Source: Escherichia coli (GTDB lineage Bacteria; Pseudomonadota; Gammaproteobacteria; Enterobacterales; Enterobacteriaceae). From it: a stretch of DNA of 64,000 nucleotides. The stretch lies in the NCBI RefSeq assembly GCF_003991155.1, contig NZ_CP031294.1. One strand, given 5' to 3'. Shown here piece after piece: positions 1 to 64,000 of this stretch. Numbering within the stretch: the first letter of the stretch is position 1; every line of letters starts with the position of its first letter. The notes beneath the pieces were generated by a model. The model searched no databases and had not been told where the DNA came from. It saw only the letters and a list, made by a program, of their open reading frames with translations. The translations under genes and the position numbers were made by a program.

Positions 1-170
1 GACCACTTGTGGCCCTGTTTATTGGTGATCTGGATGTGGTAACGGTCATAGGTTTTGATATTGCGCTTCATCCATGCTTTAAACCCAGGCTTGTTGGCCT
101 CAATTAAATCCAGAGCCTGTTTTGTATTGCGCACCTTTAGATGCCAGTGGCGGCCAAAATGTTTGGCCAT
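1..170 (-). CDS. partial ORF running off window start (hypothetical, tail-module position after K)
   Basis: Open frame from ATG at 168-170 reading MAKHFGRHWHLKVRNTKQALDLIEANKPGFKAWMKRNIKTYDRYHIQITNKQGHKW with no stop before position 1; not in ORF track because truncated. Confidence 0.3.
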   Translation of the reverse strand, partial: MAKHFGRHWHLKVRNTKQALDLIEANKPGFKAWMKRNIKTYDRYHIQITNKQGHKW

Positions 171-193
171 AGGGCCGCCAAGCTGCACATGAA

Positions 194-1018
194 CTAACTC
201 AGACACGTCTCATCTCCCTTGAGCAAGTCTCTGTGACGCAAGTGATGCGTCGTATGTTTCTGATACATTCCGCCGTAATAAGCACGACAACTAAGACGGT
301 CGATCTGGTGATGAAGAATCATTCCATCGCCGATATAAACCGCGCAGTGATCTGGCATTTTCCCGTATTGAATAAAGAAGACGTCCCCACGTTGAGGCTC
401 TGTTCCAGGTGCAAGCCGTACCAATCCCTCGTTTCGGTAGTTCTGGTCGAGAATGTCGTTATCGCCGGTGTACCACGATGGAATATGCAGGTGTGCGTTC
501 GGGTTAAGCTCGACGTTAAACTCACGCTTCAAATAGTCCCGACACAACATCCAGCAATCGAATACGCCAAATACATACGGTCTACCCAGGTATGGCATTT
601 CGAAACCATCAGGTGTGATCACATTCATCTCGCTAAAATGGAAAGGGGCATCTCCCTCAACATTCTTGCGAATAGCCAGAATCATCCACGGAACTTCCGT
701 CGCTTCACAGCCTGCACGATCGGCATCAGATGCTTCTGCTGATTCATCAGTATGTGAATGCCAGATTGCGATTACGTCACCTGCATCCTCTGCCGCCATA
801 ATGTCGTCAACGTGCATTACAAAAGTGTTCTGCGGGTTCTCCGAAACATTTCGCGCTTCCATAAAGCGATATTTGTCGCCATTAGTTCTCACCAGAAAGC
901 CACACGCTTCATTAGGGTAGCGATTTATGGCGCAGAGATAGATTTGCTGCATAACATCAGAGCCAAGCTCAGGGATTGCTTTATTACCCATATCGCGTAG
1001 CTCCAATAAACCCGCCAA
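194..1018 (-). CDS. tail assembly protein, lambda gpK-like (MPN/JAMM + NlpC/P60)
   Basis: JAMM-type motif WHSHTDESAEASDAD and C-terminal Cys/His NlpC-like region; sits directly downstream of L-like gene as in lambda. Start uncertain (overlaps L ORF). Confidence 0.7.
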   Translation of the reverse strand: MAGLLELRDMGNKAIPELGSDVMQQIYLCAINRYPNEACGFLVRTNGDKYRFMEARNVSENPQNTFVMHVDDIMAAEDAGDVIAIWHSHTDESAEASDADRAGCEATEVPWMILAIRKNVEGDAPFHFSEMNVITPDGFEMPYLGRPYVFGVFDCWMLCRDYLKREFNVELNPNAHLHIPSWYTGDNDILDQNYRNEGLVRLAPGTEPQRGDVFFIQYGKMPDHCAVYIGDGMILHHQIDRLSCRAYYGGMYQKHTTHHLRHRDLLKGDETCLS

Positions 1019-1715
1019 AATGGATCACTCCGTTGGCAAAATAATTCCGACGCGCATTACAGGCGTCATAACGTTTTGTGCAGTAATCAGCACCAGACAT
1101 AGACGTCTGCTGGTTATTTTTGTCGAAATATGGACCGGTATAGCCGCATTCTGGCCCTCGGTATTTCCACGGGCAGGTGTTTTTAATGATCTGACGATAC
1201 GGCAGTTGCACCCCCATCAAATCGAACACACTGGACAATTCAAACTCGACAACCTGATGAGTTTCGAGAGTTTTCTGTTCGATAAACCACATTTCATCCG
1301 GGAAATGTTGGTTTGGATCTGCTGTTGGGTTGCCGTCTTTAAAATTAACGGCATCGAGGAAGCGAGCCAGCGTCATCTTGCGAATAATGCGGCAGCCAAC
1401 AAGATCGTCGTTCGCCTGAACTTCCGCAGAGACGGTTCCGGCAAAGTTCGATACCTGAATTTTTGGACGTGGCAACGTTCCCTGGCCAGTTTTGTCAAAG
1501 CCTGATGCTTTGATTGGCCACGGCTCGTATGTCACTCCTTGCCAGACGACCGGTTGCATCAGTTCGTTTGTTCCGGCGTGGAAGAATAACTTCCCCCCTG
1601 AAGTTGTGTTCGACATATCCAGTACGAACAACTCAATGAGTGCAGAGGGAGATAAGCTCTGAATATCAGCTTTAATTCCCATTGTTTCATCCTTGAAATA
1701 AGTAGGCGCTAACAT
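984..1715 (-). CDS. minor tail protein, lambda gpL-like
   Basis: 243 aa; C-terminal motif NTCPWKYRGPECGY...C...C...FGGF matches lambda L Fe-S cysteine cluster pattern; position M-L-K. Confidence 0.8.
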   Translation of the reverse strand: MLAPTYFKDETMGIKADIQSLSPSALIELFVLDMSNTTSGGKLFFHAGTNELMQPVVWQGVTYEPWPIKASGFDKTGQGTLPRPKIQVSNFAGTVSAEVQANDDLVGCRIIRKMTLARFLDAVNFKDGNPTADPNQHFPDEMWFIEQKTLETHQVVEFELSSVFDLMGVQLPYRQIIKNTCPWKYRGPECGYTGPYFDKNNQQTSMSGADYCTKRYDACNARRNYFANGVIHFGGFIGATRYG

Positions 1716-1764
1716 CCTGTCAGCGCCACAATGATAGTAAATTAGTACTTACTTATCCAGATAC

Positions 1765-2100
1765 TTAAGCCTCAAATACTTGTCTGAATGTAGCAGTTAA
1801 GACACAGTACCCCTGATATCGCTTGACCGTATGACTGTCACATACAACTACAATCCGTTTTCCTCTTGGATTAACCCAATAGAACGACTCAACGCCTGCT
1901 CGCTCAGTCAGGAAGTCATCGATTGCATTAATTTCGTTGTATGATCTGGTAAAGGTTAACGACCATTCTTCTTTAATACGATTAAGACCTTGAGCCTGTC
2001 GCTGCTCGTAGTCATCACCAAAATTAAGTACCGTTACATTCGGTTTTACGCTTTTTTCAGATTCGTAATCTGGATACCAATTAAACGTTTGTCTTTCCAT
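1765..2100 (-). CDS. minor tail protein, lambda gpM-like
   Basis: 111 aa, FGDDYEQR...GLN pattern as in lambda M; immediately downstream of tape measure gene. Confidence 0.7.
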   Translation of the reverse strand: MERQTFNWYPDYESEKSVKPNVTVLNFGDDYEQRQAQGLNRIKEEWSLTFTRSYNEINAIDDFLTERAGVESFYWVNPRGKRIVVVCDSHTVKRYQGYCVLTATFRQVFEA

Positions 2101-2142
2101 CTCACATCCTTGTGAGACTGCCCCGGTCGGGGCAGTCGATAG

Positions 2143-5100
2143 TTAGTTACGTTGAGTGTTTGGGTTGAGTGATCCGCCAGGGCGTTTCTCTTGAGCGATA
2201 GTCTCAAGCGCGATTGCTTTCATCCGTTGAGCGGCATTGTTCCATATGCTTTCTGTATCGCCGGATTCAGTTGTGCTACCGTCACTATGGACGTTGATCT
2301 CAATTGATACAGGAGAAAGAACATTTCCTCCTCCACTCATACCATCGGTACTGAGCGTTACAGGGATTGTTCGACCATCAGGCAATGGAACATACGCCTC
2401 ATTCATATCGCCTTCCCCAAACAACGCCAATTGAGGTGAGTTGGCGATACCGCCTTTCTGGTATGCCCGGAGCGGGATCACGCCGTCTTTTCCGAATATG
2501 CCACCATTTGCAAACTTCGGAATTGCAGGAATACCATTCGTGCCATCGGCAGCAGAACTGGTCAGATTGTTGAACCCGGAAGTTGAGCCAGAAGAACCGG
2601 ACATCAATCCATCGAATCCACCACCAGCCCATACTGAAACCAAACCAGATGCAACTGTCGCGCCGAAATTCAACCACTTATTACCAGAGCCGGAAGCATT
2701 AGCTCCAAGCATTGCAAACGCGGCAGACAGAGCGCCGGTAACAGAGCTGAGGTTCTGCATCGAGAAGATGGAGTCCTTCACTGCTTTTGTCTCAGCATCT
2801 TTGGCTTCGGTGCTATTAAATAGCCCTGATACCCAGCTACCAATCGCATTTGTTGCTGTGCCAATTGCGCTGGTGGTCTGCTGTGTCGTTTGCCCCAATC
2901 CAGTTACCGAACTGGACGTCTCCTTCGTGGCTTCTCCTACCGACTTGTCGCCATTAACAGTGTTGCTTATGCGCACACCTTGATTGGCAACTGCGGAAGC
3001 AACCCCGGTGAGCAAATTACCACTCTGTGAACTACCAGCTGCGGTGGTTCCCATCCCCAACATGTTCATTAGAGGCAGCGTGATCTGCGACTTCACGACC
3101 ATATTGGTGATATCTTTCAAAATGGACTGAGATAGGCTGGAGAAGCTCATCTTCCCGTTAATAACGAAATCAGTCAGGACATCAGTTAAGCCACTAAACA
3201 AATCAGTCCAGGTGCTTTCGATCTGCTCTGCCAGATTTTCGTATTCCAGTGCCAACTTCTGCGTCGCAGTCCCCGTCTCTTTAATAAGCGCGGTATTGCC
3301 AGCAGCAATCAGTTGATTGATTTTCTTTGTATAAAGCGCCACAACTTTAGGATCAGACGCCTTATCACGAAGTTCTATCAACGCTTTGAGATTGCGGTTG
3401 TAGGTGTCTTCGAAATCAGCAACTTTCTCTTCGCGAGACGGCGTATAGCCAGCACTAATAATGGAATCCGCCTCCGGTGCCCAAGTGGAGATCATCTGCT
3501 CAACATTGCGGCGATTAAACATCTCACGATATTCAGGTGTCGCATTTTTGAGGTCTTCAAGACGTTTTTTCGCCTTGTCGATCATCTCTTGAGTGATGAA
3601 CTCGTTAGGAACCGCATTAGCCAAATCTGTCAGCGATTTCGTTGTATCGCGAAGAGACTGATCAAACGATACCGTAGCCTTAGAGCTTTCACCCATTTGC
3701 CCCATAAGCTGATCGGCTTTGTCCAGAGCCTTCTGGTATCCGGCTGCCAGTTTCTGTTGCGCTGCCTGTTCCTTCTTGGCCGCACGCTGCGAGGCGTTAG
3801 CTGATCGTTGGGCTGCTTTCTCGGCAGCTGCTGCATCCTGTTCACGAGCTTTAGTAAGTGCGGCAATGGCTGCGGCACGCTCTTCATCGCTCATTTTCTC
3901 CAGAGAGCTGGCACTGGATGCTTTCTGCAAATTAAGCTGCGTCTTGAGTTGTTTAGGCCCAATAATCGGCTTACCTTCGAAGTCCATCATCGGAGTGCCG
4001 TCAGGCAAAGTACGCTGATAAGTCGCAGAATCCATCTGGTTTCGCATATATTGCGCCAACGCCTTCTGAGCAGCTTTATCAGTTGTACCTAACCCAAGAA
4101 CAGTCCCCTGGTTTGACATTACGCCCTTACCAGTTTTGGCCGCGTTATCTCTCTCGAACTCTGCCTGAGTAAGTTCCTGAGCAACGGCTTCCAAATGCTC
4201 CTGATAACCACGAATACTGCCTTGCAGTTTCTGGATTTGCTCGGTATTGCCATCCTTTTTGGCTTTTTCAAGCTGATCATTAAGAGTCGCGATTTGCTTC
4301 TCGGTCGCATTCTTACGAGAAGAAAGTGAATCAACCAGTTTTTGCGCAGGCTCCAGATAGCTTTTGTTTACCGTTTCACGTAACGGTGCCAATAGCTTGT
4401 TCTTTTCGTCATCTGAAAGTGAACCGTCATCATTGATTTTCTGGATCTTATCCAGAGCCTCCTGCCGGGCTTTCACGAATGTTGCCGCGAAAATCTGGTT
4501 TTCCGCTCGAATTTTCTCAATCTGAGATTCGGCAGCCTCTTTAGCCAAACGCTTTGCTACAGCGCCGTCACCAAGAGCTATCGTGCCGGTTATCTTTTGA
4601 TACTCTTCCTGATTTTTTTTCAGGCGTGCTTCGATGTCAGCCTTCGACTCTTTGTGAGTAATAACACCGGCAGAGTTAGATACGTAATTAACACCCTCAC
4701 CAGTTTTTAATGCTCGTTGATCAGCAAGAATCTGCTTTTCGAGCTTTTCTGCGCGGTCGGCCATTTGTGCACGTTTGGCCGCCGTCATCGCCTCTGGTAT
4801 TTTCCTAATCTCGTCAACGACCTTTGAAGTTTCGCTGCGGAGCATGGTCATGTACGTGATTAGGCCAGCAACAGCTACAGTGGCAACTGTAAATGCTGCC
4901 CCTATAGGGTTTGCTGCAATGAACGCCGTTAATCCAGCAAAAGCGCCTTTAAGCCCCGTAATCGCCCCACGGATGGCGAAAATAAGAGAGGGGATCGGAG
5001 CCAGCCCCATACGTGCCGCACGATTGAATCGGGTTACTGCTGTAGCGCCGAGGTTAAATGGAGTCTGTATGGCGGTCGCCATCGTGGCAAAGGTGCTAAC

Positions 5101-6735
5101 CATCTGGCTGCCTGCGCCAACTACCCCCATGATCCCTGCTCGCATCAGTTTGAACGCAACCATCGCGGCCACGACCTTACCGAGATTAATTACCAGCTCT
5201 TGGTTCTTTGCTAACCATTGAGCAAGCTGACGCAACCCATCGATTGCCGTCGTTAACCCCGAGCCTAAAGAATTGGCAAACGAAATCCCTTCGGCGCTAT
5301 TCATGATTGAAGCCAGTTCTTTCATCCCCTTCGATAGAGAATCCAGATATCCGGCCTGACCAACCCGATCAGCAAATAACGTGAATGACGTCTGAAGTTG
5401 CGCCAGCGCACCTGTGTAGGTTTGCATCATGTCTTTCGCTGCGTTCTCATTCTCCGCACGCAGACCAACAAACATCAGAGACAACGCCTGTTTTGCCTCA
5501 ACCGTACCGCTGGCAACGGCTTTAGTCAGTTCCCCCATAGTGATGCCTGCGGCGTCTGCCATTGCCTGCATCGCGTTAGGAACGGCTTCACCTAATTGCT
5601 GACGTAGCTCTTCCATTGACACAACGCCCTTACCGGACATCTGCTGAACGGCCACAGCCGCACGTTTCAACAGCTCACTATCACCACCAAAACGAGCAAC
5701 GGAGTCCACCAGCGCCTTCAGAGAACCATCGGTTGGATCTAAGCCAGCAGAACGAAACTTCACGAAGGAATCTGTTAACGCCTGCATCGCGAACGGCGCA
5801 TTTTGCGCCATGTCTACGATGTACTTCATATCATCAGCGGCAGCCTGGCCCGGGTTGGACTTCTCCTTATTCAACCCTCGAAGCATCACCCGCATACGTT
5901 CCATTTCGGCCGCAGCTTCAACAATAGGCTTCTGCCACCCAAACATGATGTCAGTAACCGTTCTGGCTGCATCTCCGATCTCGCCAAGCAGGAAAATGTT
6001 GCCACGAAGGCCAGAGAACATACCTCCTTCGTTACTTTTACCGCTATGGCCAGAAGCGCCGCTACGCCGCCCGCTACCACCATCGCCACTTCCAGATGTA
6101 CGAACGCGTACCGGCTTGCTAATCAGTTGCTGACGTCCGATAACTTCGTCCATCTGCTCACGAACCTTTTTCAGTCCCTCGGCAGCCTGACTCGTTGTGA
6201 CACCCCAATTACTGAGTCGCTTCGTCGTGGTATTAAGGCGCGTATTCATGCCACTCACGGACGCAGAGGCTTCTTTGGCCTCCGTACCAAAGCGGCTTGC
6301 GCTTTTGCTTGCATAGGTCGCCCAATCAGAGAAATCATTTAGCTCTGATTGCACTTTACGTAATGACGCGGTGAGTTTATCTACTGAAGAAGTTGTCGTA
6401 TCGACGCGCTCAATCAGGGCTTTAAGACCAGAATTGAGGCTGGTGATGTTGCCACGCATTTTACGCGTAGCATCTGAAGCAAGCTCAAAACCGGCAGCTA
6501 CATCCTGTAGTTTATCTGCCGTAGAATCGAGCTTGCTTTCCAGAACGCCAATGATACGGGCGACCGAACCCAAAGAGCGTTCAAAGGTTTGGATTTTTTG
6601 AGCAGGCTTTGTTACCTGCTCACCAAATCGAGTAAGCAGTTTCCCCGCACGATCGATTGACGCTGTAAACTGTTTGTCTTCCAGCGACAGGATAAACTCT
6701 ACGTTTTGTGACATTCCCTTGTCATCCTCTGCCAA
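2143..6735 (-). CDS. tail tape measure protein
   Basis: 1530-aa ORF, long alpha-helical/coiled-coil Ala/Gln-rich regions, hydrophobic segments, located between G/GT chaperone and M/L/K genes. Confidence 0.85.
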   Translation of the reverse strand: MAEDDKGMSQNVEFILSLEDKQFTASIDRAGKLLTRFGEQVTKPAQKIQTFERSLGSVARIIGVLESKLDSTADKLQDVAAGFELASDATRKMRGNITSLNSGLKALIERVDTTTSSVDKLTASLRKVQSELNDFSDWATYASKSASRFGTEAKEASASVSGMNTRLNTTTKRLSNWGVTTSQAAEGLKKVREQMDEVIGRQQLISKPVRVRTSGSGDGGSGRRSGASGHSGKSNEGGMFSGLRGNIFLLGEIGDAARTVTDIMFGWQKPIVEAAAEMERMRVMLRGLNKEKSNPGQAAADDMKYIVDMAQNAPFAMQALTDSFVKFRSAGLDPTDGSLKALVDSVARFGGDSELLKRAAVAVQQMSGKGVVSMEELRQQLGEAVPNAMQAMADAAGITMGELTKAVASGTVEAKQALSLMFVGLRAENENAAKDMMQTYTGALAQLQTSFTLFADRVGQAGYLDSLSKGMKELASIMNSAEGISFANSLGSGLTTAIDGLRQLAQWLAKNQELVINLGKVVAAMVAFKLMRAGIMGVVGAGSQMVSTFATMATAIQTPFNLGATAVTRFNRAARMGLAPIPSLIFAIRGAITGLKGAFAGLTAFIAANPIGAAFTVATVAVAGLITYMTMLRSETSKVVDEIRKIPEAMTAAKRAQMADRAEKLEKQILADQRALKTGEGVNYVSNSAGVITHKESKADIEARLKKNQEEYQKITGTIALGDGAVAKRLAKEAAESQIEKIRAENQIFAATFVKARQEALDKIQKINDDGSLSDDEKNKLLAPLRETVNKSYLEPAQKLVDSLSSRKNATEKQIATLNDQLEKAKKDGNTEQIQKLQGSIRGYQEHLEAVAQELTQAEFERDNAAKTGKGVMSNQGTVLGLGTTDKAAQKALAQYMRNQMDSATYQRTLPDGTPMMDFEGKPIIGPKQLKTQLNLQKASSASSLEKMSDEERAAAIAALTKAREQDAAAAEKAAQRSANASQRAAKKEQAAQQKLAAGYQKALDKADQLMGQMGESSKATVSFDQSLRDTTKSLTDLANAVPNEFITQEMIDKAKKRLEDLKNATPEYREMFNRRNVEQMISTWAPEADSIISAGYTPSREEKVADFEDTYNRNLKALIELRDKASDPKVVALYTKKINQLIAAGNTALIKETGTATQKLALEYENLAEQIESTWTDLFSGLTDVLTDFVINGKMSFSSLSQSILKDITNMVVKSQITLPLMNMLGMGTTAAGSSQSGNLLTGVASAVANQGVRISNTVNGDKSVGEATKETSSSVTGLGQTTQQTTSAIGTATNAIGSWVSGLFNSTEAKDAETKAVKDSIFSMQNLSSVTGALSAAFAMLGANASGSGNKWLNFGATVASGLVSVWAGGGFDGLMSGSSGSTSGFNNLTSSAADGTNGIPAIPKFANGGIFGKDGVIPLRAYQKGGIANSPQLALFGEGDMNEAYVPLPDGRTIPVTLSTDGMSGGGNVLSPVSIEINVHSDGSTTESGDTESIWNNAAQRMKAIALETIAQEKRPGGSLNPNTQRN

Positions 6736-7108
6736 ATATTTGCATCAGTTGCTCTTTGGCGTCAGGGTCTGCCTTATCCTGGCTTGGATCGTAGACTTTA
6801 TCTGTTACGACTGGTCTTCCAATCCTGAGTTGCAAACCCTCCATGAACGCCTTCACAGCCTCGCCATCCGCCTGGGACGCACGAGCGACTTGTAAGTTGC
6901 GGACATCCTCTTCCGCACGCAGACGGTCTATATTGCGACTGAGCATCCAGAACATCGTGAGAGGAACGTTCAGTAGCTCTAATGGCGACACGGCGTAGTG
7001 AGCAACTACACGACTGAAATAGAATCCGAGATCTATTGAGACGGTCCTTGTCCCGGATTCATCGCGGGAAATTACTTTGCCCCTTCGCCAGCCGCTTTTT
7101 CGTTTTCT
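6722..7108 (-). CDS. tail assembly chaperone T-frame extension (putative -1 frameshift product GT)
   Basis: Frame is -1 relative to G ORF, open from 7108 down to stop at 6722, overlaps G 3' end and tape measure start; canonical arrangement upstream of tape measure. Confidence 0.5.
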   Translation of the reverse strand, partial: RKRKSGWRRGKVISRDESGTRTVSIDLGFYFSRVVAHYAVSPLELLNVPLTMFWMLSRNIDRLRAEEDVRNLQVARASQADGEAVKAFMEGLQLRIGRPVVTDKVYDPSQDKADPDAKEQLMQIFGRG

Positions 7109-7389
7109 TCATCAATCACTTCCATAGCGAAGGTGAAGATCTGCTGGAGTTGCGGAACAGTCAGTTTTTCAAGAACTTCGTCAGGTACTGAAGGGATAAC
7201 CTTACGAACCAGATCTGCATAAGCTGTCACTTGCTCAACAGGAGACATGTTCATGAGATCTTTGCCTTCCATCTGCTTGATGGAAACGAACAGACCTACC
7301 GTCATTTCAACGATGGGATATTCCTGACCGCCAAATTTGATGCTTTTCTTCGGAGGCAGAATGGAATCGAGATCGAGTAATTTGGTCAT
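7072..7389 (-). CDS. tail assembly chaperone (gpG-like)
   Basis: 105-aa acidic protein between major tail protein and tape measure genes; overlapped by -1 frame ORF. Confidence 0.6.
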   Translation of the reverse strand: MTKLLDLDSILPPKKSIKFGGQEYPIVEMTVGLFVSIKQMEGKDLMNMSPVEQVTAYADLVRKVIPSVPDEVLEKLTVPQLQQIFTFAMEVIDEENEKAAGEGAK

Positions 7390-7444
7390 TGGTTAAAATC
7401 CTTTTAAAAGAGAGGCCCATCCTGAGCCTCTGCTTAATTACTGA

Positions 7445-8191
7445 TTAATCTGCGGGGTTAATCGTTACTGACTTAGTTGCCTTCTTACCACCGCTATTGC
7501 TGGTGAAGGAGATATTTGTAGAACCCTGCGCCACACCACGTACCAGACCCGTTTGATCTACCGTGGCCTTTTCCTGGTCTTCGGATTCCCAAACACCGGT
7601 TTTGTCTGCGGCATCAGCTGGAGTGATTTCGGCTGTCAGTTGCACAGTTTCTCCAGCTTTTACGGTTGGAGATTCCGGTGAGATCGACACAGTTTTTACC
7701 GGTTTAGGACCGCTCATTTTGCCCAGAACGCCTTCATCATCCGGGTATGCGCTGAACTGAACAGAGAACACACGAACATCATCAGACTGGTAGGTCATAG
7801 TGAAGTTGCCCGCGGTTGCCGCTTTCGGGATGGTCAACACATAGTCGGTGGTGTCCTGCGGAGTCAGAACCAGCTCCTTCGCCACATCAATCAGGTTAAC
7901 GCCCTGTGCAGATGTGATCGTGACAGAGTTGTCATCTTCGCTCAGAGTAGAACCAGGCATCAGGTCAACCATGTTTTGGAGTACAGACTCAGCCAGAGGC
8001 GCGGTGATGGTAATGTTGCGCCCCTGAACTAATTCGGAAATTACGGTCTGCCCCAACTGATCGACGGTGACTTTCAGCGTTTCAGTGGCTACTTCAACCT
8101 GAACACCACCTTTGGTGTAACCCAAATCCACACCACCAAACGACACCTTACAGGCACCAAGTTTGATGTTTTTTACATGGGTATTAGACAT
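7445..8191 (-). CDS. major tail protein with C-terminal Ig-like (Big_2) domain
   Basis: C-terminal segment ...VKAGETVQLTAEITPADAADKTGVWESEDQEKATVDQTGLVRGVAQGSTNISFTS is a Big_2-type Ig fold as in lambda gpV; start set at ATG 8189-8191 which has AAGGAG RBS (ORF track start 8227 lacks RBS). Confidence 0.7.
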   Translation of the reverse strand: MSNTHVKNIKLGACKVSFGGVDLGYTKGGVQVEVATETLKVTVDQLGQTVISELVQGRNITITAPLAESVLQNMVDLMPGSTLSEDDNSVTITSAQGVNLIDVAKELVLTPQDTTDYVLTIPKAATAGNFTMTYQSDDVRVFSVQFSAYPDDEGVLGKMSGPKPVKTVSISPESPTVKAGETVQLTAEITPADAADKTGVWESEDQEKATVDQTGLVRGVAQGSTNISFTSNSGGKKATKSVTINPAD

Positions 8192-8265
8192 TGATGGAAA
8201 ACTCCTTTTTCCGTTAATTCTACGCATTCATTGCGCTAATAGTAAGTATATACTTACTAATTGAG

Positions 8266-8649
8266 TTAATTCAATAAATAGCCAGCAAATTCAACAGGAA
8301 TGCCTGCTTCTATTAATGCCCCATCATTTTTGGGATAAATGATTGGCATCGCCATCGGTCGTACAAGTCGAAAATAAACACCACCAGATTCCGTTTCCTC
8401 TACTGGAAACATCTCAATGATTTTATGGGCTTTCTCAACCGTCGTAGTAATTGACGAACCACGCACAATGATTGTGAATGATTCGTGATAAAAGCCCTGT
8501 AGCTCATGATCGATGCTGATGCCGGTATTTGGGTTAATAAGCAGGACGCCAGATTTCACATTGGCAGGCAAGTAGTGACAGAAAATGTCAGTCCCGACCG
8601 TGCCAATCTTTGCCTTCTGCATCAAACTTGCAAACGCTTCAATAAACAC
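8266..8649 (-). CDS. hypothetical head-tail/tail completion protein
   Basis: Position between head-tail genes and major tail gene; start placed at GTG 8647-8649 preceded by GAGAGG, avoiding overlap with upstream ORF. Confidence 0.4.
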   Translation of the reverse strand: MFIEAFASLMQKAKIGTVGTDIFCHYLPANVKSGVLLINPNTGISIDHELQGFYHESFTIIVRGSSITTTVEKAHKIIEMFPVEETESGGVYFRLVRPMAMPIIYPKNDGALIEAGIPVEFAGYLLN

Positions 8650-8650
8650 A

Positions 8651-9124
8651 TTAACCTCTCGTAAATCCGGCTTTTCTGGCAGCCTCAAGAATCGCTTCTG
8701 AGAACTGCTTCTCGCTAATTTCCACCGCTCTTTCCAGAAAGTGTGGCCCAACACGGGGTTTAACACCGGCAATTGGTGGGTTTGTCACGTTCTTCATTCG
8801 AGAAAGATAACCGAGTCGGTATTTACCCAGCTCCATGTACTTAGCATAGTCACCTACTTCTACGCCCGGATGCCCCTGACGTGGTTTTGCTCCAGACACA
8901 GAAAGCTCAATACGCAGCCCTGAATAACCTTCTTTAATCACCCTGGCAAAGATGGCTGTCTCCAGAGATCCGGTTTCCAGCGGGGCCATTGCACGGCTGA
9001 GACGCTCAACCAAACGCGCCAGCTTTTCCATGTCCCGGATAAGATATCGCTTAAATGCTTTCTGGCTGTTGTTGAGTCGATTCCCCGCACGTTTGAACTG
9101 ATGCGCATCGTATTTCAGACCCAT
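8651..9124 (-). CDS. hypothetical head-tail joining protein
   Basis: 157-aa ORF in structural operon, translationally coupled to neighbours. Confidence 0.4.
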   Translation of the reverse strand: MGLKYDAHQFKRAGNRLNNSQKAFKRYLIRDMEKLARLVERLSRAMAPLETGSLETAIFARVIKEGYSGLRIELSVSGAKPRQGHPGVEVGDYAKYMELGKYRLGYLSRMKNVTNPPIAGVKPRVGPHFLERAVEISEKQFSEAILEAARKAGFTRG

Positions 9125-9555
9125 ATATTCGCCCCTACTTCAAGATGCCCAGGTCTTCCTCGTAGCCCCCAGCGGCGATGAACACTGGACACCTTTAATT
9201 TTTGACCTTCAAGGATCAGCACATCATCAAGTTGTACAGCCGCTTCTAAAGGGACAACTAACACAGCATCAAACAGCTCCAGACTCGCCTTACCACGACT
9301 ACCAGAGCTATCAGCACGAACTGACGATTTCTCATTACTCTGTTCGAACTTAACCACGCCGACATTCGTCTTCCTGACGAATTGTAATTGCGCCTCGCCG
9401 TAAACGTTCTTTGCGCCAAAGCGGTAGATCGCAATTTCTGTTTGCCACGAAATATTCATGCTCTCTCTCTGTTGTTGTCGGTCGCTCTCATTACTGGCCA
9501 AAAACCCTTTCGACCAAAAGTAAATAATGCGACTGGCGTTACGCACGGCGAACAA
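9115..9555 (-). CDS. hypothetical head-tail joining protein
   Basis: 146-aa ORF, 10-bp overlap with downstream gene; structural operon context. Confidence 0.4.
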   Translation of the reverse strand: MFAVRNASRIIYFWSKGFLASNESDRQQQRESMNISWQTEIAIYRFGAKNVYGEAQLQFVRKTNVGVVKFEQSNEKSSVRADSSGSRGKASLELFDAVLVVPLEAAVQLDDVLILEGQKLKVSSVHRRWGLRGRPGHLEVGANIWV

Positions 9556-10372
9556 TCATACGGTTGTTGATGTAACTGACCAGCAAGCGCCAGGTACTGC
9601 GAGCCACATGAACGTTTGCAGCTTTACCGGTACGGTACATGTTGGTTGTTTCACCGATTGACTCTGACAAAATGCCATCCTCTCGTGCTGCGGCAACATC
9701 ATTGCCATTTGCGATCTCACACGCTTCGTTGACAACGGCAAGCATCAACGCTTCTTTGAAGTAGTCAGGGAACTCTTCAAACTTCTCCTGCGTCATCTTT
9801 TCCCAATCGACTAAATCATGCCGGTACGCTCCATCTGCTCCCCACGGAATGTCATACACATTCAGCATATTTTGAGGGCGATCGTATCGGTCAAAGTCGA
9901 TACGTAGAATTTTGCGGATTGAGAACGGTAAAGTTTTAATTCGTCTGGTAGCCTCAATGAGACGCTTGCGCATTAAGCCTTCACCATCCGACAGCAAAGT
10001 GTCCCCATTCAGCATATCGATCGCCTGCATTTGAGCATCAGCGACAGTTGCAAACGACTGTTCTGGTATCGACAGTTCAAAACTATTCAGCAGAACATAC
10101 ATTTGCCGCTCTTCATGCGTCAGACCCGATGCAACAGCCTTCACAATGACGTACCGCAGATCGCGTTCTTTCTCAGAGAGCTGGTTATATTCAGCCGACA
10201 CGACAACCGGAATCGACATTTGACCGCTGGTAATTTCTAGCGGCTCGCCATCAACGAGAATAGCCCCGGTGCTGTCCTTTACTGTGTAGGTAGCAGATTC
10301 GATATCCAGCACGTTGAAGGCAAATGAAAGGGAAACAGCTTCACCGCTACGATACGAGTCGATCTGCGCCAT
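9539..10372 (-). CDS. hypothetical structural protein
   Basis: 277-aa ORF between decoration-like gene and head-tail genes. Confidence 0.4.
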   Translation of the reverse strand: MAQIDSYRSGEAVSLSFAFNVLDIESATYTVKDSTGAILVDGEPLEITSGQMSIPVVVSAEYNQLSEKERDLRYVIVKAVASGLTHEERQMYVLLNSFELSIPEQSFATVADAQMQAIDMLNGDTLLSDGEGLMRKRLIEATRRIKTLPFSIRKILRIDFDRYDRPQNMLNVYDIPWGADGAYRHDLVDWEKMTQEKFEEFPDYFKEALMLAVVNEACEIANGNDVAAAREDGILSESIGETTNMYRTGKAANVHVARSTWRLLVSYINNRMIVRRA

Positions 10373-10806
10373 TACTCACCGCCTTGTGCTTTCAGGATGC
10401 CTTCAATCATCTCGACAATTCCTTTCGCTTTGACACCAACCTGATTACCAATCACACGTAGACCGGCAATGCCTTCATTGTCTGCAATTGACTCCAACTC
10501 TTCTCGTGTGAAAGTCTGGATCTGTTTGGCCGGTTCATCTGGTGTCCCACGTTTCATTGGCACAATGTCAGGTGCTGCTGGCTCGGTAATCAGGTCTGCG
10601 GTCAACTCGCCACGATCACTGTATGCGGCAGACGGAGAAACATTTTTGCCCTCGACTGTTGATGCTCGCATTGAGGCACAAATCCTTTGCTGATCGATAA
10701 AAGGCAACTCCGCTACGGACACCCCGTTCTCGAACTGAACGCCGCACAACATTCCCGAATAACCGGAAAATTGCGGTTCTAATAAAACAATTTTTGCTGG
10801 TTTCAT
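10372..10806 (-). CDS. hypothetical structural protein
   Basis: 144-aa ORF; 1-bp overlap (coupled) with downstream gene. Confidence 0.4.
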   Translation of the reverse strand: MKPAKIVLLEPQFSGYSGMLCGVQFENGVSVAELPFIDQQRICASMRASTVEGKNVSPSAAYSDRGELTADLITEPAAPDIVPMKRGTPDEPAKQIQTFTREELESIADNEGIAGLRVIGNQVGVKAKGIVEMIEGILKAQGGE

Positions 10807-10850
10807 AACGCATTCTCTCTACATGGGCGGCTTTCGCCGCCCAATATTGA

Positions 10851-11771
10851 TTATTCCTGTGCAGCAGTGACTTCTACGGTCGCTGTCGCTTTGTGGCTAC
10901 CATCTTGGGTAGTAACCTCGATTGTGGCAGTACCAGCCGCAACGCCAGTTACAACACCGGTTTCGCTATCCACCGTTGCAAACTCGGTATTTTTGGATTC
11001 CCAAGTAACGGTTTTATTTGTTGCTCCTGCCGGCTCGACATTTGCGGTCAGCTGAACAGTTTTGTTTGCCTCAACGGTTGTGCTATTTGGGTCGATTTCG
11101 ACGCCGGTAACAGCCACAACAGGCGCAGTTACTTCCACCGTTGCAGTTCCCTTTTTGCTGCCATCTTGGGAAACGATCTCAATCGTCGCAGTGCCAACTT
11201 CTACACCAGTAACGTTCCCGCTCTGGTCTACCGTTGCCTTGTCTTCATTTTTGGAAGACCAAGTAACTGCCTTATTCGTCGCATTTGACGGCTGAACATT
11301 CGCTTTCAGACTGACTGATTTCCCTTTCTCAACAGAGGTTGAGTCTGGCGTTACCGTTACGGATTGAACGGCTACCGGATTTACGGTGACTTCCACTGAC
11401 GCGGAAAGCTGGGTTTCCTGATCAGTTGCGGTAATTTTCACTTTGCCTGGTGCTACGCCAGTTACTAATCCAGTGCCGTTGACGGTTGCAATTTGATCAT
11501 TGGCTGACTTCCAGGTGAATGAACTGGCACTCTTACCCATAGTAATACCTGCACTAAGTTGAACAGTTTTCCCAACCAAAACTGACGGTGAAGCCGGGGT
11601 TATGTTTACGGATTGGGAGAAGGGAACCGCCTGCAAACAAGCAGATAGCTGACTTTGTTGTCGCTCGGTTAAAGGTTCATCGGAGATAGAATTGGTAAAT
11701 CCGGCACGGCACATATGCCCCGTAAAATCCGAAAATGCCTCTTCCGTAATCTTCATCTTTTGTTCTGGCAT
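10851..11771 (-). CDS. Ig-like (three Big_2 repeats) protein, capsid decoration candidate
   Basis: Three tandem ~80-aa repeats with TV...G.V.G...G.ATI..T.DG motif typical of Big_2 domains; directly downstream of capsid gene. Confidence 0.55.
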   Translation of the reverse strand: MPEQKMKITEEAFSDFTGHMCRAGFTNSISDEPLTERQQSQLSACLQAVPFSQSVNITPASPSVLVGKTVQLSAGITMGKSASSFTWKSANDQIATVNGTGLVTGVAPGKVKITATDQETQLSASVEVTVNPVAVQSVTVTPDSTSVEKGKSVSLKANVQPSNATNKAVTWSSKNEDKATVDQSGNVTGVEVGTATIEIVSQDGSKKGTATVEVTAPVVAVTGVEIDPNSTTVEANKTVQLTANVEPAGATNKTVTWESKNTEFATVDSETGVVTGVAAGTATIEVTTQDGSHKATATVEVTAAQE

Positions 11772-11844
11772 TTCTCGCTCCTACAAAAAGGGTGGGCGTA
11801 TAGCCCACCCTTTAACATAGATAATTACTTATCTACTTCACTGA

Positions 11845-12720
11845 TTAAATTTTTACATTGGTCAGTGCAGCGATAGCCTTATCGTGCTTATTCGCCAGAG
11901 AGCAGTACCACTTCACACGGGTACGTACTGCGTCTTTGTTCTGTACAGTACCAATGTTTTCAACAACGATACCTGCGTTGTCGCCGCCATACAGACCAGT
12001 AACGCCGTTCTCTTCTGACAGATGCAGGCAGTAGATGCTTGCTTTGCCAGAATCGGTCGGGATGAAGTCGTTGATGATGAACGGAACGCCGTTATGACAC
12101 AGCATCGGACGACCGAAGTTCTCCATCATGATTTCAGACGGACCTACGTTTACTGTACGCAGCAGCGCACGGTAAGCACGCAGGTGCTCTGAACGCATCA
12201 TGATGCAGTCAGCACCAAGATCTTTCACCGCATCGACCAGTTCGTCGAACATAGAGAAAGTCATAGATGCACCGGCGATATCGATCTTCTGATCTGCGTG
12301 CATCAGGCGTGGAATGCCGTCAAACGCCTTGTTGTTGGAGCTGGAGTCACCCAAAATCAGGTTGCGACGGAACGCACGAGCCAGACCTTTAACTTTCTGA
12401 CGAACCTGAATAGCCAACTGGTTGTTGGTGTCGGCCATAGTGGTCGCCAGGAATTTATCAACGTCTACGTCACCAGCCAGAATACGCAGTTTCGCAACGC
12501 ATTCTTCGAAGGTTGCTGCACCTTCAGGGATGGTGTCGTTAACGTCGATGAAGGTAGCTTCACTCAGCGTTTTTTCACGGTTGTACAGATATGCCTTTGA
12601 ATTAATTTTCATAAAAGGCAGGATGGCAAACAGGTCATCGCGATCGATGATAGTTTCGATCACACCCTGTTCAAGTTCGTTGTTAGACAGCTTTTCAGCT
12701 TCTTCACGCAGTAATGGCAT
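11845..12720 (-). CDS. major capsid protein (candidate)
   Basis: 291-aa ORF immediately after scaffold-like gene and portal; followed by a hairpin terminator at ~11786-11812. Confidence 0.55.
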   Translation of the reverse strand: MPLLREEAEKLSNNELEQGVIETIIDRDDLFAILPFMKINSKAYLYNREKTLSEATFIDVNDTIPEGAATFEECVAKLRILAGDVDVDKFLATTMADTNNQLAIQVRQKVKGLARAFRRNLILGDSSSNNKAFDGIPRLMHADQKIDIAGASMTFSMFDELVDAVKDLGADCIMMRSEHLRAYRALLRTVNVGPSEIMMENFGRPMLCHNGVPFIINDFIPTDSGKASIYCLHLSEENGVTGLYGGDNAGIVVENIGTVQNKDAVRTRVKWYCSLANKHDKAIAALTNVKI

Positions 12721-12745
12721 CTATCAATTCCCTTTGATTTAGATG

Positions 12746-13633
12746 TTACTTAAGTCCAATTTTCCCCAGACCGGAGGCCAACTTATCCATAGTCGACTTG
12801 TTCTTCGGTTGGGATATTGTGTAGGTCGATTTGGAATGTGAGCCTACACCCTGCTTGGCTTCGCTACGCATCAATGCGTCAGCTTCCGGATCTGCCCGCA
12901 CAATGCGTTCAATCGCGGATTCAAACGGCAACGGCTTACCTTCACCGTCAACCAGAACAGCTCGTTCTTTGTGACCTGCCGGTTTGTCATAACCCACTAC
13001 GCTACCGTCTTCACCCACTTCAAAATGAGAACCGTAGATCACGCGGGCTTTTGCCGGGGTCATCAGAACTTTGTCACGTAGGAAGAGAGAGTTACTGAAG
13101 GAAGCGCCCACGGTCATCTCGACTAATTGAGATTTCAGTGATGCGTTTTCACTTTCCAGTGCTGCATAACGTTCGTCACGCTGTGCCAGCTCTGCCTGGT
13201 GTGCTTCGATCATCTGTTTTTTAACAGCATCGAACTCACCACGACGCTCCAGTTCAGCTTGCTCCGCCTCACGACGTGCGTTTTCTGCGGCCTGTTCAGC
13301 TTCTAAAAGCTGGCGAGCACGAGCCGGATCGATATCACCGTACTGAGCAAGCTGATCGGCCAATGTGCGCTCTTTCTCTTTGCGCTTCATGTTCTCCTTC
13401 AGCAGTTCAGCACCAGCTTTCTTGGTTTTACGAAGTTCGGCCAGTAACTCTTCCTGAGTCATGCCAGCGTATTCGTCATCGCCCTTCGGCTGCTCTTTTT
13501 GTTCACCCTGTTTGTCAGGATCTTGTGTACTCTGCTCATTATCAGCAGCTACACCGCCAGCGCCTCCACGCTCATGCGCTTCAGCGACATCCATCAGACC
13601 ACGACGGGCCAAAAGCATTTGCCACAGATTCAT
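12746..13633 (-). CDS. scaffolding protein (candidate)
   Basis: 295 aa, highly charged coiled-coil (EAEQAAENARREAEQAELERR...), between portal and capsid genes. Confidence 0.55.
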   Translation of the reverse strand: MNLWQMLLARRGLMDVAEAHERGGAGGVAADNEQSTQDPDKQGEQKEQPKGDDEYAGMTQEELLAELRKTKKAGAELLKENMKRKEKERTLADQLAQYGDIDPARARQLLEAEQAAENARREAEQAELERRGEFDAVKKQMIEAHQAELAQRDERYAALESENASLKSQLVEMTVGASFSNSLFLRDKVLMTPAKARVIYGSHFEVGEDGSVVGYDKPAGHKERAVLVDGEGKPLPFESAIERIVRADPEADALMRSEAKQGVGSHSKSTYTISQPKNKSTMDKLASGLGKIGLK

Positions 13634-13654
13634 AAAAATTCCTTTTGTTACTTA

Positions 13655-15229
13655 TCACTCGTTCTCTTGAGTAGATGAGTCCCCATTCCCTCGGGGTTGA
13701 TCTTGCCCGCTTTCTTGGGCTGCACCACGATCATAAGTAAGTACTGACTTATTTTCAAGGGTATTTAGATCATTTTTTGGAGGAAAATTCAAGAGATCTT
13801 TATCAAATTCCTTTTTCATCGCCTCAGTAATGTTCGGGAAAATCTTCTCAATAAGCATTTCCATCTGGTGACGACGTACAGAGTCCGGTGCCTGAAGTAA
13901 TGACAGTTTCTCGGCAACAGAAAATTCATCAGTAAGGCCACGAATATCGAAACTTTCTGGATATGCAATTAAAGAGTGGTCTTCGTCCAGATCTACCCCC
14001 ATCCATTTCGCAACCAGTAGCATGATTTGGCGTTCAGCCCTTTCCAGACGCTCTGCTTTTGTGACAAGCAAGCTATTTACACGCTGGAAGTCATACATTT
14101 TTGCGGCACCAGATGAATTATCGATTCCCTGTGCGTTGTCCTGCTTCGTTCGCTCACCAGCTACACCAACTGAATGGTAGATTTCGTTAATCACCGTCTT
14201 AATCGTAGTGATGATCATCTGAGCTTGTTTCGGGTCTGGTGACAGATAAAACGGCTGGTTTCCACCTTCAGAATCGTAGGTGAAGACTCGCTTTGTGCCC
14301 ATTTCAAGCACTTTAGTGTGGTTTTCATCACCAGGTAAAAGCGACTGTACCGGTATAGCCAACTGGCTAAATGTCTGATCCTGAATAATGGCATCAAGGT
14401 TTGACAGATAGTTTGCAACCGCACGATCAAGATAAGCGATATCATCGATCAACGATGGGCTGAAATACGGTGATTCACTTTCTCCAATACAATCAACAGG
14501 AAACACAGGAACTACGCCGAGATTATGCTCACCGCTATCCTCTAAAATAACTTTTGCCTGACGGCGACCTGCTCCACCAGCGCCCTTCTTCACTTCCTCA
14601 CGGAACAGATACCACTCGTTTTGTGTCCACAGACGATAACGTTGGTATTCCTGACCTGTAGAAGTAAAAGGATCTGCGTCATCACGAGCGACTTCCACAA
14701 TTAACGCCCACAACATATTCCCGTCGTCGTCCCATGCCACATCCAGCATTTGCTGAGGTGAAATCCAGTAGGCGTAGGCGCGAGCATCTTTCTTTTTCTC
14801 GTCAGCTACTGACTCAACATCACCACTCATCGTGCTATCGACAACAACCCATATGCGACCGTAAATAGACGACTGCAAATCAATAGCGGCCATAAATGAG
14901 TCAATAGAGGCATTCTGGCGAGTCGCACGTTTCCAGAAATTGCGGATCTGCTCTGGTGCCTCTTCGATATTTCTATGAATGTCTTCTTTAAAGAGATATT
15001 TGTTGATGAGGTTTACCACCTCACGAGTGTGGTTGAAGCGATAAGCACGTTCAACTCGCTCCTTAAACTCCTGATCTCCCTCTTTAAAGTAACGAAAGAT
15101 ATTGTCTGTAAACCAACCACGCCCGCCAGCGTAAGTGCTGGCGAGGAAGTCCCAATGTTCTTTTTTCTTTTCGTATTCCGGGTGGCGTCGCGCCACCAGA
15201 TCCTTAATTTGTTTGTCGTTCAATTCCAT
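13655..15229 (-). CDS. portal protein
   Basis: 524-aa ORF directly downstream of large terminase; size and acidic C-terminus typical of portal proteins. Confidence 0.7.
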   Translation of the reverse strand: MELNDKQIKDLVARRHPEYEKKKEHWDFLASTYAGGRGWFTDNIFRYFKEGDQEFKERVERAYRFNHTREVVNLINKYLFKEDIHRNIEEAPEQIRNFWKRATRQNASIDSFMAAIDLQSSIYGRIWVVVDSTMSGDVESVADEKKKDARAYAYWISPQQMLDVAWDDDGNMLWALIVEVARDDADPFTSTGQEYQRYRLWTQNEWYLFREEVKKGAGGAGRRQAKVILEDSGEHNLGVVPVFPVDCIGESESPYFSPSLIDDIAYLDRAVANYLSNLDAIIQDQTFSQLAIPVQSLLPGDENHTKVLEMGTKRVFTYDSEGGNQPFYLSPDPKQAQMIITTIKTVINEIYHSVGVAGERTKQDNAQGIDNSSGAAKMYDFQRVNSLLVTKAERLERAERQIMLLVAKWMGVDLDEDHSLIAYPESFDIRGLTDEFSVAEKLSLLQAPDSVRRHQMEMLIEKIFPNITEAMKKEFDKDLLNFPPKNDLNTLENKSVLTYDRGAAQESGQDQPRGNGDSSTQENE

Positions 15230-15255
15230 TTGAATAACCTTAGATAATTACTTAC

Positions 15256-16512
15256 CTATCGAGAACCACCAAGAATAACACGGTTTTTGACTGGATACCT
15301 ACGATGTACTGGATAGCCCAATGCGTCTGCACTATGCTCAATGCCACCTGTCTTATCCATATCTCGTGTTCCAGGCTTGTAGATGACTTTTTCCAGTGAA
15401 TCAATCAAATGCTTGCACTTCGGATCGATATACAGCCGGATATCTCCAGATGCGGTCATCAGCATTCGGTTAACAGCATTAACACGATCCGCAATTGGCG
15501 GGTGCTTTTTCGAATAATCGACACGTAAGAATCCCTTCTCTTTGAATATGTCGACGTCAGACTCCCCGCGAGCATGTTGGCGATAAGCACCTGCCGGATC
15601 TGGAAATACCGTTATCTGTGATTTCCAGCGCCAGAAGCGTCTCTCAAGCTCATCACAAACCTCTGCCGTGTTAGAGGAAAAGAGCACCAATTCATCAATT
15701 GCCCATAGCTCACCATTTGGCTGAGGTTGCAAAATTACTGAAGACATCGGGTCAATGTTGAAGTCCTGCCCTACCCATATAGGCAACCGAGGGTTGAACT
15801 GAAGCGGTTTTACATGCACGTTACGATCGAACGGGTAGTAAACGCGCCCGGACATGTTCTCAAAGCTCGCCAGGTACTCCTGAGCGAACGATTTCGGGTC
15901 CATATCGTTCTTAGCAGCTTCAATTTCCGCCGTAGGTACAAACGGAGAATCGGCAGTTACAAACTGCCAGCTCTTCCACTGTCCCTTTCTTTGCAGCTCT
16001 ACGTTCTGGCCTATAGTCCACAGTTTGTGAAATTCCGAGAAGCCTTTTGGCGTACCAATGATCAGTGCACCGCCGCGTGTCGATGAAAGAGTAGGTCGTA
16101 ACACCTTGTACCAGGTGTCAGCCTTCATATCCTGAAATTCATCAAGCACTACAAAATGCAACGCTACGCCGCGCAGAGTGTCAGGCTTATCAGCACCTTT
16201 GAGGGCGATCTCCGAACCGTTCTTCAACACGATTGTCATCGTGGTGTCGTTCTTTTTCCTAACCCACTTACGAGGCAGAACTTCCTGTAGATCGTCCCAC
16301 AAAATCTGGCGAGCCATCTGGTAAGTAGGAGCGACATACCAGACTCTTTGCTTTTTTTCCTTTGCCGCCGCACGAATAATAGTGGAGATCGACAACCGGG
16401 ATTTTCCCCAGCGTCGACCAGCACAAACAACTTTAAATCGATGCGGAGACTGGAAGACTTTCATCTGTCCAGAATGCAGTTGCACAAGACTGAGCGAGGA
16501 CGGGATTGCCAT
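15256..16512 (-). CDS. terminase large subunit
   Basis: Walker A CAGRRWGKS, Walker B VVLDEF, C-terminal nuclease-like domain; 418 aa. Confidence 0.9.
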   Translation of the reverse strand: MAIPSSLSLVQLHSGQMKVFQSPHRFKVVCAGRRWGKSRLSISTIIRAAAKEKKQRVWYVAPTYQMARQILWDDLQEVLPRKWVRKKNDTTMTIVLKNGSEIALKGADKPDTLRGVALHFVVLDEFQDMKADTWYKVLRPTLSSTRGGALIIGTPKGFSEFHKLWTIGQNVELQRKGQWKSWQFVTADSPFVPTAEIEAAKNDMDPKSFAQEYLASFENMSGRVYYPFDRNVHVKPLQFNPRLPIWVGQDFNIDPMSSVILQPQPNGELWAIDELVLFSSNTAEVCDELERRFWRWKSQITVFPDPAGAYRQHARGESDVDIFKEKGFLRVDYSKKHPPIADRVNAVNRMLMTASGDIRLYIDPKCKHLIDSLEKVIYKPGTRDMDKTGGIEHSADALGYPVHRRYPVKNRVILGGSR

Positions 16513-17144
16513 TATTCGTCCTCCCCTTCACTTCCATCATCTGTCGCATCAAATTCGCTTAGAGCTTCTTCTTCCAACGTCTCAAGCAATTCGTCATCGA
16601 TGATTTCAGGCTCGTCGTCTTCCTGACGTAATTTCGCCACCTGGGAAGGCGTAAGCTCACCAAATACCAGGTTCGGAATTTCTTCCTCGTCATTTTCCGC
16701 ATGATCCATGCCCAATGCTTTGGACGAAACTTCAAAGCATTTTGCAAGGGTATTACTGGCTCTCTGTAAGCTCTTGAGAGAATCCTCAATCGCCCCTAAA
16801 GGCTTACCCTCACGTTTGGCCGTAGTGACTTCGACCATCACCATCTGCCCCAACGCATACGCCCAGCCGTCATAACGTGTACGACGTTCTTCTATCTTTT
16901 CCGCACGGGCTTTAGCGCGAAGCTCTGCGTCAGATTTAAGAGACTCACGAACCATCTTCCCAACAGAGTCCGCGCCTTTCTCTAATCCTCGCTTTTTGAA
17001 ATGTCTGGAGAGTGTTTCACGACGAATGCCGTACTCTTCCTCCAGCTTTGAGAGTGTATATTCGCCTGACGTCCATTTGGCTTCAGCTTCGGCCCACTCC
17101 GCTGGTGTCAGGCGAGTTTTTACCTCGTCTTTTTCGACCGTCAT
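16512..17144 (-). CDS. terminase small subunit (candidate)
   Basis: 210 aa, N-terminal HTH-like region, acidic C-terminus, 1-bp overlap with TerL start. Confidence 0.6.
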   Translation of the reverse strand: MTVEKDEVKTRLTPAEWAEAEAKWTSGEYTLSKLEEEYGIRRETLSRHFKKRGLEKGADSVGKMVRESLKSDAELRAKARAEKIEERRTRYDGWAYALGQMVMVEVTTAKREGKPLGAIEDSLKSLQRASNTLAKCFEVSSKALGMDHAENDEEEIPNLVFGELTPSQVAKLRQEDDEPEIIDDELLETLEEEALSEFDATDDGSEGEDE

Positions 17145-17256
17145 AGATCCCTCTAAAACACACAGAGCGCGTCCATGCGCTCTAAAACAACTTGTTTACT
17201 GCATCTGCTAACCAACTTGTTTTCTGGGGTGTTTAATTAGGTCTGGCATGTCTTAC

Positions 17257-17316
17257 GAAGCCTGCTTCCGTATATATTTAATAAGTTACTTATTATTTAT
17301 ATATACAGATGCAGGT
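17257..17316. promoter_or_regulatory. hairpin-flanked AT-rich intergenic element (copy 1) upstream of terminase operon
   Basis: Arms cctgcttccgtatatat / atatatacagatgcagg flank palindrome aataagttacttatt; near-identical copy at 47551-47610. Confidence 0.5.
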
Positions 17317-17339
17317 CTTTAAATAAGCTCCCAGACCGA

Positions 17340-17606
17340 TTACATCACCAGTAACTTCGCTTTGGCTCGACCTAAAGTGGTTAACCCAAGAGTCCGGCGG
17401 TGATAGCGATTGTCACTGCGTTGGCGCGTATGCCCTTTCTCCACCAGCCCCTTTTTTATCAGAGCGCGAATTGAGAACTGGATACTTTGCTTGGTTGTCT
17501 TGTACGGCAAAACTTCAAGCAATTCGTCCAGGTCAAGTAGATGACCTCGCTCATAACCGAGATTGAGCGTTTTGATGATGTCCTTTTGTTTGTCGGTTAA
17601 CGTCAT
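17340..17606 (-). CDS. small DNA-binding protein (winged-helix-like), hypothetical
   Basis: 88 aa, basic, helix-turn-helix-like segment; last gene of ParB/ATPase operon. Confidence 0.35.
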   Translation of the reverse strand: MTLTDKQKDIIKTLNLGYERGHLLDLDELLEVLPYKTTKQSIQFSIRALIKKGLVEKGHTRQRSDNRYHRRTLGLTTLGRAKAKLLVM

Positions 17607-17615
17607 GGCAAATCC

Positions 17616-18506
17616 TTATGCCGGTAAAGCAATTTCTAACGGTTTATCCAAAGGTTGTTTGTCGAATGCCAGCAGTGGCAGCGTGTCAGGCAGTCGACGG
17701 CCAAAGTCAGGGTTTCGGTACACACCATACAACGGAGACGTAAAGCTCAGGTTGTGAATGTCCTTGAGCAGCTTCACAATGCTGGCCTCGTCCACCAGAC
17801 TGTCGGCAATGTCCTGAATCGTCGTGCCACGATTCCGCCCAGCTTTTGCCAGGGAACTGTTCTTATGGTAGTCCGCCACCAAATCGCGCAGCGCACGGCG
17901 ACGACGAGACTCGCTCATAGCGAACAACTCTTTGACGATCGCCTCGTTATCACCCGGGTCGGAGCGGAAATGGCGCTGGAACACACGCAGTGCACTTTCA
18001 TAGCTCTTCGGTCGCTCAGGGCGGATGAACTTAAACCCTGCTTTCATGGCGAAGGGATTGTATTTGCTCATCGAGGACTGGATCTCAATGATTGGCCGGT
18101 CATGCATCCTGCTAACCAGGTTAATCATTCTATAAGAGACGCCTACGCCACGATACTGAGTATCCACAACTGAGCGACTGATCACCGCAAAGTTGTTATT
18201 CACGTACCGACCCCAGTACTGGTTAGCCACGGTGGTATTAGTGGTTGGTTTCAACTTAGGAAACATGCGGTGGCGAGGTGCCAACAGTAGTTTCGGGTAA
18301 GCCATAACCACGACGCCCACCAGACGGTCATCAAGTTCGCAGCGATAGTAAGTTGGCGCGAAAGGTTTGCCGTCTGTTTTGTAGTGAAGCGACTTAAGAG
18401 CGTGCCAGTCCTCTACAGTTCCCTTTGTAACAGTCATTCGCTCCAGAAAGTCCAGATGACGCGGAAACTCTTCAGGGCGGTAGCGTTTAATGATGATGTC
18501 CGTCAT
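17616..18506 (-). CDS. hypothetical protein with possible GNAT-like acyltransferase motif
   Basis: 296 aa; segment VVDTQYRGVGVSYRMINLV resembles GNAT motif A (Q/R-x-x-G-x-G/A); weak. Confidence 0.3.
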   Translation of the reverse strand: MTDIIIKRYRPEEFPRHLDFLERMTVTKGTVEDWHALKSLHYKTDGKPFAPTYYRCELDDRLVGVVVMAYPKLLLAPRHRMFPKLKPTTNTTVANQYWGRYVNNNFAVISRSVVDTQYRGVGVSYRMINLVSRMHDRPIIEIQSSMSKYNPFAMKAGFKFIRPERPKSYESALRVFQRHFRSDPGDNEAIVKELFAMSESRRRRALRDLVADYHKNSSLAKAGRNRGTTIQDIADSLVDEASIVKLLKDIHNLSFTSPLYGVYRNPDFGRRLPDTLPLLAFDKQPLDKPLEIALPA

Positions 18507-19168
18507 GAATGGACCTCATCATGACTACCATTGTGATATTCCACCTTCACGCGTTCTTTGTAGTGCTTGGTGATCTGCATATCAGGGCGCAGCGCGTTCT
18601 TCAGGTCTTCGTGAGTCGTCGCCACCATTACCGTCGCACCAACCTTTCGAGCGGCACGCTGGAGGTTAGACGCCACAACCTGAGCGGTTACACGGTCGAG
18701 AACAGCGCCGAACTCGTCAGCAGCCCATACTTTAGCGCCTGACTCAATCAGTTTGGCAATCTTGAGACGATATTTCTGGCCGTCTGACATTTCAGAAGGC
18801 TTGCGAACAAACAGATATGCATCGTTCAGACCAGCCATAGATAACAACCCAAGCGCATCACTGGTCGTTTTGCCCAACTGATCGATGACGTTAACCTCAT
18901 TATCGAAGGTAAAATCATCGATGGAGGCTACAGACAGCCCTTCATCCTTCATCTGTCGTTGCAACTCGCGCAGCACAACGGATTTGCCGGAACCGGATTG
19001 GCCGGTGATGTACACCACATCGCCCTGCTTCACTTCCAGCTCCAGATTGTCGTAAAGCGTCCACTCTTTTTCGTCCAGGCCAAGCCCGAACGACTCAGCG
19101 ATTTCCAACGTGCGCGTGGTTTTATTTACGCGTGTCTGAAACGATACGTTGATGATGTATTTGCTCAT
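18503..19168 (-). CDS. ABC-type ATPase (stand-alone nucleotide-binding domain)
   Basis: Walker A GQSGSGKS, signature-like SDGQKYRL, Walker B VWAADEF, H-loop ATTHE. Confidence 0.6.
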   Translation of the reverse strand: MSKYIINVSFQTRVNKTTRTLEIAESFGLGLDEKEWTLYDNLELEVKQGDVVYITGQSGSGKSVVLRELQRQMKDEGLSVASIDDFTFDNEVNVIDQLGKTTSDALGLLSMAGLNDAYLFVRKPSEMSDGQKYRLKIAKLIESGAKVWAADEFGAVLDRVTAQVVASNLQRAARKVGATVMVATTHEDLKNALRPDMQITKHYKERVKVEYHNGSHDEVHS

Positions 19169-19866
19169 GCAGCCATCTCCCCGGAAGAGATCTTCTCCGC
19201 ATATGCCACAAATGCGTCTACCCCGCTTTCTCCCGTCATTTCTTCCATATGGGCAAGCAAATCACCAACAACAATGGCAGAGCCAGCAGGGAGCGTTTTA
19301 AAGCCCAATACGTCGACAACACGTACTTCTTCCGCTGCAACTTCACGACTGATCTCGGTGTGTTCATCCTTCTGTCGTTTAGTTTCTTCGCCAAGATCGA
19401 TAACTAGCGAGTCGGTGTCCATTTCTTCTGTCATACTGCCAACGAGAACATTCAACTCACGCTCTTCAAAGCCGAAAACCTCGATATCGTCCAGAACAAG
19501 CGACTCAAGCTCTTTCTGTAGCTTAATTGCATCGTAATCAATGCTGGCAAGTCGGTTATCTTCAAGGCGCTTCGCACGAACCTCGTCATCACTGAGATCA
19601 TCGCGAACAATAACCGGTACGCGCTCAAGTCCAGCAAAAATTGCAGCCTCACGGCGGCCGTGGCCAGTAATAATTACGTCGTTCTTATCGACCGTAATTG
19701 GCTGGTCAAATCCGCGCTTTTTAATGGCTGCGGCTAGATCTCGGATCTGCTGTTCATCATGCTTTTTGGCATTCATCTCATAGGGAATAAGATCTGCCGG
19801 GTCGCGATATACGATTTCAAACTTTTTGGTCATTACATACGCTCCTTGTAGTAGTCGACCAGCCAC
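19165..19866 (-). CDS. ParB-like nuclease domain protein
   Basis: N-terminal ParB/Srx-type motif ITGHGRREAA; acidic C-terminus. Confidence 0.55.
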   Translation of the reverse strand: MAGRLLQGAYVMTKKFEIVYRDPADLIPYEMNAKKHDEQQIRDLAAAIKKRGFDQPITVDKNDVIITGHGRREAAIFAGLERVPVIVRDDLSDDEVRAKRLEDNRLASIDYDAIKLQKELESLVLDDIEVFGFEERELNVLVGSMTEEMDTDSLVIDLGEETKRQKDEHTEISREVAAEEVRVVDVLGFKTLPAGSAIVVGDLLAHMEEMTGESGVDAFVAYAEKISSGEMAA

Positions 19867-20531
19867 ACCAGAGCCTCACCAGCGTTCTCCATTTCATTAC
19901 CGGTGTTAATAGCCTGCTCTTTGATGATGTTTTTTATGGTTTCTGCAACACGATCTGACGCATCGAAAGTTACTTTGAAGCGCATGGTCTGATGTTCCGC
20001 ACCCACACGTTCGGTTTTCTCTCGTTTGTCGGTATCGACAGGCTCATCACTACCACGAGACAACGCCTCCAGTGCTTCAAGGTCGATTGCCGCCTCTTTT
20101 GCTAAAACCATCGAGATTTCGTCGTCATACGGAGCGATTTCAGACAGTTGATAGTCAAGTTCTGACTGAATTTCTTCAATGAAGCGTTGCAATGCGATTT
20201 GGTCGTCTTCACCGTATCGCTCGTTGTCCACCAGTGACATCTGTTTAGCTACGACATCGCTAATTTTGCCCACAGAAAGCACCGGAACCGTTGAAATTCC
20301 TTGCTCAATAGCAGCACGCCAGCGATGTTCGCCGCCGAGGATTTCAAAAAATCCATCTTCAAGTTCACGAGCCAAAATTGGCTTAAAAAAGCCCAATTTT
20401 TCGATAGAACCTTTCAGTTTTTCAAAATTCTGCGCACCAACCGAATTGGTGTTCCAGGTATTCGGGCGAAGGTTGGCAACATCAACCTGCAAAATCGTGA
20501 TTTTTACATCCATTTTATTGCTACAATCCAC
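19833..20531 (-). CDS. ParB-like nuclease domain protein
   Basis: N-terminal ParB-type motif LGGEHRWRAA. Confidence 0.55.
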   Translation of the reverse strand: MDCSNKMDVKITILQVDVANLRPNTWNTNSVGAQNFEKLKGSIEKLGFFKPILARELEDGFFEILGGEHRWRAAIEQGISTVPVLSVGKISDVVAKQMSLVDNERYGEDDQIALQRFIEEIQSELDYQLSEIAPYDDEISMVLAKEAAIDLEALEALSRGSDEPVDTDKREKTERVGAEHQTMRFKVTFDASDRVAETIKNIIKEQAINTGNEMENAGEALVWLVDYYKERM

Positions 20532-20595
20532 TAAGTAATCACTTACTTATTATAATAGCCAAATAACATACAAAAGGCACTAAGGAAAGAGGTTT

Positions 20596-22155
20596 ATGAC
20601 TGTTCGGATTGTATCTAACGCAGTAAATGCGCTTATTTCTGGCGCAGATGACAAGGTAAAGCAACTGGTGCAGCAAATGTTGAGCTACGAAGTCGAGACT
20701 GGCGACTGGAAGGGCACAAGCACGATGTTCAACTGGAGTAAAAACTCGTTCCCTGCTGGCTTTGCCAAGCCTGTAGCGGCGAACTTGAACAAGGCGGGCA
20801 TCAAATGTGTTCATATCCGCAAAGACAAAGCCCCGGCGCTTGGTAAACCAAATCCTGCGGTTAACCCATTCCCATACAATCCTGATTATGCGTATCAGGA
20901 TCAGACTGTGGAAACACTGGTTCGAGAGGGAATGATGATTGCGCAGATCGCTACTGGTGGCGGGAAATCTAACGTTGCCTGCAAAGCAGCTGCACGTATC
21001 GGTCGAATGACATTATTTTTAACAACCCGCTCTGTTCTGATGTTTCAAATGGCCGAAAACTTCCAGAGATCCATCGACTACCGCGCCGAAAATGGCGAAC
21101 CGTGGTTAAAAGACCAAAAGGTTGGAGTCATTGGCTCGGGTGAGTTCCAGGTATCACGACATATCAACGTCGCTACAGTTCAAACTCTTGCAAGTTTCCT
21201 CGAAGAACCACCACGCGATGCAACACCAGATAAGAAAAGCTACCACCTCAAACGTCGGGAGTTGGTGAAACGCTTCCTTTCAAGTGTCTCTCTTCTTATT
21301 CTGGAAGAGGCGCATGAGTCTTCAGGCTCAAATTTCTATGACATCGCCAGATTATGTGTGAACGCAGACTATCGTCTGGCGCTTACAGCCACGCCGTTCA
21401 TGAAGGATTCGACGGAAGCCAACATGCGCCTGATGGCGGTGGCCGGGCGAATTGAAATTAAAGTCACAGAAAAGTACCTGATTGATCGAGGCATTCTGGC
21501 AAAGCCGTACTTCCTTTATCATAAAGTTGCCTACAAGCCAGACGAGGCCAGAATCAAGGCCGAACTTGCCAACAAACACCTCAATTTTAGAGTTGGTATG
21601 AGCACCGCCTACCAAAAGGCTTATCAGTTGGGGATCGTGTATAATTTGGGACGTAACGAGGCCATAGTGCGCGAGGCATTGCTTTATAAGCAACATTCAC
21701 TCAACTGCATGACTCTGGTTCGTCTTAAACGCCACGGGCAAATCCTGATGGAGATGATGAAGGAGTCAGGTCTTAAAGTTGATTTCATCTATGGGGAATC
21801 TAACCAGACGACAAGGCAAGCAAAGCTGAATAGTTTAGCGTCTGGTGAAATAGATGTTTTAATAGGCTCGACTATTCTGGATGTTGGTGTTGATGTGCCA
21901 AGCGTTGGTGCGGTCATTCTTGCTGGTGGTGGGAAAGCAGAAGTTGAAATGAGACAGCGTGTCGGTCGTGGCTTACGAGCCAAAAAAAATCAGGCAAACG
22001 TGTGTTTTATCACCGATTTCATTGACATTAGCAACAAATACCTGTTGTCTCACTCTTATGAGCGAAAACACATCATCGACACCACACCTGGCTTTGCAGA
22101 AGGTGTATTGCCTATTGATGGAGCATTCGATTTTGGAGTTCTGAAACGAGATTAG
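20596..22155 (+). CDS. SF2 DNA/RNA helicase
   Basis: Walker A ATGGGKS, motif II LEEAH, motif III TATP, motif VI QRVGRGLR. Confidence 0.8.
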   Translation: MTVRIVSNAVNALISGADDKVKQLVQQMLSYEVETGDWKGTSTMFNWSKNSFPAGFAKPVAANLNKAGIKCVHIRKDKAPALGKPNPAVNPFPYNPDYAYQDQTVETLVREGMMIAQIATGGGKSNVACKAAARIGRMTLFLTTRSVLMFQMAENFQRSIDYRAENGEPWLKDQKVGVIGSGEFQVSRHINVATVQTLASFLEEPPRDATPDKKSYHLKRRELVKRFLSSVSLLILEEAHESSGSNFYDIARLCVNADYRLALTATPFMKDSTEANMRLMAVAGRIEIKVTEKYLIDRGILAKPYFLYHKVAYKPDEARIKAELANKHLNFRVGMSTAYQKAYQLGIVYNLGRNEAIVREALLYKQHSLNCMTLVRLKRHGQILMEMMKESGLKVDFIYGESNQTTRQAKLNSLASGEIDVLIGSTILDVGVDVPSVGAVILAGGGKAEVEMRQRVGRGLRAKKNQANVCFITDFIDISNKYLLSHSYERKHIIDTTPGFAEGVLPIDGAFDFGVLKRD

Positions 22156-22157
22156 TT

Positions 22158-22436
22158 ATGAGTGAAAAGAAAACAACTTACTGTCAGGTAGCATTGTCTG
22201 ATAAGGCCAATGACAAACTTGGAAAGTTTCAAGTGAAACTAAAAGAAAAAAATATCAAAATGTCTAAGGCTGAAGTCATAAATACCATTCTGGAACAATT
22301 GACAATGGCCGACTTTGACAAGGTTATATCTTCTGTCGGGGCTTCCGCTAAGACTCGTGAGAAAATCATGCGTATCTATGAGAACTCTAATATGACAAAG
22401 GAAGATCTCAAAACGCTATTAAGCAGATTAAAATAA
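22158..22436 (+). CDS. small hypothetical protein
   Basis: 92-aa lysine-rich ORF, 3 bp after helicase stop. Confidence 0.4.
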   Translation: MSEKKTTYCQVALSDKANDKLGKFQVKLKEKNIKMSKAEVINTILEQLTMADFDKVISSVGASAKTREKIMRIYENSNMTKEDLKTLLSRLK

Positions 22437-22462
22437 TCACGCTATCAATTAGGGAGACAAAG

Positions 22463-22927
22463 ATGAAGTCTCCCATACTGTTCACTTTCTGTTCTAAAAC
22501 TATCATGAAATACTCGCTTCTCCCTCTACTAACGTTACCAGTGTTGATGCTTGCCGCGTGCCAATCACACCCAATATCAATCCATGACGCCAAACCAGCA
22601 CCGCAGGCCAAAGTGTTCAAGTATCAAAGCGCAGCGCCAGCTACGTTGGTGGTAATGAGAGACACAGGTTTTGTAGGAGCTGGATGTGATGCTTCCATTT
22701 TCATCAACGGCGAAACTGTCGCAAAACTGGCTACAGGCGAAAAAGCGACTTTCCATTTAAATGCCGGAGAATTAATTGTGGGTGCATCTCTTGAAGGTGC
22801 AGGTTTATGTGCTCTAAACCCCGCTCGTCAAGAGCGAGAAACGACTCTGAAGAATGGAGACACAAAAGCGTTCAGGGTGTTTACCAGCAATTCTGGTGAC
22901 ATCGACATTCTGCCAACAACTCTGTGA
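22463..22927 (+). CDS. lipoprotein (predicted)
   Basis: GGGAGA RBS; signal peptide ending in lipobox LAAC; 154 aa. Confidence 0.55.
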   Translation: MKSPILFTFCSKTIMKYSLLPLLTLPVLMLAACQSHPISIHDAKPAPQAKVFKYQSAAPATLVVMRDTGFVGAGCDASIFINGETVAKLATGEKATFHLNAGELIVGASLEGAGLCALNPARQERETTLKNGDTKAFRVFTSNSGDIDILPTTL

Positions 22928-22931
22928 TGAC

Positions 22932-23456
22932 ATGACAACCAAAGATATTACCTACGGTATCCAAGCTGAACTCTGGCCGCGAGATTACACTAACGTTGAA
23001 AAACTACTGATGTTCTGGCGCAGAGAACAAATTCCTGTAAGGGTCACTCTCGAAGATGGCCAGGCGTTTTGCATGTACGTTTATGGCCTCATGCCATCTC
23101 GTAACAAAGTTGACCTTTGCCCAGCCCCTTTTGACAAAGAAAATCGTATAAGGCTCCCACTTGAACGCATTAGTACAATTGAATCAGGTGTGGTTGACAG
23201 TATCGCTCACGATTTCAAAGGTCGACTAACAGTTCACCCTGATTATGTCGATAATCGGCCATCACGCCGCGATTTTTTTGCAATTTGCAACCAAGCCTAC
23301 AAAGCAAACAAATCTATAAGGGTGTACATGGCGGATGGCCGTGAAATTGAGGGGGTGTCAGCAGGCGCAGATGCTTGTCAGGTTACACTACGTGTCGAGA
23401 ACGGTAGAAAAATAGTTGTTTTGTTCGATTGGGTTGAACGAATTTTGCCTTTTTGA
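22932..23456 (+). CDS. hypothetical protein
   Basis: Start placed at ATG 22932 (MTTKDITYG), same frame as ORF 22854..23456 but after lipoprotein stop. Confidence 0.4.
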   Translation: MTTKDITYGIQAELWPRDYTNVEKLLMFWRREQIPVRVTLEDGQAFCMYVYGLMPSRNKVDLCPAPFDKENRIRLPLERISTIESGVVDSIAHDFKGRLTVHPDYVDNRPSRRDFFAICNQAYKANKSIRVYMADGREIEGVSAGADACQVTLRVENGRKIVVLFDWVERILPF

Positions 23457-23459
23457 GTT

Positions 23460-23768
23460 ATGAAATCGATATTGTTACCACCATTATTTTTACTTTGCTC
23501 AGTTGCGGCAAATGCAATGGACTATAAGCCTGTCATTCAGTCGCTGATGAATGACGTGTGCTCAACGTCTCAGAATGTATCAGTTTGCATGTATCAATTT
23601 TCGGCAGCCGTAAAAGCAGGAAAAGCGATAGGCGAGAATGTGGAACTGTGTAAGAAAGTGGCAAATGAAGAACGGGCAATGTTGGATTGCGAATCTAGCG
23701 AGTCATCGGCACAGTTCGTTGATGCGCTATTTGACACCAATCGTAAGGCTGTAGAGTCTGTTCAATAA
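23460..23768 (+). CDS. secreted small protein (signal peptide)
   Basis: N-terminus MKSILLPPLFLLCSVAANA is a Sec signal; 102 aa. Confidence 0.5.
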   Translation: MKSILLPPLFLLCSVAANAMDYKPVIQSLMNDVCSTSQNVSVCMYQFSAAVKAGKAIGENVELCKKVANEERAMLDCESSESSAQFVDALFDTNRKAVESVQ

Positions 23769-23945
23769 ATCTATAAGGTTAATAACCGGCTAAGTCCGGT
23801 TATTATTTTTCACATCACTTCTTTATATCTACAAATCAAATAACCTAAATATATATAAGGTCTAAAGCCGCAATCAATTATTTATTTAGGGAACACCTTC
23901 GACGATCTCGCTTTTATTTCTAGGACTTTCATCCCTGCAAAAAAT

Positions 23946-23995
23946 TTAAAAAAAAACACTTGCAATCTTTTTTCGCATATCGATAATTGAACTCG
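23946..23995 (+). promoter_or_regulatory. strong sigma70-type promoter with A-tract UP element
   Basis: aaaaaatttaaaaaaaaacac TTGCAA-16 bp-GATAAT; ~55 bp upstream of ATG at 24053. Confidence 0.6.
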
Positions 23996-24052
23996 TCGAA
24001 AGCGAAGACGCTAACGACAATAAATTTTAAATTTACATAAGGAAAAATTATC

Positions 24053-24703
24053 ATGGCTAACATTATCATTTCTAAAAAATCCATCATTGAAGCTGCTTCC
24101 ATTGTATCCGATGAACTGCGCGAAAAAGCAGATCTGGCAACTCAAACATATAACGAACATTATAAAAATGGTACGCACACTAAAGCAGACAAAGCAAATA
24201 TGCAAGCTGCGACCACTAAACTTGCTTACTTCATCAACAACGTCGTAAACGCAGTAGAAGACGAAAAATTATGCTCTGTTTTCTACTATGCGATTAAAGC
24301 AAGCAAACAAGCGCCAGAAGTATTTTTCCGTGATGCAATGACTAATAGTTATTCTCTGGAAAAACTGGTTTATCTGGTTAAATCAATTAAATCTGGTAAA
24401 TGCGTTTATTCCATCGCTGATATGTCTGGATCTCGTGTATTCGCTTTAATCGATATGATTAACGACGAGATCGACACGTTCACTAATGGCGCTGTTTTCG
24501 ATTTAATGAATGAAGCTAAAAAAGCGTGTGAAATTAAATTGGACGCTGGTTATACTCAAGCCAACCAGTTGATCAATCTTTGCGAACGTCTTGGACTTGT
24601 TGAAAAAGTCAAAGGAGCTGGGAGCGCGAAAGCTGGTACTCAGCAATATCGCTTCATTAAAAATGATTTCTACAATTATTTAGCTGATGCTTTCAAAGCG
24701 TAA
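24053..24703 (+). CDS. hypothetical protein, probably highly expressed
   Basis: 216 aa, optimal-codon bias (ctg, cgc, ggt, gct, atc), strong promoter upstream, hairpin terminator just downstream. Confidence 0.55.
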   Translation: MANIIISKKSIIEAASIVSDELREKADLATQTYNEHYKNGTHTKADKANMQAATTKLAYFINNVVNAVEDEKLCSVFYYAIKASKQAPEVFFRDAMTNSYSLEKLVYLVKSIKSGKCVYSIADMSGSRVFALIDMINDEIDTFTNGAVFDLMNEAKKACEIKLDAGYTQANQLINLCERLGLVEKVKGAGSAKAGTQQYRFIKNDFYNYLADAFKA

Positions 24704-24751
24704 TTAATGGAATCAAGCGCCCACTATGGGCGCTTTAAAGGAGCTTTGAAA

Positions 24752-24955
24752 ATGGTCAGCTATGACAAGATCCGCGCGGAATATCGCGCAAAGTATCGCG
24801 CTTATAAACTAGAATTAATCGATGATTTAATCGCGCAACGCGACCAATTAAATTTTACGTTTTCTGATTTGCTTAACAGCAAGCGAGATTGCAAGCGCAA
24901 ACGTGAATACTTACGTTTAAGCGCATTAATCGGAAAACTTCAAAATTCTATTTAA
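24752..24955 (+). CDS. small basic hypothetical protein
   Basis: Start moved to ATG 24752 with AAGGAG RBS; ORF-track start 24707 overlaps a terminator hairpin. Confidence 0.4.
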   Translation: MVSYDKIRAEYRAKYRAYKLELIDDLIAQRDQLNFTFSDLLNSKRDCKRKREYLRLSALIGKLQNSI

Positions 24956-24975
24956 TTTTTTTAAGGAGCTTAATC

Positions 24976-25206
24976 ATGTTTGTTCTTATCGCTGGCGTTA
25001 ACGTCCATAACGAATATTATGTTAATCGCATCGCTGGGATCGCTGGTTACGCTGGGCGCGCAGTCGAGTTTATCGATGAAACAACGCGTAAAATTGATTT
25101 ATTGAGCGACCAGGAGCGAAAAAAAGCAGACGTGAACGACGCTGATATATTTTTAATGTTAAAAGCGTTTGTAGAAATGGGATTTAAAATCAGTTTACAC
25201 AAATAA
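24976..25206 (+). CDS. small hypothetical protein
   Basis: 76 aa, AAGGAG RBS. Confidence 0.45.
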   Translation: MFVLIAGVNVHNEYYVNRIAGIAGYAGRAVEFIDETTRKIDLLSDQERKKADVNDADIFLMLKAFVEMGFKISLHK

Positions 25207-25212
25207 AATCGA

Positions 25213-25240
25213 GCGCCCACTATGGGCGCTTTTTTCGTTT
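25213..25240 (+). terminator. rho-independent terminator
   Basis: gcgcccactatgggcgc hairpin followed by tttttt. Confidence 0.75.
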
Positions 25241-25257
25241 CCAATACTTCCACAATA

Positions 25258-25285
25258 ACGCGCCATTGATGGCGCGTTTTTTATT
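25258..25285 (+). terminator. rho-independent terminator (second of tandem pair)
   Basis: cgcgccattgatggcgcg hairpin followed by ttttttatt. Confidence 0.75.
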
Positions 25286-25823
25286 GTCTTTAACTCACTC
25301 CAACAACATAAAAATAAGCGCCAAAATAACGCCATAAACGCGCTTTTATATCCTTACCAGTACATACCCATTACTTAACACATTAACGCGCTTAAAACGC
25401 GTTATATTGCGCTATAGCGTATGGTTAATCATTGGCTTTTAGTCTTGCTATGTGATCCGCGTTTATTTGTCGGCGCGGATCGGCATTTTGTTTTGTTCCG
25501 TATCCGCTCGCGTATTATGTGCGCGTGATTTTTCACATAATCACACCACTTAATCACGTATGTGATTATGCTACGAAAGAAATCTGGATGTCTCAGGCGA
25601 CGAAAGTCATCATAATTTTCCCCGCTCGCCTGTCCGACAACCGCTGGTTGGATTCCACCAGCTTCCCGATGTTTTTTTCTACATAAAGGCGAATGCAGCC
25701 GTTTCCCGAAAAAATCCTGGCCGTTTCCCGTCGGCTCATGAATACGTTCCTCGCCGTTTCTGAAAATTTCCCTGCGGCAGCTGGTGGCTATAGAGAAAGG
25801 GCCGTTTCTGGCCCTCTTCTCAG

Positions 25824-26306
25824 TTACACGCCATCAAGGATGTGGATGCGGTTGCTTGCGTATACATTCAGCATAAAGTTAGCGCAAAACAGTTTCCATG
25901 TATCAACGCCAGCGGTATACGTAATGTTTTTGCATTTAATCGCATTGTTGGCGATCCGCATCCCCTGCGATACTGCTTCATCGTCGGAAAATTTGAACGA
26001 CGATTGAGTTTTAATCCAGACAGAAATCTGCGTAGCGAACTCAATCAGCTTGGACTGGCAGAATCGCCCGGAGCGCACCGGAAAGACGAACGTTCCGAAT
26101 CCAGAATTTACCACATATGCTTTCTCAAATACCCGCGAGTAACGACGATTGCCAATGATGTCGCGTGCAATAATGCATTTTTCTTGTGCTGACAGTTCTA
26201 CCGTCTCATTGTCGCGCCATGCACCAAGTACTCGTTTTTCAATGTCAGAGAACGTTACAGCGATATTGCCATGTGCGGGTGCGTTTACAGTAGCGATAAA
26301 ATTCAT
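25824..26306 (-). CDS. hypothetical early protein
   Basis: 160 aa; AGGA RBS; motif-A leader directly upstream (26326-26362). Confidence 0.5.
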   Translation of the reverse strand: MNFIATVNAPAHGNIAVTFSDIEKRVLGAWRDNETVELSAQEKCIIARDIIGNRRYSRVFEKAYVVNSGFGTFVFPVRSGRFCQSKLIEFATQISVWIKTQSSFKFSDDEAVSQGMRIANNAIKCKNITYTAGVDTWKLFCANFMLNVYASNRIHILDGV

Positions 26307-26510
26307 GATTAATTCCTTATCGTAAATAACAAATTGTTTTCTTGTTGGTGTTAATTATCGTTGTACGAATAAGGCGTCAAAGTGGAAAGTTGCGGTAGCC
26401 GGACGGGAACAGGTGGGTTTGTCGGTTGCCTGGAGGTAAGAGGTTGGTGTTTTTAGCCTGCGGGAAACAGGATGGTCATTTAAGGCCACCAGCATTGGTG
26501 GCCTTAATCT

Positions 26511-26791
26511 TTAGTGGAGCAGACCGATGTCGATGGTATCCCCTGAATCATCCACACGGATCATCAGCATGGCAAAGGCGTTTAGTGGATAGCTTGCGTG
26601 CCATTCAGGGAAGCGGTCATCTCGCATGAAGTCGGCAATGTCGTAAACGCATCCCTCAAAGTGGAAGAATCGCGTGCTTACCTGCTCGTCATAATCCACA
26701 TGATCCATTTCTTGCTGTTCTGTTTCCGGCAAGTCCAGCCATGATTCAAGAAATACATTTTGTGCTTTAGGGGTAATGGTGAAATCAGTCA
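26511..26791 (-). CDS. small highly acidic protein
   Basis: ~93 aa with ~19 Asp/Glu vs ~5 Lys/Arg; start at ATG 26789-26791 (ORF-track upstream extension runs through promoter motif). Confidence 0.5.
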
Positions 26792-27127
26792 TGAGCATAT
26801 CCTCACTGCGTAAACATGTTGTTTTCTTGTTGGTGTAATTATCGCAGTGTAGATAAGGCATAAAAGAAGTTAATACAGGCTGAATACACAAGAAAGGTTC
26901 TGGAAGTTGATAGCCAGGTTTCAAACTAACCTTCGGTTATTAAAAGTCATTTAAGACCACCAATGCTGGTGGCCTTAATAATTATCGCCCGATTACGCTA
27001 AGGATCTTTTCCTCAACTGATTTGTTGTTGCGACTAAACTGCCTTGCGTATCTGATGACAGAAGAGGCGTTTTGCTTTCTGACCATCTCGGCTCTTTCCT
27101 TCAGGCGTTTCTTGAAATCGCCCATAT

Positions 27128-27502
27128 TTACCACCAGGCGCAGAAGGTCAGTCTGTTATTGTGAAAGTCGTGGTTCTTAATCAGATCTTCCACAAGCTCT
27201 TTCAACTCCCCCACATCATGCCAGTAACCTTCATCGTACTCCTGACTGCCGAAGAAAAAACCTTCCCGGGTAGGCAAGTACTCTTCGCAATTACTTTCGT
27301 TTATGTGCATCAAATGAGCCTTCAGAAAACAAATGTCATTCATCGTTAATTCTAAAAGCTCACAATTTTCGACTTCACCTACGTTGCGCTCCATCCACCC
27401 AACGAGCGCATTGAACTTACGGAAGTAAGCAACCTGCTTTCTGGATGCCTCGTTATTCAGATCGTTTTTAGGCTGTGTCTCGATATAGATATCAAGTCCC
27501 AT
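27128..27502 (-). CDS. hypothetical early protein
   Basis: Start placed at ATG 27500-27502 (MGLDIYIETQ) with AAGGAA RBS. Confidence 0.45.
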   Translation of the reverse strand: MGLDIYIETQPKNDLNNEASRKQVAYFRKFNALVGWMERNVGEVENCELLELTMNDICFLKAHLMHINESNCEEYLPTREGFFFGSQEYDEGYWHDVGELKELVEDLIKNHDFHNNRLTFCAWW

Positions 27503-27619
27503 GATGGTTTCCTTATTAAGTTGCTTCAGTGAAATCATTTTCACAAATCAGATAAGGCAGAAAACAAATTGTTATCGGGCATAAGAAAATGGCGCGGTTT
27601 ACGCGCCATTCAAAGAGGA

Positions 27620-28015
27620 TTAAGCGAATACGCTTTCAGGGATTAAGGTGTCAGCAGGAATGCCGGAGGTAATGCGCAGGCCGTACTGACCAATCCAGGT
27701 AGTGTTGGTATTCAGGCTGGAGGCGAATACGGTGTTAACCATATTCATCATGGTTTCAAACACCTCTTCATCAACCTGGCGGAAGTAGTTCTCGATTTTC
27801 AGCAGCAGCGGGTCAGTTGCATCGAAAATAGACTGGTATTGAGTCGCGTACTCGCCGCCGGAGGCATCACCTTTACGCACGATCGTACTGGCCTGGACTT
27901 CGGCACCAGTTTCGGTGTTGTACGTAACAACGGTGATTTTTGCCACATTCTTACCTTCGGCGGTTTCAGAGGCATAGTAAACATCAACTGTCAGTTTTTC
28001 GCGTTTAACGGTCAT
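27620..28015 (-). CDS. hypothetical early protein
   Basis: Start placed at internal ATG (MTVKREKL) with GGAGAG RBS; terminator hairpin downstream at ~27572-27598. Confidence 0.45.
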   Translation of the reverse strand: MTVKREKLTVDVYYASETAEGKNVAKITVVTYNTETGAEVQASTIVRKGDASGGEYATQYQSIFDATDPLLLKIENYFRQVDEEVFETMMNMVNTVFASSLNTNTTWIGQYGLRITSGIPADTLIPESVFA

Positions 28016-28141
28016 TTCACTCTCCGTAGTGTTTTGGTTATTTTTATATTCTATGATCGTAAGTATGTACTTACAATACAAAAAAGCCCCGTAAGGATGG
28101 CGGGGCTGTCGTACTGTCGACTAATTACCACTTGCACATTA

Positions 28142-28453
28142 TCAGGCTATTGCCATCACTGATGCTCTCTGAATCTCTTGCTGGGCCACGCGGTTAACTT
28201 CCATCAAAGCCAGTTCGAGCTGATGTTCCGGCCACATTCTTTGAAATGCCACCCAGCCTTTTCCACGCTGGCGACGAACATTCATTACATAACGAGTAAA
28301 GGTGTATTTATCGAAAGACACCGCTGTTTCACGGAACAGACGAATAGAGGTTCCATTGGCAACGATGTCCAGCAAAGTTAATTGAGCAACCAGCGCAGGC
28401 TTCTCTTTTCTCTTCTGGTCTTTGTCCAGACCAAGAACCAATGATTTTTTCAT
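28142..28453 (-). CDS. hypothetical early protein
   Basis: Start at ATG 28451-28453 (MKKSLVLGL), GGAG RBS, motif-A leader at 28465-28490. Confidence 0.45.
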   Translation of the reverse strand: MKKSLVLGLDKDQKRKEKPALVAQLTLLDIVANGTSIRLFRETAVSFDKYTFTRYVMNVRRQRGKGWVAFQRMWPEHQLELALMEVNRVAQQEIQRASVMAIA

Positions 28454-28606
28454 CACAACTCCGTAAACAACTTGTTTTCTCAATGGCGTAAATAATACCA
28501 GTAAGAAAACGGCTACAAAGCATATTGATCAGGTGCATGAGCGATATGCAGGTTCTTCCCTGCGGCTATAGAGAAATTAAGCCAGCATTGCTGGCTTTGG
28601 TTAGGT

Positions 28607-28936
28607 TTACTCGAATACTTCAAGAAACTCCTGAACGTCCCAATGCTGGACAAGGTGAAGATAGACCTTAGAAATAACATCATTCTCGCTATCGCATGTG
28701 AAGTAGTACTTCTGGCTGCGGTTGTATGTGTCCACACAAAATTCGCTCATATCCATAAAGTCAGCATCTTCACCCATGTCGCAAATCATCAAAGCAGGTG
28801 CGTCATCACGAGTCATCAGCTCAAGCACCCACCGCGAATTGATCAGAGTGGAAGACCAACCTTCTAACTCATAAAACTGATCAAACTCTTTTTGAGTTAA
28901 TTTCTTGATTTGGTTGATGTCGATATTTGCAAACAT
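28607..28936 (-). CDS. hypothetical early protein
   Basis: Start at ATG 28934-28936 (MFANIDINQ), AGGA RBS, motif-A leader at 28948-28983. Confidence 0.45.
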   Translation of the reverse strand: MFANIDINQIKKLTQKEFDQFYELEGWSSTLINSRWVLELMTRDDAPALMICDMGEDADFMDMSEFCVDTYNRSQKYYFTCDSENDVISKVYLHLVQHWDVQEFLEVFE

Positions 28937-30490
28937 AAAGCAATCCTTAAACAACATGTTTTCTTGATGGTGTTATTATCGCAATAACGCACAGGTGAAA
29001 AAGGATTTTATTCCGGTGAATGTGGTTTTGGCAGTGAGTTTTCAGGTTCAGTACCGAGTACACTTTTTACATTATTCTGATTTAGTGGCCGAAGGTGGCT
29101 GGTGGGCAGAATAATCCTCTCCCCGAAAACCTACTGAAATCGATTGTGACCCGTTGGCTGTCTGGCACAATTACGCTGTAACTGGGCATTCAGAGGGAAT
29201 CCAGCGGTAAGTAAGTTCGCCTGCACGTGAGCGCCTCTCTTCTTCCCGCACATTACAGGTGGGTAGCCGCAACTCTCCCTCTCGCTATACCGGTACGCCG
29301 CCGTTCCTGAACCGGCATCGAGCCTTCTCCCGAAATCCACACAGGCAACTCGACCGTTTCCCTGAAAACCTCCAGCCGTTCCCCGAAGGCAACCCAGCCG
29401 TTTCTGTAGCGGGATGCAACCTTTTCCCTGTATGGACCGAAGGCTGACCGTAGGGGTGTTACGGGGGATAAAATCAGGAGTTGAATAAATACGAAAAAGG
29501 AGGCGACACCCCTCCTTCTCTCCCCACTTATACATACCTGGCTTCTTCGCTATACATGTTGTGTTTTATTCGTGTTTTATCTGTCTCAACCTCTCTATGG
29601 ACGTTAATACTCACTCCTTCCAGAACGTTCTATACGGCGACTAATTCTGTTGGTGAATTGGGTGTGTTGTTCTCTCTGTCGGTGTATGTGGTTTCGTTCG
29701 TTTTGCGGTGGTTCTTCTATGGGGTGTTCTCGTCGTTTTGGTGATTGTTCTTCTCCGTGTATGGAGTAATGGCAGGTGGGCGATTCCTTTCGTTATTGTG
29801 TTTGAGTTGTTTGTCTGGAGTGCGTGAAGGGCTTTTGTAGTTATTCGTGTGTTGGGTAATGGCGTTTCCCGTGATTGTTCTGTTTCGTGTCTTTTGGGAT
29901 TGAGAGAAACCTTGCGGTTACAGGCTTCGTTGGGGTTTCAGTGATTCTGGTGTTTCTTCGCTGTTTGGGTAATGGCGTGTCGTGGGTATCGCGCGTATGG
30001 AAGTTTCGAATTGCCTGTGAAAGTTAGGTTGGTTGTCCGGTAGCCTGAGAAGAAGAGGTGGGTCTTTTCGGTAGCCTGCCATAAAGAGGTTGGTTGTTTT
30101 TGGTAATGGCATATGTGTTATTTAGTTGTTTTGTTATGCCTGAAAATAAGTTGTTTATATGGTTATGTAACGCAACGGGAACGATTTTGAGCGTGTGTTT
30201 TTGTTGGTAGTGTGTTGGGTCGTCTGTGGTGAAAATTGGACGCTGTGGCGCTGTCTGCTGCGTAGAATTACGGGTATAAGCAGTGATGTGTGAAAACGTC
30301 AATTTTTTAGACCAAATCGGGTGAAAGCGTTGATGTTTCGTTGATCTGTTATTCAGTTGTTTTCTTATTGGTATAAACAACTGTAACCTATTGATATTTA
30401 AGGATGTGATTCCAGGCATGGAAGGGGAGTAGTGGCGATCAACGGATTCTTATAGAAAAGAATCAAATTGTGACCGCCATTATCAATGTT

Positions 30491-31225
30491 TTACTTAGTT
30501 TTGTTTAGCAGAGAGAGAATTTCATCACTAATTTCACTCGCCTGTTTGATAGCCAATGCAGTTACCTCTTCTATGGTTGGTGACTGTTGATGCTCATATT
30601 TGGTTTCGGTTATGACAATGTGTTCTTCACCAGAATTTGCGCATAGTGCCGCATTGACGATAAGGTTTGAGTAAGAATTTAGCAGAGCACTGTTGATGAA
30701 CGCTTTCACGGTATTACTGTCTGCACCAAATACATCTTTTCTGACCGCTTCAGCCTCACAGCGAACCCCTGCAGCAACATCGTGAAGAACATGTATGGCC
30801 TTGGAGCTTGTTTGTTCACAGTACTCAATCATTATTGTCGAATTGTTCTGTTCAACAAACGATCTGATGCCTGACGATTTACCCATAGCATCGAAGGCAG
30901 CGTGACCCGCACTAGTAGAGATATCTTCATAGAGTTCTTCATCGCTATCTTTTTCTTCAGGTGTCGAGGTGTCTTCATCGTCGTAATAGATATTGCCTTT
31001 AATCAGTGTCTTGGACACTTGATATAAACAATAAGAAACGAGATTTAAGCATTGGATTTTAGCTGTATTGTCCTTTGTCGCCTCGCTATTCAGTTCTTTC
31101 GCTTCTTCAGTAAGGCTGTTGATAAGACTTTGTATTTTTTCCAACGCGTTAGGTGCACACTCCGCGTTGTCCATAAAGAATTTATAACCAGTCCCAGGGA
31201 TTTCTAAACTTTTCAACTTTTTCAT
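30491..31225 (-). CDS. hypothetical protein (AT-rich gene)
   Basis: 244-aa ORF with ATG start; AT-rich composition distinct from neighbours. Confidence 0.45.
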   Translation of the reverse strand: MKKLKSLEIPGTGYKFFMDNAECAPNALEKIQSLINSLTEEAKELNSEATKDNTAKIQCLNLVSYCLYQVSKTLIKGNIYYDDEDTSTPEEKDSDEELYEDISTSAGHAAFDAMGKSSGIRSFVEQNNSTIMIEYCEQTSSKAIHVLHDVAAGVRCEAEAVRKDVFGADSNTVKAFINSALLNSYSNLIVNAALCANSGEEHIVITETKYEHQQSPTIEEVTALAIKQASEISDEILSLLNKTK

Positions 31226-31270
31226 TTCTTTGATAATCCTAAAAACAAACTACCAATGCTTTAATATCTG

Positions 31271-31570
31271 TTACCAGTTCCAGCACTCAAGCCCTTCAAC
31301 GACCGGCGCACCACAATCAAAATGTACAGAGTCAAAGCCTACATCAAGTACTTTCTGAATGTTAGCAATCGCGCCTTCGGATATACCATATCGACGCAAG
31401 TCCTCTTTCCAGACATCATCCTGTAACCCAGCGTGGACAATACAACCGCCGTCAATTTGTGAAACCCAATCCAGCTCATTGCTTGCGATCATGAATCGGC
31501 GAGCATCTTCCTCTGATGTATGAGATGAGCTGATCAATGCCACCTGGTAGGCTTGGGTAATGTTCAACAT
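31271..31570 (-). CDS. hypothetical early protein
   Basis: 99 aa, GGAG RBS, motif-A leader at 31583-31617. Confidence 0.45.
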   Translation of the reverse strand: MLNITQAYQVALISSSHTSEEDARRFMIASNELDWVSQIDGGCIVHAGLQDDVWKEDLRRYGISEGAIANIQKVLDVGFDSVHFDCGAPVVEGLECWNW

Positions 31571-31685
31571 TTCAACAACTCCGAAACAATTTGTTTTCTT
31601 ATGTGGCTTATTATCTCAATCAACAAAAGGTAGAAAACAAATTGTTTTAGGGTTTGTTAAAGTCAGAAGGGGTTGTGTCTATATG

Positions 31686-31716
31686 AAAATGCCCAGCGTG
31701 TTGCCGGGCATTGCGA
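31686..31716 (-). terminator. metG rho-independent terminator (candidate)
   Basis: On minus strand gcccggcaacacgctgggca hairpin followed by tttt, just after metG stop. Confidence 0.5.
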
Positions 31717-31731
31717 ACAGAGGTTGTTTAA

Positions 31732-33765
31732 TTACTTAACCTGGTGGCCTGGTTTAGCACCAGCATCCGGGCTTAACAGGAAGATATCTTTCCCGCCGGG
31801 GCCAGCAGCCATCACCATGCCTTCGGAGATACCGAAGCGCATTTTACGCGGAGCCAGGTTAGCCACCATAATGGTGTGACGACCAATCAGTGCCTGTGGG
31901 TCTGGATAAGCAGAACGGATGCCTGAGAAGACATTACGCTTTTCACCACCGAGATCCAGTGTCAGACGCAGCAGTTTGTCAGAACCTTCGACAAACTCCG
32001 CGTTTTCAATCAGCGCCACACGCAGGTCAACTTTGGCGAAGTCGTCAAAGGTGATGGTTTCCTGAATCGGGTCGTCAGCCAGTGGGCCAGTTACCGGTGC
32101 AGCTGTGGCTTTCACTTCTTCTTTGGATGCTTCCACCAGTGCTTCCACCTGTTTCATATCGATACGGTTATACAATGCCTTGAACGGATTCACTTTATGG
32201 CCCAGCAGCGGTTGCTGGATACCATCCCAGGTCAGTTCTGTATTCAGGAATGCTTCTGCACGTTCAGTCAGTTTCGGCAGTACCGGTTTCAAGTACGTCA
32301 TCAGCACGCGGAACAGGTTAATGCCCATAGAGCAAATCGCCTGCAGATCGGCATCGCGTCCTTCCTGCTTCGCCACCACCCACGGAGCCTGTTCATCGAC
32401 ATATCGGTTAGCCAGGTCAGCCAATGCCATGATTTCACGGATAGCTTTACCAAATTCGCGGCTTTCCCATGCTTCGCCAATCACTTCAGCGGCATCAGTA
32501 AAGGTTTTGTACAGTTGCGGGTCAGCCAGTTCGCTTGCCAGCACGCCGTCAAAACGCTTGTTGATAAAGCCTGCATTACGGGAGGCCAGGTTAACCACTT
32601 TGTTCACGATATCGGCATTCACGCGCTGAACGAAATCCTCCAGGTTGAGATCGATATCATCAATGCGCGAAGAGAGTTTCGCAGTGTAGTAGTAACGCAG
32701 GCTGTCGGCGTCAAAATGATTCAGCCAGGTGCTGGCTTTAATAAAGGTGCCGCGAGACTTGGACATCTTCGCGCCGTTCACCGTCACATAGCCGTGAACA
32801 AACAGGTTGGTCGGCTTGCGGAAGTTGCTGCCTTCCAGCATGGCAGGCCAGAACAGGCTGTGGAAGTAAACAATATCTTTACCGATGAAGTGGTACAGCT
32901 CGGCTGTGGAGTCTTTCTTCCAGTATTCATCGAAGCTGGTGGTATCGCCGCGCTTGTCGCACAGATTCTTGAAGGAACCCATGTAGCCAATCGGCGCGTC
33001 CAGCCAGACGTAGAAATATTTGCCCGGCGCGTTCGGAATTTCAAAACCGAAGTAAGGCGCATCGCGGGAGATATCCCACTGTTGCAGGCCGGATTCAAAC
33101 CACTCCTGCATTTTGTTCGCCACCTGCTCCTGCAACGCACCGCTGCGGGTCCATGCCTGCAACATTTCGCTGAAAGAGGGCAGATCAAAGAAGAAGTGTT
33201 CGGAATCACGCATTACCGGGGTAGCGCCAGAAACCACCGATTTCGGCTCGATCAATTCAGTCGGGCTATATGTTGCGCCGCAGACTTCACAGTTATCGCC
33301 GTATTGATCTGGCGCTTTACATTTCGGGCAGGTGCCTTTCACAAAACGATCCGGCAGGAACATGCCTTTTTCCGGGTCGTACAACTGAGAGATAGTGCGG
33401 TTTTTAATAAAACCGTTCTCTTTCAGGCGAGTATAGATAAGCTCAGACAGCTGGCGGTTCTCTTCGCTGTGCGTCGAGTGATAGTTGTCATAGCTGATGT
33501 TAAAGCCTGCGAAATCAGTCTGGTGTTCCTGACTCATTTCGCCAATCATCTGCTCCGGTGTGATACCAAGCTGCTGTGCTTTCAGCATGATCGGCGTACC
33601 GTGGGCATCGTCGGCACAGATGAAATTAACCTCGTGGCCGCGCATTCGCTGGTAACGAACCCAGACATCAGCCTGGATGTGCTCCAGCATATGGCCGAGG
33701 TGGATTGAGCCGTTAGCGTACGGCAGCGCGCACGTCACCAGAATTTTCTTCGCGACTTGGGTCAT
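31732..33765 (-). CDS. metG: methionyl-tRNA synthetase
   Basis: 677-aa product [29 protein letters not shown]... recalled as essentially E. coli MetG (HIGH motif, KMSKS, C-terminal tRNA-binding domain); start at ATG 33763-33765, ORF-track upstream extension rejected. Confidence 0.97.
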
Positions 33766-33922
33766 AGTAGGCATTACTTCTTTGTAGTGAAAAGGGGCTT
33801 GATAGTAACAAAATGGCCTTATGTCTGCCATGTGATAACAGCATTTCTCATAAATGATTAAATGTCGTAGCTGGAGTACACTACAAGGCGACAATTGCGC
33901 AAATTAAAATAAAGGAGACGGG

Positions 33923-35023
33923 ATGAGCGAGTCCAAATCGCCGGATGCCCTGAGAGCAATGGTAGCCGGTACGCTGGCTAATTTTCAGCACCCAACCCTG
34001 AAACACAACCTGACTACGCTTAAAGCGTTACACCATGTTGCGTTGATGGATGACACACTGCATGTCGAACTAATCATGCCTTTCGTGTGGAATAAGCCTT
34101 TTGAAGACCTGAAAGAGCAATGTAGTGGTGATCTGCTCCGTATCACTGGCGCAAAGGCTATTGACTGGAAGCTGTCGTACAACATTGCCACGCTTAAGCG
34201 CGTCAAAAACCAACCAGGCATTAATGGCGTTAAGAACATTATCGCCGTCAGCTCAGGCAAGGGCGGCGTGGGTAAATCCTCCACGGCGGTAAACCTGGCA
34301 CTGGCGTTGGCTGCTGAAGGTGCGAAAGTTGGTATTTTGGATGCCGATATCTATGGTCCATCAATTCCAACCATGCTGGGCGCGGAAAACCAACGTCCAA
34401 CCTCACCTGACGGTACTCACATGGCACCTATCATGTCTCATGGCCTGGCAACCAACTCTATTGGTTATCTGGTCACCGACGACAATGCAATGGTGTGGCG
34501 TGGACCGATGGCCAGCAAGGCGCTGATGCAGATGTTGCAGGAAACTCTATGGCCTGATCTGGACTATCTCGTTCTCGATATGCCGCCGGGCACTGGTGAT
34601 ATTCAGTTGACGCTGGCGCAGAACATTCCTGTAACTGGTGCGGTTGTGGTAACTACGCCGCAAGACATCGCGCTGATCGATGCGAAGAAAGGCATTGTGA
34701 TGTTCGAAAAAGTCGAAGTGCCGGTACTGGGTATCGTCGAAAACATGAGTGTGCATATTTGCAGTAACTGCGGTCATCACGAGCCAATTTTTGGCACCGG
34801 TGGCGCACAGAAACTGGCCGAGAAATACAACACGCAGTTGTTAGGCCAAATGCCACTTCATATCTCTCTTCGTGAAGATCTGGATAACGGAACACCAACC
34901 GTTATTAGTCGTCCAGATAGCGAATTTACGGCTATTTATCGTGACCTCGCAGATCGCGTTGCCGCCCAAATGTATTGGCAAGGTGAAGTAATACCTGGCG
35001 AAATCGCATTCCGCGCAGTGTGA
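33923..35023 (+). CDS. apbC: Fe-S cluster carrier ATPase ApbC/Mrp
   Basis: 366 aa; P-loop SSGKGGVGKSSTAVNLALALA; CxxC motif ICSNCGHHEP; divergent from metG as in Escherichia chromosome. Confidence 0.95.
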   Translation: MSESKSPDALRAMVAGTLANFQHPTLKHNLTTLKALHHVALMDDTLHVELIMPFVWNKPFEDLKEQCSGDLLRITGAKAIDWKLSYNIATLKRVKNQPGINGVKNIIAVSSGKGGVGKSSTAVNLALALAAEGAKVGILDADIYGPSIPTMLGAENQRPTSPDGTHMAPIMSHGLATNSIGYLVTDDNAMVWRGPMASKALMQMLQETLWPDLDYLVLDMPPGTGDIQLTLAQNIPVTGAVVVTTPQDIALIDAKKGIVMFEKVEVPVLGIVENMSVHICSNCGHHEPIFGTGGAQKLAEKYNTQLLGQMPLHISLREDLDNGTPTVISRPDSEFTAIYRDLADRVAAQMYWQGEVIPGEIAFRAV

Positions 35024-35059
35024 TAAAAGGCGGTGCATTGCACCGCCTAATCAGTTCTC

Positions 35060-35449
35060 CTACATCACGGGACAATCATCAAACTCGCCACTTCTTGCGT
35101 CGTTGATAATGTGAGTGATCACACCAAACACGGCATTGCTGCCCGTGCATCCATCGTCATCCTTTGGCAATGCTTCCTTCTTACCGGTTCTTAAATCCTC
35201 CAGATGCTGACGTGGGTACTTCCGGTATCTTTTTACGCGATATTCCCCATCCAGAGCGCATACAAGCAGAGAACCATCAACCGGGGTAAGTGAGGAATCG
35301 ACCACCAGCAATGCACCCTGTAATATTCCCTCACGATGATGACTATCAGCTGCCCTCATGAAGTAGGTCGCTGAAGGATGTCTAATTATCTGCTGATCAA
35401 GAGAAATACGGCTCTCAGCATAATCCGCCGCAGGAGAAGGGAAGCCCAT
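35060..35449 (-). CDS. UmuD/ImpA-like S24 peptidase (translesion synthesis accessory), orphan
   Basis: FPSPAADYAE...HPSATYFMRA...VDGEYRVKRY...AVFGVITHII aligns with UmuD; no umuC-like gene follows. Confidence 0.7.
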   Translation of the reverse strand: MGFPSPAADYAESRISLDQQIIRHPSATYFMRAADSHHREGILQGALLVVDSSLTPVDGSLLVCALDGEYRVKRYRKYPRQHLEDLRTGKKEALPKDDDGCTGSNAVFGVITHIINDARSGEFDDCPVM

Positions 35450-35467
35450 AGCGTTTTCACCTCAGAG

Positions 35468-35487
35468 TACTGTTTATCCATACAGTA
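35468..35487. promoter_or_regulatory. LexA (SOS) box
   Basis: tactgtttatccatacagta = CTGT-N8-ACAG palindrome, 19 bp upstream of umuD-like start. Confidence 0.7.
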
Positions 35488-35547
35488 TACATTAAAGATG
35501 CTTGAAGTGTGCAATAGCGCGATGCTTTGCGCTCGTCTGGTGGCGCG

Positions 35548-35799
35548 TTATTTTTTGGCTATATCTTCTTTCTGATATACCGGATCGTTTCCTTTTGGCA
35601 GCAGGAGGCTTAACTGCCGGTAGTGCCGTAGCCGTTCCATGAAATAGGTGCGCAGGTTCTCAGGTTGCTCACGGGCTACCTGTTCCGCTATGACGGGTAT
35701 GTTCAATCGCTCTTTGTAGGCAACCCCCCTGGCAGCCAGGTCAACGTTAACTTTATTCCTTTCTTCCTGGCTTTTGGCTGCTATGTTCCAGTTGCTCAT
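35548..35799 (-). CDS. small hypothetical protein upstream of umuD-like gene
   Basis: 83-aa ORF; no confident family assignment. Confidence 0.35.
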
Positions 35800-36151
35800 G
35801 TTTAAGGCTCACATTTCCAGATGGTATTCTGAACACCCGTACCAGGCGCAAGATGAGGGTTAGCGTTCGCGCTATGCAGATATACAGCTTTAGACTTTCC
35901 GTATTGCTGACAGGCTTTATCTGCGTTTTTTGGCAGGCTATCCAAGCCAATACCAGCCATCGAACTGGATGCTAACCTTTTCACCGTCATTGTATTGCAC
36001 CATCGCACACCCAGACATAGCTAAAATCGCACCGACAATACCGCTTTTCCAAAAAGCTCTAATTAGGTCATTCGTTACCTAATGTCCGAACTGCTAAAGC
36101 ATCCAAGTTGCTGTAGAATCACATCCAATTACTTAAACCTGAAATAAGTGG

Positions 36152-37710
36152 ATGAAAATGACAAGTATTCAACAACGTGCAGAGCTTCATCGCCAGATCT
36201 GGCAAATTGCTAACGATGTCAGGGGTTCAGTCGATGGATGGGATTTTAAGCAGTACGTTTTGGGCGCGCTTTTTTACCGTTTTATCAGCGAAAATTTTTC
36301 CAGTTATATTGAAGCCGGTGATGACAGTATCTGTTATGCGAAACTGGATGACAGCGTAATTACTGATGACATTAAAGACGATGCCATCAAAACTAAAGGC
36401 TACTTCATCTACCCCAGTCAGCTTTTCTGCAACGTAGCTGCGAAAGCAAATACTAATGACAGACTGAATGCAGATTTAAACAGCATCTTCGTTGCTATCG
36501 AAAGTTCTGCTTACGGTTATCCTTCAGAAGCTGACATCAAAGGTTTGTTTGCTGATTTCGATACCACCAGTAACCGCCTGGGTAACACCGTTAAAGATAA
36601 AAATGCCCGCTTGGCTGCGGTTCTGAAAGGGGTTGAAGGGCTAAAACTTGGTGACTTCCATGAACATCAGATTGACCTGTTCGGTGACGCCTATGAGTTC
36701 CTGATTTCTAACTATGCGGCGAATGCCGGTAAGTCCGGCGGCGAGTTCTTTACACCGCAGCACGTCTCTAAGCTGATTGCACAACTGGCTATGCACGGGC
36801 AGACCCACGTTAACAAAATCTACGACCCGGCAGCAGGCTCCGGTTCGCTGTTGTTGCAGGCGAAAAAACAGTTTGATGACCATATCATCGAAGAAGGTTT
36901 TTTTGGTCAGGAAATCAACCATACGACCTATAACCTGGCGCGTATGAACATGTTTTTGCACAACATCAACTACGACAAGTTTGATATCAAGCTGGGTAAT
37001 ACACTGACTGAGCCGCACTTCAGAGATGAAAAACCGTTTGATGCCATCGTTTCTAACCCGCCGTATTCGGTGAAATGGATTGGCAGCGATGACCCGACGC
37101 TGATTAACGATGAACGTTTTGCCCCGGCTGGCGTTCTGGCCCCCAAATCCAAAGCTGACTTTGCGTTTGTATTACATGCGCTGAACTATCTTTCGGCCAA
37201 AGGTCGCGCTGCGATTGTCTGCTTCCCAGGCATTTTTTACCGTGGCGGCGCGGAGCAGAAAATCCGTCAGTATCTGGTCGACAATAACTATGTCGAAACC
37301 GTGATTTCACTGGCACCGAATCTGTTCTTTGGCACCACTATTGCCGTCAATATTCTGGTGCTGTCTAAACATAAAACGGATACCAAAGTTCAGTTTATTG
37401 ATGCCAGCGAACTGTTCAAAAAAGAGACTAACAACAACATTCTGACCGATGCTCATATCGAACAGATTATGCAGGTATTTGCCAGCAAGGAAGATGTTGC
37501 TCATCTGGCGAAATCTGTTGCGTTTGAGACTGTTGTCGCGAATGACTATAACCTGTCGGTGAGCAGCTATGTGGAAGCGAAAGATACTCGCGAAATTATC
37601 GATATCGCTGAGCTGAATGCTGAGCTGAAAACCACGGTCAGCAAAATCGACCAGTTGCGTAAAGATATTGATGCGATTGTTGCTGAGATTGAAGGTAGCG
37701 AGGTACAGGC

Positions 37711-37714
<4 letters not shown>
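36152..37714 (+). CDS. hsdM: Type I restriction-modification methyltransferase subunit (Type IC, EcoR124 family)
   Basis: 520 aa; N-terminus [26 protein letters not shown] recalled as EcoR124-family HsdM; AdoMet motif [10 protein letters not shown]; NPPY catalytic motif. Confidence 0.95.
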
Positions 37715-38970
<1,256 letters not shown>

Positions 38971-39091
38971 TTGACCATTGCTACCGACCGGATCACCTTA
39001 ACATCCGGTCTATATAGAGACTATTTTTTACACGCCGGAAGTCGCCCTTAAAGCCCTTCCGGCCCTTGCCAGACGGCACAAAGGATGCGCT

Positions 39092-42000
39092 ATGACTCAT
39101 CAGACACACACCATTGCTGAATCCAATAACTTTATCGTTCTTGATAAGTACATCAAAGCCGAGCAAACAGGCGACAGCTACCAGAGCGAATCGGACCTGG
39201 AACGTGAACTGATTCAGGATCTGCGGAATCAGGGCTATGAATTTATTTCCGTAAAATCTCAGTCGGCGATGCTGGCCAACGTTCGGGAACAGCTTCAGAG
39301 CCTCAATGGTGTGATGTTTAATGACAGCGAGTGGCGGCGCTTCACGGAGCAGTATCTGGACAACCCCAGCGATGGTATTCTGGATAAAACCCGTAAAATC
39401 CATATCGACTATATCTGCGACTTTATTTTTGACGACGGGCGACTTGAGAACATCTATTTGATAGATAAAAAGAATCTCATGCGCAATAAGGTGCAGATTA
39501 TCCAGCAGTTTGAACAGACGGGTTCTCATGCTAACCGTTATGACGTCACGATCCTGGTTAATGGTTTACCGCTGGTGCAAATCGAACTAAAAAAACGCGG
39601 GGTGGCGATTCGTGAGGCTTTCAACCAGATACATCGTTACAGTAAAGAGAGTTTTAACAGCGAAAATTCCCTGTTTAAGTATCTGCAACTGTTTGTCATT
39701 TCTAACGGCACCGATACCCGTTATTTTGCCAACACGACAAAGCGCGATAAAAACAGTTTTGACTTCACCATGAATTGGGCGAAATCAGACAACACGCTGA
39801 TTAAAGACCTCAAAGACTTTACCGCTACCTTTTTCCAGAAACATACTCTGCTGAATGTTCTGGTGAACTACAGCGTTTTTGACAGTAGTCAGACGCTACT
39901 GGTGATGCGACCGTACCAGATTGCCGCCACCGAGCGCATTCTGTGGAAAATTAAGAGTTCCTTTACAGCGAAGAACTGGTCAAAACCGGAAAGCGGTGGG
40001 TATATCTGGCATACTACCGGTTCTGGTAAAACCCTCACCAGCTTTAAAGCCGCGCGTCTGGCAACAGAGCTGGACTTTATTGATAAAGTCTTCTTTGTGG
40101 TCGACAGGAAAGACCTCGATTACCAGACCATGAAGGAATATCAGCGTTTTTCGCCAGACAGCGTCAACGGCTCGGAAAATACCGCAGGCCTTAAACGAAA
40201 TCTGGATAAGGACGATAACAAAATTATCGTCACTACTATTCAGAAACTCAATAACCTGATGAAAGCAGAAAGCGACCTGCCTGTATATAATCAGCAAGTG
40301 GTGTTTATATTTGATGAATGCCACCGCAGCCAGTTTGGAGAAGCGCAGAAAAACCTGAAGAAGAAATTCAAACGCTATTATCAGTTTGGTTTTACCGGCA
40401 CCCCTATTTTCCCGGAAAACGCTTTAGGCTCAGAAACGACCGCCAGCGTATTTGGTCGTGAATTGCATTCGTATGTAATTACCGATGCGATTCGTGATGA
40501 AAAAGTGCTCAAATTCAAGGTGGACTACAACGATGTGCGGCCACAGTTTAAATCTTTAGAGACAGAAACCGACGAGAAAAAACTGAGTGCGGCTGAAAAT
40601 CAGCAGGCATTTCTTCATCCCATGCGTATACAGGAAATTACGCAATATATTCTGAATAACTTCCGCCAGAAGACCCACCGTACTTTCCCAGGTTCCAAAG
40701 GCTTTAATGCCATGCTGGCAGTGAGTAGCGTGGATGCCGCGAAAGCCTATTACGCGACGTTTAAACGGTTACAAGAGGAAGCAGCTAATAAATCGGCTAC
40801 CTATAAACCGCTGCGTGTTGCAACAATCTTCTCCTTTGCCGCCAATGAAGAACAAAATGCCATTGGTGAAATTTCCGATGAAACTTTTGATACCAGCGCA
40901 ATGGACAGCAGTGCTAAAGAGTTTCTTGACGCTGCAATTCGTGAGTATAACAGCTATTTTAAAACTAACTTCAGCACCGACAGTAACGGTTTTCAGAACT
41001 ACTATCGTGATTTAGCCCAACGGGTTAAAAATCAGGATATCGATCTGTTAATTGTCGTTGGGATGTTTTTAACCGGCTTCGACGCTCCAACATTGAACAC
41101 GCTATTCGTCGATAAAAACTTGCGTTTTCACGGCCTGATGCAGGCATTCTCCCGTACCAACCGCATTTATGACGCTACTAAAACCTTCGGTAACATCGTC
41201 ACTTTTCGGGATCTGGAACGCTCAACCATTGATGCCATAACGCTGTTTGGTGATAAAAATACTAAAAATGTGGTGTTAGAAAAGAGTTATGCTGAGTATA
41301 TGGAAGGCTTTACAGATGCTGCCACTGGTGAAGCTAAACGCGGCTTTATGGCAGTAGTTTCAGAACTGGAACAACGGTTCCCTGACCCTGCCAGTATTGA
41401 AAGTGAAAAACAGAAGAAAGACTTCGTAAAACTGTTTGGTGAATACCTGCGTGCCGAGAACATCCTGCAAAACTATGATGAATTTGCCACGCTGAAAGCC
41501 CTGCAACAAATCGATCTTAGCGATCCTGTTGCGGTAGAAAAATTCAAAGCAGAACATTATGTGGATGATGAAAAGTTCGCTGAATTGCAAACAATTCGTC
41601 TCCCTGCTGAACGCAAGATTCAGGATTATCGTTCTGCCTATAACGATATTCGCGACTGGCAGCGCCGTGAGAAAGAAGCTGAGAAAAAAGAGAAATCAAC
41701 CACTGACTGGGATGACGTAGTTTTTGAGGTCGATTTGCTGAAGTCTCAGGAAATAAACCTGGATTATATCCTTGGACTGATTTTCGAACACAACAGACAA
41801 AATAAAGGCAAGGGCGAAATGATCGAAGAGGTCAAACGCTTAATTCGTTCAAGCCTGGGGAACCGGGCGAAAGAGGGCCTGGTGGTCGATTTTATTCAGC
41901 AAACGAACCTGGATGATTTACCAGACAAAGCCAGTATCATTGAGGCATTCTTTACGTTTGCTCAACGCGAACAGCAACGTGAAGCAGAAGCATTGATAAA

Positions 42001-42208
42001 AGAAGAAAATCTCAATGAAGAGGCGGCGAAACGCTATATTCGCACGTCTTTAAAACGCGAATACGCCACCGAAAATGGCACAGAATTAAACGAGACATTA
42101 CCAAAACTTAGTCCGTTAAACCCGCAATATAAAACGAAAAAACAGACCGTTTTCCAGAAAATCGTCACGTTTATTGAAAAGTTCAAAGGAGTAGGTGGGC
42201 AGATATAG
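39092..42208 (+). CDS. hsdR: Type I R-M restriction endonuclease/translocase subunit
   Basis: 1038 aa, same length as EcoR124I HsdR; SF2 helicase motifs (GSGKT, FDECH), N-terminal nuclease region. Confidence 0.95.
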
Positions 42209-42266
42209 TGTATTAATCTGAACCAGATCTGGCAGACATCTGTGCAAATTGCAGATAGCTGTCAGA

Positions 42267-42677
42267 TCAAACCATCGTAGGGATGTTTGTATCCACTTTG
42301 AACTCAGGTACACCAACGAACTCTTTAACCTTCATCTGGTAGCCGGTTCTGTCAGTTTTGATGACTTCCTGTTTGCCCTCTATAAACTGCTCACGCCACT
42401 CGTCGCGACGGGAAGCTGGCATGATCAGCAAAACGTTAGTCATATCCGTGACCTTCCTCCAGTACTCGGCCCAAATATTCTGTTTCACCCATTCCAGATC
42501 GACTTTATCCAGCCAAGCTCGATTCAAACGTGAGCGTTCTTCATCTGGTCGATGGTTTAGTCTCAGCAGGCGATTAATCATGTTGTGGCGTTCGTCGCCA
42601 TAAACGAAGTCGTGTACCTGATACATGAAGGCGATCTCTTTCTCGCACTCGGCCACGATTTCGTGGATGACATTCAT
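42267..42677 (-). CDS. hypothetical protein convergent with hsdR
   Basis: 136-aa ORF with AGGA RBS; no family recognised. Confidence 0.4.
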   Translation of the reverse strand: MNVIHEIVAECEKEIAFMYQVHDFVYGDERHNMINRLLRLNHRPDEERSRLNRAWLDKVDLEWVKQNIWAEYWRKVTDMTNVLLIMPASRRDEWREQFIEGKQEVIKTDRTGYQMKVKEFVGVPEFKVDTNIPTMV

Positions 42678-42681
42678 TTCC

Positions 42682-42712
42682 TGCCGATAGTCGATAGTCG
42701 ATAGTCGATAGC
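42682..42712. repeat. 7-bp tandem repeat (gatagtc/ctatcga x4) immediately upstream of RBS of 42267..42677
   Basis: ccgatagtcgatagtcgatagtcgatagc read directly. Confidence 0.85.
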
Positions 42713-42860
42713 AGCGTTTGAGTTGGGATCGTCGATGATGGAAAGGGCTGTATTCATAATAGCACCATTAAGAAGTGATTTGTTTAATGGTGCTATTATT
42801 TCAAAAATGAAAAGGTACTAAATAGAAATAAACAGGCAATCCTTCAAATAAAGGCATTGG

Positions 42861-43532
42861 CTAATCATACTTGGAGGTATTTATCACCAGAATTTTGTTT
42901 GTATAAATCTTCTTAATATCCCATGTGACATTACCGGAATACCATTGACCGTTATATACTTGGTTTCCAGTTGCACCTGTCATTGTTACATAGACAGGTC
43001 TGTCGTAATCGGTTCGTCTATAGTTATATACTCCAACCATAGCAGGCATTACCGCACATGGATACCCCATATCTATTGTAAATTGAGGGTCAGAAATAGT
43101 GATAAGTTTCGCATCAAGGGGCATCATCTCACCGTGATACACCATTGCGCCTGCGCTGTTATACATGGCAATGCCATAGCCAGAATGTGGTAACACCATA
43201 TCAGAAAAAGCATAAACTGTTATTGTTCCGGGGCTACCATTTACCTGATGCAATCTGAGAGCATTGTATCCGTTACTATGTTCATGAATAAACATCATGT
43301 TCGCCTTATTACTGCTTTTTATGAAAAAAAAACATGATTTGTTTGATGGGATTGATGTTTGAAAAACAGAACCTTTAGATGTAGACATTGTCCCTTTATT
43401 AATCAGATTTTGCGGAGTAAATTCAGGACTCATCCACAAACTTCCATCTGATTGAGTAATTGACATCCCGAACATAATTATCCCCAGTATGTGTATATGT
43501 AAGAACCAAGCCCCGTATATAAATTTGACCAA
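42861..43532 (-). CDS. Tyr/Asn/Gly-rich hypothetical protein (TTG start; possibly 3' part of a frameshifted gene)
   Basis: 223-aa ORF with TTG start, AT-rich; overlaps upstream 93-aa ORF in a different frame. Confidence 0.3.
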   Translation of the reverse strand: MVKFIYGAWFLHIHILGIIMFGMSITQSDGSLWMSPEFTPQNLINKGTMSTSKGSVFQTSIPSNKSCFFFIKSSNKANMMFIHEHSNGYNALRLHQVNGSPGTITVYAFSDMVLPHSGYGIAMYNSAGAMVYHGEMMPLDAKLITISDPQFTIDMGYPCAVMPAMVGVYNYRRTDYDRPVYVTMTGATGNQVYNGQWYSGNVTWDIKKIYTNKILVINTSKYD

Positions 43533-43759
43533 CTAACCGTATTTCCATTAATAGTAACATTTGGAACAGGTAAATTGATGTAGTTGTCGTTGTTAAGAGG
43601 CATTAATGACCACACGGCATGTAGTGATTTACCCGGTGGCGGATTAGAGTACGTCTTAGAGCCTGATGACGCCGTAAATCGATCAAGAAAAAAAATAGGT
43701 GTAAGGAAGCCAGTAACGTTAATTCCTTTATTGTTGTAAATCCCTGTACCGTATGCCAT
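43478..43759 (-). CDS. Tyr/Asn-rich hypothetical protein (possibly 5' part of same gene)
   Basis: 93 aa, ATG start with AAGGGTG RBS; similar composition to downstream ORF. Confidence 0.35.
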   Translation of the reverse strand: MAYGTGIYNNKGINVTGFLTPIFFLDRFTASSGSKTYSNPPPGKSLHAVWSLMPLNNDNYINLPVPNVTINGNTVSWSNLYTGLGSYIYTYWG

Positions 43760-43774
43760 TTTTCACCCTTGTTT

Positions 43775-43798
43775 TTATCAACACAATATGGCCGATCA
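43775..43798. terminator. hairpin (atatggccg-atcatg-cggccatat) at boundary of cargo block and phage early genes
   Basis: Perfect 9-bp inverted repeat; no clear T-tract, so terminator function uncertain. Confidence 0.4.
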
Positions 43799-43813
43799 TG
43801 CGGCCATATCAGA

Positions 43814-44383
43814 TCAATTAGAGCTTTGAAAGACTTTGTGTGGTTGTGTTGCGAGGTTATGTCGATGGCTTAACTCACGCATCATGTCTTCAAGGCGACT
43901 CTTTGTGTCGTCGAGTTGGTCGGCCATTGCTCCCAAAAGCTGACGAACGGCCATAGGATCATCGCTGTTTAGTGATGGCATTTTATAACCCGCCTGAGAA
44001 GACATAAGATTGAACGCAGACATCAACATCGTTAGAGAGGATTTAAGCCCAGCAATTTCACGATCTTTGCTGGCAATAATCGTCTCACTCTTGTTAGTGT
44101 CATCAGTTCGTTGAGTCTCGCTCACCATATCCAAAGTCGCCTGCAACTTATCAGCGCGCTCTTTTTCAGCAAGATAATGAACACCGAAATGATGTGCTAA
44201 AGCTACAACCTGAGTTGGCTCTTCAAAGGTGGACTCAAAATTAAGTGCTGTAACCACTCTCTCAAATATGGAAACGTCTTCTATTCCTCGAAGAATGGCT
44301 AACATTTTGACCAGTTCATTAGCATCCATTTCTTCGAATAAGGCGTTTTGTTCATCAGCTATCGCTTTGCATTTCTTGCACAT
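43814..44383 (-). CDS. hypothetical early protein
   Basis: 189 aa; conserved RBS context AGGAAAAACACATG; motif-A leader at 44401-44435. Confidence 0.5.
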   Translation of the reverse strand: MCKKCKAIADEQNALFEEMDANELVKMLAILRGIEDVSIFERVVTALNFESTFEEPTQVVALAHHFGVHYLAEKERADKLQATLDMVSETQRTDDTNKSETIIASKDREIAGLKSSLTMLMSAFNLMSSQAGYKMPSLNSDDPMAVRQLLGAMADQLDDTKSRLEDMMRELSHRHNLATQPHKVFQSSN

Positions 44384-44680
44384 GTGTTTTTCCTAATTCT
44401 TAAACAAGTTGTTTTCTTATTGGCTTTATTGTGATGTGGCATAAAAGGGGAGCAAGCTAAACGTAAAGGTGCAAACTCTCTATTTCGGTCAACGAAACAC
44501 AAGGGCCATTTGGCCCTTGTTATTAACACGTTGCTTTACGGACTAGCGGATAAGCGAAGTAGATCGCCAGACCAATGAGGACGCCATCAGAAATGACAGA
44601 CATCATCTTTCCCGTAAAATCCACCAACACCGCCATCACCAGAAGAGCAATGACGATCACAAGCCGGAATCTCTCAAGCA

Positions 44681-45106
44681 TTAGAGATAAGCATCCAGTG
44701 ACAACTGAAGCGCCTGGGCGATCTTTTTCAGTGCCTGCTCTTCTTGTTCACCAATGCCATCCTGATCGGCAATATCAAGGCACAGACACAGAACATCGAC
44801 CGCCTCTGGAGTACCCGCAATATCAGACAGCTCACGAATAGCCTGTGCATTAGCAGAACGAGGGGACGCTTCGTAACGAGCACGGATATTGGCGCTCATT
44901 TGGGCAATTTCACCAGCAAACGGAGAAAACGCAGGCAGAGCTGCAATTGTCTTCTCAAGAATGGCAATTTCTTTTGCGTCACATGTGCCGTCGGCATAGG
45001 AGATCATGTACGCGCCCCACACGGTGGCCTCAACCGCATCACGGTTCTCCATTTTTTTGACTTCGATAACTGCTTTACGAGTTTTCTTTTTGAAGAAACC
45101 TAACAT
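44681..45106 (-). CDS. hypothetical early protein (possible TerB-like fold)
   Basis: 141 aa; conserved RBS context; motif-A leader at 45128-45160; TerB assignment is weak pattern recognition only. Confidence 0.4.
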   Translation of the reverse strand: MLGFFKKKTRKAVIEVKKMENRDAVEATVWGAYMISYADGTCDAKEIAILEKTIAALPAFSPFAGEIAQMSANIRARYEASPRSANAQAIRELSDIAGTPEAVDVLCLCLDIADQDGIGEQEEQALKKIAQALQLSLDAYL

Positions 45107-45199
45107 GTGTTTTCCTTTTGTTATTTGTCAAAACAAGTTGTTTTATAGTTTCATAAATTGCTTACGCAAAGATGGTCAATGCATATGCACTAACAGCCG

Positions 45200-45388
45200 T
45201 CAGAAATAACCAAGTACCGAACCGACTGGAAAAACAAAAATCCCAACTACACGAGCCAAGGTCATGCCAGCCTGAAACTGGAGATCGCCAGAGCAAACAA
45301 GTTTTATAATGTTCGATACCCAACCGGCGGCCATGAGGGCAAGAATTGCCAGCCAAATTTTTCCAAAGTGATTTGAAAACCAGTTCAT
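45200..45388 (-). CDS. small membrane protein (two predicted TM helices)
   Basis: 62 aa, hydrophobic stretches IWLAILALMAAGWV and VVGIFVFPVGSVLGYF. Confidence 0.4.
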   Translation of the reverse strand: MNWFSNHFGKIWLAILALMAAGWVSNIIKLVCSGDLQFQAGMTLARVVGIFVFPVGSVLGYF

Positions 45389-45636
45389 ACAACCGCCTTA
45401 GTCACAGCATGATCCTGAGTAACCGGATGAACTTGAGGTATCGCATCCACCGTCATCCCATCCAGAGTGACAGGACGCTCTACTGGAGTGGTGGTAATTG
45501 TCGTCGACGGAGGTGTGGTGATGGATGAACCCGGCATCAAAAGGCTCTGGCCGGCTGGAACGGCTACCGTCGCCAGTGAAACTATAATGAGAACGTAGGC
45601 CATTGGTTTCAGCCTCTTTCTTTGAAAATTTTCCAT
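45385..45636 (-). CDS. small secreted protein candidate
   Basis: Signal-like MAYVLIIVSLATVAVPAG; 4-bp overlap with downstream gene; fully embedded in another frame of ORF 45398..45892. Confidence 0.3.
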   Translation of the reverse strand: MENFQRKRLKPMAYVLIIVSLATVAVPAGQSLLMPGSSITTPPSTTITTTPVERPVTLDGMTVDAIPQVHPVTQDHAVTKAVV

Positions 45637-45892
45637 TCGAACTGTCCTTGTTGTTTTTCTCCTTCACTAAAGGCCGTGTACTTTTCGCTTCGCGTGAAGA
45701 ACCAGAGGCAACAATCGCCCCCACGTTCGCAACAACTGACGCTTGATTATCTAAACGTTCATTCAGCAACCGAACGGTAGTCTCTAGTTCATCAAGACGT
45801 GACATAACACGACCGCTAAACAATTCGGCCAAAATTTGACGTAAAGAACGAGGACGTTTAGTTGCAGAAGTGAAATAGGTTTGACGTGCCAT
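45398..45892 (-). CDS. hypothetical protein (N-terminal part plausible, C-terminal low complexity)
   Basis: 164-aa ORF; C-terminal third Ser/Gly/His-rich; overlaps 45385..45636. Confidence 0.3.
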   Translation of the reverse strand: MARQTYFTSATKRPRSLRQILAELFSGRVMSRLDELETTVRLLNERLDNQASVVANVGAIVASGSSREAKSTRPLVKEKNNKDSSNGKFSKKEAETNGLRSHYSFTGDGSRSSRPEPFDAGFIHHHTSVDDNYHHSSRASCHSGWDDGGCDTSSSSGYSGSCCD

Positions 45893-46037
45893 GTGGACTC
45901 CATCCAGTGTCAGAAAGAGTTGCGGCTGGCGATTGCCAGCCGCCTTTCTCGTTCCATCCTGGAACTGTGTCTTACCGACACATTGTCATCCTGACGCTGA
46001 TAAGATACATGATTTAAAATGATAGGTAAACACTTAC

Positions 46038-46682
46038 TTACCACTTGTTATAAACAAAACCAATATCTTTCTTGTGAGGCATATCTGCTGCTGAAAAAGC
46101 TGCGATCTTCGCGAGTCGATCACATATTTCATTTTCACGATGCCCGGCGTGACCTTTAACCCACTTCCAGCGAACATTATGTCGACTTGCGGCCTCATCC
46201 AGACGTTTCCACAGATCAACATTCTTTACCGGTTTTTTATCAGAAGTCATCCATCCATTACGTTTCCACCATTTCATCCACTGTGTCATGCCGTTTTTCA
46301 GATACTGGCTATCAGAGTACAAAATAACGTTGCATGGATATTTCAAACGCTCCAGCCCGATAAGTGCGCCCATCATCTCCATGCGGTTATTGGTGGTGCT
46401 ATGAAAACCATCTGAGAACTCGCGTTCCTCACCACGATACTGGAGAACGATACCGTAACCGCCCGGGCCACCCGGATTTTTAAGGCAAGAGCCATCACTA
46501 AAGATTTTCACGGTTTTGAGCTGGGGATTGAACTCTACGACAGGCGTTGTGGGATTGGTGCGGGGAGAATTTTTGTTTTTGGCTTTTTTGCGAGTTTTTG
46601 CTTGCGATCGGGCTGGTGTCTTCGTCGTCATATAAACTCCTGAATCAAGCGCCGCGCCGATTTTTTCCTCGCGCGTGCGCAC
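46038..46682 (-). CDS. rnhA: ribonuclease H (RNase HI family)
   Basis: C-terminal region [12 protein letters not shown]...[16 protein letters not shown]...[26 protein letters not shown]...[16 protein letters not shown] matches RNase HI; basic N-terminal extension. Confidence 0.85.
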
Positions 46683-47214
46683 ACGCGTGCGTGTTAATAA
46701 TTATTAAAATAAACAAATTACTTCCCAGAACAGGTTTTTTATAAACCTGAACTGAACGAACGAAGTGAGTGAAGTTCACCTCGAACGAAGTGAGAGGTTG
46801 TCTTTTCAGGTAATACTCTCCCAGGGAGGTGAGTATAAAATTCCTCACCAACCTGGTCGTTTCATAACCTGAAAAGCTATGGTCTAAGTCTACTGCCAGC
46901 TTAGACTTGGGAAGTTATGGATGACAGCACCCCAGAACCGAGATCTTCCCACACTTTATGAAGGGGAGTACTGGATTCAACCTCTCGAAACACCCCAGAC
47001 TCGACAATCATAAAGTGACCCTTGTCTCTGCTCACTTTGGTTCCCCCTTCCCCGACACCTAAACGGCACCGGTTCTACGCTGGTAGTGAGCTTTTTTAAA
47101 CCTGACGCCAGTGACGCTTACCCCCACCCATCAGGTCGAGTCTCCAGTCTACGACTGGAAACTATCAGATCTTAGCACTTACAATTCACTTTATGAATAG
47201 TTTGTACTTATCTA

Positions 47215-47469
47215 TCATTTCGATTGATTATTTTTTCGACCATGTAGTTGAACATTCAAGGCAAACACCTCGTTGATCAACTCACCTAAAAGCTGTTCAA
47301 CAAGTTCGCGATGCTCCCCAAGATGCAAGCACTTAATTGCCCATTCGTACAAGTTGAAAGCCTGCTCACGATCTTTCATCATTTCACGAGCCTGGGCCAG
47401 AAAATCGCTCTCTACGAGCGCAACGACATTAGTCGGATATGACATGTTGGTTTCCTTAAAGTGGTTCAT
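47215..47469 (-). CDS. small hypothetical protein
   Basis: 84-aa ORF downstream of hairpin element copy 2. Confidence 0.4.
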   Translation of the reverse strand: MNHFKETNMSYPTNVVALVESDFLAQAREMMKDREQAFNLYEWAIKCLHLGEHRELVEQLLGELINEVFALNVQLHGRKNNQSK

Positions 47470-47550
47470 AAAATCGATTTTAAAGCGTCTGGGAAGGGGT
47501 TCTAGTGGATTCTGTAGTGGTGTTCAGGTCTGGGAGTCTCTGATATAAAA

Positions 47551-47610
47551 CAGCCTGCTTCCGTATATTAATAATTAATATGTAGTTATTTATATATACA
47601 GAAGCAGGCT
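47551..47610. promoter_or_regulatory. hairpin-flanked AT-rich intergenic element (copy 2)
   Basis: agcctgcttccgtatat ... atatatacagaagcaggct; near-identical to 17257-17316. Confidence 0.5.
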
Positions 47611-47631
47611 AATTACAGACGCCAGAACAAA

Positions 47632-48225
47632 CTAAGCAGCCTTCTTTGATGGTCTTTTTTTCCTGATCACATTCGCAGGATCATACCCTCCCAGACTTTT
47701 CATGACGTCCAAAGGGATCTTGCTTATAGAGTGCCCAGCGTCCTGACAGAATCCTCGAAAAACAACGAGCATACTGCCACCGGGGTTGATGTTTACTTCT
47801 ACCTGACCCAAATTGACGTCAGGCTCGACAAACGCTACGCGGCCACCAGACAGAATAATCGTCTCATTCGCACACTCTGTTGCACGCTCATACCACTTTG
47901 TATCGAGGGATTGAGGAATTAGCATCACTGTTGTAACTCCGCGAGCCTGCTCACGTATAGCCGCATCAATCCAGGGGGAGATTTTGGAGTAGGGTGGATT
48001 GAGGAAGGCAATTGTACCTGGCTGTCCCCATTCAGATTTCAAAGCATCACGCTCAACGCCTATGAAATTAGGCAGCTTCGCATTGTCCTTGTTGCAGGCA
48101 ACGTCAACATCAAATGTCACTCCAAGATAACGTTGAATGGCAGAAAACAGCCAGTCAGGTGTTCTCCAGAGGTCACGAAGAGAGTTGTCGCGCTTTCGCT
48201 GTTTGATTTTTTCGGCTGCAATCAT
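47632..48225 (-). CDS. DNA N6-adenine methyltransferase (phage Dam-like, orphan)
   Basis: NPPY catalytic motif (AFLNPPYSKISPWIDAA); 197 aa; no adjacent restriction gene. Confidence 0.7.
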   Translation of the reverse strand: MIAAEKIKQRKRDNSLRDLWRTPDWLFSAIQRYLGVTFDVDVACNKDNAKLPNFIGVERDALKSEWGQPGTIAFLNPPYSKISPWIDAAIREQARGVTTVMLIPQSLDTKWYERATECANETIILSGGRVAFVEPDVNLGQVEVNINPGGSMLVVFRGFCQDAGHSISKIPLDVMKSLGGYDPANVIRKKRPSKKAA

Positions 48226-48408
48226 CTTCTTTCTCGATAGGTAAGTGATTACCTATTTTTGCATTTGATTTTATGTCTGACAATCAAATAAAACGCGCCA
48301 GAAATGCAAACGAGAAGCTCTCTGGCGCGTTTTTGTGGTGCTGGATATGTGATTGGCTTACCCAGCACTATAAAGCTCTCTATGGGCTTTATTTTCAGTA
48401 GGGGGACG

Positions 48409-49218
48409 TCATCCAATAGTGTACTCCGCTACAAACTTCTTAACGATCGGTGATTCTTCGTTCAATGTTAGATTTCCACCGTCTCTAACGGCAATTCCTG
48501 TCGCTGGAAATACAGCCATCATTTGCCCAGCCTGAGTTGACGCAGTGTTAAGCGGATACGGTTTTTCTGGATTGCTCATTAAAGCAATCTTAATACTATT
48601 ACTTGTAGCCTTCTTTTCTGTGAGAAGGTGTCTCATGGAAATTACCGTGTAAACACTAATATCTGGACCTCCGCTAAACCAATTAAGAAGGTTTAATATC
48701 TTATCCTTTGCTTTGACAGGCGCGTTTTCGTAAGCGTCTAAGAAAATATCTGTTTCTAAGCCTGCTTTATTGAAAAACGAATCATCTTTATCACTTAAAG
48801 TAAAACGAGGACCTCTTGCAGTACGCGCTTTTTTATTTGTGTTGCTATCATTTGACTGTTGAACTTTTAATTCATCATTAACATCAACACACTCTTCAAC
48901 CTCAATCAATCCCAATTGTTCTGGCTCGTTTTCGGCAGATTCAACACTTTCAGCGTTAATTACGTTTATAGGCTCATGCGCTAACTCCAACTCATTTAAA
49001 GCAGAGCTGAAATCACCTGCTTTTTCTTCATTGAACAGTTCTTCGGCAACATCATCAGAACTCATGGCTACGCCAGCATCGAGGCCGAGCAGCAGATCGT
49101 CAATATCATCAGTATTTTCAACCTGTGCGGCTTTTTTTACTGGCTCATCAAGTGATTGCAACATGGCTGTCAGCTCGTCCAGATCATCATTTGCCATTAC
49201 ATTTTCAACCGAACTCAT
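48409..49218 (-). CDS. hypothetical protein with highly acidic N-terminal half
   Basis: 269-aa ORF; Asp/Glu-rich first ~110 residues. Confidence 0.4.
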   Translation of the reverse strand: MSSVENVMANDDLDELTAMLQSLDEPVKKAAQVENTDDIDDLLLGLDAGVAMSSDDVAEELFNEEKAGDFSSALNELELAHEPINVINAESVESAENEPEQLGLIEVEECVDVNDELKVQQSNDSNTNKKARTARGPRFTLSDKDDSFFNKAGLETDIFLDAYENAPVKAKDKILNLLNWFSGGPDISVYTVISMRHLLTEKKATSNSIKIALMSNPEKPYPLNTASTQAGQMMAVFPATGIAVRDGGNLTLNEESPIVKKFVAEYTIG

Positions 49219-49378
49219 GTAAGTCTCCTTCTGCTTGGTTACATTTGCGTTTCGATAGCTACATTTTGACTAAACCTATCAGGCGGAAAAGTATTAAATA
49301 CAGGCAGGAAATGATTGAAAGGCGGCTGTTCTTTAAAAGAAAGCCTGCTTTAAACTCTCTTTAAAGCAGGCTTTTGTT

Positions 49379-49933
49379 TTACACAATTTCAGAGGGTAAT
49401 TTAAAAAGTCCGTACTTATTACGTGCCTTAAAGAAGCATTGCATCATTAAGTTTGTGTCATATAAGGCACTATGTGCTTTAGTATGATCGTACATAAAGC
49501 CAAGAGAGAAGGCCAACTCTTCAAGGCGGGGACGTTTACCGTCTTCTGTGGCCCACAGGGAAAATAGAGTGTCAATCAATGGGATGTCTGGAAGCGAAAA
49601 ACCGTAACTTTTCAGCTCATGCCTAATAAACGGAATATCGAACGCTTCGCCGTTGTGGGCTATCCAAATATCGGAAGAAGAGAGATACGAAGCGACAGAT
49701 GAAGCGTGATCGGCTAGTAACGGCTCGGCGGCTAAATCTTCAAGACTGATGCCGTGTACCGCTTGCGCTTTCGGATCGATACTGCGACGCGGGTTGAACC
49801 GCATTACAAAACTATCAACCATTGTCTGTGTCTCCAGTTCATAGCGGGTAATTGCGATTTCAATAATTTTATGACCAGCAAGGAAATCCAGTCCCGTAGA
49901 CTCGATATCGATGCCTGCAACAATCGTTGTCAT
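49379..49933 (-). CDS. DnaQ-like 3'-5' exonuclease (DEDD family)
   Basis: Exo I GIDIESTG, Exo II AHNGEAFD, Exo III HSALYD. Confidence 0.8.
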   Translation of the reverse strand: MTTIVAGIDIESTGLDFLAGHKIIEIAITRYELETQTMVDSFVMRFNPRRSIDPKAQAVHGISLEDLAAEPLLADHASSVASYLSSSDIWIAHNGEAFDIPFIRHELKSYGFSLPDIPLIDTLFSLWATEDGKRPRLEELAFSLGFMYDHTKAHSALYDTNLMMQCFFKARNKYGLFKLPSEIV

Positions 49934-49942
49934 CAGAACTCC

Positions 49943-50362
49943 TTACAACTTCTTAGCGCCCTTAAGTAGTGCGCTACGTACAAATTGAGCCGCTTTTTTC
50001 AAAGTTTCTTCACTGGTTTCACAGACAATCGGATCTTTCCACTTACCTGACGCAGTGTTGAGAATATTGATTTGGTTGCTATCCAGACAAACAGAGATAT
50101 AAAGCACCGTGCCACCAGCCAGCATCAAATGCATAGGAAACAGAGGCTTTTTACTGTCTTCACTGAACTGAGACATGGCGATGTTAATGGCTTCACCTAC
50201 TTGTGCGCCAACAAGCCCCTGCGCAGTTTCGAATATGGCACGAATAGCCAGACGAGCCTCTCGATCGGTCATAAGCGACCGGGAATGTTCGTCCGCTACA
50301 CGAATCAAAGCCTCTGTTGTTTTCCGATCCAGTTCATCTTCAAGCAACATTTCACTAAACAT
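49943..50362 (-). CDS. hypothetical protein
   Basis: 139-aa ORF in replication/nucleotide-metabolism operon. Confidence 0.4.
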   Translation of the reverse strand: MFSEMLLEDELDRKTTEALIRVADEHSRSLMTDREARLAIRAIFETAQGLVGAQVGEAINIAMSQFSEDSKKPLFPMHLMLAGGTVLYISVCLDSNQINILNTASGKWKDPIVCETSEETLKKAAQFVRSALLKGAKKL

Positions 50363-50423
50363 TTTTTATCCTTAACCCATTTTGAGAGTTTTATTGTCGC
50401 AATGTCGAAGAGGCGAACAATTT

Positions 50424-51068
50424 CTAATGAACGGTCACTCGGCCACAGAACCGGTTTTCTATCTTTTCTACAGCGTTATCTAGCATTCTCATCACTGATC
50501 TGGCTCTTGCTTCAACCGTGCGATATCGGTTGGAAACGACGAAGGTTTGCAGATCTCCCCTTTGCGGATGCAGGTGAATTTTTGTCAGTTCCCCGCACAT
50601 CAACGCATCAATACGAGCGACATACAGACGGTCTAATGATGCTCGTTGTGATCGCAAGTAATCTCGCTCTGAGAGAGCGACTCCCGGGCGTAAGCCAGCA
50701 ATGGCGTTAAAGTTTGAAATAGCAGTTTTGTGGCAAAACTTTTCGATATCGAGGGCTAACTCAATACACCGATCTTCATTTGTATGGCCGACCAAATCCA
50801 ACGTGTAGGCCATAACATCAGCAGGTGTGCGATCGATAACAAAGCCTTCAACACCACGCGTAAGTAGCTCTATATGCTTTGCTATTTCCATTTGAATCTG
50901 AAGCCGCTCATATAGAGGCATAGACTCACCTACTCGAACACCGAGGCGGCTCATCAAACTTCCGACACCAGCATCCACGTAAGGGATTCCGTAATGTTTG
51001 TCGATATATTTAGCCAGGGTTGTTTTCCCACTGCCCTGAGCACCAGTGATCCCAATCCGGTAATCCAT
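50424..51068 (-). CDS. deoxynucleoside monophosphate kinase (P-loop)
   Basis: Walker A GAQGSGKTT; FVIDRTP motif; coupled to DHFR gene. Confidence 0.65.
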   Translation of the reverse strand: MDYRIGITGAQGSGKTTLAKYIDKHYGIPYVDAGVGSLMSRLGVRVGESMPLYERLQIQMEIAKHIELLTRGVEGFVIDRTPADVMAYTLDLVGHTNEDRCIELALDIEKFCHKTAISNFNAIAGLRPGVALSERDYLRSQRASLDRLYVARIDALMCGELTKIHLHPQRGDLQTFVVSNRYRTVEARARSVMRMLDNAVEKIENRFCGRVTVH

Positions 51069-51544
51069 TACGACCTTCTGTATACGATCTGCGAAAAGCC
51101 AGGCTCTTCCTCGCTGGCTCGTTGGGTATAAGCTGTTTCAACAGGCACAAAGCCTAAGTTACGCATCATGCTTGCCGGGAAGAATGCATCGGCGTTTGGT
51201 ACATCAACGCCGATGTGGGAGAGCCAAATCTCTTCAACATGCGGCATGAATAGCGAGTAAATTTGTTCCCCGCCAATCACCCACACAGGCTCTGGTAATC
51301 GCAACACATCATCCACACCAGCAGGGTAGAATCCATTTGGTACAAAGCCATGAGAGCGCGTCAAAACGAGGTTATGACGCTCTGGAAGAGGGCGTTTGAG
51401 ACTTTCCATCGTTTTACGCCCCATAACGACAGTGGCGTTTTTGGTGAGTCTCTTAAATAGCTTCAGATCGGTAGAACAACGCCAGGGGAGTTCATTCGCT
51501 ATGCCGATCTCATAGTTACGGCCAACAGCAGCGATCATCTTCAT
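51068..51544 (-). CDS. dihydrofolate reductase
   Basis: 158 aa; MIAAVGRNYEIGIANELPW, VVMGRKT motifs characteristic of DHFR. Confidence 0.85.
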   Translation of the reverse strand: MKMIAAVGRNYEIGIANELPWRCSTDLKLFKRLTKNATVVMGRKTMESLKRPLPERHNLVLTRSHGFVPNGFYPAGVDDVLRLPEPVWVIGGEQIYSLFMPHVEEIWLSHIGVDVPNADAFFPASMMRNLGFVPVETAYTQRASEEEPGFSQIVYRRS

Positions 51545-51954
51545 TTGCTCACCTCATAGATGACCGGTCGATGGTGAGAGTCGGCTAAAGCGGCACGGAG
51601 TCGAGGATCGTGCACCAGCGCAGCGATAAGCAGATCGCCTTTATGCTCCGCTAATGTGCGCTTAATATGCTTCTCATAACTGGTGCCATTCGGTACGAGA
51701 TGAAGCCAGTCATAATCAACGCCAAAATCTTTCAGCCATCGTTTAGTTGGCGCTTCAAGAGTTTCAGAGCGGCTACTGATAAGCACCACTTCAGCCCCTG
51801 AGCGAGCAAAACCACGCAACATACGGCTGGTGGGGAAAATGAGTTCATCACCGGCAATGAGCTGGCCTGCATCCGCGTCAGATACTGATTTACGATGGCT
51901 GGCATTTGCCAGCACACCTTCAATTTCGCATAAGACATACATACCTCTTGCCAT
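51541..51954 (-). CDS. hypothetical protein between thyA and DHFR genes
   Basis: Start moved to internal ATG (MARGMYVL) to avoid overlap with thyA. Confidence 0.35.
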   Translation of the reverse strand: MARGMYVLCEIEGVLANASHRKSVSDADAGQLIAGDELIFPTSRMLRGFARSGAEVVLISSRSETLEAPTKRWLKDFGVDYDWLHLVPNGTSYEKHIKRTLAEHKGDLLIAALVHDPRLRAALADSHHRPVIYEVSK

Positions 51955-51955
51955 A

Positions 51956-53059
51956 TCACACCGCCACTGGAACCTTGATCCACGGTAGAGGGTCATAGCC
52001 AAGAATTAAAACCTCGTCCCATTTGAAATCATCCAACTCTGACCATTCATGAGGGAAAATAACGACCGGATCTGAATGCTCTGGAGCCTGTCGTTTCATT
52101 AGCTCACACACACCTTCCATGTGGTTGTTGTACAAATGCACGTCAAAGCCAAAATGCACAAATGCACCGGCCATGTGACCCGTAATCTTCGCGAGAAAAT
52201 GAGTGAGAATGCCATAGCCAGCAATATTGAATGGCATACCAACAAAAGTGTCTACGCTACGCTGTACGAGGCAGGAGTTGAGGATGCGTTTGGGGATTCC
52301 AAGTTCATCCAGTTCAGCTTCAGTAACACTGCCGTCCATATCCAGATCGTATAGCATCTTGGTGTAGATAGACTCGTAACCGAGGCGACTGTGTTGAAGA
52401 CCAATGTCAGTTGCCATCGTTAAACGGGTTTCAAAATCCAGCTCACGACTCCACAAAGAGAAGACAAAGTGGCAAGGTGGCAGTTTCATATCCTCAAGCT
52501 CGCCTACGTTCCATGCGTTAAGCATGATGCGACGATCGGTAGGGTTCGTGCGCAGTGTATCGACAATACGCTGTAGCTGATCGATTTCACGGGACAGCAC
52601 TACGCGATCTTCACTGATACCCAGGTATCCCTCGACTTTGTACCCGCGTTCACGGAAAGTAGCGATCTTGCTCAGATATTCACTATGGCTCACGATGCGG
52701 GTATCTTCCCATCGACGCCACTGCTTACCGTAAACCGGCCCCAAATCGCCATTCTCATCGGCCCATGCATCCCAAATCTTAACGCCGTTATCCTTGAGAA
52801 ATTGGATGTTGCCCGTGCCTTTCAGATACCACTCAAGTTCGACAAGTAGTGGCTTAAGATTTACCGCCTTTCCAGAAATAAGCGGCACAGTCCCACCAGT
52901 AAGCATGTAGTAAGAGGGAACGTAGCAGGTGCTTAAAGTACCAGTGCCTGTGCGATCATCAGCCTGCACGCCGCTTTTAAGCACCGTCTCAATAACTTTT
53001 GCATACGATGCGTTTGTTACCTGACCGTTCGTATGCTCTCGATTCAAAAGGAGTGACAC
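51956..53059 (-). CDS. thyA: thymidylate synthase (ThyA family) with two insertions
   Basis: DRTGTGT, IWDAWADENGDLGPVYGKQWR, catalytic PPCH, PFNIAGY motifs; GTG start; 367 aa vs ~264 aa for E. coli ThyA. Confidence 0.9.
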   Translation of the reverse strand: MSLLLNREHTNGQVTNASYAKVIETVLKSGVQADDRTGTGTLSTCYVPSYYMLTGGTVPLISGKAVNLKPLLVELEWYLKGTGNIQFLKDNGVKIWDAWADENGDLGPVYGKQWRRWEDTRIVSHSEYLSKIATFRERGYKVEGYLGISEDRVVLSREIDQLQRIVDTLRTNPTDRRIMLNAWNVGELEDMKLPPCHFVFSLWSRELDFETRLTMATDIGLQHSRLGYESIYTKMLYDLDMDGSVTEAELDELGIPKRILNSCLVQRSVDTFVGMPFNIAGYGILTHFLAKITGHMAGAFVHFGFDVHLYNNHMEGVCELMKRQAPEHSDPVVIFPHEWSELDDFKWDEVLILGYDPLPWIKVPVAV

Positions 53060-53229
53060 AAAAACCTCACAAAGATAAGTAATTACTTATTCATCGTGTG
53101 AGTTTACATTCATTGAGAGAACAAGACCAGACAGATAAAAAAATGGTGGCCATAGGCCACCAAAACGAATAGTCATTCCAGAGTTTTATTACGCATGTTA
53201 AATATACACAGATAGATAACTACCTACAA

Positions 53230-54099
53230 TTATTTTTTGATCATTCCGTACATTGCTGAGGCTTTAGCTTGCTCAACAAAGGAGGATAAATCGACATCAC
53301 TATAGGTTGGAGACTTCAGAATCTTTCCATCGGAAATTCGAAAACCGATCATCTTATCGGTGCCATCAGCATGGCGGAATCCCAGATCTGAAGAGTCGTA
53401 TTTGCAGTTGGCCACAGCCTGGCGACGTTCCTCAACATCAGCAGGCCATAATTTTGTCATGTTAGACCGATGAATTTCGCCAACCAGCTCGACGACATTG
53501 ATACCGAGGAAATCAGCCAGTCGATAAGTCATCATGCACGCCACATAGATTTTGTTCATTACACGGCGCAGTTCCTGAATCAGCTCAGAATCCTTAACAG
53601 TCTTCTTCTCAAGTTTATCTGCCAGCTCTTCGAGCATACATGACGCCTCACGAGCTTCCTGAAATGGCATTGCCATATCATCGAAAACAGTGTTACCGGG
53701 CACAAAAATTGTCTGCATAAAGCGATCAATGCTCTGTTCCTGCGTGTAATAGGTCATGCCGGTAGAAATACCACCTTTGATGGCGACCATCGTACCAACA
53801 CCAACGTATAAAAAGTCGGCCATTGCATCCAGCAGTTGCTCAATATCCCCATTCATTGCGGCTGGAATACCTTCCACTACAGCTTCTTCATGAATCAGGC
53901 TTGCACGGAGACGAAGCAGCTCTGGTGTCGGCATAACGCGTCTCGGATGCTGGAAGAGTTCATGAAACTGATCGACCATCTTGTAAATACTTTCAGTGGC
54001 TACACCATGGCCTTCATGCAACTCATATGGTTCTGGCTTAAATCCAATGAGTCGATCGGTGGCAAGTTTCAGGTGGTCAGTCAGTTTGGTAAAGTTCAT
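53230..54099 (-). CDS. MazG-like nucleotide pyrophosphohydrolase domain protein (candidate)
   Basis: EExxE...DxxD pattern (LIHEEAVVEG...DIEQLLDAMAD); start moved to ATG 54097-54099 with AAGGA RBS. Confidence 0.4.
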   Translation of the reverse strand: MNFTKLTDHLKLATDRLIGFKPEPYELHEGHGVATESIYKMVDQFHELFQHPRRVMPTPELLRLRASLIHEEAVVEGIPAAMNGDIEQLLDAMADFLYVGVGTMVAIKGGISTGMTYYTQEQSIDRFMQTIFVPGNTVFDDMAMPFQEAREASCMLEELADKLEKKTVKDSELIQELRRVMNKIYVACMMTYRLADFLGINVVELVGEIHRSNMTKLWPADVEERRQAVANCKYDSSDLGFRHADGTDKMIGFRISDGKILKSPTYSDVDLSSFVEQAKASAMYGMIKK

Positions 54100-54176
54100 G
54101 CTAGTTTTGTTCCTTCTTAATTCTTGTGATCCATTGTGGCCCAGCGTTGCCAGGCCACATAATGCTTTGTATCGGT

Positions 54177-55319
54177 TTACAGGTCTGCAAACTGGCTTAG
54201 AGAAGCCTTGTCCACGGTAGAATCGATCTGACCTACCAGATATGTGCTTTGCTCTGCCTCTTGTGGTGCAATTTGCAGTGTGTCGGTTAACAACCACTTG
54301 TTCATCCAGACCAGCGGATCAGTGGTAACTTCTGGAAATAAAGCCTTCAGGCCAAGACGATTCATAGCCAGATTGGTTCGGTATTTTACATAGGTCTTCA
54401 GAATATCCGCGTTTAAACCAATCATCGAACCGTCTTTGAAGAGATAGTCTGCCCAGTTCATTTCTTGTTCGGCGACTGATTTCATGGTGTCGTAAATGAC
54501 GTTTTCTTCATCAGCAGCAATCTCTTTCCACAATAAACCTTCGCGACCGGTACGCATGAAGCGGATCATGCGTTCAGTTCCTTCGCAATGCAGAGCTTCA
54601 TCACGGGCAATAAAGCGCATAATTTTGGTGTTACCCTCAAGCAACTTCCGTTCGCCAAAGGCAAACGTACATGCAAAACTTACATAGAAACGGATCGCCT
54701 CAAGCGCATTAATGGACACTAACGTGCGGAAAAGCTGACGGTGCAAAGGATATGGCTCCCAGCCATATTCATTTACGTACAGACGCTCAAATTCCTTCTC
54801 GCCTAACGACTGGCGATCGCAGGTCATCCCATAAAGCCTGTCATATTCAGCAGAGATACTGATGGCTCGGTTGATGATTTCTTCATCCGTAACAATACCG
54901 TCAAAAACAATACTCGGATCGTCCACCATGCCACGAATAATGTGGGTGTAGCTGCGGCTATGGATAGTCTCAGAGAAAGACCACGTTTCAACCCACGTTT
55001 CCAGTTCAGGAATAGAGATAAGCGGCAGCAGAGTTGCGTTTGGGCTACGTCCCTGAACTGAATCGAGCAACGTTTGATAACGGAGATTACTCAGGAAAAT
55101 GTGGCGTTCGTGGTCCCGCAGCTTCGTATTGAAGTCGATGCGATCGCTCGAAATATCAACTTCTTCCGGCCGCCAGAAGAAAGACAATTGACGTTCAATC
55201 AACTTTTCAAAATCACGGTATTTTTGTTGATCGTAACGAGCCACGTTGACAGATTGTCCGAGGAACATAGGCTCTTTGGTTGCATCATTAGCACCCAAAC
55301 GGAACGTTGAATATGACAT
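54177..55319 (-). CDS. nrdB: ribonucleotide reductase class Ia beta subunit
   Basis: 380 aa, strongly similar to E. coli NrdB ([20 protein letters not shown]..., C-terminal YLVGQIDS). Confidence 0.95.
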
Positions 55320-55425
55320 GTGTTTTTCCTTTTTCTTTTTTGGTGCGTTTAAACAGGTTGTTATCTTATGTGTTTAAACAAGGCTTACAAATCAAAGAGA
55401 AGGTGGGGATATCCCCCACCATATG

Positions 55426-57741
55426 TCAGATTTTGCAGGCTCCGTCGCACTCATCTTCTGGCTCGACGGCTACAGCTTGCGTCAGTGGATTCTGCGGTTC
55501 GTCGTCATCACGCTTTCCTGCCCCATCTCTGGTGTTGTGGTAGTAAAGCGTTTTAACTCCCATCTTGTAGGCGAGAAGCAAATCTGACAGTAGCGTCATC
55601 ATTGGGACTTTATCGCCTTCAAAGCGAGAAGGGTCATAGTTGGTATTGGCTGAAATAGCCTGGTCAAAGAACTTCTGGATGATCGCCACCTTTGTCAGAT
55701 AGCCGCGGTTGTCCGGCATATCCCACAGGTATTCATACTGTTCCTTCAGTTTTTCAAACTCAGGCACGACCATCTTAACGATGCCGTCCTTAGAAGATTT
55801 CACCGACACCGGTCCACGAGGCGGTTCGATGCCGTTGGTGGAATTAGTGATCTGGCTGGAAGTCTCGCATGGCATTTGTGCCGTCAGTGTGGAGTTGCGA
55901 AGGCCGTATTTTGCAATACGTTCACGCAGTTCTTCCCACGGCATCTTTAACTCAAAGTTGGTTTCGCCACTTTCGTCTAATGAAGAACGGTAATGGTCGA
56001 TCGGCAACTGACCAATTGCGTACTTGGTCTGCTCAAACCAGTCACACTCACCTTTTGCTTCAGCAAGTCGGCAGCTGGCATCAAGAAGGTAATACTGGAT
56101 AGCTTCGAACGTTTCATGCACCAGTTTATTGCCAGCGGTATCAGAATAACGAACGCCATTCTTTGCCAGGTAATAAGCAAAGTTGGTTACACCAATTCCC
56201 AAGCTACGACGAGCTTTGGCAGGCACTTCGGCTGCCTCCATCGGATAGTCTTGATAATCCAGTAACGAATCCAGTGCAGCAACGGCATAGAACGCCACCT
56301 CTTTAAGAGACTCCAGTGAACGGATGGCTCCGAGGTTAAAAGCGGATAAAGTGCATAGCGCGATCTCACCGTTCGGGTCGTCGGTAAATGCCAGTGGACG
56401 AGTGGGTAGAGTGATCTCCATGCACAGGTTTGACTGGCGAACAGGTGCAAGAGCAGGAATGAAAGCGCCATGCTCGTTAATATGATCGACGTTCGCAATA
56501 TAAATTCGGCCCGTGGACGCTCGTTCCTGCATCAGAGATGAGAACAGCTCAATGGCAGGTACTGACTTCTTGCGAATTGAATCATCGGCTTCGTATTTAT
56601 GGTACAGCTTTTCAAACAGATCCTGGTCTGTGAAGAAGGCTTCGTACATATCAGGCACATCATGCGGGCTGAACAGAGTGATGTTCTCGCTTCTGACGAG
56701 TCGACGGTACATTAGACGGTTACTCATGACGCCGTAATCAAGATGGCGAACGCGGTTTTCATCAATACCACGGTTATTTTTCACCACCAGCAGACTTTCA
56801 ACTTCAAGATGCCAGATCGGGTAAAACGCTGTTGCTGCGCCACCACGAACACCACCTTGCGAGCAAGATTTAACAGCAGTCTGGAAATGCTTCAGGAATG
56901 GAATAACTCCGGTATGGGTGGCTTCACCATTGCGGATCTCACTGCCCAGCGCACGGATACGGCCAAAACCAATACCAATTCCAGCACGACGTGAAACGTA
57001 GTCGATAATTGCGGCTGAAGCTGCACTAATCCCTTTCAGACTATCGCCAGACTCAATCAGCACACAACTGGAGAACTGACGGGTTGGAGTACGGACGCCG
57101 GCCATGATTGGTGTGGGCAGAGACAGTTTGAACGTACTTGTAACGTCATAGAAACCTTTGACCATCTCCATACGTGTTTTGCCCGCGCAGTCGTCTTCCC
57201 AATTCTGGAACAGACACATGCCCACCAGCATATAGATATGTTGCGGGCCTTCGTGAATCTCACCAGTAACACGGTTTTGAACGAGGTATTTGCTTTGCAA
57301 CTGCACCGTAGCTGCATAGCCAAAAAGATCGTCACGTTTAGGCTTAATGTAATTGCCGAGTTCTTCGATCTCTTCAAATGAATAATGTGTCAGCAAATCC
57401 TTGTCATAAACGCCCTTGTTAACGTTCTTGACAATGTGTTGGTAGAAGTTCGGATAGTCGTAACGACCGAAGGCATCTTTGCGGATTTTAAAAATGTTCA
57501 GGCGGGCAGCCACCTGCGAGTAATTTGGTGCATCTGGTGAGATCAAATCAGCGGCAGATTTAACCAAAGCCTCATGCAACTGGCTGGTGGTAATCCCATC
57601 AAAAATGCTGGCCGCAGCTCCCATTGCTACAGCGGATGCGCTTACACCTCGAATGCCTTCTACGCCATACATTACGACGCGGTTGTATTTTTCTTCGGAT
57701 AACGGCTCTGTTTGGCCGTTACGTTTTACGATGCTTATCAT
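55426..57741 (-). CDS. nrdA: ribonucleotide reductase class Ia alpha subunit
   Basis: 771 aa, ATP-cone N-terminus, SLPTPIMAGVRTPTRQFSSCVLIE, NLCMEI, C-terminal CxxxxC tail. Confidence 0.95.
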   Translation of the reverse strand: MISIVKRNGQTEPLSEEKYNRVVMYGVEGIRGVSASAVAMGAAASIFDGITTSQLHEALVKSAADLISPDAPNYSQVAARLNIFKIRKDAFGRYDYPNFYQHIVKNVNKGVYDKDLLTHYSFEEIEELGNYIKPKRDDLFGYAATVQLQSKYLVQNRVTGEIHEGPQHIYMLVGMCLFQNWEDDCAGKTRMEMVKGFYDVTSTFKLSLPTPIMAGVRTPTRQFSSCVLIESGDSLKGISAASAAIIDYVSRRAGIGIGFGRIRALGSEIRNGEATHTGVIPFLKHFQTAVKSCSQGGVRGGAATAFYPIWHLEVESLLVVKNNRGIDENRVRHLDYGVMSNRLMYRRLVRSENITLFSPHDVPDMYEAFFTDQDLFEKLYHKYEADDSIRKKSVPAIELFSSLMQERASTGRIYIANVDHINEHGAFIPALAPVRQSNLCMEITLPTRPLAFTDDPNGEIALCTLSAFNLGAIRSLESLKEVAFYAVAALDSLLDYQDYPMEAAEVPAKARRSLGIGVTNFAYYLAKNGVRYSDTAGNKLVHETFEAIQYYLLDASCRLAEAKGECDWFEQTKYAIGQLPIDHYRSSLDESGETNFELKMPWEELRERIAKYGLRNSTLTAQMPCETSSQITNSTNGIEPPRGPVSVKSSKDGIVKMVVPEFEKLKEQYEYLWDMPDNRGYLTKVAIIQKFFDQAISANTNYDPSRFEGDKVPMMTLLSDLLLAYKMGVKTLYYHNTRDGAGKRDDDEPQNPLTQAVAVEPEDECDGACKI

Positions 57742-57756
57742 GTATCACCAAATAAA

Positions 57757-57782
57757 GAGGGCCACTATATTTAGTGGCCCAT
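57757..57782 (-). terminator. hairpin terminator candidate between resolvase-like gene and nrdA
   Basis: gggccacta-aatat-agtggccc followed by T-rich run on minus strand. Confidence 0.45.
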
Positions 57783-57814
57783 GTTAATAGATAAGCACTT
57801 ACCTATCAATGAGA

Positions 57815-58384
57815 TCAAATGAGAGACTTGAGAACATCGCGCACCTGGCGAAACTGATCTGTTTGCATACCGGTATGGATGGCAGCCACCGCATCAGCCA
57901 AATGTTCGTTTTTGTTCACGAGAACATCCTGTCCAGATTGCTTACGACGCAGCCACGGTGCTTTAGGGTGTTTTTTCGTAGCCCACTGGATAATCTCTTC
58001 TTTCGATGTAGTAAGTTTATTGCCAACAAAATGCTTGATTTCGTTTGGAGTGACCTGGATCAATGGCTTATCCACACACGCAAGTACACCGATACAAATA
58101 CCGTAAGACGTCTGCGAACGAGAGTTTTGGCTTCCAACCGGTAGTTCACAAAAAACCATATTCGCCTTATCAATGATTGGCTTCGCAACACGCCATATTT
58201 CACTGGCACGGCGCAGATCGTCACTGTTCACACGAACGGTCTTTTTGTTACTCCCCGCTTTAGTCTCAACAAGAGTAAGGCCGTGAATCTCAAGTTCGTC
58301 CGTTTCAAGGTCTAAAGTGCCCACAGCAAGCCCAAAGTTGCTCATAGAGGGATCAACACCAACTACGCTGATTTTTTTACTCAT
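57815..58384 (-). CDS. RuvC-like Holliday junction resolvase (candidate)
   Basis: N-terminal VVGVDPS and downstream acidic residues in RuvC-like spacing; 189 aa. Confidence 0.5.
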   Translation of the reverse strand: MSKKISVVGVDPSMSNFGLAVGTLDLETDELEIHGLTLVETKAGSNKKTVRVNSDDLRRASEIWRVAKPIIDKANMVFCELPVGSQNSRSQTSYGICIGVLACVDKPLIQVTPNEIKHFVGNKLTTSKEEIIQWATKKHPKAPWLRRKQSGQDVLVNKNEHLADAVAAIHTGMQTDQFRQVRDVLKSLI

Positions 58385-58393
58385 ATAGTCTCC

Positions 58394-59137
58394 TTACCAT
58401 GTTCCCCATAGAGGGTTTTCCAATAATCTCGCCTCCAACGAATTGGTTACTATTGCCGTTTGCAACGTTGGTTGGGGATAGTTTGCAAAGTCTGAATACT
58501 CATTTTCCTGCGTGACACGTTTATCTACGGCATGTTTAACGCCACTTGCTATGAAATGACGCATGATGCCCAACAGCCTCCGACTGTCTGCACTATCGTT
58601 TGCTAAAACATGAGGGAGCTGAAGTTCGATTTCTACCATTTCTCCATACTTACCAACAAACTGTAGTTTGTCCGCACTGTACTTTTTATCCCTCCTTTGG
58701 ATAAGGAAACCAGTAAAAGCATCACCTGGCGATGCCAAACTATCCACCCGCTTATTGGCAAGTCGAATAAGGTTCGTGAAAGCCATACAGTGATGCGCAC
58801 CCATTCCCCCAAAGAACCCTTCGCTATTAATGTTAAGATCTTCAGTTTCATGGGATGCAATAAATCCAGGCCCGACGTTGGGAAGATATCCCCCCTCAAC
58901 AAAAGGATTAATCAGGATCGGCGCAATACATCCAGGTGGTAGTGATTTCAAACTTTGCATCAATGGTGTCTCGGATATTAGACCAAGCAACGCGGCGAAT
59001 TGTACTCCGTCAATATTGTTGCTGCCCCACAGAATACGTGGAGCCGAACCATTGGAAGTATGCCCATTGATCAGTTTTATCGACTGCATCACTGCAAATA
59101 CCTGCAAAAACTGCGAGCGGCTTAATTTAAACGACAT
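58394..59137 (-). CDS. hypothetical protein
   Basis: 247-aa ORF overlapping SbcC-like gene start by 11 bp. Confidence 0.4.
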   Translation of the reverse strand: MSFKLSRSQFLQVFAVMQSIKLINGHTSNGSAPRILWGSNNIDGVQFAALLGLISETPLMQSLKSLPPGCIAPILINPFVEGGYLPNVGPGFIASHETEDLNINSEGFFGGMGAHHCMAFTNLIRLANKRVDSLASPGDAFTGFLIQRRDKKYSADKLQFVGKYGEMVEIELQLPHVLANDSADSRRLLGIMRHFIASGVKHAVDKRVTQENEYSDFANYPQPTLQTAIVTNSLEARLLENPLWGTW

Positions 59138-61043
59138 AGCTGCGCCCCTCTTTAACTTCCAGCGTAATAGTTTCCCGGAACCATGACTTCATCTCTTTAT
59201 GGGAGATAATCAGCACAGTACCTCGCTCGCGAGCTTTGGACTCCAGAATACCCATGAGGCGTTCAAGACCGGCTGTATCGAGTGCATCGTCAATTTCGTC
59301 GCCGATAAACAAATCGATGTTTTTACTCGCCCGGTTACTAACCAGATCCTGCAATGCCAAAGAACACGCAATGCGAACCTTCCGCTTCTCACCACCAGAG
59401 AGGGTTTGGAACGACTTACTTGAACCTTTCTTCTGCACACTAATGTTGAATATGTCGCGATACTCACCTTTTTTAGTGGTATCCATCGTCGACCACTCAG
59501 CAGTAATATTCCCGTCAGACAACGTATTGAGATACTCGGCAGTGCGTGTATTCAGGAAAGGCGTAACAGACGTCAAAATATGAGAACGCACCCCGGCAGG
59601 AGAGTAGACCTGACGAGCTTTTTCCAATAGCAACGTTTGTTCCTGAATAGCCTTCAACTCATCTTTTAAGGACTTGAAGGTAGACTTACTGGATACCAGG
59701 TTATCTTCGTGTCTGGCGATAAGAGCAATAAACGGATTAATCTCTTTTGATATACGATCGACCTCAGTACGAGCACGAGTCACAAGAGACTCAATAGCAA
59801 CAACCTCCTTCTCACGATGACGCAAAGATGAGAGTTGTTTCGTAAGCTCTTCAATCCGGGCAATGATAGCCGTTACATCAGGTGTCGTTTTAACAAGGGC
59901 AGACTCAATGCTTAACGCTTTCTCAAGATTCGTTTTGTGTTTAGCCATTGCCTCTGCAAGTGTCTTCGCCTGACCAATTTCCTGACGTGCTTGTTCAATG
60001 AAATTCTCCTTCACCGTTGATAGATCTTCTTCGCAGTAGGCTTTGCCACAAGTAGGGCATGGTGATCCCACTTTAGTACCAACCTCTTCTGCTTTGGTCT
60101 TAAAATTACGCGCGCGGTTCATTGCATCAGCCTGACTATTTTCTGTAGCTTTGATGCTTGCCCGAATATCAGTTATCGCACCACGAACTTTGAGCAACTT
60201 GGCGTCATGTTCTTCTTTTGAGGCTAACTTTTTGCGCTCACTTTCGATTGCCTTCTCGGTATCACGTATCTGTTCGGGAAGAGTGCGGATCTCAAGTTCA
60301 ACTTCCGTTAACTCAACTTCGGCACTGGCCAGCCCAGCCAGGGCATCGTCATAACGTTTAGAACGCTCTTGCTCCCATGATTCAGAGGAGGCTTTCGCTG
60401 ACTCAATTTCTGACTGTGTTGCCTCAATGGTCGAGATTGTCGACTCCAATTTGGTTTTAACCACATCCATACGTGCGGCAGCTGCATTAGCTCGCTCACG
60501 AGCAATAGCGTAGGCGCGTGTCAGTCTGTCAACGCCAGCGGCTTCTTCTACGATGGTTTTGAGGTTTTTGTCGGACATTCCAGGTAAATCTGGCATAGCT
60601 TCTTGGCTCGCATAGATGGAAGCCATGAAAACCTCTTTAGATGCACCGATCAGACGCTCGACGAACTCCTGCGTCAGCGCATCTTTGCCTTTCGTCATAT
60701 CGCCATCTTCACCACGAACGATAAGACGATTTTTGAACTCTTTGTGTTTACGGTGACGAATGATTGCGTATCTCTTGCCTTCATCCTCGATGGTTACTGC
60801 AACACGACAGTTCTTTTCATGGTCGGTAGACAACACATCGTCACCCTTCACACCATGAGCTGTTTCGCCATAAAGACACCACATCAGGCTATTCATTAGA
60901 GTTGACTTTCCAGAGCCATTACTTGATGCGGAACTATCATCACTATTAACACCCTGAATGAGCACTAAACCACGCTGATCTAACTCGACCTCCGCGCTGG
61001 CGATAGCCATAAAATTCTCAACCTGGAGCTTTAAAAACTTCAT
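59127..61043 (-). CDS. SbcC/Rad50-like recombination ATPase
   Basis: N-terminal Walker A GVNSDDSSASSNGSGKST, central coiled coil with CPTCGK zinc hook, C-terminal signature/Walker B region. Confidence 0.8.
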   Translation of the reverse strand: MKFLKLQVENFMAIASAEVELDQRGLVLIQGVNSDDSSASSNGSGKSTLMNSLMWCLYGETAHGVKGDDVLSTDHEKNCRVAVTIEDEGKRYAIIRHRKHKEFKNRLIVRGEDGDMTKGKDALTQEFVERLIGASKEVFMASIYASQEAMPDLPGMSDKNLKTIVEEAAGVDRLTRAYAIARERANAAAARMDVVKTKLESTISTIEATQSEIESAKASSESWEQERSKRYDDALAGLASAEVELTEVELEIRTLPEQIRDTEKAIESERKKLASKEEHDAKLLKVRGAITDIRASIKATENSQADAMNRARNFKTKAEEVGTKVGSPCPTCGKAYCEEDLSTVKENFIEQARQEIGQAKTLAEAMAKHKTNLEKALSIESALVKTTPDVTAIIARIEELTKQLSSLRHREKEVVAIESLVTRARTEVDRISKEINPFIALIARHEDNLVSSKSTFKSLKDELKAIQEQTLLLEKARQVYSPAGVRSHILTSVTPFLNTRTAEYLNTLSDGNITAEWSTMDTTKKGEYRDIFNISVQKKGSSKSFQTLSGGEKRKVRIACSLALQDLVSNRASKNIDLFIGDEIDDALDTAGLERLMGILESKARERGTVLIISHKEMKSWFRETITLEVKEGRSYVV

Positions 61044-61272
61044 ATAACACCTCTGATACCGTGTGTTAGCTTTTGGCCTTCTTTCAATCTGAACTCCGTA
61101 TGCGCCGGGAAGGATCTGCGCCTCAATACGCCTTTTCTTGTTAACCTTCCAAGATAAAACGCTACGGGATTTCCTTGTGGCGGGTAGGGCTTGTGAAACA
61201 TCACCGTCTGGCCTCGTTCAAGTCTTTTCATCGTGATGGCAAAGTCTCGAAAGCTCCCATAACGACTTTGCT

Positions 61273-62358
61273 TCACACAGCCTCCGAACTCTCCGCTTCG
61301 GTGAGGATTTCCTGACACAAAATATCCAACTTGCTCAGATCAAATCCGCCGTCAGTATCGTGGACAATCTTGCAATAAGCAGATACCGACTCTCCCAAGC
61401 TATCGATTTTGCTGGTTTCCGTTGTGCTTGCTGTCCCTTCCATCATTGATGACTTACGGATGAAGTTGCACACGACACCTTTTGCGCCCATTGTTTTGAG
61501 GATATTCTGGTACTTAATGCCTTCTTCATCGTTCTCAATTACGGCGCGGAAACGCACGTAGTTGCCGCGAATTTGGTCATCGGCAACATAATCTTCCAGG
61601 TTAATGAATTTAGGCGCACTGGTTTCGTAGTGACTGAAACTGCCGTCCGGGTTTACGATCATGTAACCAGCCAGAGATCCAACATCTCCCCAATTTTGAT
61701 GGGTCAGTGCACCGACACTGATAACTCCAGGAATGACCTCTTTGTGGTTGTGGTAATGCCCACTAAGCACGAGACGAAAGCCGATATCCTTTAACTCCTG
61801 CGCATCGATACCGACGTCAGGCATTGTTGGAATGGCTTTGTTAATGGATGTATGGATAACAACGTCATGATTATCACCTTCTACGCTCTTACGTAATGCT
61901 TTCAGATCGCTGATAAGCTCCGCATGATTGTTACGCCAGCTAATCAGGTGGACAGTCACATCACCAATTTTTATTGAGTGTGGGCGCTTGCCACATACGA
62001 TTACCACGCCGATAGAACTCAGCGATGCTGCTGCGTTGGCGCTATATACTGAATCGTTGGTTTCAAGATCGTGATTACCGGCCAGCATTACTACTGTCAG
62101 ATCAAGCTCGTTGATAATCCACTTGTACGTTTCAGTTACGTAATGCAAAACAGAAGGGGACACAGTTCCTCGGACGTGAAATGTATCACCGGCAACCAAC
62201 ATGTACTTACAACCGGCCTTCTTCATGGCGATGGCTGCTTCTTTCGTTGCTTCCAACTGTATTTCAAGTCTGGAGTTAAGCCCCTCAGCGTTCGTCGTGG
62301 AGAACGCATCCCATTTGTGGTAGTGGCAGTCAGAAATGACGCCGTATGGCAAAGTCAT
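61273..62358 (-). CDS. SbcD/Mre11-like nuclease
   Basis: Calcineurin-like phosphoesterase motifs (SDCHYH, AGDTFH, GNHD). Confidence 0.8.
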   Translation of the reverse strand: MTLPYGVISDCHYHKWDAFSTTNAEGLNSRLEIQLEATKEAAIAMKKAGCKYMLVAGDTFHVRGTVSPSVLHYVTETYKWIINELDLTVVMLAGNHDLETNDSVYSANAAASLSSIGVVIVCGKRPHSIKIGDVTVHLISWRNNHAELISDLKALRKSVEGDNHDVVIHTSINKAIPTMPDVGIDAQELKDIGFRLVLSGHYHNHKEVIPGVISVGALTHQNWGDVGSLAGYMIVNPDGSFSHYETSAPKFINLEDYVADDQIRGNYVRFRAVIENDEEGIKYQNILKTMGAKGVVCNFIRKSSMMEGTASTTETSKIDSLGESVSAYCKIVHDTDGGFDLSKLDILCQEILTEAESSEAV

Positions 62359-62612
62359 GTGTTTTTCCTTTGTGGTTATTTTGATACAAATTCTAAGAGC
62401 AATGAGGAGGTAAACAACTATGCATAACGGTATGTTAGGAATGAAACGAGCGCCTTAATATACAAAATATATAAGTAAGTATATACCTATTTATCGTGGC
62501 GCAACTTTGCTTGTCTGTATGACTAAAAATAAGACAGGATCACTGTAGAACGCTATGAGAGCTATTTTGAGGGGGCGTAGATTCTATCTACGCCAATATA
62601 CGATCTGGAGGG

Positions 62613-63257
62613 TTACAGCGCGTCAGTGGGCTTTTTACGCGCTGCATTTATGCTTATGACGCCAGCTTTAGGACGTGGATCGACAAGGTTCAGTTCTTCT
62701 TCGCTATGGTATTCAAGGTCGAACTCACGTTTTACATGTCTGATGTAGATTGCAGTGAGCAGGCTATCTTTGGTCAGGAAGTGTCCGTAGGATTTGCGGA
62801 TCACTTCTTCAACCTTCTCGATTTTCTCACCACCCATGCAGAGGTGATTAAACCAGCTGTGTTTCCGCAACATCTCGTCAACTGGGCCTGAGTAAACCTT
62901 GTCTACTTTCCCAAAACGAATGATTTTTCCTGTATCTGCGGATACAAGGCAAATCAGTTTGTCTGGTGATAAACGATCTCGCCACGTTACTCCTGAACGG
63001 AGTGTGTTGAAGTAGGGCGCATCCAATCCGATGATCGGTTTACGAAATGCGAGCAATGGAACGTACCTGATACAACTATTCAAATGAAAGTTCACACCAG
63101 CCTTATCAAGTTTAATTCTGGTTTCGTAGATCGGGCACTTCGCCGCTATACCGCAGATATCACAAAGTAACTTCTGCTTATTCAGGTTGGAATTTGATTC
63201 GATAGTGTAGGAGCCGTCCTCAAGACGACGAACCCAGCGCGTGCGTTTTAGATCCAT
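62613..63257 (-). CDS. hypothetical protein adjacent to iteron origin (Cys-rich N-terminus)
   Basis: 214-aa ORF; CDICG...C motif; start 50-200 bp from iteron array 1. Confidence 0.4.
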   Translation of the reverse strand: MDLKRTRWVRRLEDGSYTIESNSNLNKQKLLCDICGIAAKCPIYETRIKLDKAGVNFHLNSCIRYVPLLAFRKPIIGLDAPYFNTLRSGVTWRDRLSPDKLICLVSADTGKIIRFGKVDKVYSGPVDEMLRKHSWFNHLCMGGEKIEKVEEVIRKSYGHFLTKDSLLTAIYIRHVKREFDLEYHSEEELNLVDPRPKAGVISINAARKKPTDAL

Positions 63258-63354
63258 AATCGTTTTTTCAGTAGTTATTGGCCGATGCTACGATAACTCA
63301 TTAGGCATACCTTAATCTGCATTTGCCTGTTTTACTTATCCCAGTTATCCACTG

Positions 63355-63430
63355 GATAGATCCAAATAAGAGATCCCAAGTAAGATCAAATAGAAGATCC
63401 AAAGAGATCCCCGATCGCCTCTAGCCGTTG
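63355..63430. promoter_or_regulatory. DnaA-box-like site plus cluster of six GATC sites
   Basis: ttatccact followed by agatcc/agatccc/agatca/agatcc/agatcccc/cgatcg within ~65 bp. Confidence 0.6.
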
Positions 63431-63454
63431 CGGTTACTGGTCTGAAAGGGTGTT

Positions 63455-63568
63455 GCCATCCACTATGGAGAGCAAAGAAACCTCTGTAGAGAGCTGAATA
63501 ACCGCTATGAAGAGTAAAACAACCACTCTGGAGAGCTGTATATATCCACTGTAGAGAGTAGAGCACAT
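63455..63568. repeat. iteron array 1 (five ~22-bp direct repeats, core CCACTNTAGAGAG)
   Basis: atccactatggagag, cctctgtagagag, ccgctatgaagag, ccactctggagag, ccactgtagagag at ~22-bp spacing. Confidence 0.8.
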
Positions 63569-63716
63569 TGTCTTTTATGGATAACTTAATGACTTAATTC
63601 TTCATTAACATACTGATATACATAGATATATTTTAAACTCTACTCTTAGTCATGATTCTTATGTCCTTAAATATCCACAGAAGAGTAGAGTTACCTGTTC
63701 TTGAAATCCTCTGATT

Positions 63717-63725
63717 TTTATCCAC
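63717..63725. promoter_or_regulatory. consensus DnaA box TTATCCACA
   Basis: Exact 9-mer read in sequence, preceding GATC-containing repeats and iteron array 2. Confidence 0.6.
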
Positions 63726-63837
63726 AGGCCCGATCCAGTAATTCAGATCACAAAGAGAACCAAAGAGACCCATAAAGACCCAATAAGATCCCCGCCCACC
63801 TCAAACCGTTGTGCCATCTGCCTTCAGACATGATCGA

Positions 63838-63960
63838 TATCCACTATAGAGAGCGAATAATCCACTATAGGGAGCAAAGCAACCACTATAGAGAGGAGAA
63901 AAACCACTATAGACGGTAGGATAACCGCTGTGATGAGTGCTACTATCCACTGTAATCAGC
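63838..63960. repeat. iteron array 2 (six ~21-bp direct repeats, core CCACTATAGAGAG)
   Basis: ccactatagagag, ccactatagggag, ccactatagagag, ccactatagacgg, ccgctgtgatgag, ccactgtaatcag. Confidence 0.8.
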
Positions 63961-64000
63961 AAAGGCCACCAAAGCCGTCGAATAACAAGAGACATTTGGA

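Follow-up and report, generated by a model that had tools for sequence, protein, structure and literature searches.

The motif and its copies in the window

The window, that is, the whole 64,000-nucleotide stretch of Escherichia coli DNA analysed here, belongs to an SSU5-like phage-plasmid and is 98–99% identical to Escherichia phages Cyrano and CMS-2020a. It contains 14 copies, and the whole genome 26, of a 24-base palindromic motif with the consensus tGATARGTAAGT|ACTTAYCTATCa, a TARGTA-N6-TACYTA core and a TA step every 4 bp. The motif is best described as a palindrome of 24–26 bp in fixed register, a variable spacer being a poorer description; TAAGTA is seen in two registers because of the 4-bp periodicity (TAAG TAAG TACT TACT TA). 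Sites were scored with two position weight matrices, one self-trained and the other trained only on Salmonella phage SSU5, the latter with a cut-off of at least 10 bits.

The first-pass annotation had listed 13 sites of a TAAGTA/TACTTA family, and the described sequences are present at all 13. Eleven are robust by both matrices (centres 1746, 8251, 11826, 15249, 20540, 46031, 47205, 48246, 53084, 57796 and 62480), the site at 28057–28073 is a weaker member, and that at 17281–17296 is recognised by the self-trained matrix only. Two copies absent from that list have centres at 13742 and 47583.

The copy centred between 1746 and 1747 (1735–1758; 23.2 bits self-trained, 21.7 bits SSU5-trained) lies between the minor tail genes M and L, is orthologous to SSU5 15598 and is directly followed on the gene strand by a hairpin with a 10-bp stem (1705–1727, minus strand). 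Upstream of an Ig-like tail protein gene, the copy at 8240–8263 includes a perfect 20-bp palindrome (8240–8259) and has orthologs at SSU5 9076 and Klebsiella phage pJN2-26 47145. Its proposed overlap with a promoter-like site agrees with our promoter scan, but the spacer is 18 nt and not 16 (TTGAAT-18-TATACT); CYRAN_12, the gene that follows, is the leakiest of the late genes in the lysogen. The next copy (11815–11838) is located between the stop codon of the major capsid gene and an intrinsic terminator directly downstream of the motif (GGGTGGGC-TATAC-GCCCACCC-TTTTT; 11785–11812, minus strand). The copy at 13731–13754, inside the 3' end of the portal gene, constitutes the spacer of TTGAAA-17-TATGAT (10/12 consensus matches) and is nearly identical in SSU5 (3553) and pJN2-26 (42102), while that at 15238–15261 takes up all 26 bp separating the large terminase gene from the portal gene, overlapping the portal ribosome-binding site at its proximal end. 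The doubtful copy at 17279–17302 (18.1 bits self-trained, not recovered when scanned with the SSU5-trained matrix) is the AT-rich centre of a different, larger (~70-bp) inverted repeat 5' of the small terminase gene, and contains a P1-type AAGTTACTT.

A 64-bp divergent region holds the copy at 20529–20552, which abuts TATTATAAT and separates a ParB-like operon (minus strand), silent in the lysogen, from an operon of helicase, 92-aa and FljA-like genes (plus strand), which is expressed. The weak copy TAAGTA-TG-TACTTA (28057–28080; 14.0 bits, SSU5-trained) is upstream of a small ORF and has a possible ortholog in SSU5 93174 (12.9 bits). Just downstream of the RNase H gene, the copy at 46020–46043 (27–29.6 bits) is kept in SSU5 (79913) and pJN2-26 (16851), along with a downstream TATCTT. 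The next copy has a degenerate left arm (47194–47217; 17–19 bits), and beyond it is a motif-like centre (47572–47595), doubtful as a family member, within a large inverted repeat (47552–47610). The centre of the copy at 48235–48258 (28 bits) is 22 nt from the ATG of an adenine methyltransferase gene, and the copy at 53073–53096 is 26 nt upstream of thyX, preceded by a terminator (53144–53162). The copy 5' of the ribonucleotide reductase alpha gene (57785–57808; 30–31 bits) overlaps TTGATA-17-TAACAT, with a terminator-like hairpin directly downstream (57759–57780, minus strand). Finally, the copy at 62469–62492, upstream of an sbcD-like gene, is a conservation island in an otherwise unalignable spacer.

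Enrichment, gene context and conservation

The palindromic motif family is genuine. In the window, the literal TAAGTA-N0-10-TACTTA has 4 matches versus 0.01 expected, and TARGTA-N6-TACYTA with up to 2 mismatches has 29 versus 4.2 expected (maximum of 10 in 100 shuffles). The SSU5-trained matrix yielded its 14 window sites versus 0.19 when the whole window was dinucleotide-shuffled and 0.045 when only its AT-rich intergenic DNA was shuffled. Rather than being equally frequent in coding DNA, 13 of these 14 sites are intergenic, although intergenic DNA makes up only 10% of the window (binomial p = 2e-12); likewise, the top intergenic-enriched 7-mer of the window is TAAGTAA (16 of 21 copies intergenic, p = 1e-11), and 25 of the 26 whole-genome copies are intergenic (p = 3e-23). 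The motif has an information content of 24 bits. We found no published description of this palindromic signal.

As first proposed, the family lies immediately 5' of genes for structure and replication: almost every block of replication, virion or lysis genes, in the SSU5-type phage-plasmid as in its relatives, is preceded by the motif. Across the full genome, copies are found 5' of the large terminase/portal gap, the major capsid neighbour, and tail, tail-fibre and holin genes, as well as 5' of ribonucleotide reductase, thyX, dam, sbcD, SSB and primase-neighbour genes, and at the ParB/helicase divergent pair. Phage SSU5 contains 25 sites versus 0.02 expected. Orthologous positions are occupied in SSU5, in pJN2-26, where the copies form conservation islands, and in a distant relative from a metagenome contig, whose FljA-like protein is named to Nissabacter archeti. 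In three aligned genomes, 80% of columns within the motif were identical versus 64% in the flanks, and nothing but the motif could be aligned at thyX and sbcD. No copy occurs in the neighbourhood of the CI-like repressor of Cyrano, at the lysogeny switch, and 50 kb of phage P1 scanned with the matrix gave no match.

The motif had also been reported as absent from the metG-hsd block, a gap taken to support one phage backbone on both sides. There is indeed no strong copy between 28.1 and 46.0 kb, but a borderline variant (TAGGTC-N6-TACCTA; 36061–36084, 9.7 bits) is located 80 bp upstream of hsdM. Moreover, the gap says little about a common backbone, because the motif-free zone is the whole 18-kb accessory/small-ORF region, which is also poor in sites in SSU5, with only two weak matches (12.5–12.9 bits), beyond 84 kb, and no hsd block. 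This region is site-free in Cyrano coordinates too, and carries another palindrome family, AAACAAnTTGTTT. As a whole, the first-pass interpretation is thus partly supported.

Promoter-like sequences, hairpins and expression in lysogens

Sigma-70-like sites are depleted in these gene arrays (9 versus 20.9 and 18 versus 30.6 in shuffles), and motif copies coincide with the few that exist, filling the spacer between -35 and -10; this is so for 5 of 11 gene-strand matches. In 13 of 49 sites, the -10 of the best predicted promoter lies at +8 or +11 relative to the motif centre. Overall, the placement of promoter-like hexamers varies, some motif copies containing the -10, others the -35, and others having the -10 at their centre. 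Some sites leave only 21–29 nt between centre and start codon, with no room for a leader. The -10-like hexamer is not independent evidence for a promoter, because it is itself a part of the palindrome, whose upstream half offers an equally good match. Most copies have no recognisable -35, which is typical of activator-dependent promoters and counts against an operator.

Two sites are promoters with 10/12 consensus matches, TTGAAA-17-TATGAT and TTGAAA-17-TATCAT, and expression of their genes, CYRAN_4 and CYRAN_56, is close to or at the limit of detection in LF82 lysogens grown in LB. In the published transcriptome of the LF82 lysogen, genes next to a motif copy generally show no more than background expression, and predicted sigma-70 strength did not correlate significantly with leaky expression (rho 0.31, p 0.17).

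At about six late-gene sites the order is motif, hairpin or terminator, and gene, which is odd for a simple promoter and is a further observation against an operator. GC-rich hairpins begin 13–22 nt past the centre at 1746, 8251, 11826, 13742, 57796 and the tail-fibre site; three of them have U-runs, and in SSU5 and pJN2-26 the structures persist although the sequences have changed. Other copies have a terminator 5' of the motif (53144–53162 and the site after recA).

Candidate binding proteins

The family does have conserved proteins of DNA-binding type. An 88-aa winged-helix protein (17340–17606, minus strand), whose gene immediately precedes that of the small terminase and is barely expressed in the lysogen, is a candidate binder with residues along the predicted third helix (39–51) that are invariant across the family. 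Another candidate is a 92-aa protein (22158–22436, plus strand), conserved in all relatives examined and expressed in the lysogen around 12-fold above background; its N-terminus may be a ribbon-helix-helix (hhalign probability 4.7%). Two ParB-like genes begin beside the 20540 copy, and one retains a GEHRWRAA box, but alignment over the helix-turn-helix region is poor.

A putative operator of the lytic regulon

We propose, with a probability of about 0.45, that a single phage-encoded regulator of two-fold symmetry recognises the motif as its operator in double-stranded DNA, inside the core promoters of the lytic regulon, and that control is probably negative. We infer the transcription start, the sign of regulation and the identity of the protein. 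The operator would be built into the core of some 25 promoters for DNA replication and nucleotide metabolism, head, tail, tail fibre and lysis. With a start placed about 20 nt past the centre, the palindrome would span roughly -32 to -8, its proximal end supplying the -10-like TAT(C/N)AT and its distal arm occupying the position expected of a -35; a few sites have a real -35, TTGAAA or TTGAAT, flanking the palindrome at 17–18 bp. The bound protein would most likely silence these promoters in the plasmid state, as at P1 C1, RK2 KorB and P22 Arc operators, and its release after induction would fire the regulon. Among the observations in its favour are the silence of CYRAN_4 and CYRAN_56 in lysogens despite promoters with 10/12 consensus matches, and the conserved DNA-binding proteins of the family. 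Against it, there is no copy near the Cyrano CI-like repressor, the winged-helix candidate is barely expressed in the lysogen, and leaky expression does not significantly follow predicted sigma-70 strength.

The main rival explanation, which we regard as rather unlikely, is an activator box: a phage-made dimer, for instance the 88-aa protein, would bind the palindrome near -20, and host RNA polymerase would use a weak TATnnT -10 with no -35. Besides the missing -35 at most copies, it draws on annotated P1 late promoters, which are AAGT(G/T)ACTT-N4-TAnnAT without a -35, the motif having an AAGT|ACTT core followed after 3 bp by TAT(C)AT. It also fits the copies 5' of terminase, portal, capsid-neighbour, tail, fibre and holin genes, the copy-free lysogeny switch, and the winged-helix gene, nearly off in the lysogen and placed as P1 lpa is relative to pacA. 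The match of the AAGT/ACTT core to the P1 Lpa box is itself an observation against an operator, but the shared 4-bp half-site could be due to chance (roughly 1 in 30, by our own estimate), the geometry is unlike that of P1, and no Lpa homolog was found by tblastn, Pfam on 59 ORFs or PHROG checks. Moreover, replication and nucleotide-metabolism genes have the motif upstream as well, the -10-like hexamer is symmetric, and two near-consensus sigma-70 promoters are silent in lysogens. An operator accounts better than an activator box for the varying hexamer geometry and for the sites too tight for a translatable leader. That well-studied phages regulate their late genes positively (PMC10695390) counts against negative control here.

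Improbable, in our view, is that the motif serves as a loading or recognition site for terminator bypass, through Q-like antitermination on DNA or restart just past the terminator. This would explain the hairpins directly after the motif, as well as their structural conservation, and the hairpin 5' arm at 11826 and 57796 is where a start some 20 nt beyond the centre would be. However, such hairpins accompany only about a quarter of the copies, elsewhere the terminator is 5' of the motif, the pJN2-26 capsid hairpin begins after the predicted start site, and Pfam on 59 ORFs found no Q-like protein.

We give very little credence to a host factor or to structural DNA (a nucleoid protein site, ParB-like clamp loading or flexible TA-step DNA, for example) acting in place of a dedicated phage regulator. 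The motif is common to phage-plasmids of Escherichia, Salmonella and Klebsiella and to the distant metagenome relative, it has regular TA steps, ParB-like genes adjoin the 20540 copy, and its outer heptamer, TGATAAG, resembles a Fur half-site. Nevertheless, we know of no enterobacterial factor with this 24-bp consensus, P1 shares these hosts and has 0 copies in 50 kb, the ParB-like protein aligns poorly over its helix-turn-helix, and 24 bits in a fixed register argue for a specific dimer.

The motif arms are mirror images (r = 0.97) with no within-site covariation (423 pairs observed versus 427 shuffled, p = 0.79), and on the sense strand G·U (50) equals A·C (52), which points to double-stranded DNA read by a protein and not to an RNA hairpin. 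Folding is equally weak in sense and antisense, with a mean of only -4 kcal/mol and several copies at 0. It is therefore hardly probable that the motif works at the RNA level, forming a hairpin or a periodic (UANN)n tract in 5' leaders or intercistronic gaps where a FljA-family protein would block translation or destabilise mRNA, even though such a protein (Hfq-like fold) is expressed in the lysogen, Salmonella FljA controls fliC post-transcriptionally (PMC2652032) and a third of the copies abut a ribosome-binding site; mirror symmetry of purine-rich and pyrimidine-rich halves is unexpected for single-strand recognition, and the fliC leader is far better matched by the AAACAAnTTGTTT family.

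Comparison with known systems

The motif resembles the P1 late promoters in its inverted-repeat AAGT...ACTT about 20 bp 5' of the start, a TAnnnT hexamer within 3–4 bp, the lack of a -35, and many dispersed copies in an enterobacterial phage-plasmid. It differs in length (24–26 bp versus 9 bp for the P1 box), in having no central base where P1 has one, and in spacing (3 bp versus 4 bp); it serves replication genes too, P1 has no matrix match, and the Lpa homolog is missing here. Mycobacteriophage L5-type stoperators likewise number ~25–30 and occupy short intergenic gaps in co-directional lytic arrays, some too short for a separate promoter, as is the 26-bp terminase-portal gap. However, stoperators are asymmetric 13-mers with orientation bias, whereas the sites described here are palindromic and many coincide with promoter-like hexamers.

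MarR-type operators are also palindromes, of 16–24 bp, for a winged-helix dimer, and this family conserves a minimal winged-helix protein of MarR-like fold; unlike MarR, the 88-aa protein lacks the dimerisation helices and ligand pocket, and is only a candidate for the link to the motif. The P22 Arc operator, in the Pant spacer, is a palindrome between -35 and -10 that has TAG-type boxes with ATGATAG...CTAT ends, like the motif, and a possible ribbon-helix-helix protein is encoded here beside a motif site; nevertheless, the Arc operator is 21 bp and single-copy, and the ribbon-helix-helix assignment is weak. The sites of multi-operator global repressors used by phage-plasmids and plasmids, P1 C1 operators and RK2 KorB OB sites, share with the motif tens of dispersed sites of a single type, at or near promoters of genes that stay silent while the element is carried. 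KorB sites are short palindromes too, whereas the C1 operators are 17-mers without symmetry; KorB is a ParB-family CTPase, unlike the ParB-like proteins here, which have no convincing DNA-reading helix-turn-helix. If the operator reading is true, one phage-encoded regulator would switch the whole lytic programme through this motif.

A palindromic element is conserved in SSU5-like phage-plasmids

The first-pass annotation listed 13 sites as TAAGTA-N-TACTTA, and the sequences given for them are present at all 13. The register, however, is fixed, and not interrupted by a spacer of variable length: seeded expectation-maximisation and alignment on the centres yielded the palindrome tGATARGTAAGT|ACTTAYCTATCa, whose 4-bp periodicity creates the appearance of a variable N. 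The strongest-conserved bases are T-9, A-8, T-5, A-4 and their mirror positions, defining TARGTA-N6-TACYTA, with a TA step per 4 bp (hereafter, the motif; copies are named by their centre in the window). Eleven of the 13 sites were robust, the one at 28057 is weak and that at 17281 marks the middle of another, larger inverted repeat; two copies, 13742 and 47583, had been overlooked.

The literal TAAGTA-N0-10-TACTTA occurs four times, against 0.01 expected, and TARGTA-N6-TACYTA, allowing up to two mismatches, 29 times, against 4.2 expected. The top intergenic-enriched 7-mer was TAAGTAA/TTACTTA, with 16 of 21 copies in intergenic DNA, which makes up ~10% of the window (p = 1e-11), although a few of these intergenic copies are tandem stop codons. 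An unseeded expectation-maximisation search on intergenic DNA collapsed onto AT-richness and was replaced by k-mer enrichment and seeded, cross-trained matrices. As a guard against circularity, a position weight matrix trained only on sites from Salmonella phage SSU5 was used to scan the window (threshold of at least 10 bits), recovering 14 sites, as compared with 0.19 for dinucleotide-shuffled sequence and 0.045 when the AT-rich intergenic DNA alone was shuffled; 13 of the 14 were intergenic (binomial p = 2e-12). The earlier observation is thus confirmed. Scanning 50 kb of phage P1 with the matrix produced zero matches.

By megablast, window positions 7000-12000 are 99.3% identical to Escherichia phage Cyrano (pLF82 of E. 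coli LF82); identity is 98.4% with phage CMS-2020a and ~80% with SSU5. SSU5 contains 25 sites scoring 16 bits or more (0.02 expected), three of them within annotated genes, and the gene junctions match. Klebsiella phage pJN2-26 (~75% identical) has 13 sites in its first 50 kb, which are orthologous and often nearer to a perfect palindrome. When ten junctions were aligned across three genomes, 80% of the motif columns were identical, versus 64% of those in the flanks, which take in gene ends, ribosome-binding sites and hairpins, and at the thyX and sbcD junctions the motif was essentially the sole alignable stretch. In a distant relative with a FljA-like protein of 57% identity, orthologous junctions retain the outer TAGGTA...TACCTA, whereas the AGTACT centre is absent. 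The motif is therefore a real, strongly non-random and conserved family of cis-elements, of which we found no description in the literature searched for its sequence and for SSU5/pHCM2 promoters or transcriptomes.

Motif copies flag the lytic transcription units

Following the Cyrano annotation, the window contains tail, head and terminase genes (1-17.1 kb, - strand), a ParB-like/ATPase operon (17.3-20.5 kb), a helicase operon (20.6-25 kb, +) and replication and nucleotide-metabolism genes (46-64 kb, -); small ORFs, metG, a MinD-like and a UmuD-like gene lie at 26-46 kb, together with a type I hsd block. The window is distinct from Cyrano at 22400-25000 and 36000-42300 (99.5-103.2 kb and 82-88 kb of the Cyrano record), with type I hsdMSR at the place of the Ea22-like genes of Cyrano. 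The surroundings of the lipoprotein and FljA-like genes are also unlike those of Cyrano, and the FljA-like protein of the window is 78.5% identical to that of Cyrano and 100% to that of CMS-2020a (CP053388).

For counting, the window was joined to the remaining 44 kb of Cyrano, giving a full-length genome of 108 kb with 26 motif copies, 25 of them intergenic. Copies lie upstream of the genes for portal, Ig-like tail protein, minor tail protein L, tail fibre and holin, of the genes preceding and following the major capsid gene, and of those for ribonucleotide reductase, thyX, dam, sbcD and a gp32-like SSB; others precede a gene adjoining primase, the divergent ParB-like/helicase pair and a number of small genes. 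No matrix-scored site was detected around the CI-like repressor/integrase genes, repA or toxin-antitoxin genes, and strong copies are absent from the zone equivalent to window 28.1-46.0 kb. The metG-hsd block, previously described as motif-free, indeed lacks strong copies but holds a borderline palindrome, AATTAGGTCATTCGTTACCTAATG (TAGGTC-N6-TACCTA, 9.7 bits), at 36061-36084, 80 bp upstream of hsdM; this sole near-threshold match of the zone could be due to chance, or be a degenerate or variant operator.

A single 24-bp signal flags essentially each lytic transcription unit, providing a regulon map from sequence alone, a means to recognise SSU5-like family members and lytic modules in new sequences, and a direct handle for experiments. 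SSU5-like phage-plasmids are common: pHCM2 of Salmonella Typhi and pLF82/Cyrano of an adherent-invasive E. coli belong to them, as do many plasmids of Klebsiella and Enterobacter, which can bear resistance genes; our literature search found no paper on the control of the switch between plasmid life and lysis in these elements.

The motif is probably recognised as duplex DNA

Symmetry and folding were analysed in 49 gene-oriented sites from two genomes. The two arms show mirror-image base preferences (r = 0.97; 13.1 and 11.2 bits), and distal and proximal arms do not differ significantly in their matches to the consensus (Wilcoxon p = 0.48). Complementarity between arms of the same site equals that of random pairing (423 vs 427 pairs, p = 0.79), mismatched arm positions on the sense strand are as often G·U (50) as A·C (52), and folding energies are weak and similar for the sense (-4.0 kcal/mol) and antisense (-3.9 kcal/mol) strands, with many sites at 0. 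Together, the mirrored arms, random-level complementarity, balanced mismatches and weak, equal folding point to a symmetric protein reading duplex DNA, against a hairpin selected in RNA. Neither compensatory nor wobble pairing is kept on the transcribed strand, unlike what an RNA hairpin operator or processing site would show. The motif was also discarded as an intrinsic terminator, since it is AT-rich and follows no U-run rule, and separate terminators adjoin some copies.

Some motif copies overlap predicted promoters

A -10-like TAT(C)AT occupies positions +8 to +13 from the centre. Because the palindrome itself contains this hexamer, with a mirror copy opposite, it does not count as separate evidence of a promoter, and apart from it no -10 was found at a constant distance downstream. 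A -35 is missing at most copies. Nevertheless, copy 13742 (TTGAAA-17-TATGAT) and the copy after recA (TTGAAA-17-TATCAT) match 10 of 12 consensus positions with the palindrome as spacer, and sigma-70-type matches occur at copies 8251 (TTGAAT-18-TATACT), 1746 (TGGATA-17-TATCAT) and 57796 (TTGATA-17-TAACAT). At 46031 and 87427, the motif itself supplies a -35-like TTTACC/TTTACT, with a conserved -10 ~17 bp downstream. Such variable geometry between promoter and motif is easier to reconcile with an operator than with an activator box.

Five of the 11 gene-strand sigma-70-like matches fall on motif copies, which cover ~1% of the DNA. Overall, sigma-70-like matches are at around half the shuffle level (9 vs 20.9 ± 4.8 in window 1-20000, and 18 vs 30.6 ± 5.8 in 44001-64000), suggesting selection against stray promoters within lytic gene arrays. 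At one third of the copies the centre is 21-29 nt from the start codon, such that the ribosome-binding site abuts the palindrome. A division into early and late copies by the third base of the hexamer, present in Cyrano and SSU5, was abandoned because it is lost in pJN2-26.

A GC-rich hairpin starts 13-22 nt past the centre, on the gene strand, at copies 1746, 8251, 11826, 13742 and 57796 and at the tail-fibre copy. Three of these hairpins have U-runs and were scored as terminators by the scan, and the hairpins are retained in SSU5 and pJN2-26 despite sequence changes. The usual order, terminator and then motif, is found elsewhere (53144-53162, and after recA). Restart of transcription inside the hairpin was kept only as a minor rival, as the predicted start lies within the 5' arm in two genomes and outside it in pJN2-26.

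Other repeats in the genome

A second palindrome family, AAACAAnTTGTTT, usually lengthened to ...TTGTTTTCTTA, has copies of 11-13 bp each at window 17186, 17211, 26328, 27563, 28466, 28950, 31585, 31636, 44403 and 45132, and three more at ~58601, 32086 and 29265 of the Cyrano record. Exact copies of its 11-bp core, AACAANTTGTT, number 11 in the genome, and the 13-bp AAACAAWTTGTTT, with up to two mismatches, has 15 matches in the window versus 4 expected. Copies are mostly ~24-31 nt upstream of start codons, mainly in small-ORF zones devoid of the TARGTA motif, and also precede the small terminase, parA and helicase genes. The core CAAGTTGT is part of the Salmonella fliC leader, ATCAAGTTGTAATTGATAAGG, whose mRNA is repressed by FljA, and the family may serve as operators for the FljA-like protein. 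Together with the TARGTA motif and the Hfq-like FljA homolog, this suggests a two-layer control, at the DNA and RNA levels.

Large inverted repeats, AGCCTGCTTCCGTATAT ... ATATACAGAAGCAGGCT, with an AT-rich centre resembling the motif, occur in three copies per genome (window ~17255-17325 and 47552-47610, and Cyrano record ~31185), with related arms at 49335-49379. They are conserved in SSU5 (33482 and 78328) and pJN2-26 (15294), and one of them separates the winged-helix gene from that of the small terminase. Possible roles are an origin, a pac region or a bidirectional terminator.

Motif-adjacent genes are silent in the lysogen

Published RNA-seq of LF82 includes values for each Cyrano gene in five lysogenic conditions (PMC9928086, supplement 2). 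Motif-adjacent genes were at or near background, as were CYRAN_4 and CYRAN_56 despite their near-consensus predicted promoters, which suggests active silencing. Leaky expression was apparent in macrophages just downstream of some copies (CYRAN_12, 34, 56 and 60; PMC9928086), and predicted sigma-70 strength was not significantly associated with lysogen expression (rho 0.31, p 0.17). By far the highest Cyrano gene in this dataset (PMC9928086) was CYRAN_43 (record 40268-40822; 184-aa hypothetical protein), ~720-fold over prophage background; SSU5 has no gene annotated at the syntenic position.

Candidate binders and mode of control

Among 59 uncharacterised ORFs, Pfam matched only the FljA-family protein and the CI-like helix-turn-helix protein of Cyrano, CYRAN_45. 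The FljA-like protein, of a gene family confined to SSU5-like elements, is modelled as a tandem Hfq/Sm fold, making DNA binding unlikely. CYRAN_45 is also an unlikely reader, because SSU5 keeps the motif, although nothing annotated at the syntenic position corresponds to the Cyrano integrase/repressor module; the region around CYRAN_45 has no matrix-scored site. The two ParB-like proteins retain the ParB N-terminal domain, but their helix-turn-helix regions align poorly, and they were rejected as site-specific binders for want of a convincing DNA-reading helix-turn-helix.

Our candidate binders are an 88-aa winged-helix protein (17340-17606, -) and a lysogen-expressed 92-aa protein (22158-22436, +). 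The latter is conserved in every relative examined and is expressed ~12-fold over background in the lysogen; its sequence pattern is weakly compatible with a ribbon-helix-helix, with a weak hhalign match in the expected register and no Pfam or PDB sequence support. The operon at 17616-20531 (-), directly upstream of the terminase genes, comprises two ParB-N-domain proteins, two ABC-type ATPases, one of which carries a fused acetyltransferase-like domain, and the 88-aa winged-helix protein. In the first ParB-like protein, GEHRWRAA replaces the CTP-binding GERRxRAA box, and the operon is silent in the lysogen save for its last gene.

The best-supported reading is that the motif would be a duplex-DNA operator within the core promoters of one lytic regulon. 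We tentatively favour negative control of this regulon through the motif, with a probability of about 0.45, over activation as in P1. The latter, the main rival, is less likely in our estimation: the motif shares half-sites with the box of Lpa, the late-promoter activator of P1, but its variable geometry relative to promoters is better suited to an operator. A further reading, rather unlikely in our estimation, is that the palindrome takes the place of the -35 in a class of phage-specific promoters, whose reader would be a minimal winged-helix activator with no relation to Lpa. On this view, convergence would have led SSU5-like and P1-like phage-plasmids to the same AAGT/ACTT-plus-TAnnnT promoter grammar, perhaps by exploiting the same surface of the host RNA polymerase or SspA; the hairpins after many copies would stop upstream transcripts, and transcripts started at the motif would begin inside the hairpin and escape. 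Terminator bypass, which would account for the motif-then-terminator order, RNA-level control, which has random-level arm pairing against it, and a host factor are minor rivals.

Comparison with known systems

The P1 Lpa box is a 9-bp inverted repeat, AAGTNACTT, near -22, and late promoters are annotated in the P1 record as a 9-bp '-22 region', 4 bp and a -10 (AAGTGACTT or AAGTTACTT, N4, TAnnAT). The AAGT/ACTT half-sites common to both systems abut without a central base in the motif, unlike in P1, and near motif copies the 9-bp P1 form occurs only at 17283. TAT(C)AT follows ACTT by 3 bp in the motif, as compared with the 4-bp spacing of P1, most motif sites being without a -35, and the motif palindrome is much longer than the P1 box. 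Whereas the P1 Lpa class serves late operons only, the motif also serves replication and nucleotide genes (ribonucleotide reductase, thyX, dam, sbcD, SSB, the primase neighbour and helicase). Tblastn of Lpa against the window and the rest of Cyrano revealed no homolog (best E = 23), and the Lpa family was absent among the 59 ORFs in Pfam and the ORFs checked in PHROGs. The motif may therefore function in the manner of P1 late promoters, yet the lack of a central base, the 3-bp spacing, the longer palindrome, the association with replication genes and the failure to find an Lpa homolog place it outside their family.

The L5 gp71 stoperators are asymmetric and oriented with transcription, whereas the motif is mirror-symmetric. 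For repressor operators over core promoters, the expected silence of the controlled genes is seen in the LF82 lysogen, in which motif-adjacent genes are at background. The motif adds a further case to a familiar kind of system, unsurprising in principle but useful for a clinically relevant, little-studied family.

What the first reader, a model, noticed from the sequence alone, without database searches (positions are those of the whole stretch)
6722..7389. Probable programmed -1 frameshift in tail assembly chaperone (G/GT)
The T-frame is -1 relative to G and open from 7108; the shift must occur in GAAGAAAACGAAAAAGCGGCTGGCGAAGGGGCAAAG (about 7075-7108). No canonical X-XXY-YYZ heptamer is present, so the slippery site is atypical.
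Basis: partly seen in the sequence, partly recalled or inferred. Interest (0 to 1): 0.35.

Follow-up and report, generated by a model that had tools for sequence, protein, structure and literature searches.

The report
Tail chaperone frameshift at A_AAG-stop
An SSU5-like phage-plasmid of E. coli almost certainly makes its long tail-assembly chaperone by a -1 ribosomal slip, an ordinary phage trick, but on a minimal A_AAG site next to the stop codon instead of the usual seven-base site, and no public record annotates it.

Summary
On the minus strand, a 105-aa G-like ORF (7389..7072) lies between the tail-tube gene and the tape-measure gene. The -1 frame is open from 7108 to a stop at 6724..6722, and the overlap holds no in-frame X_XXY_YYZ heptamer.

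The window is an SSU5-like phage-plasmid. Six distant homologues keep the same G / -1-frame T layout with canonical heptamers such as G_GGA_AAG and C_CCA_AAG. That confirms a lambda-type G/GT frameshift in this family.

In the SSU5 group, 79 of 79 relatives keep only one usable site: A_AAG as G's last codon, followed directly by TAA or TAG (7078..7072). In 28 of them a -1-frame TGA limits the shift to the last three codons. The upstream GAAAAAG is blocked or absent.

T-frame protein conservation starts at the first codon after the slip, upstream of any start codon. A 16-bp hairpin (7066..7009) begins 8 nt after AAG. It shows compensatory changes and suppressed synonymous variation in its arms but not its loop, though it is not unusually stable.

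Predicted products are G (11.7 kDa) and GT (24.8 kDa). Nothing here is experimentally shown. This is a known mechanism with a variant signal, so interest is modest.

The parts
7072..7389 (-). G-like tail assembly chaperone ORF, 105 aa, 11.7 kDa, acidic (pI 4.6). This is the zero-frame product.
   Evidence: ORF list and translation. phrog_893, E 4.5e-49, function unannotated. It lies between the tail-tube gene and the tape-measure gene. Mass and pI.
7075..7078 (-). Proposed slip site A_AAG: the last base of GCA (Ala104) plus AAG (Lys105). tRNA-Lys re-pairs from AAG (7077..7075) to AAA (7078..7076).
   Evidence: It is the only candidate kept in 79/79 SSU5-like loci (gcA AAG or gtA AAG). In 28 loci the -1 frame is open for only 9 nt before the next T codon. 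A_AAG is the most shift-prone tetramer in E. coli (PMC4066793).
7072..7074 (-). Zero-frame stop codon TAA directly 3' of the slip codon. It is a possible 'shifty stop' that leaves the A site waiting for a release factor.
   Evidence: It is TAA or TAG immediately after AAG in all 79 relatives. In distant homologues with heptamers the stop lies 3-27 nt away. Any role in slippage is inferred.
6722..7075 (-). T-frame (-1) coding segment: 117 codons from GTA (7075..7073) plus the TGA stop. GT = join(7389..7075, 7075..6722), 222 aa, 24.8 kDa. Base 7075 is read twice.
   Evidence: Translation. phrog_1131, E 4.9e-40. tblastn homology in distant phages starts at fusion residue 108. Substitutions are synonymous-biased in this frame only.
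7009..7066 (-). Candidate stimulatory hairpin. The outer helix is CGCGAU (7066..7061) with GUCGUG (7014..7009). The inner helix is GAAUCCGGGA (7060..7051) with UCUCGGAUUC (7031..7022). The apical loop is 7050..7032 and a 7-nt 3' internal loop UAUUUCA is 7021..7015. The hairpin starts 8 nt after AAG, which is 5 nt after the stop.
   Evidence: RNAfold and RNAalifold give the same structure. 99.3% of cells are paired, 3 pairs show compensatory double changes, and 0/500 shuffles reach the covariation score. Synonymous diversity is 0.09 in the arms, 0.295 in the loop and 0.28 in the background. Caveat: the energy of -17.9 kcal/mol is not above shuffles, z = -0.48.
7095..7101 (-). It is at best a minor, lineage-specific secondary site (A_AAA tetramer), not the conserved one.
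   Evidence: It is cut off from T by a -1-frame TGA (GGT GAA) in SSU5 and 28 of 79 loci, and it is replaced by GAAGCCGC in L087, L088 and L090.
7445..8227 (-). Upstream neighbour: tail-tube (major tail) protein with a C-terminal Big_2 Ig-like domain. By analogy with lambda it is the presumed partner of the T domain.
   Evidence: Pfam Big_2, E 5.8e-26. phrog_1280 and several 'major tail protein' PHROGs.
2143..6714 (-). Downstream neighbour: tape-measure protein. Its ATG is at 6714..6712, 7 nt after T's stop, preceded by AAGGGA. By analogy it is the presumed partner of the G domain.
   Evidence: ORF. Relatives annotate it as tape-measure protein. Start position checked.

Best explanation
Genes G and T of this SSU5-like phage-plasmid are expressed as two products from one start codon, as in phage lambda.

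Most ribosomes translate G (105 aa) and terminate at TAA. A small fraction slip back one base on A_AAG, the last sense codon. The single E. coli tRNA-Lys (anticodon mnm5s2UUU) leaves AAG (7077..7075) and re-pairs with AAA (7078..7076). The next codon read is then GTA, and translation continues in the T frame to 6722. The result is a 222-aa G-T fusion with the junction ...AAGEGAK-VISRDESG....

Two features probably raise the slip frequency. The first is a conserved 16-bp hairpin that starts 8 nt after AAG. That is canonical spacing, so it could impede translocation while tRNA-Lys sits in the A site. The second is the stop codon directly 3' of the slip codon. It would leave peptidyl-tRNA-Lys in the P site with an A site waiting for a release factor. 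Both routes give the same protein.

By analogy with lambda, G and the G part of GT would coat the tape-measure protein, and the T part would recruit the tail-tube protein.

Shown here: the frame arrangement, the confinement of the shift to the last three codons, conservation of A_AAG plus stop, T-frame coding selection from the junction onward, and the covarying hairpin.

Inferred: that slippage occurs at all, its efficiency, the role of the hairpin and the stop, and the chaperone function.
For: 1. Frames: T is the -1 frame of G, open from 7108 to 6722.

2. Synteny: the order is tube gene, G, T, tape-measure gene.

3. Six distant homologues at about 25-30% identity have the same layout. Each carries a canonical in-frame heptamer just before T homology begins. 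They are hairong G_GGA_AAA, V1VFA-S G_GGA_AAG, RHEph10 and RHph_N1_10 G_GGA_AAC, BUCTxx99 A_AAA_AAA and nickie C_CCA_AAG.

4. In SSU5 itself, and in 28 of 79 IMG/VR relatives, a -1-frame TGA leaves only 9 nt of overlap. The shift must therefore occur at GGG, GCA or AAG, and only A_AAG allows cognate re-pairing.

5. A_AAG plus TAA/TAG is invariant in 79/79 loci, down to 62% T identity. It persists through a GCA to GTA change, while the neighbouring codons vary (GGG, GAG or GAA).

6. Coding selection in the T frame starts at the junction. For window versus L081 there are 13 synonymous and 6 non-synonymous differences in the T frame, against 0 and 19 in the G frame. The conserved motif SIDLGFYFSRV lies upstream of any ATG, GTG or TTG in most relatives. 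The GTG used as the start in some annotations is GTA in the Klebsiella group.

7. Hairpin: 99.3% of cells paired, compensatory changes at 3 pairs, and 0/500 shuffles as good. RNAalifold finds it independently. Synonymous diversity is 0.09 in the arms, 0.295 in the loop and 0.28 in the background, Mann-Whitney p = 6e-4.

8. Literature: A_AAG is the best -1 tetramer in E. coli, giving 5.6% with a strong stimulator but near background without one (PMC4066793). It is used productively in IS1222 and occurs in B. subtilis cdd (PMC5009743). [quoted passage not shown]

Against: There is no experimental evidence of a fusion protein for any member of this group.

Without a stimulator, A_AAG is barely above background in E. 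coli, so the model depends on stimulators that are only inferred.

The hairpin is not more stable than shuffled sequence (z = -0.48). Both of its arms encode conserved residues (RDES and DLGF..SRV). The 79 loci are phylogenetically related, so the shuffle statistics overstate independence.

The P-site tRNA-Ala cannot re-pair (GCA to GGC). The stop context is mostly UAA-U, which to my knowledge is an efficient terminator, so the stop is not obviously tuned for pausing. The upstream SD-like AAGGGG is not conserved and sits too close for -1 stimulation.

No Pfam tail-chaperone family matches G or T, and the structural matches are weak.
Confidence: 0.8

Rival explanations
1. T is an independent gene translated from its own internal start, as every public record annotates it: GTG at 6991, or an ATG about 36-45 codons into the T frame. 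In that case no frameshift is needed.
For: GenBank and RefSeq records annotate separate 'hypothetical proteins' of 74-89 aa. phrog_1131 begins at residue 45 of the open T frame, which reflects those gene calls.
Against: The roughly 28-40 codons upstream of those starts are conserved as protein in the T frame. This includes the family's most conserved motif (I/V)D(L/F)xFxF(S/A)R, and it holds down to about 25% identity. The GTG is GTA in the Klebsiella group, and the first start codon differs between lineages. No Shine-Dalgarno-like sequence precedes any candidate start, judged from the sequence. Distant homologues have canonical slippery heptamers.
Confidence: 0.05
2. The frameshift is real but occurs mainly at the upstream GAA_AAA_G run (7101..7095). 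That could be an A_AAA tetramer slip or transcriptional slippage on the A run. The linker would then read ...NEK-SGWRRGK-VISR....
For: In this window and other E. coli-type and Klebsiella-type relatives, the -1 frame is open across this run, with 33 nt of overlap. A_AAA is weakly shift-prone in E. coli.
Against: In SSU5 and 28 of 79 relatives a -1-frame TGA follows the run, so a shift there would abort. In L087, L088 and L090 the run is gone. A_AAA ranks far below A_AAG. To my knowledge, five As are too few for efficient transcriptional slippage. The hairpin would lie 28 nt away, which is outside stimulatory spacing.
Confidence: 0.05
3. The T frame is reached by another recoding route at the stop codon. 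Possibilities are termination followed by reinitiation at a near-cognate codon (for example ATT at 7072..7070), or a +2 shift or hop rather than a -1 slip.
For: The stop lies exactly at the frame junction. The T-frame codon after GTA is ATT in many members.
Against: That codon varies (ATT, GTT, ATA, GAA), so no start-like codon is conserved. There is no Shine-Dalgarno sequence in a suitable position. No matching landing codon exists for a hop. Distant relatives use standard -1 heptamers well before their stops.
Confidence: 0.03
4. The arrangement is a relic. SSU5-like elements lost the canonical heptamer and no longer make GT, and T is decaying or dispensable.
For: The canonical heptamer is absent. 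Many of these elements live mainly as plasmids.
Against: The T frame is under clear purifying selection with no stops in 79 of 79 relatives. SSU5 is a plaque-forming phage, which I state from my own knowledge of the literature; no tool result here bears on it. Cyrano virions are produced (PMC9928086). A_AAG plus stop and the hairpin are conserved at synonymous sites.
Confidence: 0.02

Closest known systems
Phage lambda gpG/gpGT tail assembly chaperone frameshift (Levin, Hendrix & Casjens 1993; Xu, Hendrix & Duda 2004, 2013, 2014; as summarised in PMC5009743)
   Same: There are two ORFs between the major tail gene and the tape-measure gene. The second is in the -1 frame, overlaps the end of the first and has no start of its own. 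The slip occurs on a tRNA-Lys AAG codon near G's stop. The short product is expected to be abundant and the fusion rare.
   Different: Lambda slips on the tandem heptamer G_GGA_AAG. Here only the tetramer A_AAG is present, because tRNA-Ala on GCA cannot re-pair. Here the slip codon is the very last sense codon, and a covarying hairpin follows at canonical spacing. There is no detectable sequence similarity to a Pfam tail-chaperone family.
IS1222 transposase (G_CGA_AAG) and B. subtilis cdd (A_CGA_AAG) -1 frameshifting on A_AAG (PMC5009743), plus the E. coli tetramer survey (PMC4066793)
   Same: The minimal Z_ZZN site is A_AAG, where only the Lys tRNA re-pairs and the preceding codon is non-slippery. 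The site depends on an extra stimulator. It fits a bacterial host whose single tRNA-Lys(UUU) reads AAG weakly.
   Different: Those sites sit in a transposase and a deaminase, not in a phage tail chaperone. The preceding codon there is CGA rather than GCA or GTA. The cdd site uses an upstream SD-like stimulator, and no conserved SD-like element is found here. In the present case the zero-frame stop is directly adjacent.
E. coli dnaX (A_AAA_AAG with an upstream SD-like element and a downstream stem-loop) (PMC6771820)
   Same: The slip involves tRNA-Lys on AAG and there is a downstream stem-loop. [quoted passage not shown]
   Different: dnaX has a full heptamer, an SD-like element and very high efficiency, and its -1 product is the shorter one. 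Here the site is a tetramer, the expected level is low and the -1 product is the longer one.
'Shifty stop' P-site frameshifting (Weiss et al. 1987; prfB CUU_UGA +1, discussed in PMC10885494)
   Same: A stop codon in the A site lies directly 3' of a slippery P-site codon.
   Different: The well-known natural cases shift +1. The direction here must be -1. Dependence on release factors is untested, and the UAA-U context is not a weak terminator.
HK97 tail assembly chaperone structure 2ob9, and annotated frameshifted chaperones such as Arthrobacter phage Kitkat
   Different: The scores are marginal and the model has only moderate confidence (pLDDT 71, from an 11-sequence alignment). There is no sequence-level relationship.

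Membership tests
Lambda-type G/GT tail assembly chaperone frameshift | Two small ORFs located between the major tail (tube) gene and the tape-measure gene | tested here: met
   The tube gene is 8227..7445 (Big_2, major-tail PHROGs), G is 7389..7072, T ends at 6722, and the tape-measure gene starts at 6714.
Lambda-type G/GT tail assembly chaperone frameshift | The second ORF is in the -1 frame, overlaps the 3' end of the first, and has no conserved start codon or ribosome-binding site of its own | tested here: met
   The -1 frame is open from 7108. The first T-frame start codon varies between lineages and lies 28-40 codons into conserved sequence. No SD-like sequence is seen in the sequence.
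Lambda-type G/GT tail assembly chaperone frameshift | A canonical X_XXY_YYZ slippery heptamer in the G frame within the overlap | tested here: not met
   There is none in 7110..7072, and none in any of 28 unique SSU5-like junctions. All six distant homologues examined do have one.
Lambda-type G/GT tail assembly chaperone frameshift | The arrangement is conserved across diverged homologues, with protein-level selection on the T frame from the junction onward | tested here: met
Lambda-type G/GT tail assembly chaperone frameshift | Sequence or fold relationship to characterised tail assembly chaperones | tested here: inconclusive
Lambda-type G/GT tail assembly chaperone frameshift | G and GT are made at a fixed ratio of about 30:1. 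Both are needed for tail assembly and both are absent from virions. G binds the tape-measure protein and T binds the tube protein. | not testable with these tools
   This needs protein detection, genetics and binding assays. The lambda facts come from PMC5009743.
Tetranucleotide A_AAG -1 frameshift sites (IS1222 / cdd type) | An in-frame A_AAG inside the 0/-1 overlap, where tRNA-Lys can re-pair cognately on AAA | tested here: met
   The site is 7078..7075. It is the only such site conserved in 79 of 79 relatives.
Tetranucleotide A_AAG -1 frameshift sites (IS1222 / cdd type) | A stimulatory element: a downstream structure 5-9 nt away, or an upstream SD-like sequence 10-14 nt away | tested here: inconclusive
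   A hairpin 8 nt downstream shows covariation and suppressed synonymous-site variation, but its energy is not above shuffles. No conserved upstream SD-like element is found. Stimulation itself was not measured.
Tetranucleotide A_AAG -1 frameshift sites (IS1222 / cdd type) | The host decodes AAG with a single tRNA-Lys (UUU anticodon) | not tested
   This is established for E. coli and about half of bacteria (PMC5009743). The element itself encodes no tRNA within this window.
Shifty-stop (P-site slip with a stop codon in the A site) | A zero-frame stop codon immediately 3' of the slippery codon | tested here: met
   TAA or TAG follows AAG directly in 79 of 79 relatives.
Shifty-stop (P-site slip with a stop codon in the A site) | Frameshift level responds to release-factor activity or stop-codon context | not testable with these tools
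   This needs reporter assays with RF1/RF2 titration or replacement of the stop by a sense codon.

The most novel reading that the evidence does not exclude
SSU5-like phage-plasmids have replaced the ancestral tandem slippery heptamer of their tail chaperone gene with a minimal three-part signal: A_AAG, an obligatorily adjacent stop codon, and a hairpin. In this reading the stop codon is itself a working part of a -1 frameshift site. The G:GT ratio, and so tail assembly, would then depend on how fast release factors act in the host. To my knowledge a natural -1 'shifty stop' has not been described for phage tail genes.
Probability: 0.3. Interest if true: 0.5.

Novelty: new variant of a known kind. 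Interest (0 to 1): 0.35.

Why it matters
**Annotation.** The locus sits on plasmids in 231 of 5,426 complete E. coli genomes. It also occurs in Salmonella, Klebsiella, Cronobacter, Citrobacter and Enterobacter elements. Every record calls the two ORFs 'hypothetical'. Every record also leaves about 80-125 nt of real coding sequence unannotated. The PHROG families 893 and 1131 could be named tail assembly chaperone G and T.

**Recoding.** Productive use of a bare A_AAG tetramer is documented mainly in insertion sequences. Here one protein family uses canonical heptamers in some lineages and tetramer plus stop plus hairpin in another. That gives a natural comparison for asking how much each element contributes, and the cassette is short enough for simple reporter assays.

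**Prediction tools.** Frameshift finders that require a heptamer will miss this class.

The biology of G/GT itself is well known, so the gain is incremental.

Tried and rejected
- **Small stem next to the stop.** I first considered the stem UCCCG(N10)CGGGA as the stimulator. It is absent in L087, L088 and L090 and is superseded by the longer covarying hairpin.
- **Upstream SD-like AAGGGG.** This is rejected as a stimulator. It varies (GGG, GAG, GAA) and lies only 2 nt from the slip codon.
- **GAAAAAG as the main site.** This is rejected by the -1-frame TGA in SSU5 and others, and by its loss in distant SSU5-like members.
- **Slips on GGG or GCA.** The shifted codons AGG and GGC give no cognate re-pairing.
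- **Pfam and solved structures.** These gave nothing meaningful. The only PDB sequence 'hit' was a cytochrome c555 trimer, which is spurious. Foldseek against PDB gave nothing below E = 0.8.
- **Profile scan for distant relatives.** A profile-based scan of viral contigs for intermediate relatives failed because the distant alignment has no stretch conserved enough.
- **Protein database search with T.** This returned only close relatives, all unnamed.
- **Xu et al. 2004.** The paper is not held in the library. I therefore could not check whether any A_AAG chaperone site is listed there.
- **Rfam and tRNA scans.** Both were empty for the window.
- **Promoters and terminators.** The scan found no terminator between G and T. 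It found one promoter-like match, which is no more than shuffled sequence gives.
Full report
**What is there.**
All relevant genes read on the minus strand. A tail-tube gene with a C-terminal Big_2 domain occupies 8227..7445. A 105-aa ORF, here called G, follows at 7389..7072. Then comes a stretch that public records treat as non-coding, then a short 'hypothetical' ORF ending at 6722. The tape-measure gene starts at 6714.

Translating all three frames shows that the frame -1 relative to G has TGA TGA at 7114..7109. After that it is open for 128 codons, to TGA at 6724..6722. Reading every in-frame heptamer of the overlap confirms that none has the X_XXY_YYZ form.

**Where the window comes from.**
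The segment is 100% identical to Escherichia phage CMS-2020a. It is 99.8% identical to phage-plasmid Cyrano of E. coli LF82 and about 89% identical to Salmonella phage SSU5. It is therefore the tail module of an SSU5-like phage-plasmid.

The same locus is on plasmids in 231 of 5,426 complete E. coli genomes. In every record I opened, G and T are separate 'hypothetical proteins'. T is started at an internal GTG or ATG, and no frameshift is annotated. These records are Cyrano, SSU5, a Klebsiella phage, PhiR41_1 and two RefSeq plasmids.

G matches phrog_893 and T matches phrog_1131. Both families have unknown function, and neither ORF matches a Pfam family. The literature searches found no mention of a frameshift or chaperone for SSU5 or Cyrano.

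**Evidence that this is a G/GT frameshift.**
A tblastn search with the hypothetical fusion found distant relatives at about 25-30% identity. They are roughly 110-kb phages of Pseudomonas, Rhizobium and Stenotrophomonas. In several of them the T-frame match begins at fusion residue 108, which is three residues after the proposed junction.

I opened six of these loci. In all six, the T homologue is in the -1 frame of the G homologue, between a tube gene and a tape-measure gene. In all six, a canonical slippery heptamer lies in the G frame just before T homology starts:

| Phage | Heptamer |
|---|---|
| hairong | G_GGA_AAA |
| V1VFA-S | G_GGA_AAG (lambda's own site) |
| RHEph10 | G_GGA_AAC |
| RHph_N1_10 | G_GGA_AAC |
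| BUCTxx99 | A_AAA_AAA |
| nickie | C_CCA_AAG |

The fused proteins align across the junction. The most conserved T motif, (I/V)D(L/F)xFxF(S/A)R, follows it closely. This is the signature of the lambda gpG/gpGT system (PMC5009743).

**Where the shift occurs in the SSU5 group.**
SSU5 itself has GGT GAA where the window has GGC GAA. That creates a TGA in the -1 frame and leaves only AGG GGC AAA open before GTA.

A scan of IMG/VR returned 80 loci. I left out L080, which lacks the junction, so 79 were analysed; they give 28 distinct junction sequences. They show the following:
- In 28 loci the -1 frame is open for only 9 nt upstream of the first post-junction codon.
- In three loci (L087, L088, L090) the GAAAAAG run is replaced by GAAGCCGC.
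- In all 79 loci, G ends with NNA AAG followed directly by TAA or TAG. The forms are gcA AAG TAA, gcA AAG TAG and, in the most distant member at 62% identity, gtA AAG TAG.

The preceding codon varies (GGG, GAG, GAA). The shift is therefore confined to the last three sense codons. Of these, only A_AAG lets the tRNA re-pair cognately, from AAG to AAA. In window coordinates the site is 7078..7075 and the stop is 7074..7072.

As a chance estimate, in-frame A_AAG occurs in 91 of 18,513 codons of long ORFs in this window. None of 60 ORFs of at least 150 aa ends in A_AAG plus stop.

**Evidence against independent translation of T.**
Between the junction and the first annotated start, differences between relatives are biased towards synonymous changes in the T frame only. 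Window versus L081 gives 13 synonymous and 6 non-synonymous in the T frame, against 0 and 19 in the G frame. Window versus L041 gives 6 and 3 against 0 and 10.

Most relatives have no ATG, GTG or TTG before codon 28-40 of the T frame. That is downstream of the conserved SIDLGFYFSRVVAHY segment. The GTG used as a start in some E. coli-type records is GTA in the Klebsiella group. No Shine-Dalgarno-like sequence precedes any of these candidate starts. No terminator-like site separates G and T.

**A candidate stimulator.**
Single-sequence folding of all 28 junctions kept returning one hairpin. Its elements are:
- an outer helix, CGCGAU (7066..7061) paired with GUCGUG (7014..7009);
- an inner helix, GAAUCCGGGA (7060..7051) paired with UCUCGGAUUC (7031..7022);
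- a 19-nt apical loop;
- a 7-nt internal loop on the 3' side.

The hairpin starts 8 nt after AAG, which is 5 nt after the stop. That spacing falls in the usual 5-9 nt range whether AAG is in the A site or the P site at the moment of slippage.

On the 28-sequence alignment, 99.3% of pair cells are standard pairs. Three pairs show double compensatory changes: U-A to G-C, G-C to A-U and A-U to G-C, the last in three separate lineages. None of 500 shuffles reaches the observed covariation score. Sliding the 3' partners drops pairing to 20-55%. RNAalifold predicts the same helices independently.

A synonymous-site analysis over the whole G-T region gave these mean pairwise synonymous diversities:

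| Region | Diversity |
|---|---|
| Hairpin arms | 0.09 |
| Apical loop | 0.295 |
| Rest of G and T (background) | 0.28 |
| Slip-proximal codons | 0.12 |

The arms differ from the background at Mann-Whitney p = 6e-4. Only 4 of 198 windows of equal size are as low.

There are caveats. The hairpin energy of -17.9 kcal/mol is not better than shuffled sequence, z = -0.48. The arms encode conserved residues. The sequences are related, so the statistics are not independent. I rate the hairpin as a probable but unproven stimulator.

**Mechanism.**
In E. coli, A_AAG is by far the most shift-prone tetramer. It gives 5.6% frameshifting with a strong pseudoknot but stays near background without a stimulator (PMC4066793). 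It is used productively by IS1222 at G_CGA_AAG, and it occurs in B. subtilis cdd at A_CGA_AAG (PMC5009743).

Two kinetic routes for -1 slippage are established. One is slippage during translocation, which is promoted by a downstream structure. The other is slippage of a single P-site tRNA while the A site is vacant (PMC6771820).

Both routes fit here. The hairpin is placed for the first. The stop codon directly after AAG could provide the waiting A site for the second. Both yield the same 222-aa, 24.8-kDa product with the junction ...AAGEGAK-VISRDESG....

The stop is adjacent in 79 of 79 SSU5-like members. In heptamer-using relatives it lies 3-27 nt away. This suggests the stop matters, but shared ancestry could explain it too. 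The common UAA-U context is not a weak terminator.

**Is G a tail assembly chaperone?**
Position and architecture say yes. Sequence methods are silent.

**Verdict.**
The finding is an ordinary kind of phage recoding, the G/GT frameshift. It occurs in a family where it has not been annotated, and it uses a non-canonical signal: the A_AAG tetramer as the last sense codon, an adjacent stop, and a covarying hairpin. I can now place that signal within 7 nt.

I put about 0.9 on a G/GT frameshift existing here and about 0.8 on the full statement that it occurs at A_AAG. I put about 0.55 on the hairpin being stimulatory and about 0.3-0.4 on the stop codon contributing. No experimental data exist for any of this.

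Noticed in passing
window 6992-7071 (minus strand), and the same stretch in L001-L004, L091, L092: Public records (GenBank, ENA, RefSeq PGAP) leave 80-125 nt between G's stop and the annotated start of T as intergenic. That stretch encodes the most conserved part of the T domain. The annotated starts differ between records: GTG at 6991, or ATGs 36-45 codons into the frame.
   Followed up: yes
window 7069-7076 paired with 7001-7006 (alignment A1 columns 5-10 with 78-83): RNAalifold adds a third, outermost helix, AGUAAU with AGUUGC(U). It would sequester the G of AAG and the stop codon. One pair covaries with the TAA/TAG polymorphism (A-U 23, G-U 4, G-C 1). It cannot exist while a ribosome sits on the slip site, so its meaning is unclear.
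   Followed up: partly
window 7015-7021 (minus strand, UAUUUCA), within codons TTC TAT TTC AGT CGT at 7024-7010: The 7-nt internal loop of the hairpin and the five codons around it (F Y F S R) show no synonymous change at all in 58 distinct sequences, including members at 62-69% identity. This is stronger conservation than base pairing alone explains, and I found no pseudoknot partner.
   Followed up: partly
L081-L086 (IMG/VR relatives, about 82% T identity), locus positions about 1225-1235: This sub-lineage has a 3-nt insertion (one extra codon) placed in the apical region of the hairpin, leaving both helices intact. It also has an incidental ATG at T codon 9.
   Followed up: no
window 7445-8227 (minus strand): The tail-tube protein carries a C-terminal Big_2 Ig-like domain (Pfam E 5.8e-26). 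The mechanical ORF call starts 12 codons upstream of the start annotated in Cyrano and SSU5 (747-nt gene).
   Followed up: partly
window 10851-11771 (minus strand): A 306-aa ORF appears, judged by eye from the translation, to consist of three tandem Ig-like (Big_2-type) repeats. The recurring motif is VTV(T/N)P...V..GK(T/S)V.L.A.V.P..ATNK.VTW.S. It is possibly a capsid decoration protein and was not scanned against any library.
   Followed up: no
window 6712-6735 (minus strand): The ORF lister starts the tape-measure ORF at a TTG (6735) that overlaps the end of T. The start annotated in relatives is the ATG at 6714..6712, 7 nt after T's TGA and preceded by AAGGGA. That placement suggests G/GT and the tape-measure gene are translated from one tightly packed message.
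   Followed up: partly
window 1-64000: No tRNA or tmRNA genes were found, and no Rfam family reached its gathering score on either strand. The element brings no tRNA-Lys of its own in this window and must rely on the host's.
   Followed up: yes
L005, L009, L008 (hairong, nickie, BUCTxx99), just 3' of their heptamers: Distant relatives that use canonical heptamers also have small hairpins 5-8 nt downstream, for example GUCGAG-GCG-CUCGAC in nickie and ACCGGAG-ACU-CCGGU in BUCTxx99. These are not homologous to the SSU5-group hairpin, and their conservation was not tested.
   Followed up: partly

What the first reader, a model, noticed from the sequence alone, without database searches (positions are those of the whole stretch)
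17257..47610. Two copies of a ~60-bp element: 17-bp inverted arms around an AT-rich palindromic core
Copies at 17257-17316 (upstream of TerS) and 47551-47610 (between Dam-like MTase and a small gene). They are the only two of this extended form and could be late promoters, terminators or recombination sites.
Basis: seen in the sequence. Interest (0 to 1): 0.4.

Follow-up and report, generated by a model that had tools for sequence, protein, structure and literature searches.

The report
Three-copy boundary palindrome of SSU5 phage-plasmids
The two ~57-bp palindromes are real, belong to a set of three kept at the same places in SSU5-type phage-plasmids from E. coli to Methylobacterium, and most likely act as hairpin stops that wall off blocks of genes, though some features point to an extra role on the DNA itself.

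Summary
Both copies have ~16-nt arms (CCTGCNTCYGTATATA) around a 24-29 bp AT-rich core, and matches far exceed chance.

The window is an SSU5-like phage-plasmid, 98-99% identical to phage Cyrano/pLF82. "Only two copies" holds for the window only. Complete relatives have a third copy outside it.
- Copy A lies just upstream of terS.
- Copy B lies just after the Dam-like methylase.
- Copy C lies after the lysis and cargo genes, before the helicase operon.

All 124 pattern hits in IMG/VR fall into these three positions. K. oxytoca plasmids keep three copies with a similar half-site. Methylobacterium pAMS5a keeps three with different arms and an AT-rich core in a 65% GC plasmid.

Published RNA-seq of the Cyrano lysogen shows a 7- to more than 200-fold drop across copy C and a 2-6-fold drop across copy A. 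Copies B and C carry a T-tract after the stem.

Best reading (about 0.45): hairpin terminators or insulators between gene blocks. A plain terminator does not explain the arms shared within a genome, the lack of compensatory changes, the AT-rich cores or the flipped cores. Replication origin, regulator-binding site and packaging site remain live rivals. I found no description of the element in the searchable literature.

The parts
17257..17318 (-). Copy A of the palindrome. Arms at 17260-17276 and 17300-17316. AT-rich core with inner palindrome TAATAAGT-N-ACTTATTA centred near 17288. Lies between the wHTH gene and terS.
   Evidence: Syntenic class A in 45 IMG/VR loci. The SSU5 and Cyrano linear records start and end inside its core.
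47551..47610 (-). Copy B of the palindrome. Arms at 47553-47569 and 47593-47609. AT-rich core lacks the inner TAAGT-N-ACTTA motif. Lies 22 bp after the stop codon of the Dam-like methylase gene.
   Evidence: Syntenic class B in 34 IMG/VR loci.
47543..47552 (-). T-tract (GTTTTATAT on the coding strand) directly after the stem of copy B.
   Evidence: Class B has on average 5.6 T in the 10 nt after the stem on the coding strand.
17328..17337 (-). Outer motif GGTCTGGGAG upstream of copy A on the coding strand. A degenerate inverted partner (GGTCTGG on the + strand) lies at 17241-17247.
   Evidence: only two perfect copies in the window, both beside a palindrome. Alignment.
47527..47536 (+). Outer motif GGTCTGGGAG, which reads CTCCCAGACC downstream of copy B on the coding strand. 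Partners are CCAGAAC at 47622-47628 and AGTCTGGGAG at 47688-47697.
17186..17225 (-). Two copies of the AGAAAACAANTTGTT operator-type palindrome (D1 family) between copy A and terS, preceded by a weak -10-like CTAATT. Probable terS promoter/operator, separate from the palindrome.
   Evidence: (families D1, D4).
17153..17184 (-). Canonical terminator-like hairpin (TAGAGCGC-ATGGAC-GCGCTCTG plus TGTGTTTTAG) in the terS leader, 10 nt before the ribosome-binding site.
17340..17606 (-). 88-aa winged-helix protein gene directly upstream of copy A. This position is conserved across the whole superfamily. Candidate DNA-binding partner, not shown.
   Evidence: phrog_900; MarR/PadR-like fold.
16512..17144 (-). 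Small terminase-like DNA-binding protein gene (terS), the first gene after copy A.
   Evidence: phrog_867.
47632..48225 (-). Dam-family N6-adenine methyltransferase gene, the last gene before copy B.
   Evidence: PF05869, E = 2.5e-38.
47215..47469 (-). 84-aa ORF (phrog_5343), the first gene after copy B.

Best explanation
The two elements are copies A and B of a three-copy 'boundary palindrome' that punctuates the circular genome of SSU5-type phage-plasmids. Nearly all genes in these genomes run in one direction.

When an upstream gene block is transcribed through the element, the RNA folds into a long hairpin. The hairpin has a 10-bp GC-containing base (CCUGCNUCYG / CRGANGCAGG) and an AU-rich upper stem, with a free energy of about -24 to -28 kcal/mol. 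In copies B and C a U-tract follows, and RNA polymerase stops.

The three stops separate:
- B: the nucleotide-metabolism block from the following small-gene block.
- A: the ParB-like/wHTH operon from the virion (terS onward) operon.
- C: the lysis and constitutively expressed cargo genes from the helicase-primase replication operon.

Such insulation matters for a plasmid prophage that must keep lytic genes silent next to expressed maintenance genes.

What is shown: the anatomy, the three conserved positions, the T-tracts, and transcript drops at C (strong) and A (moderate) in a near-identical prophage.

What is inferred: that the hairpin itself causes the stop, that B behaves like C, and that this is the selected function. 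The sequence conservation of the arms and the AT-rich core suggest the element is also recognised as DNA by a phage protein. I rate a second role of that kind as likely but undefined.
For: 1. Both window copies and the third copy are intergenic between co-directional genes. Each lies 22-25 bp after the stop codon of the upstream gene.
2. Sense-strand RNA hairpins have free energies of -26.3 (A) and -27.8 (B) kcal/mol. The class means are -24 to -28.
3. The T count in the 10 nt after the stem on the coding strand averages 5.6 (B), 5.8 (C) and 3.0 (A) over 23, 22 and 25 distinct sequences (alignments).
4. Public RNA-seq of the LF82 lysogen carrying Cyrano (PMC9928086, S1 Table), values as log2(FPKM+5):
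   - CYRAN_28-30 read 5.2-10.8. CYRAN_31, the first gene after copy C, reads 2.3-4.2, which is at or near the floor. That is a 7- to more than 200-fold drop across a 193-bp gap that holds copy C.
   - CYRAN_123 to terS (CYRAN_1) drops 2-6-fold in the samples where CYRAN_123 is expressed. This fits the weaker T-tract at A.
5. All 124 IMG/VR pattern hits fall in three syntenic classes at gene-block boundaries. The same three positions are kept in K. oxytoca. Methylobacterium has copies before terS, after the lysis genes, and 14 kb upstream of terS.
6. At the variable Y/R pair, the commonest state (39 of 70 distinct sequences) is a G-U wobble on the sense RNA but a mismatch on the other strand.
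7. No clear counterpart was found upstream of terS in Pseudomonas phage Nican01, a relative with no plasmid genes in the parts I read. This fits a need tied to prophage silencing, but only 34 kb of that genome was read.
Against: 1. Independent terminators do not normally share sequence. Here the three arms are nearly identical within a genome, conserved across E. coli, Salmonella and Klebsiella, and replaced together by different arms in Methylobacterium and Rhizobium phage B1VFA.
2. There are no compensatory changes. The two variable arm positions change independently and leave A-A, G-A, U-C or C-A mismatches.
3. The interior is 24-42 nt and stays AT-rich even in a 65% GC plasmid. There the palindromes account for two of only three AT-rich islands. 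A terminator has no need for that.
4. No T-tract follows the stem in Methylobacterium or B1VFA, and it is weak at copy A.
5. The simple terminator scan does not call either copy, because the loop exceeds 8 nt.
6. The RNA-seq is gene-level, from lysogens only. It cannot separate the palindrome from anything else in the intergenic gap, and it is uninformative for copy B because the upstream gene is silent.
Confidence: 0.45

Rival explanations
1. Lytic replication origins or DNA-unwinding sites. The conserved arms are half-sites for a phage initiator or helicase loader, and the AT-rich core is the region that melts or extrudes as a cruciform. Three such sites fire during lytic growth of the ~108-kb genome. 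This phage carries T4-like replication and recombination genes (UvsW, UvsY, gp32-like SSB, RecA, SbcCD-like nuclease, DnaB, primase, Pol III alpha).
For: - The AT-rich core is kept in a 65% GC genome, where the palindromes form two of the three AT-rich islands in 118 kb.
- The arms are sequence-conserved, lineage-specific and show no compensatory change.
- Core length varies and the core is flipped in some relatives, as expected for a structure-forming DNA palindrome.
- In enterics, copy C sits directly upstream of the hypothetical gene plus DnaB-primase operon.
- The phage encodes the replication and recombination genes listed above.
- The architecture resembles herpesvirus oriS/oriL and SV40 origins (my own knowledge).
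Against: - No initiator has been identified.
- Phage origins served by DnaB-type helicases are usually direct iterons plus an AT tract, not palindromes (my own knowledge).
- In Methylobacterium the C-like copy is 8 kb from the helicase gene.
- An origin gives no reason for a position fixed immediately upstream of terS across distant lineages.
- The plasmid origin (RepA plus 21-bp iterons) lies elsewhere.
Confidence: 0.17
2. Binding or loading sites for a phage regulator that silences or organises the three gene blocks in the plasmid-prophage state. Candidates are the MarR/PadR-like 88-aa winged-helix protein encoded next to copy A, or the Spo0J-like ParB encoded 2.5 kb upstream. The model is KorB operators on RK2 or the dispersed centromere repeats of N15.
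For: - The arms are conserved in sequence, shared by all copies in a genome, and different between lineages.
- The wHTH gene keeps its place directly upstream of copy A in all lineages. Its model is a minimal MarR/PadR-type winged helix.
- The first ParB-like protein aligns with Spo0J over the N-terminal and HTH domains.
- The sites sit at the heads of the virion and replication operons.
- No clear palindrome was found upstream of terS in the Nickievirus relative Nican01.
Against: - The half-sites are about 40 bp apart, and the spacing varies by 2-5 bp within enterics and by more in other lineages. That is awkward for a dimer bridging both arms.
- No canonical parS is present.
- The wHTH and ParB-like genes are also present in relatives that lack the palindrome, such as Nican01 and the Acinetobacter plasmid.
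- Two other, more abundant palindromic motifs (AAACAANTTGTTT and GTAAGTNNTTAC) are better operator candidates for these proteins.
Confidence: 0.17
3. Terminase recognition or cleavage sites (cos, pac or boundaries of direct terminal repeats). Copy A would be the packaging start next to terS, and the other copies would be alternative or auxiliary sites.
For: - Copy A is immediately upstream of terS in E. coli, Salmonella, Klebsiella, K. oxytoca, Methylobacterium and Rhizobium phage B1VFA.
- The linear GenBank record of virion-derived SSU5 begins and ends inside the core of copy A, about 10 nt from the dyad centre.
- Relatives with TerL 56-59% identical to the Methylobacterium pAMS5a TerL, which is itself 58% identical to SSU5 TerL, package from fixed ends. 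B1VFA has 3.6-kb direct terminal repeats (PMC12509600). Nican01 is listed as 'DTR (long)' (PMC11256456).
Against: - There are three near-equivalent copies per genome, 25-47 kb apart. This fits neither a single cos/pac site nor 3.6-3.9 kb repeats.
- The SSU5 junction has the same core length as circular relatives, so no bases were gained or lost. The break could equally be an assembly break at a palindrome.
- Cyrano's start was probably copied from SSU5.
- Nican01 has the homologous terminase but no clear palindrome before terS.
Confidence: 0.13
4. Site-specific recombination or resolution sites (lox/dif/res-like), or hairpin-telomere resolution sites.
For: Inverted arms flank an AT-rich spacer. 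The core is inverted in some relatives. The left flank of copy C is a hot spot of gene replacement that starts right at the element. An integrase and a RuvC-like resolvase are encoded in the genome.
Against: - The spacer is 24-29 bp and varies in length, whereas tyrosine-recombinase cores have 6-8 bp spacers of fixed length (my own knowledge).
- Three copies in direct order on one circle would delete 30-47 kb segments.
- The plasmids are circular and no protelomerase is annotated.
- The core flips are better explained by hairpin-loop inversion.
Confidence: 0.03

Closest known systems
Rho-independent (intrinsic) terminators at gene-block boundaries of phage genomes, such as T7 T-phi or lambda tR' (my own knowledge)
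   Same: Intergenic position after the last gene of a co-directional block. GC-rich stem base followed by a T-tract in copies B and C. Steep fall in RNA level across copy C in vivo.
   Different: The stem-plus-interior is about 55 nt with a 24-29 nt AT-rich interior. The sequence is shared among three loci and conserved across genera without compensatory change. The T-tract is weak or absent at copy A and in the alpha-proteobacterial versions.
REP/BIME extragenic palindromes of enterobacteria (my own knowledge)
   Same: Repeated imperfect palindromes with a conserved sequence, placed after operon ends between co-directional genes. They act both on RNA (3'-end stabiliser or attenuator) and on DNA (protein-binding sites).
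   Different: REP elements occur in hundreds of copies at non-conserved places and are linked to RAYT transposases. Here there are exactly three copies at fixed syntenic positions, and I saw no such enzyme annotated.
Lambda nut and HK022 put sites (my own knowledge)
   Same: Two or three copies per genome of a hairpin-forming element near the starts of operons, with lineage-specific sequence.
   Different: nut and put sites are short, act only as RNA and are strand-specific. Here the core can be flipped, the arms are 16-20 bp, and no antiterminator has been identified.
Dispersed centromere inverted repeats of the linear plasmid-prophage N15, and KorB operators of RK2 (my own knowledge)
   Same: A few palindromic sites scattered over a phage-plasmid or plasmid genome next to promoters, bound by a ParB-family protein. 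This phage encodes a Spo0J-like ParB.
   Different: Those sites are 13-16 bp contiguous palindromes. Here the arms are separated by a variable 24-42 bp AT-rich core, and no binding has been shown.
Herpes simplex virus oriS/oriL and SV40-type palindromic origins (my own knowledge)
   Same: Three copies per genome of a palindrome with an AT-rich centre flanked by inverted protein-recognition sequences.
   Different: This is an analogy only. No initiator helicase of that type is known here, and there are no replication data.

Membership tests
Intrinsic (Rho-independent) terminator | Stable GC-rich stem | tested here: met
   The base of the stem has 10 bp with 6-7 G-C pairs. Sense-RNA free energy is -26.3 (A) and -27.8 (B) kcal/mol. 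DNA-fold z-scores are -5.5 to -6.5.
Intrinsic (Rho-independent) terminator | Short loop (3-8 nt) | tested here: not met
   The interior is 24-29 nt and only partly self-pairing. The consensus scan does not call either copy.
Intrinsic (Rho-independent) terminator | U-tract directly after the stem on the transcribed strand | tested here: inconclusive
   Present at copy B (GTTTTATAT; class mean 5.6 T in 10 nt) and at copy C (5.8). Weak at copy A (3.0) and absent in Methylobacterium and B1VFA.
Intrinsic (Rho-independent) terminator | Transcripts end at the site in vivo | tested here: inconclusive
   Gene-level RNA-seq of the Cyrano lysogen shows a 7- to more than 200-fold drop across copy C and a 2-6-fold drop across copy A. 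It is uninformative for copy B. There is no nucleotide-resolution 3'-end mapping.
cos/pac packaging site | Lies next to the terminase genes | tested here: met
   Copy A is 115 bp upstream of terS. The same position is kept in four divergent lineages. Copies B and C are not near the terminase genes.
cos/pac packaging site | Virion DNA ends map to the site | tested here: inconclusive
   The SSU5 record ends fall in the core of copy A. No end-mapping data were available, and the junction shows neither loss nor duplication of bases.
cos/pac packaging site | One functional site per genome length | tested here: not met
   There are three copies per genome, at 0, 31 and 78 kb in Cyrano and 0, 33.5 and 78.3 kb in SSU5.
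Replication origin | Easily melted AT-rich element flanked by repeated recognition sequences | tested here: met
   The AT-rich core lies between conserved inverted arms and is kept in a 65% GC plasmid.
Replication origin | Initiation of DNA synthesis at the site, and binding by an initiator | not testable with these tools
   No replication-intermediate or marker-frequency data were available, and no initiator has been identified.
Tyrosine- or serine-recombinase core site (lox/dif/res/att) | Short inverted arms around a spacer of fixed length (6-8 bp for tyrosine recombinases) | tested here: not met
   The spacer between the GTATA and TATAC ends is 24-29 bp and polymorphic through TA slippage.
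ParB centromere (parS) | Contiguous ~16-bp palindrome of the TGTTNCACGTGAAACA type | tested here: not met
   There are 3 matches at up to 3 mismatches against 2.5 expected, and none is at the elements.
Sigma-70 promoter | -35 and -10 hexamers with 16-18 bp spacing on the coding strand | tested here: not met
   None is found at copy A. At copy B the only match is a 9/12 match on the non-coding strand, within chance expectation.
Known RNA families (Rfam 15) | Match to a covariance model | tested here: not met
   The only hit around copy A is a chance-level miRNA match (E = 0.88) outside the element. Copy B was not scanned.

The most novel reading that the evidence does not exclude
The palindromes are primarily DNA-level, structure-forming sites (cruciform or lagging-strand hairpins) that a phage protein recognises, and termination is only a by-product. 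The most interesting version has two forms. They could be programmed entry points for lytic DNA metabolism: origins, or hairpin targets of the phage SbcCD-like nuclease whose breaks start recombination-dependent replication of the circular plasmid prophage. Or they could be the fixed sites from which this terminal-repeat-packaging family cuts its ends. Either form would explain the arms that change together between lineages, the obligatory AT-rich centre even at 65% GC, the flipped cores, and the fixed number of three.
Probability: 0.3. Interest if true: 0.75.

Novelty: new variant of a known kind. Interest (0 to 1): 0.42.

Why it matters
SSU5-type phage-plasmids include pHCM2 of S. Typhi, pMT1 of Y. 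pestis, Cyrano of the Crohn's-associated E. coli LF82, and many Klebsiella and E. coli plasmids that carry resistance genes. Almost nothing is known about their cis-acting sites.

A three-copy element kept at the same gene-block borders from alpha- to gamma-proteobacteria marks how these genomes are partitioned into silent lytic blocks and expressed maintenance or cargo blocks. Copy C also marks the edge of the cargo-insertion hot spot.

If the element is only a terminator, it is a useful annotation and engineering landmark. If it is also an origin, a packaging site or a regulator-loading site, it gives a direct handle on the switch from plasmid to phage replication.

Tried and rejected
- Literature. 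Searches for SSU5 with cos, cohesive ends, termini, PhageTerm, palindrome or origin found no description of the element. The SSU5 genome note and the Gilcrease and Casjens paper are not held.
- Record starts as evidence for physical ends.
  - Cyrano's start was probably copied from SSU5.
  - The record of vB_KpnS_p4727 starts at the ATG of the gene after copy B, which is an annotation convention.
  - Nican01 starts at the TerL ATG.
  - The start of B1VFA could not be tied to its reported terminal repeat.
- Protein family searches of TerL gave only generic Terminase_6N/Terminase_3 hits and about 25% identity to T5-like and Jersey-like terminases. That is too distant to infer the packaging mode.
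- Late promoter idea (TATAAATA in the core). There are 8 occurrences in Cyrano against 5.4 expected, and the motif is on the opposite strand in copy C.
- RNAalifold recovers the inner stem, and an outer TCTGG/CCAGA helix only for class B. There is no covariation support.
- The Rfam scan was negative, and so was the canonical parS search.
- The genome-contig scan found the enteric arm pattern in Yersinia pestis, Kluyvera and Buttiauxella contigs and two Bacillota MAG contigs, plus one unrelated GC-rich chance match. I inspected only the Y. pestis hit and the chance match.
- The 88-aa protein next to copy A is a generic MarR/PadR-type winged helix, which does not discriminate between the hypotheses.
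- In the Acinetobacter phage-plasmid and in the 34 kb of Pseudomonas phage Nican01 that I read, I found no three-copy palindrome.

Full report
WHAT THE WINDOW IS

The regions around both copies are 98-99% identical to Escherichia phages CMS-2020a, PhiR41_1 and Cyrano (the plasmid prophage pLF82). They are 77-87% identical to Salmonella phage SSU5 and to Klebsiella phage-plasmids. The window is therefore part of an SSU5-type phage-plasmid.

The window's minus strand is the phage's coding strand for nearly all genes near both copies. In Cyrano coordinates the window covers 1-17279 and 61658-108379. About 44 kb of the genome lies outside it.

CHECK OF THE OBSERVATION

Both elements are present as described.
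- The half-site CCTGCNTCYGTATATA occurs four times with up to 2 mismatches, against 0.07 expected. These four hits are exactly the four arms.
- The two copies are 81% identical over 57 nt.
- Single-strand folding gives z-scores of -5.5 to -6.5 against shuffles.
- GGTCTGGGAG occurs perfectly only twice in 64 kb, once beside each copy. Degenerate inverted partners lie on the far side, so the unit is nearer 100 bp.

The claim of only two copies needs correcting.
- Cyrano has a third copy at 31159-31211, between CYRAN_30 and the CYRAN_31-helicase-primase operon.
- Virion-derived SSU5 has three copies: at the record ends, at 33458-33513 and at 78304-78360.

HOW WIDE AND HOW OLD

An exact-pattern scan of IMG/VR returned 120 or more loci.
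- All 124 instances fall into three syntenic classes. A (45 instances) lies before terS. B (34) lies after the Dam-like methylase. C (45) lies before the helicase operon.
- This scan required the arms to match, so arm conservation within that set is by construction.

The unbiased tests are relatives found through TerS or TerL protein similarity.
- K. oxytoca plasmid NZ_CP138770 (TerS 59% identical) has three syntenic copies with half-site GCCTG-NN-TCYGTATAT.
- Methylobacterium pAMS5a (TerS 26% identical, 65% GC) has three copies. Their arms are different, CCAAGTCCGCNYTCCTGTAA, around AT-rich cores of about 35-42 bp. One lies before terS, one about 28 kb downstream after the lysis genes, and one 14 kb upstream. 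Two of them account for two of only three AT-rich islands in the plasmid.
- Rhizobium phage B1VFA has a full copy before terS and a half copy 14 kb upstream, again with its own arms.
- I found no equivalent set in an Acinetobacter phage-plasmid, nor in the 34 kb of Pseudomonas phage Nican01 that I read.
- With the enteric arms, the element turned up in Yersinia pestis (pMT1), Kluyvera and Buttiauxella contigs and two Bacillota MAG contigs. One further hit was an unrelated GC-rich chance match.

The element is therefore ancient and usually present in three copies. Its arms are the same within a genome and different between distant lineages.

ANATOMY THAT BEARS ON MECHANISM

1. Every copy is intergenic between co-directional genes and lies a few tens of bp after the upstream stop codon.
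2. Two arm positions vary independently and without compensation, among 70 distinct enteric sequences.
   - The N/N pair is complementary in 59 and mismatched in 11.
   - The Y/R pair is T/G in 39, C/G in 14, T/A in 9 and C/A in 8.
   - T/G is a wobble on the sense RNA but a mismatch in DNA and on the antisense RNA. The number of independent events behind these counts is small.
3. Core length varies from 24 to 29 nt, mostly by TA slippage.
4. The core is inverted in Cyrano copy C and in a few other sequences relative to their closest relatives. This is the flip-flop typical of hairpin-forming inverted repeats.
5. On the coding strand a T-tract follows the stem in classes B (mean 5.6 T in 10 nt) and C (5.8) but not A (3.0). 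None follows in the alpha-proteobacterial versions.
6. Copy A is followed by a separate promoter/operator-type motif of the abundant AGAAAACAANTTGTT family. It is also followed by a canonical terminator-like hairpin in the terS leader.

EXPERIMENTAL DATA FROM A PAPER

The LF82 study (PMC9928086) provides per-gene RNA-seq for Cyrano in lysogens, in ten samples. Values are log2(FPKM+5).
- Copy C. The co-directional genes CYRAN_28, 29 and 30 read 5.2-10.8. CYRAN_31, the first gene after copy C, reads 2.3-4.2, at or near the floor of 2.32. That is a 7- to more than 200-fold fall across a 193-bp gap whose only strong hairpin is copy C.
- Copy A. Converted back to FPKM, the level falls 2-6-fold from CYRAN_123 to terS in the samples where CYRAN_123 is expressed.
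- Copy B. The upstream methylase gene is silent, so nothing can be said about termination. The downstream gene is slightly higher.

These are gene-level data from uninduced cells, not end mapping.

WEIGHING THE EXPLANATIONS

The terminator/insulator reading explains the intergenic position at block borders, the T-tracts at B and C, and the measured boundaries. It also fits a need specific to plasmid prophages: expressed maintenance and cargo genes sit directly upstream of lytic operons on the same strand.

It does not explain the near-identity of the arms among the three loci, or their joint replacement in other lineages. It also does not explain the uncompensated mismatches, the insistence on an AT-rich centre at 65% GC, or the missing T-tracts in alpha-proteobacterial members. 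Those features are the signature of a DNA site recognised by a protein or selected for easy melting or extrusion.

I therefore put about 0.45 on termination/insulation as the main function. About 0.5 is spread over DNA-level roles:
- origin, 0.17
- regulator or ParB-type binding site, 0.17
- packaging or termini, 0.13
- recombination, 0.03

The two kinds of role are not mutually exclusive.

For packaging, the evidence in favour is the fixed position of copy A before terS, the SSU5 record ends inside its core, and fixed-end packaging in relatives. B1VFA has 3.6-kb direct terminal repeats and Nican01 is listed as 'DTR (long)'. Against it, three copies 25-47 kb apart fit neither a single site nor the repeat length. 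The SSU5 junction has lost or gained no bases relative to circular relatives.

For a regulator site, the neighbouring 88-aa protein is a MarR/PadR-type winged helix conserved across the superfamily. One ParB-like protein is Spo0J-like with an HTH domain. Both genes also occur in relatives without the palindrome, and no canonical parS is present.

COMPARISON WITH KNOWN SYSTEMS, AND NOVELTY

The element works most like an intrinsic terminator. In its combination of RNA and DNA features it resembles REP/BIME extragenic palindromes. It fails the short-loop criterion of a textbook terminator, and copy A also lacks the U-tract.

It also fails the defining features of cos/pac sites (single copy), recombinase core sites (short fixed spacer), parS sites and sigma-70 promoters. 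No Rfam family matches around copy A.

I found no description of it in the searchable literature. I class it as a new variant of a known kind: a sequence-conserved, three-copy boundary palindrome. Interest is moderate. It would rise substantially if a DNA-level role is shown.

Noticed in passing
window 17186-17225, 26328-31661, 44403-44417, 45132-45146, 55352-55366 (coding = minus strand): About 12 copies of a promoter/operator family. An extended -10 (TGnGATAAT) is followed by the palindrome AGAAAACAANTTGTTT, 15-40 nt before start codons of mostly small genes. One pair sits between copy A and terS. It is probably the operator of a phage repressor.
   Followed up: partly
Cyrano 15533, 22452, 38252, 42607, 57450, 67887, 79655 (window equivalents include 15241-15265, 48231-48257 and 57786-57807): A second palindromic motif, GTAAG-NN-CTTAC (for example GATAGGTAAGTGCTTATCTAT), recurs about 8-10 times. 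The same motif occurs 23 times in an Acinetobacter phage-plasmid (ATTAGTAAGCGCTTACTATAAT) and about 20 times in Rhizobium phage B1VFA, just upstream of ribosome-binding sites. It looks like a regulatory signal conserved across the superfamily. A related TAAGT-N-ACTTA forms the centre of palindrome copies A and C.
   Followed up: partly
window 63460-63912: Four 21-bp repeats (CCACTATAGAGAGC...) lie at the edge of the window next to the RepA gene of relatives. They are very probably the iterons of the plasmid replication origin.
   Followed up: no
window 17153-17184 (minus strand): A canonical terminator-like hairpin plus T-run sits inside the terS leader, downstream of the probable promoter. 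This hints that the virion operon is controlled by antitermination or attenuation.
   Followed up: no
window 26475-26513 / 26946-26984 and 24706-24736 / 25202-25232: Two further pairs of near-identical GC-rich hairpins (TTAAGGCCACCAGCATTGGTGGCCTTAA and GAGCGCCCACTATGGGCGCTTT) are spaced about 470-500 bp apart in the small-gene region. They look like duplicated terminators. This shows that hairpin sequences are reused in this genome.
   Followed up: no
window 17340-20513 (minus strand): A conserved operon lies directly upstream of copy A and terS: a Spo0J-like ParB, a second ParB_N protein, an ABC-type ATPase, a 296-aa protein (phrog_886) and an 88-aa winged-helix protein. The order is kept in E. 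coli, K. oxytoca, Methylobacterium, Rhizobium and Pseudomonas relatives. Function unknown.
   Followed up: partly
Left flank of copy C in relatives (IMG/VR loci L010-L129; Cyrano 28190-31134): The sequence upstream of copy C is unalignable between relatives right up to a (T/G)TCTGG motif about 15-25 nt before the left arm. The downstream side is conserved. Copy C therefore marks the edge of the cargo-gene hot spot (toxin-antitoxin, ParA and others).
   Followed up: partly
B1VFA (L145) 118-131: The 13-nt enteric arm sequence CCTGCATCTGTAT occurs about 120 nt from the start of the Rhizobium phage B1VFA record. I saw no inverted partner in the neighbouring sequence. It could be chance (roughly 0.004 expected) or could relate to that phage's fixed genome end.
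   Followed up: no
window 38258-38302: Three and a half tandem copies of a 12-bp unit (CTGAGCTTACCG).
   Followed up: no
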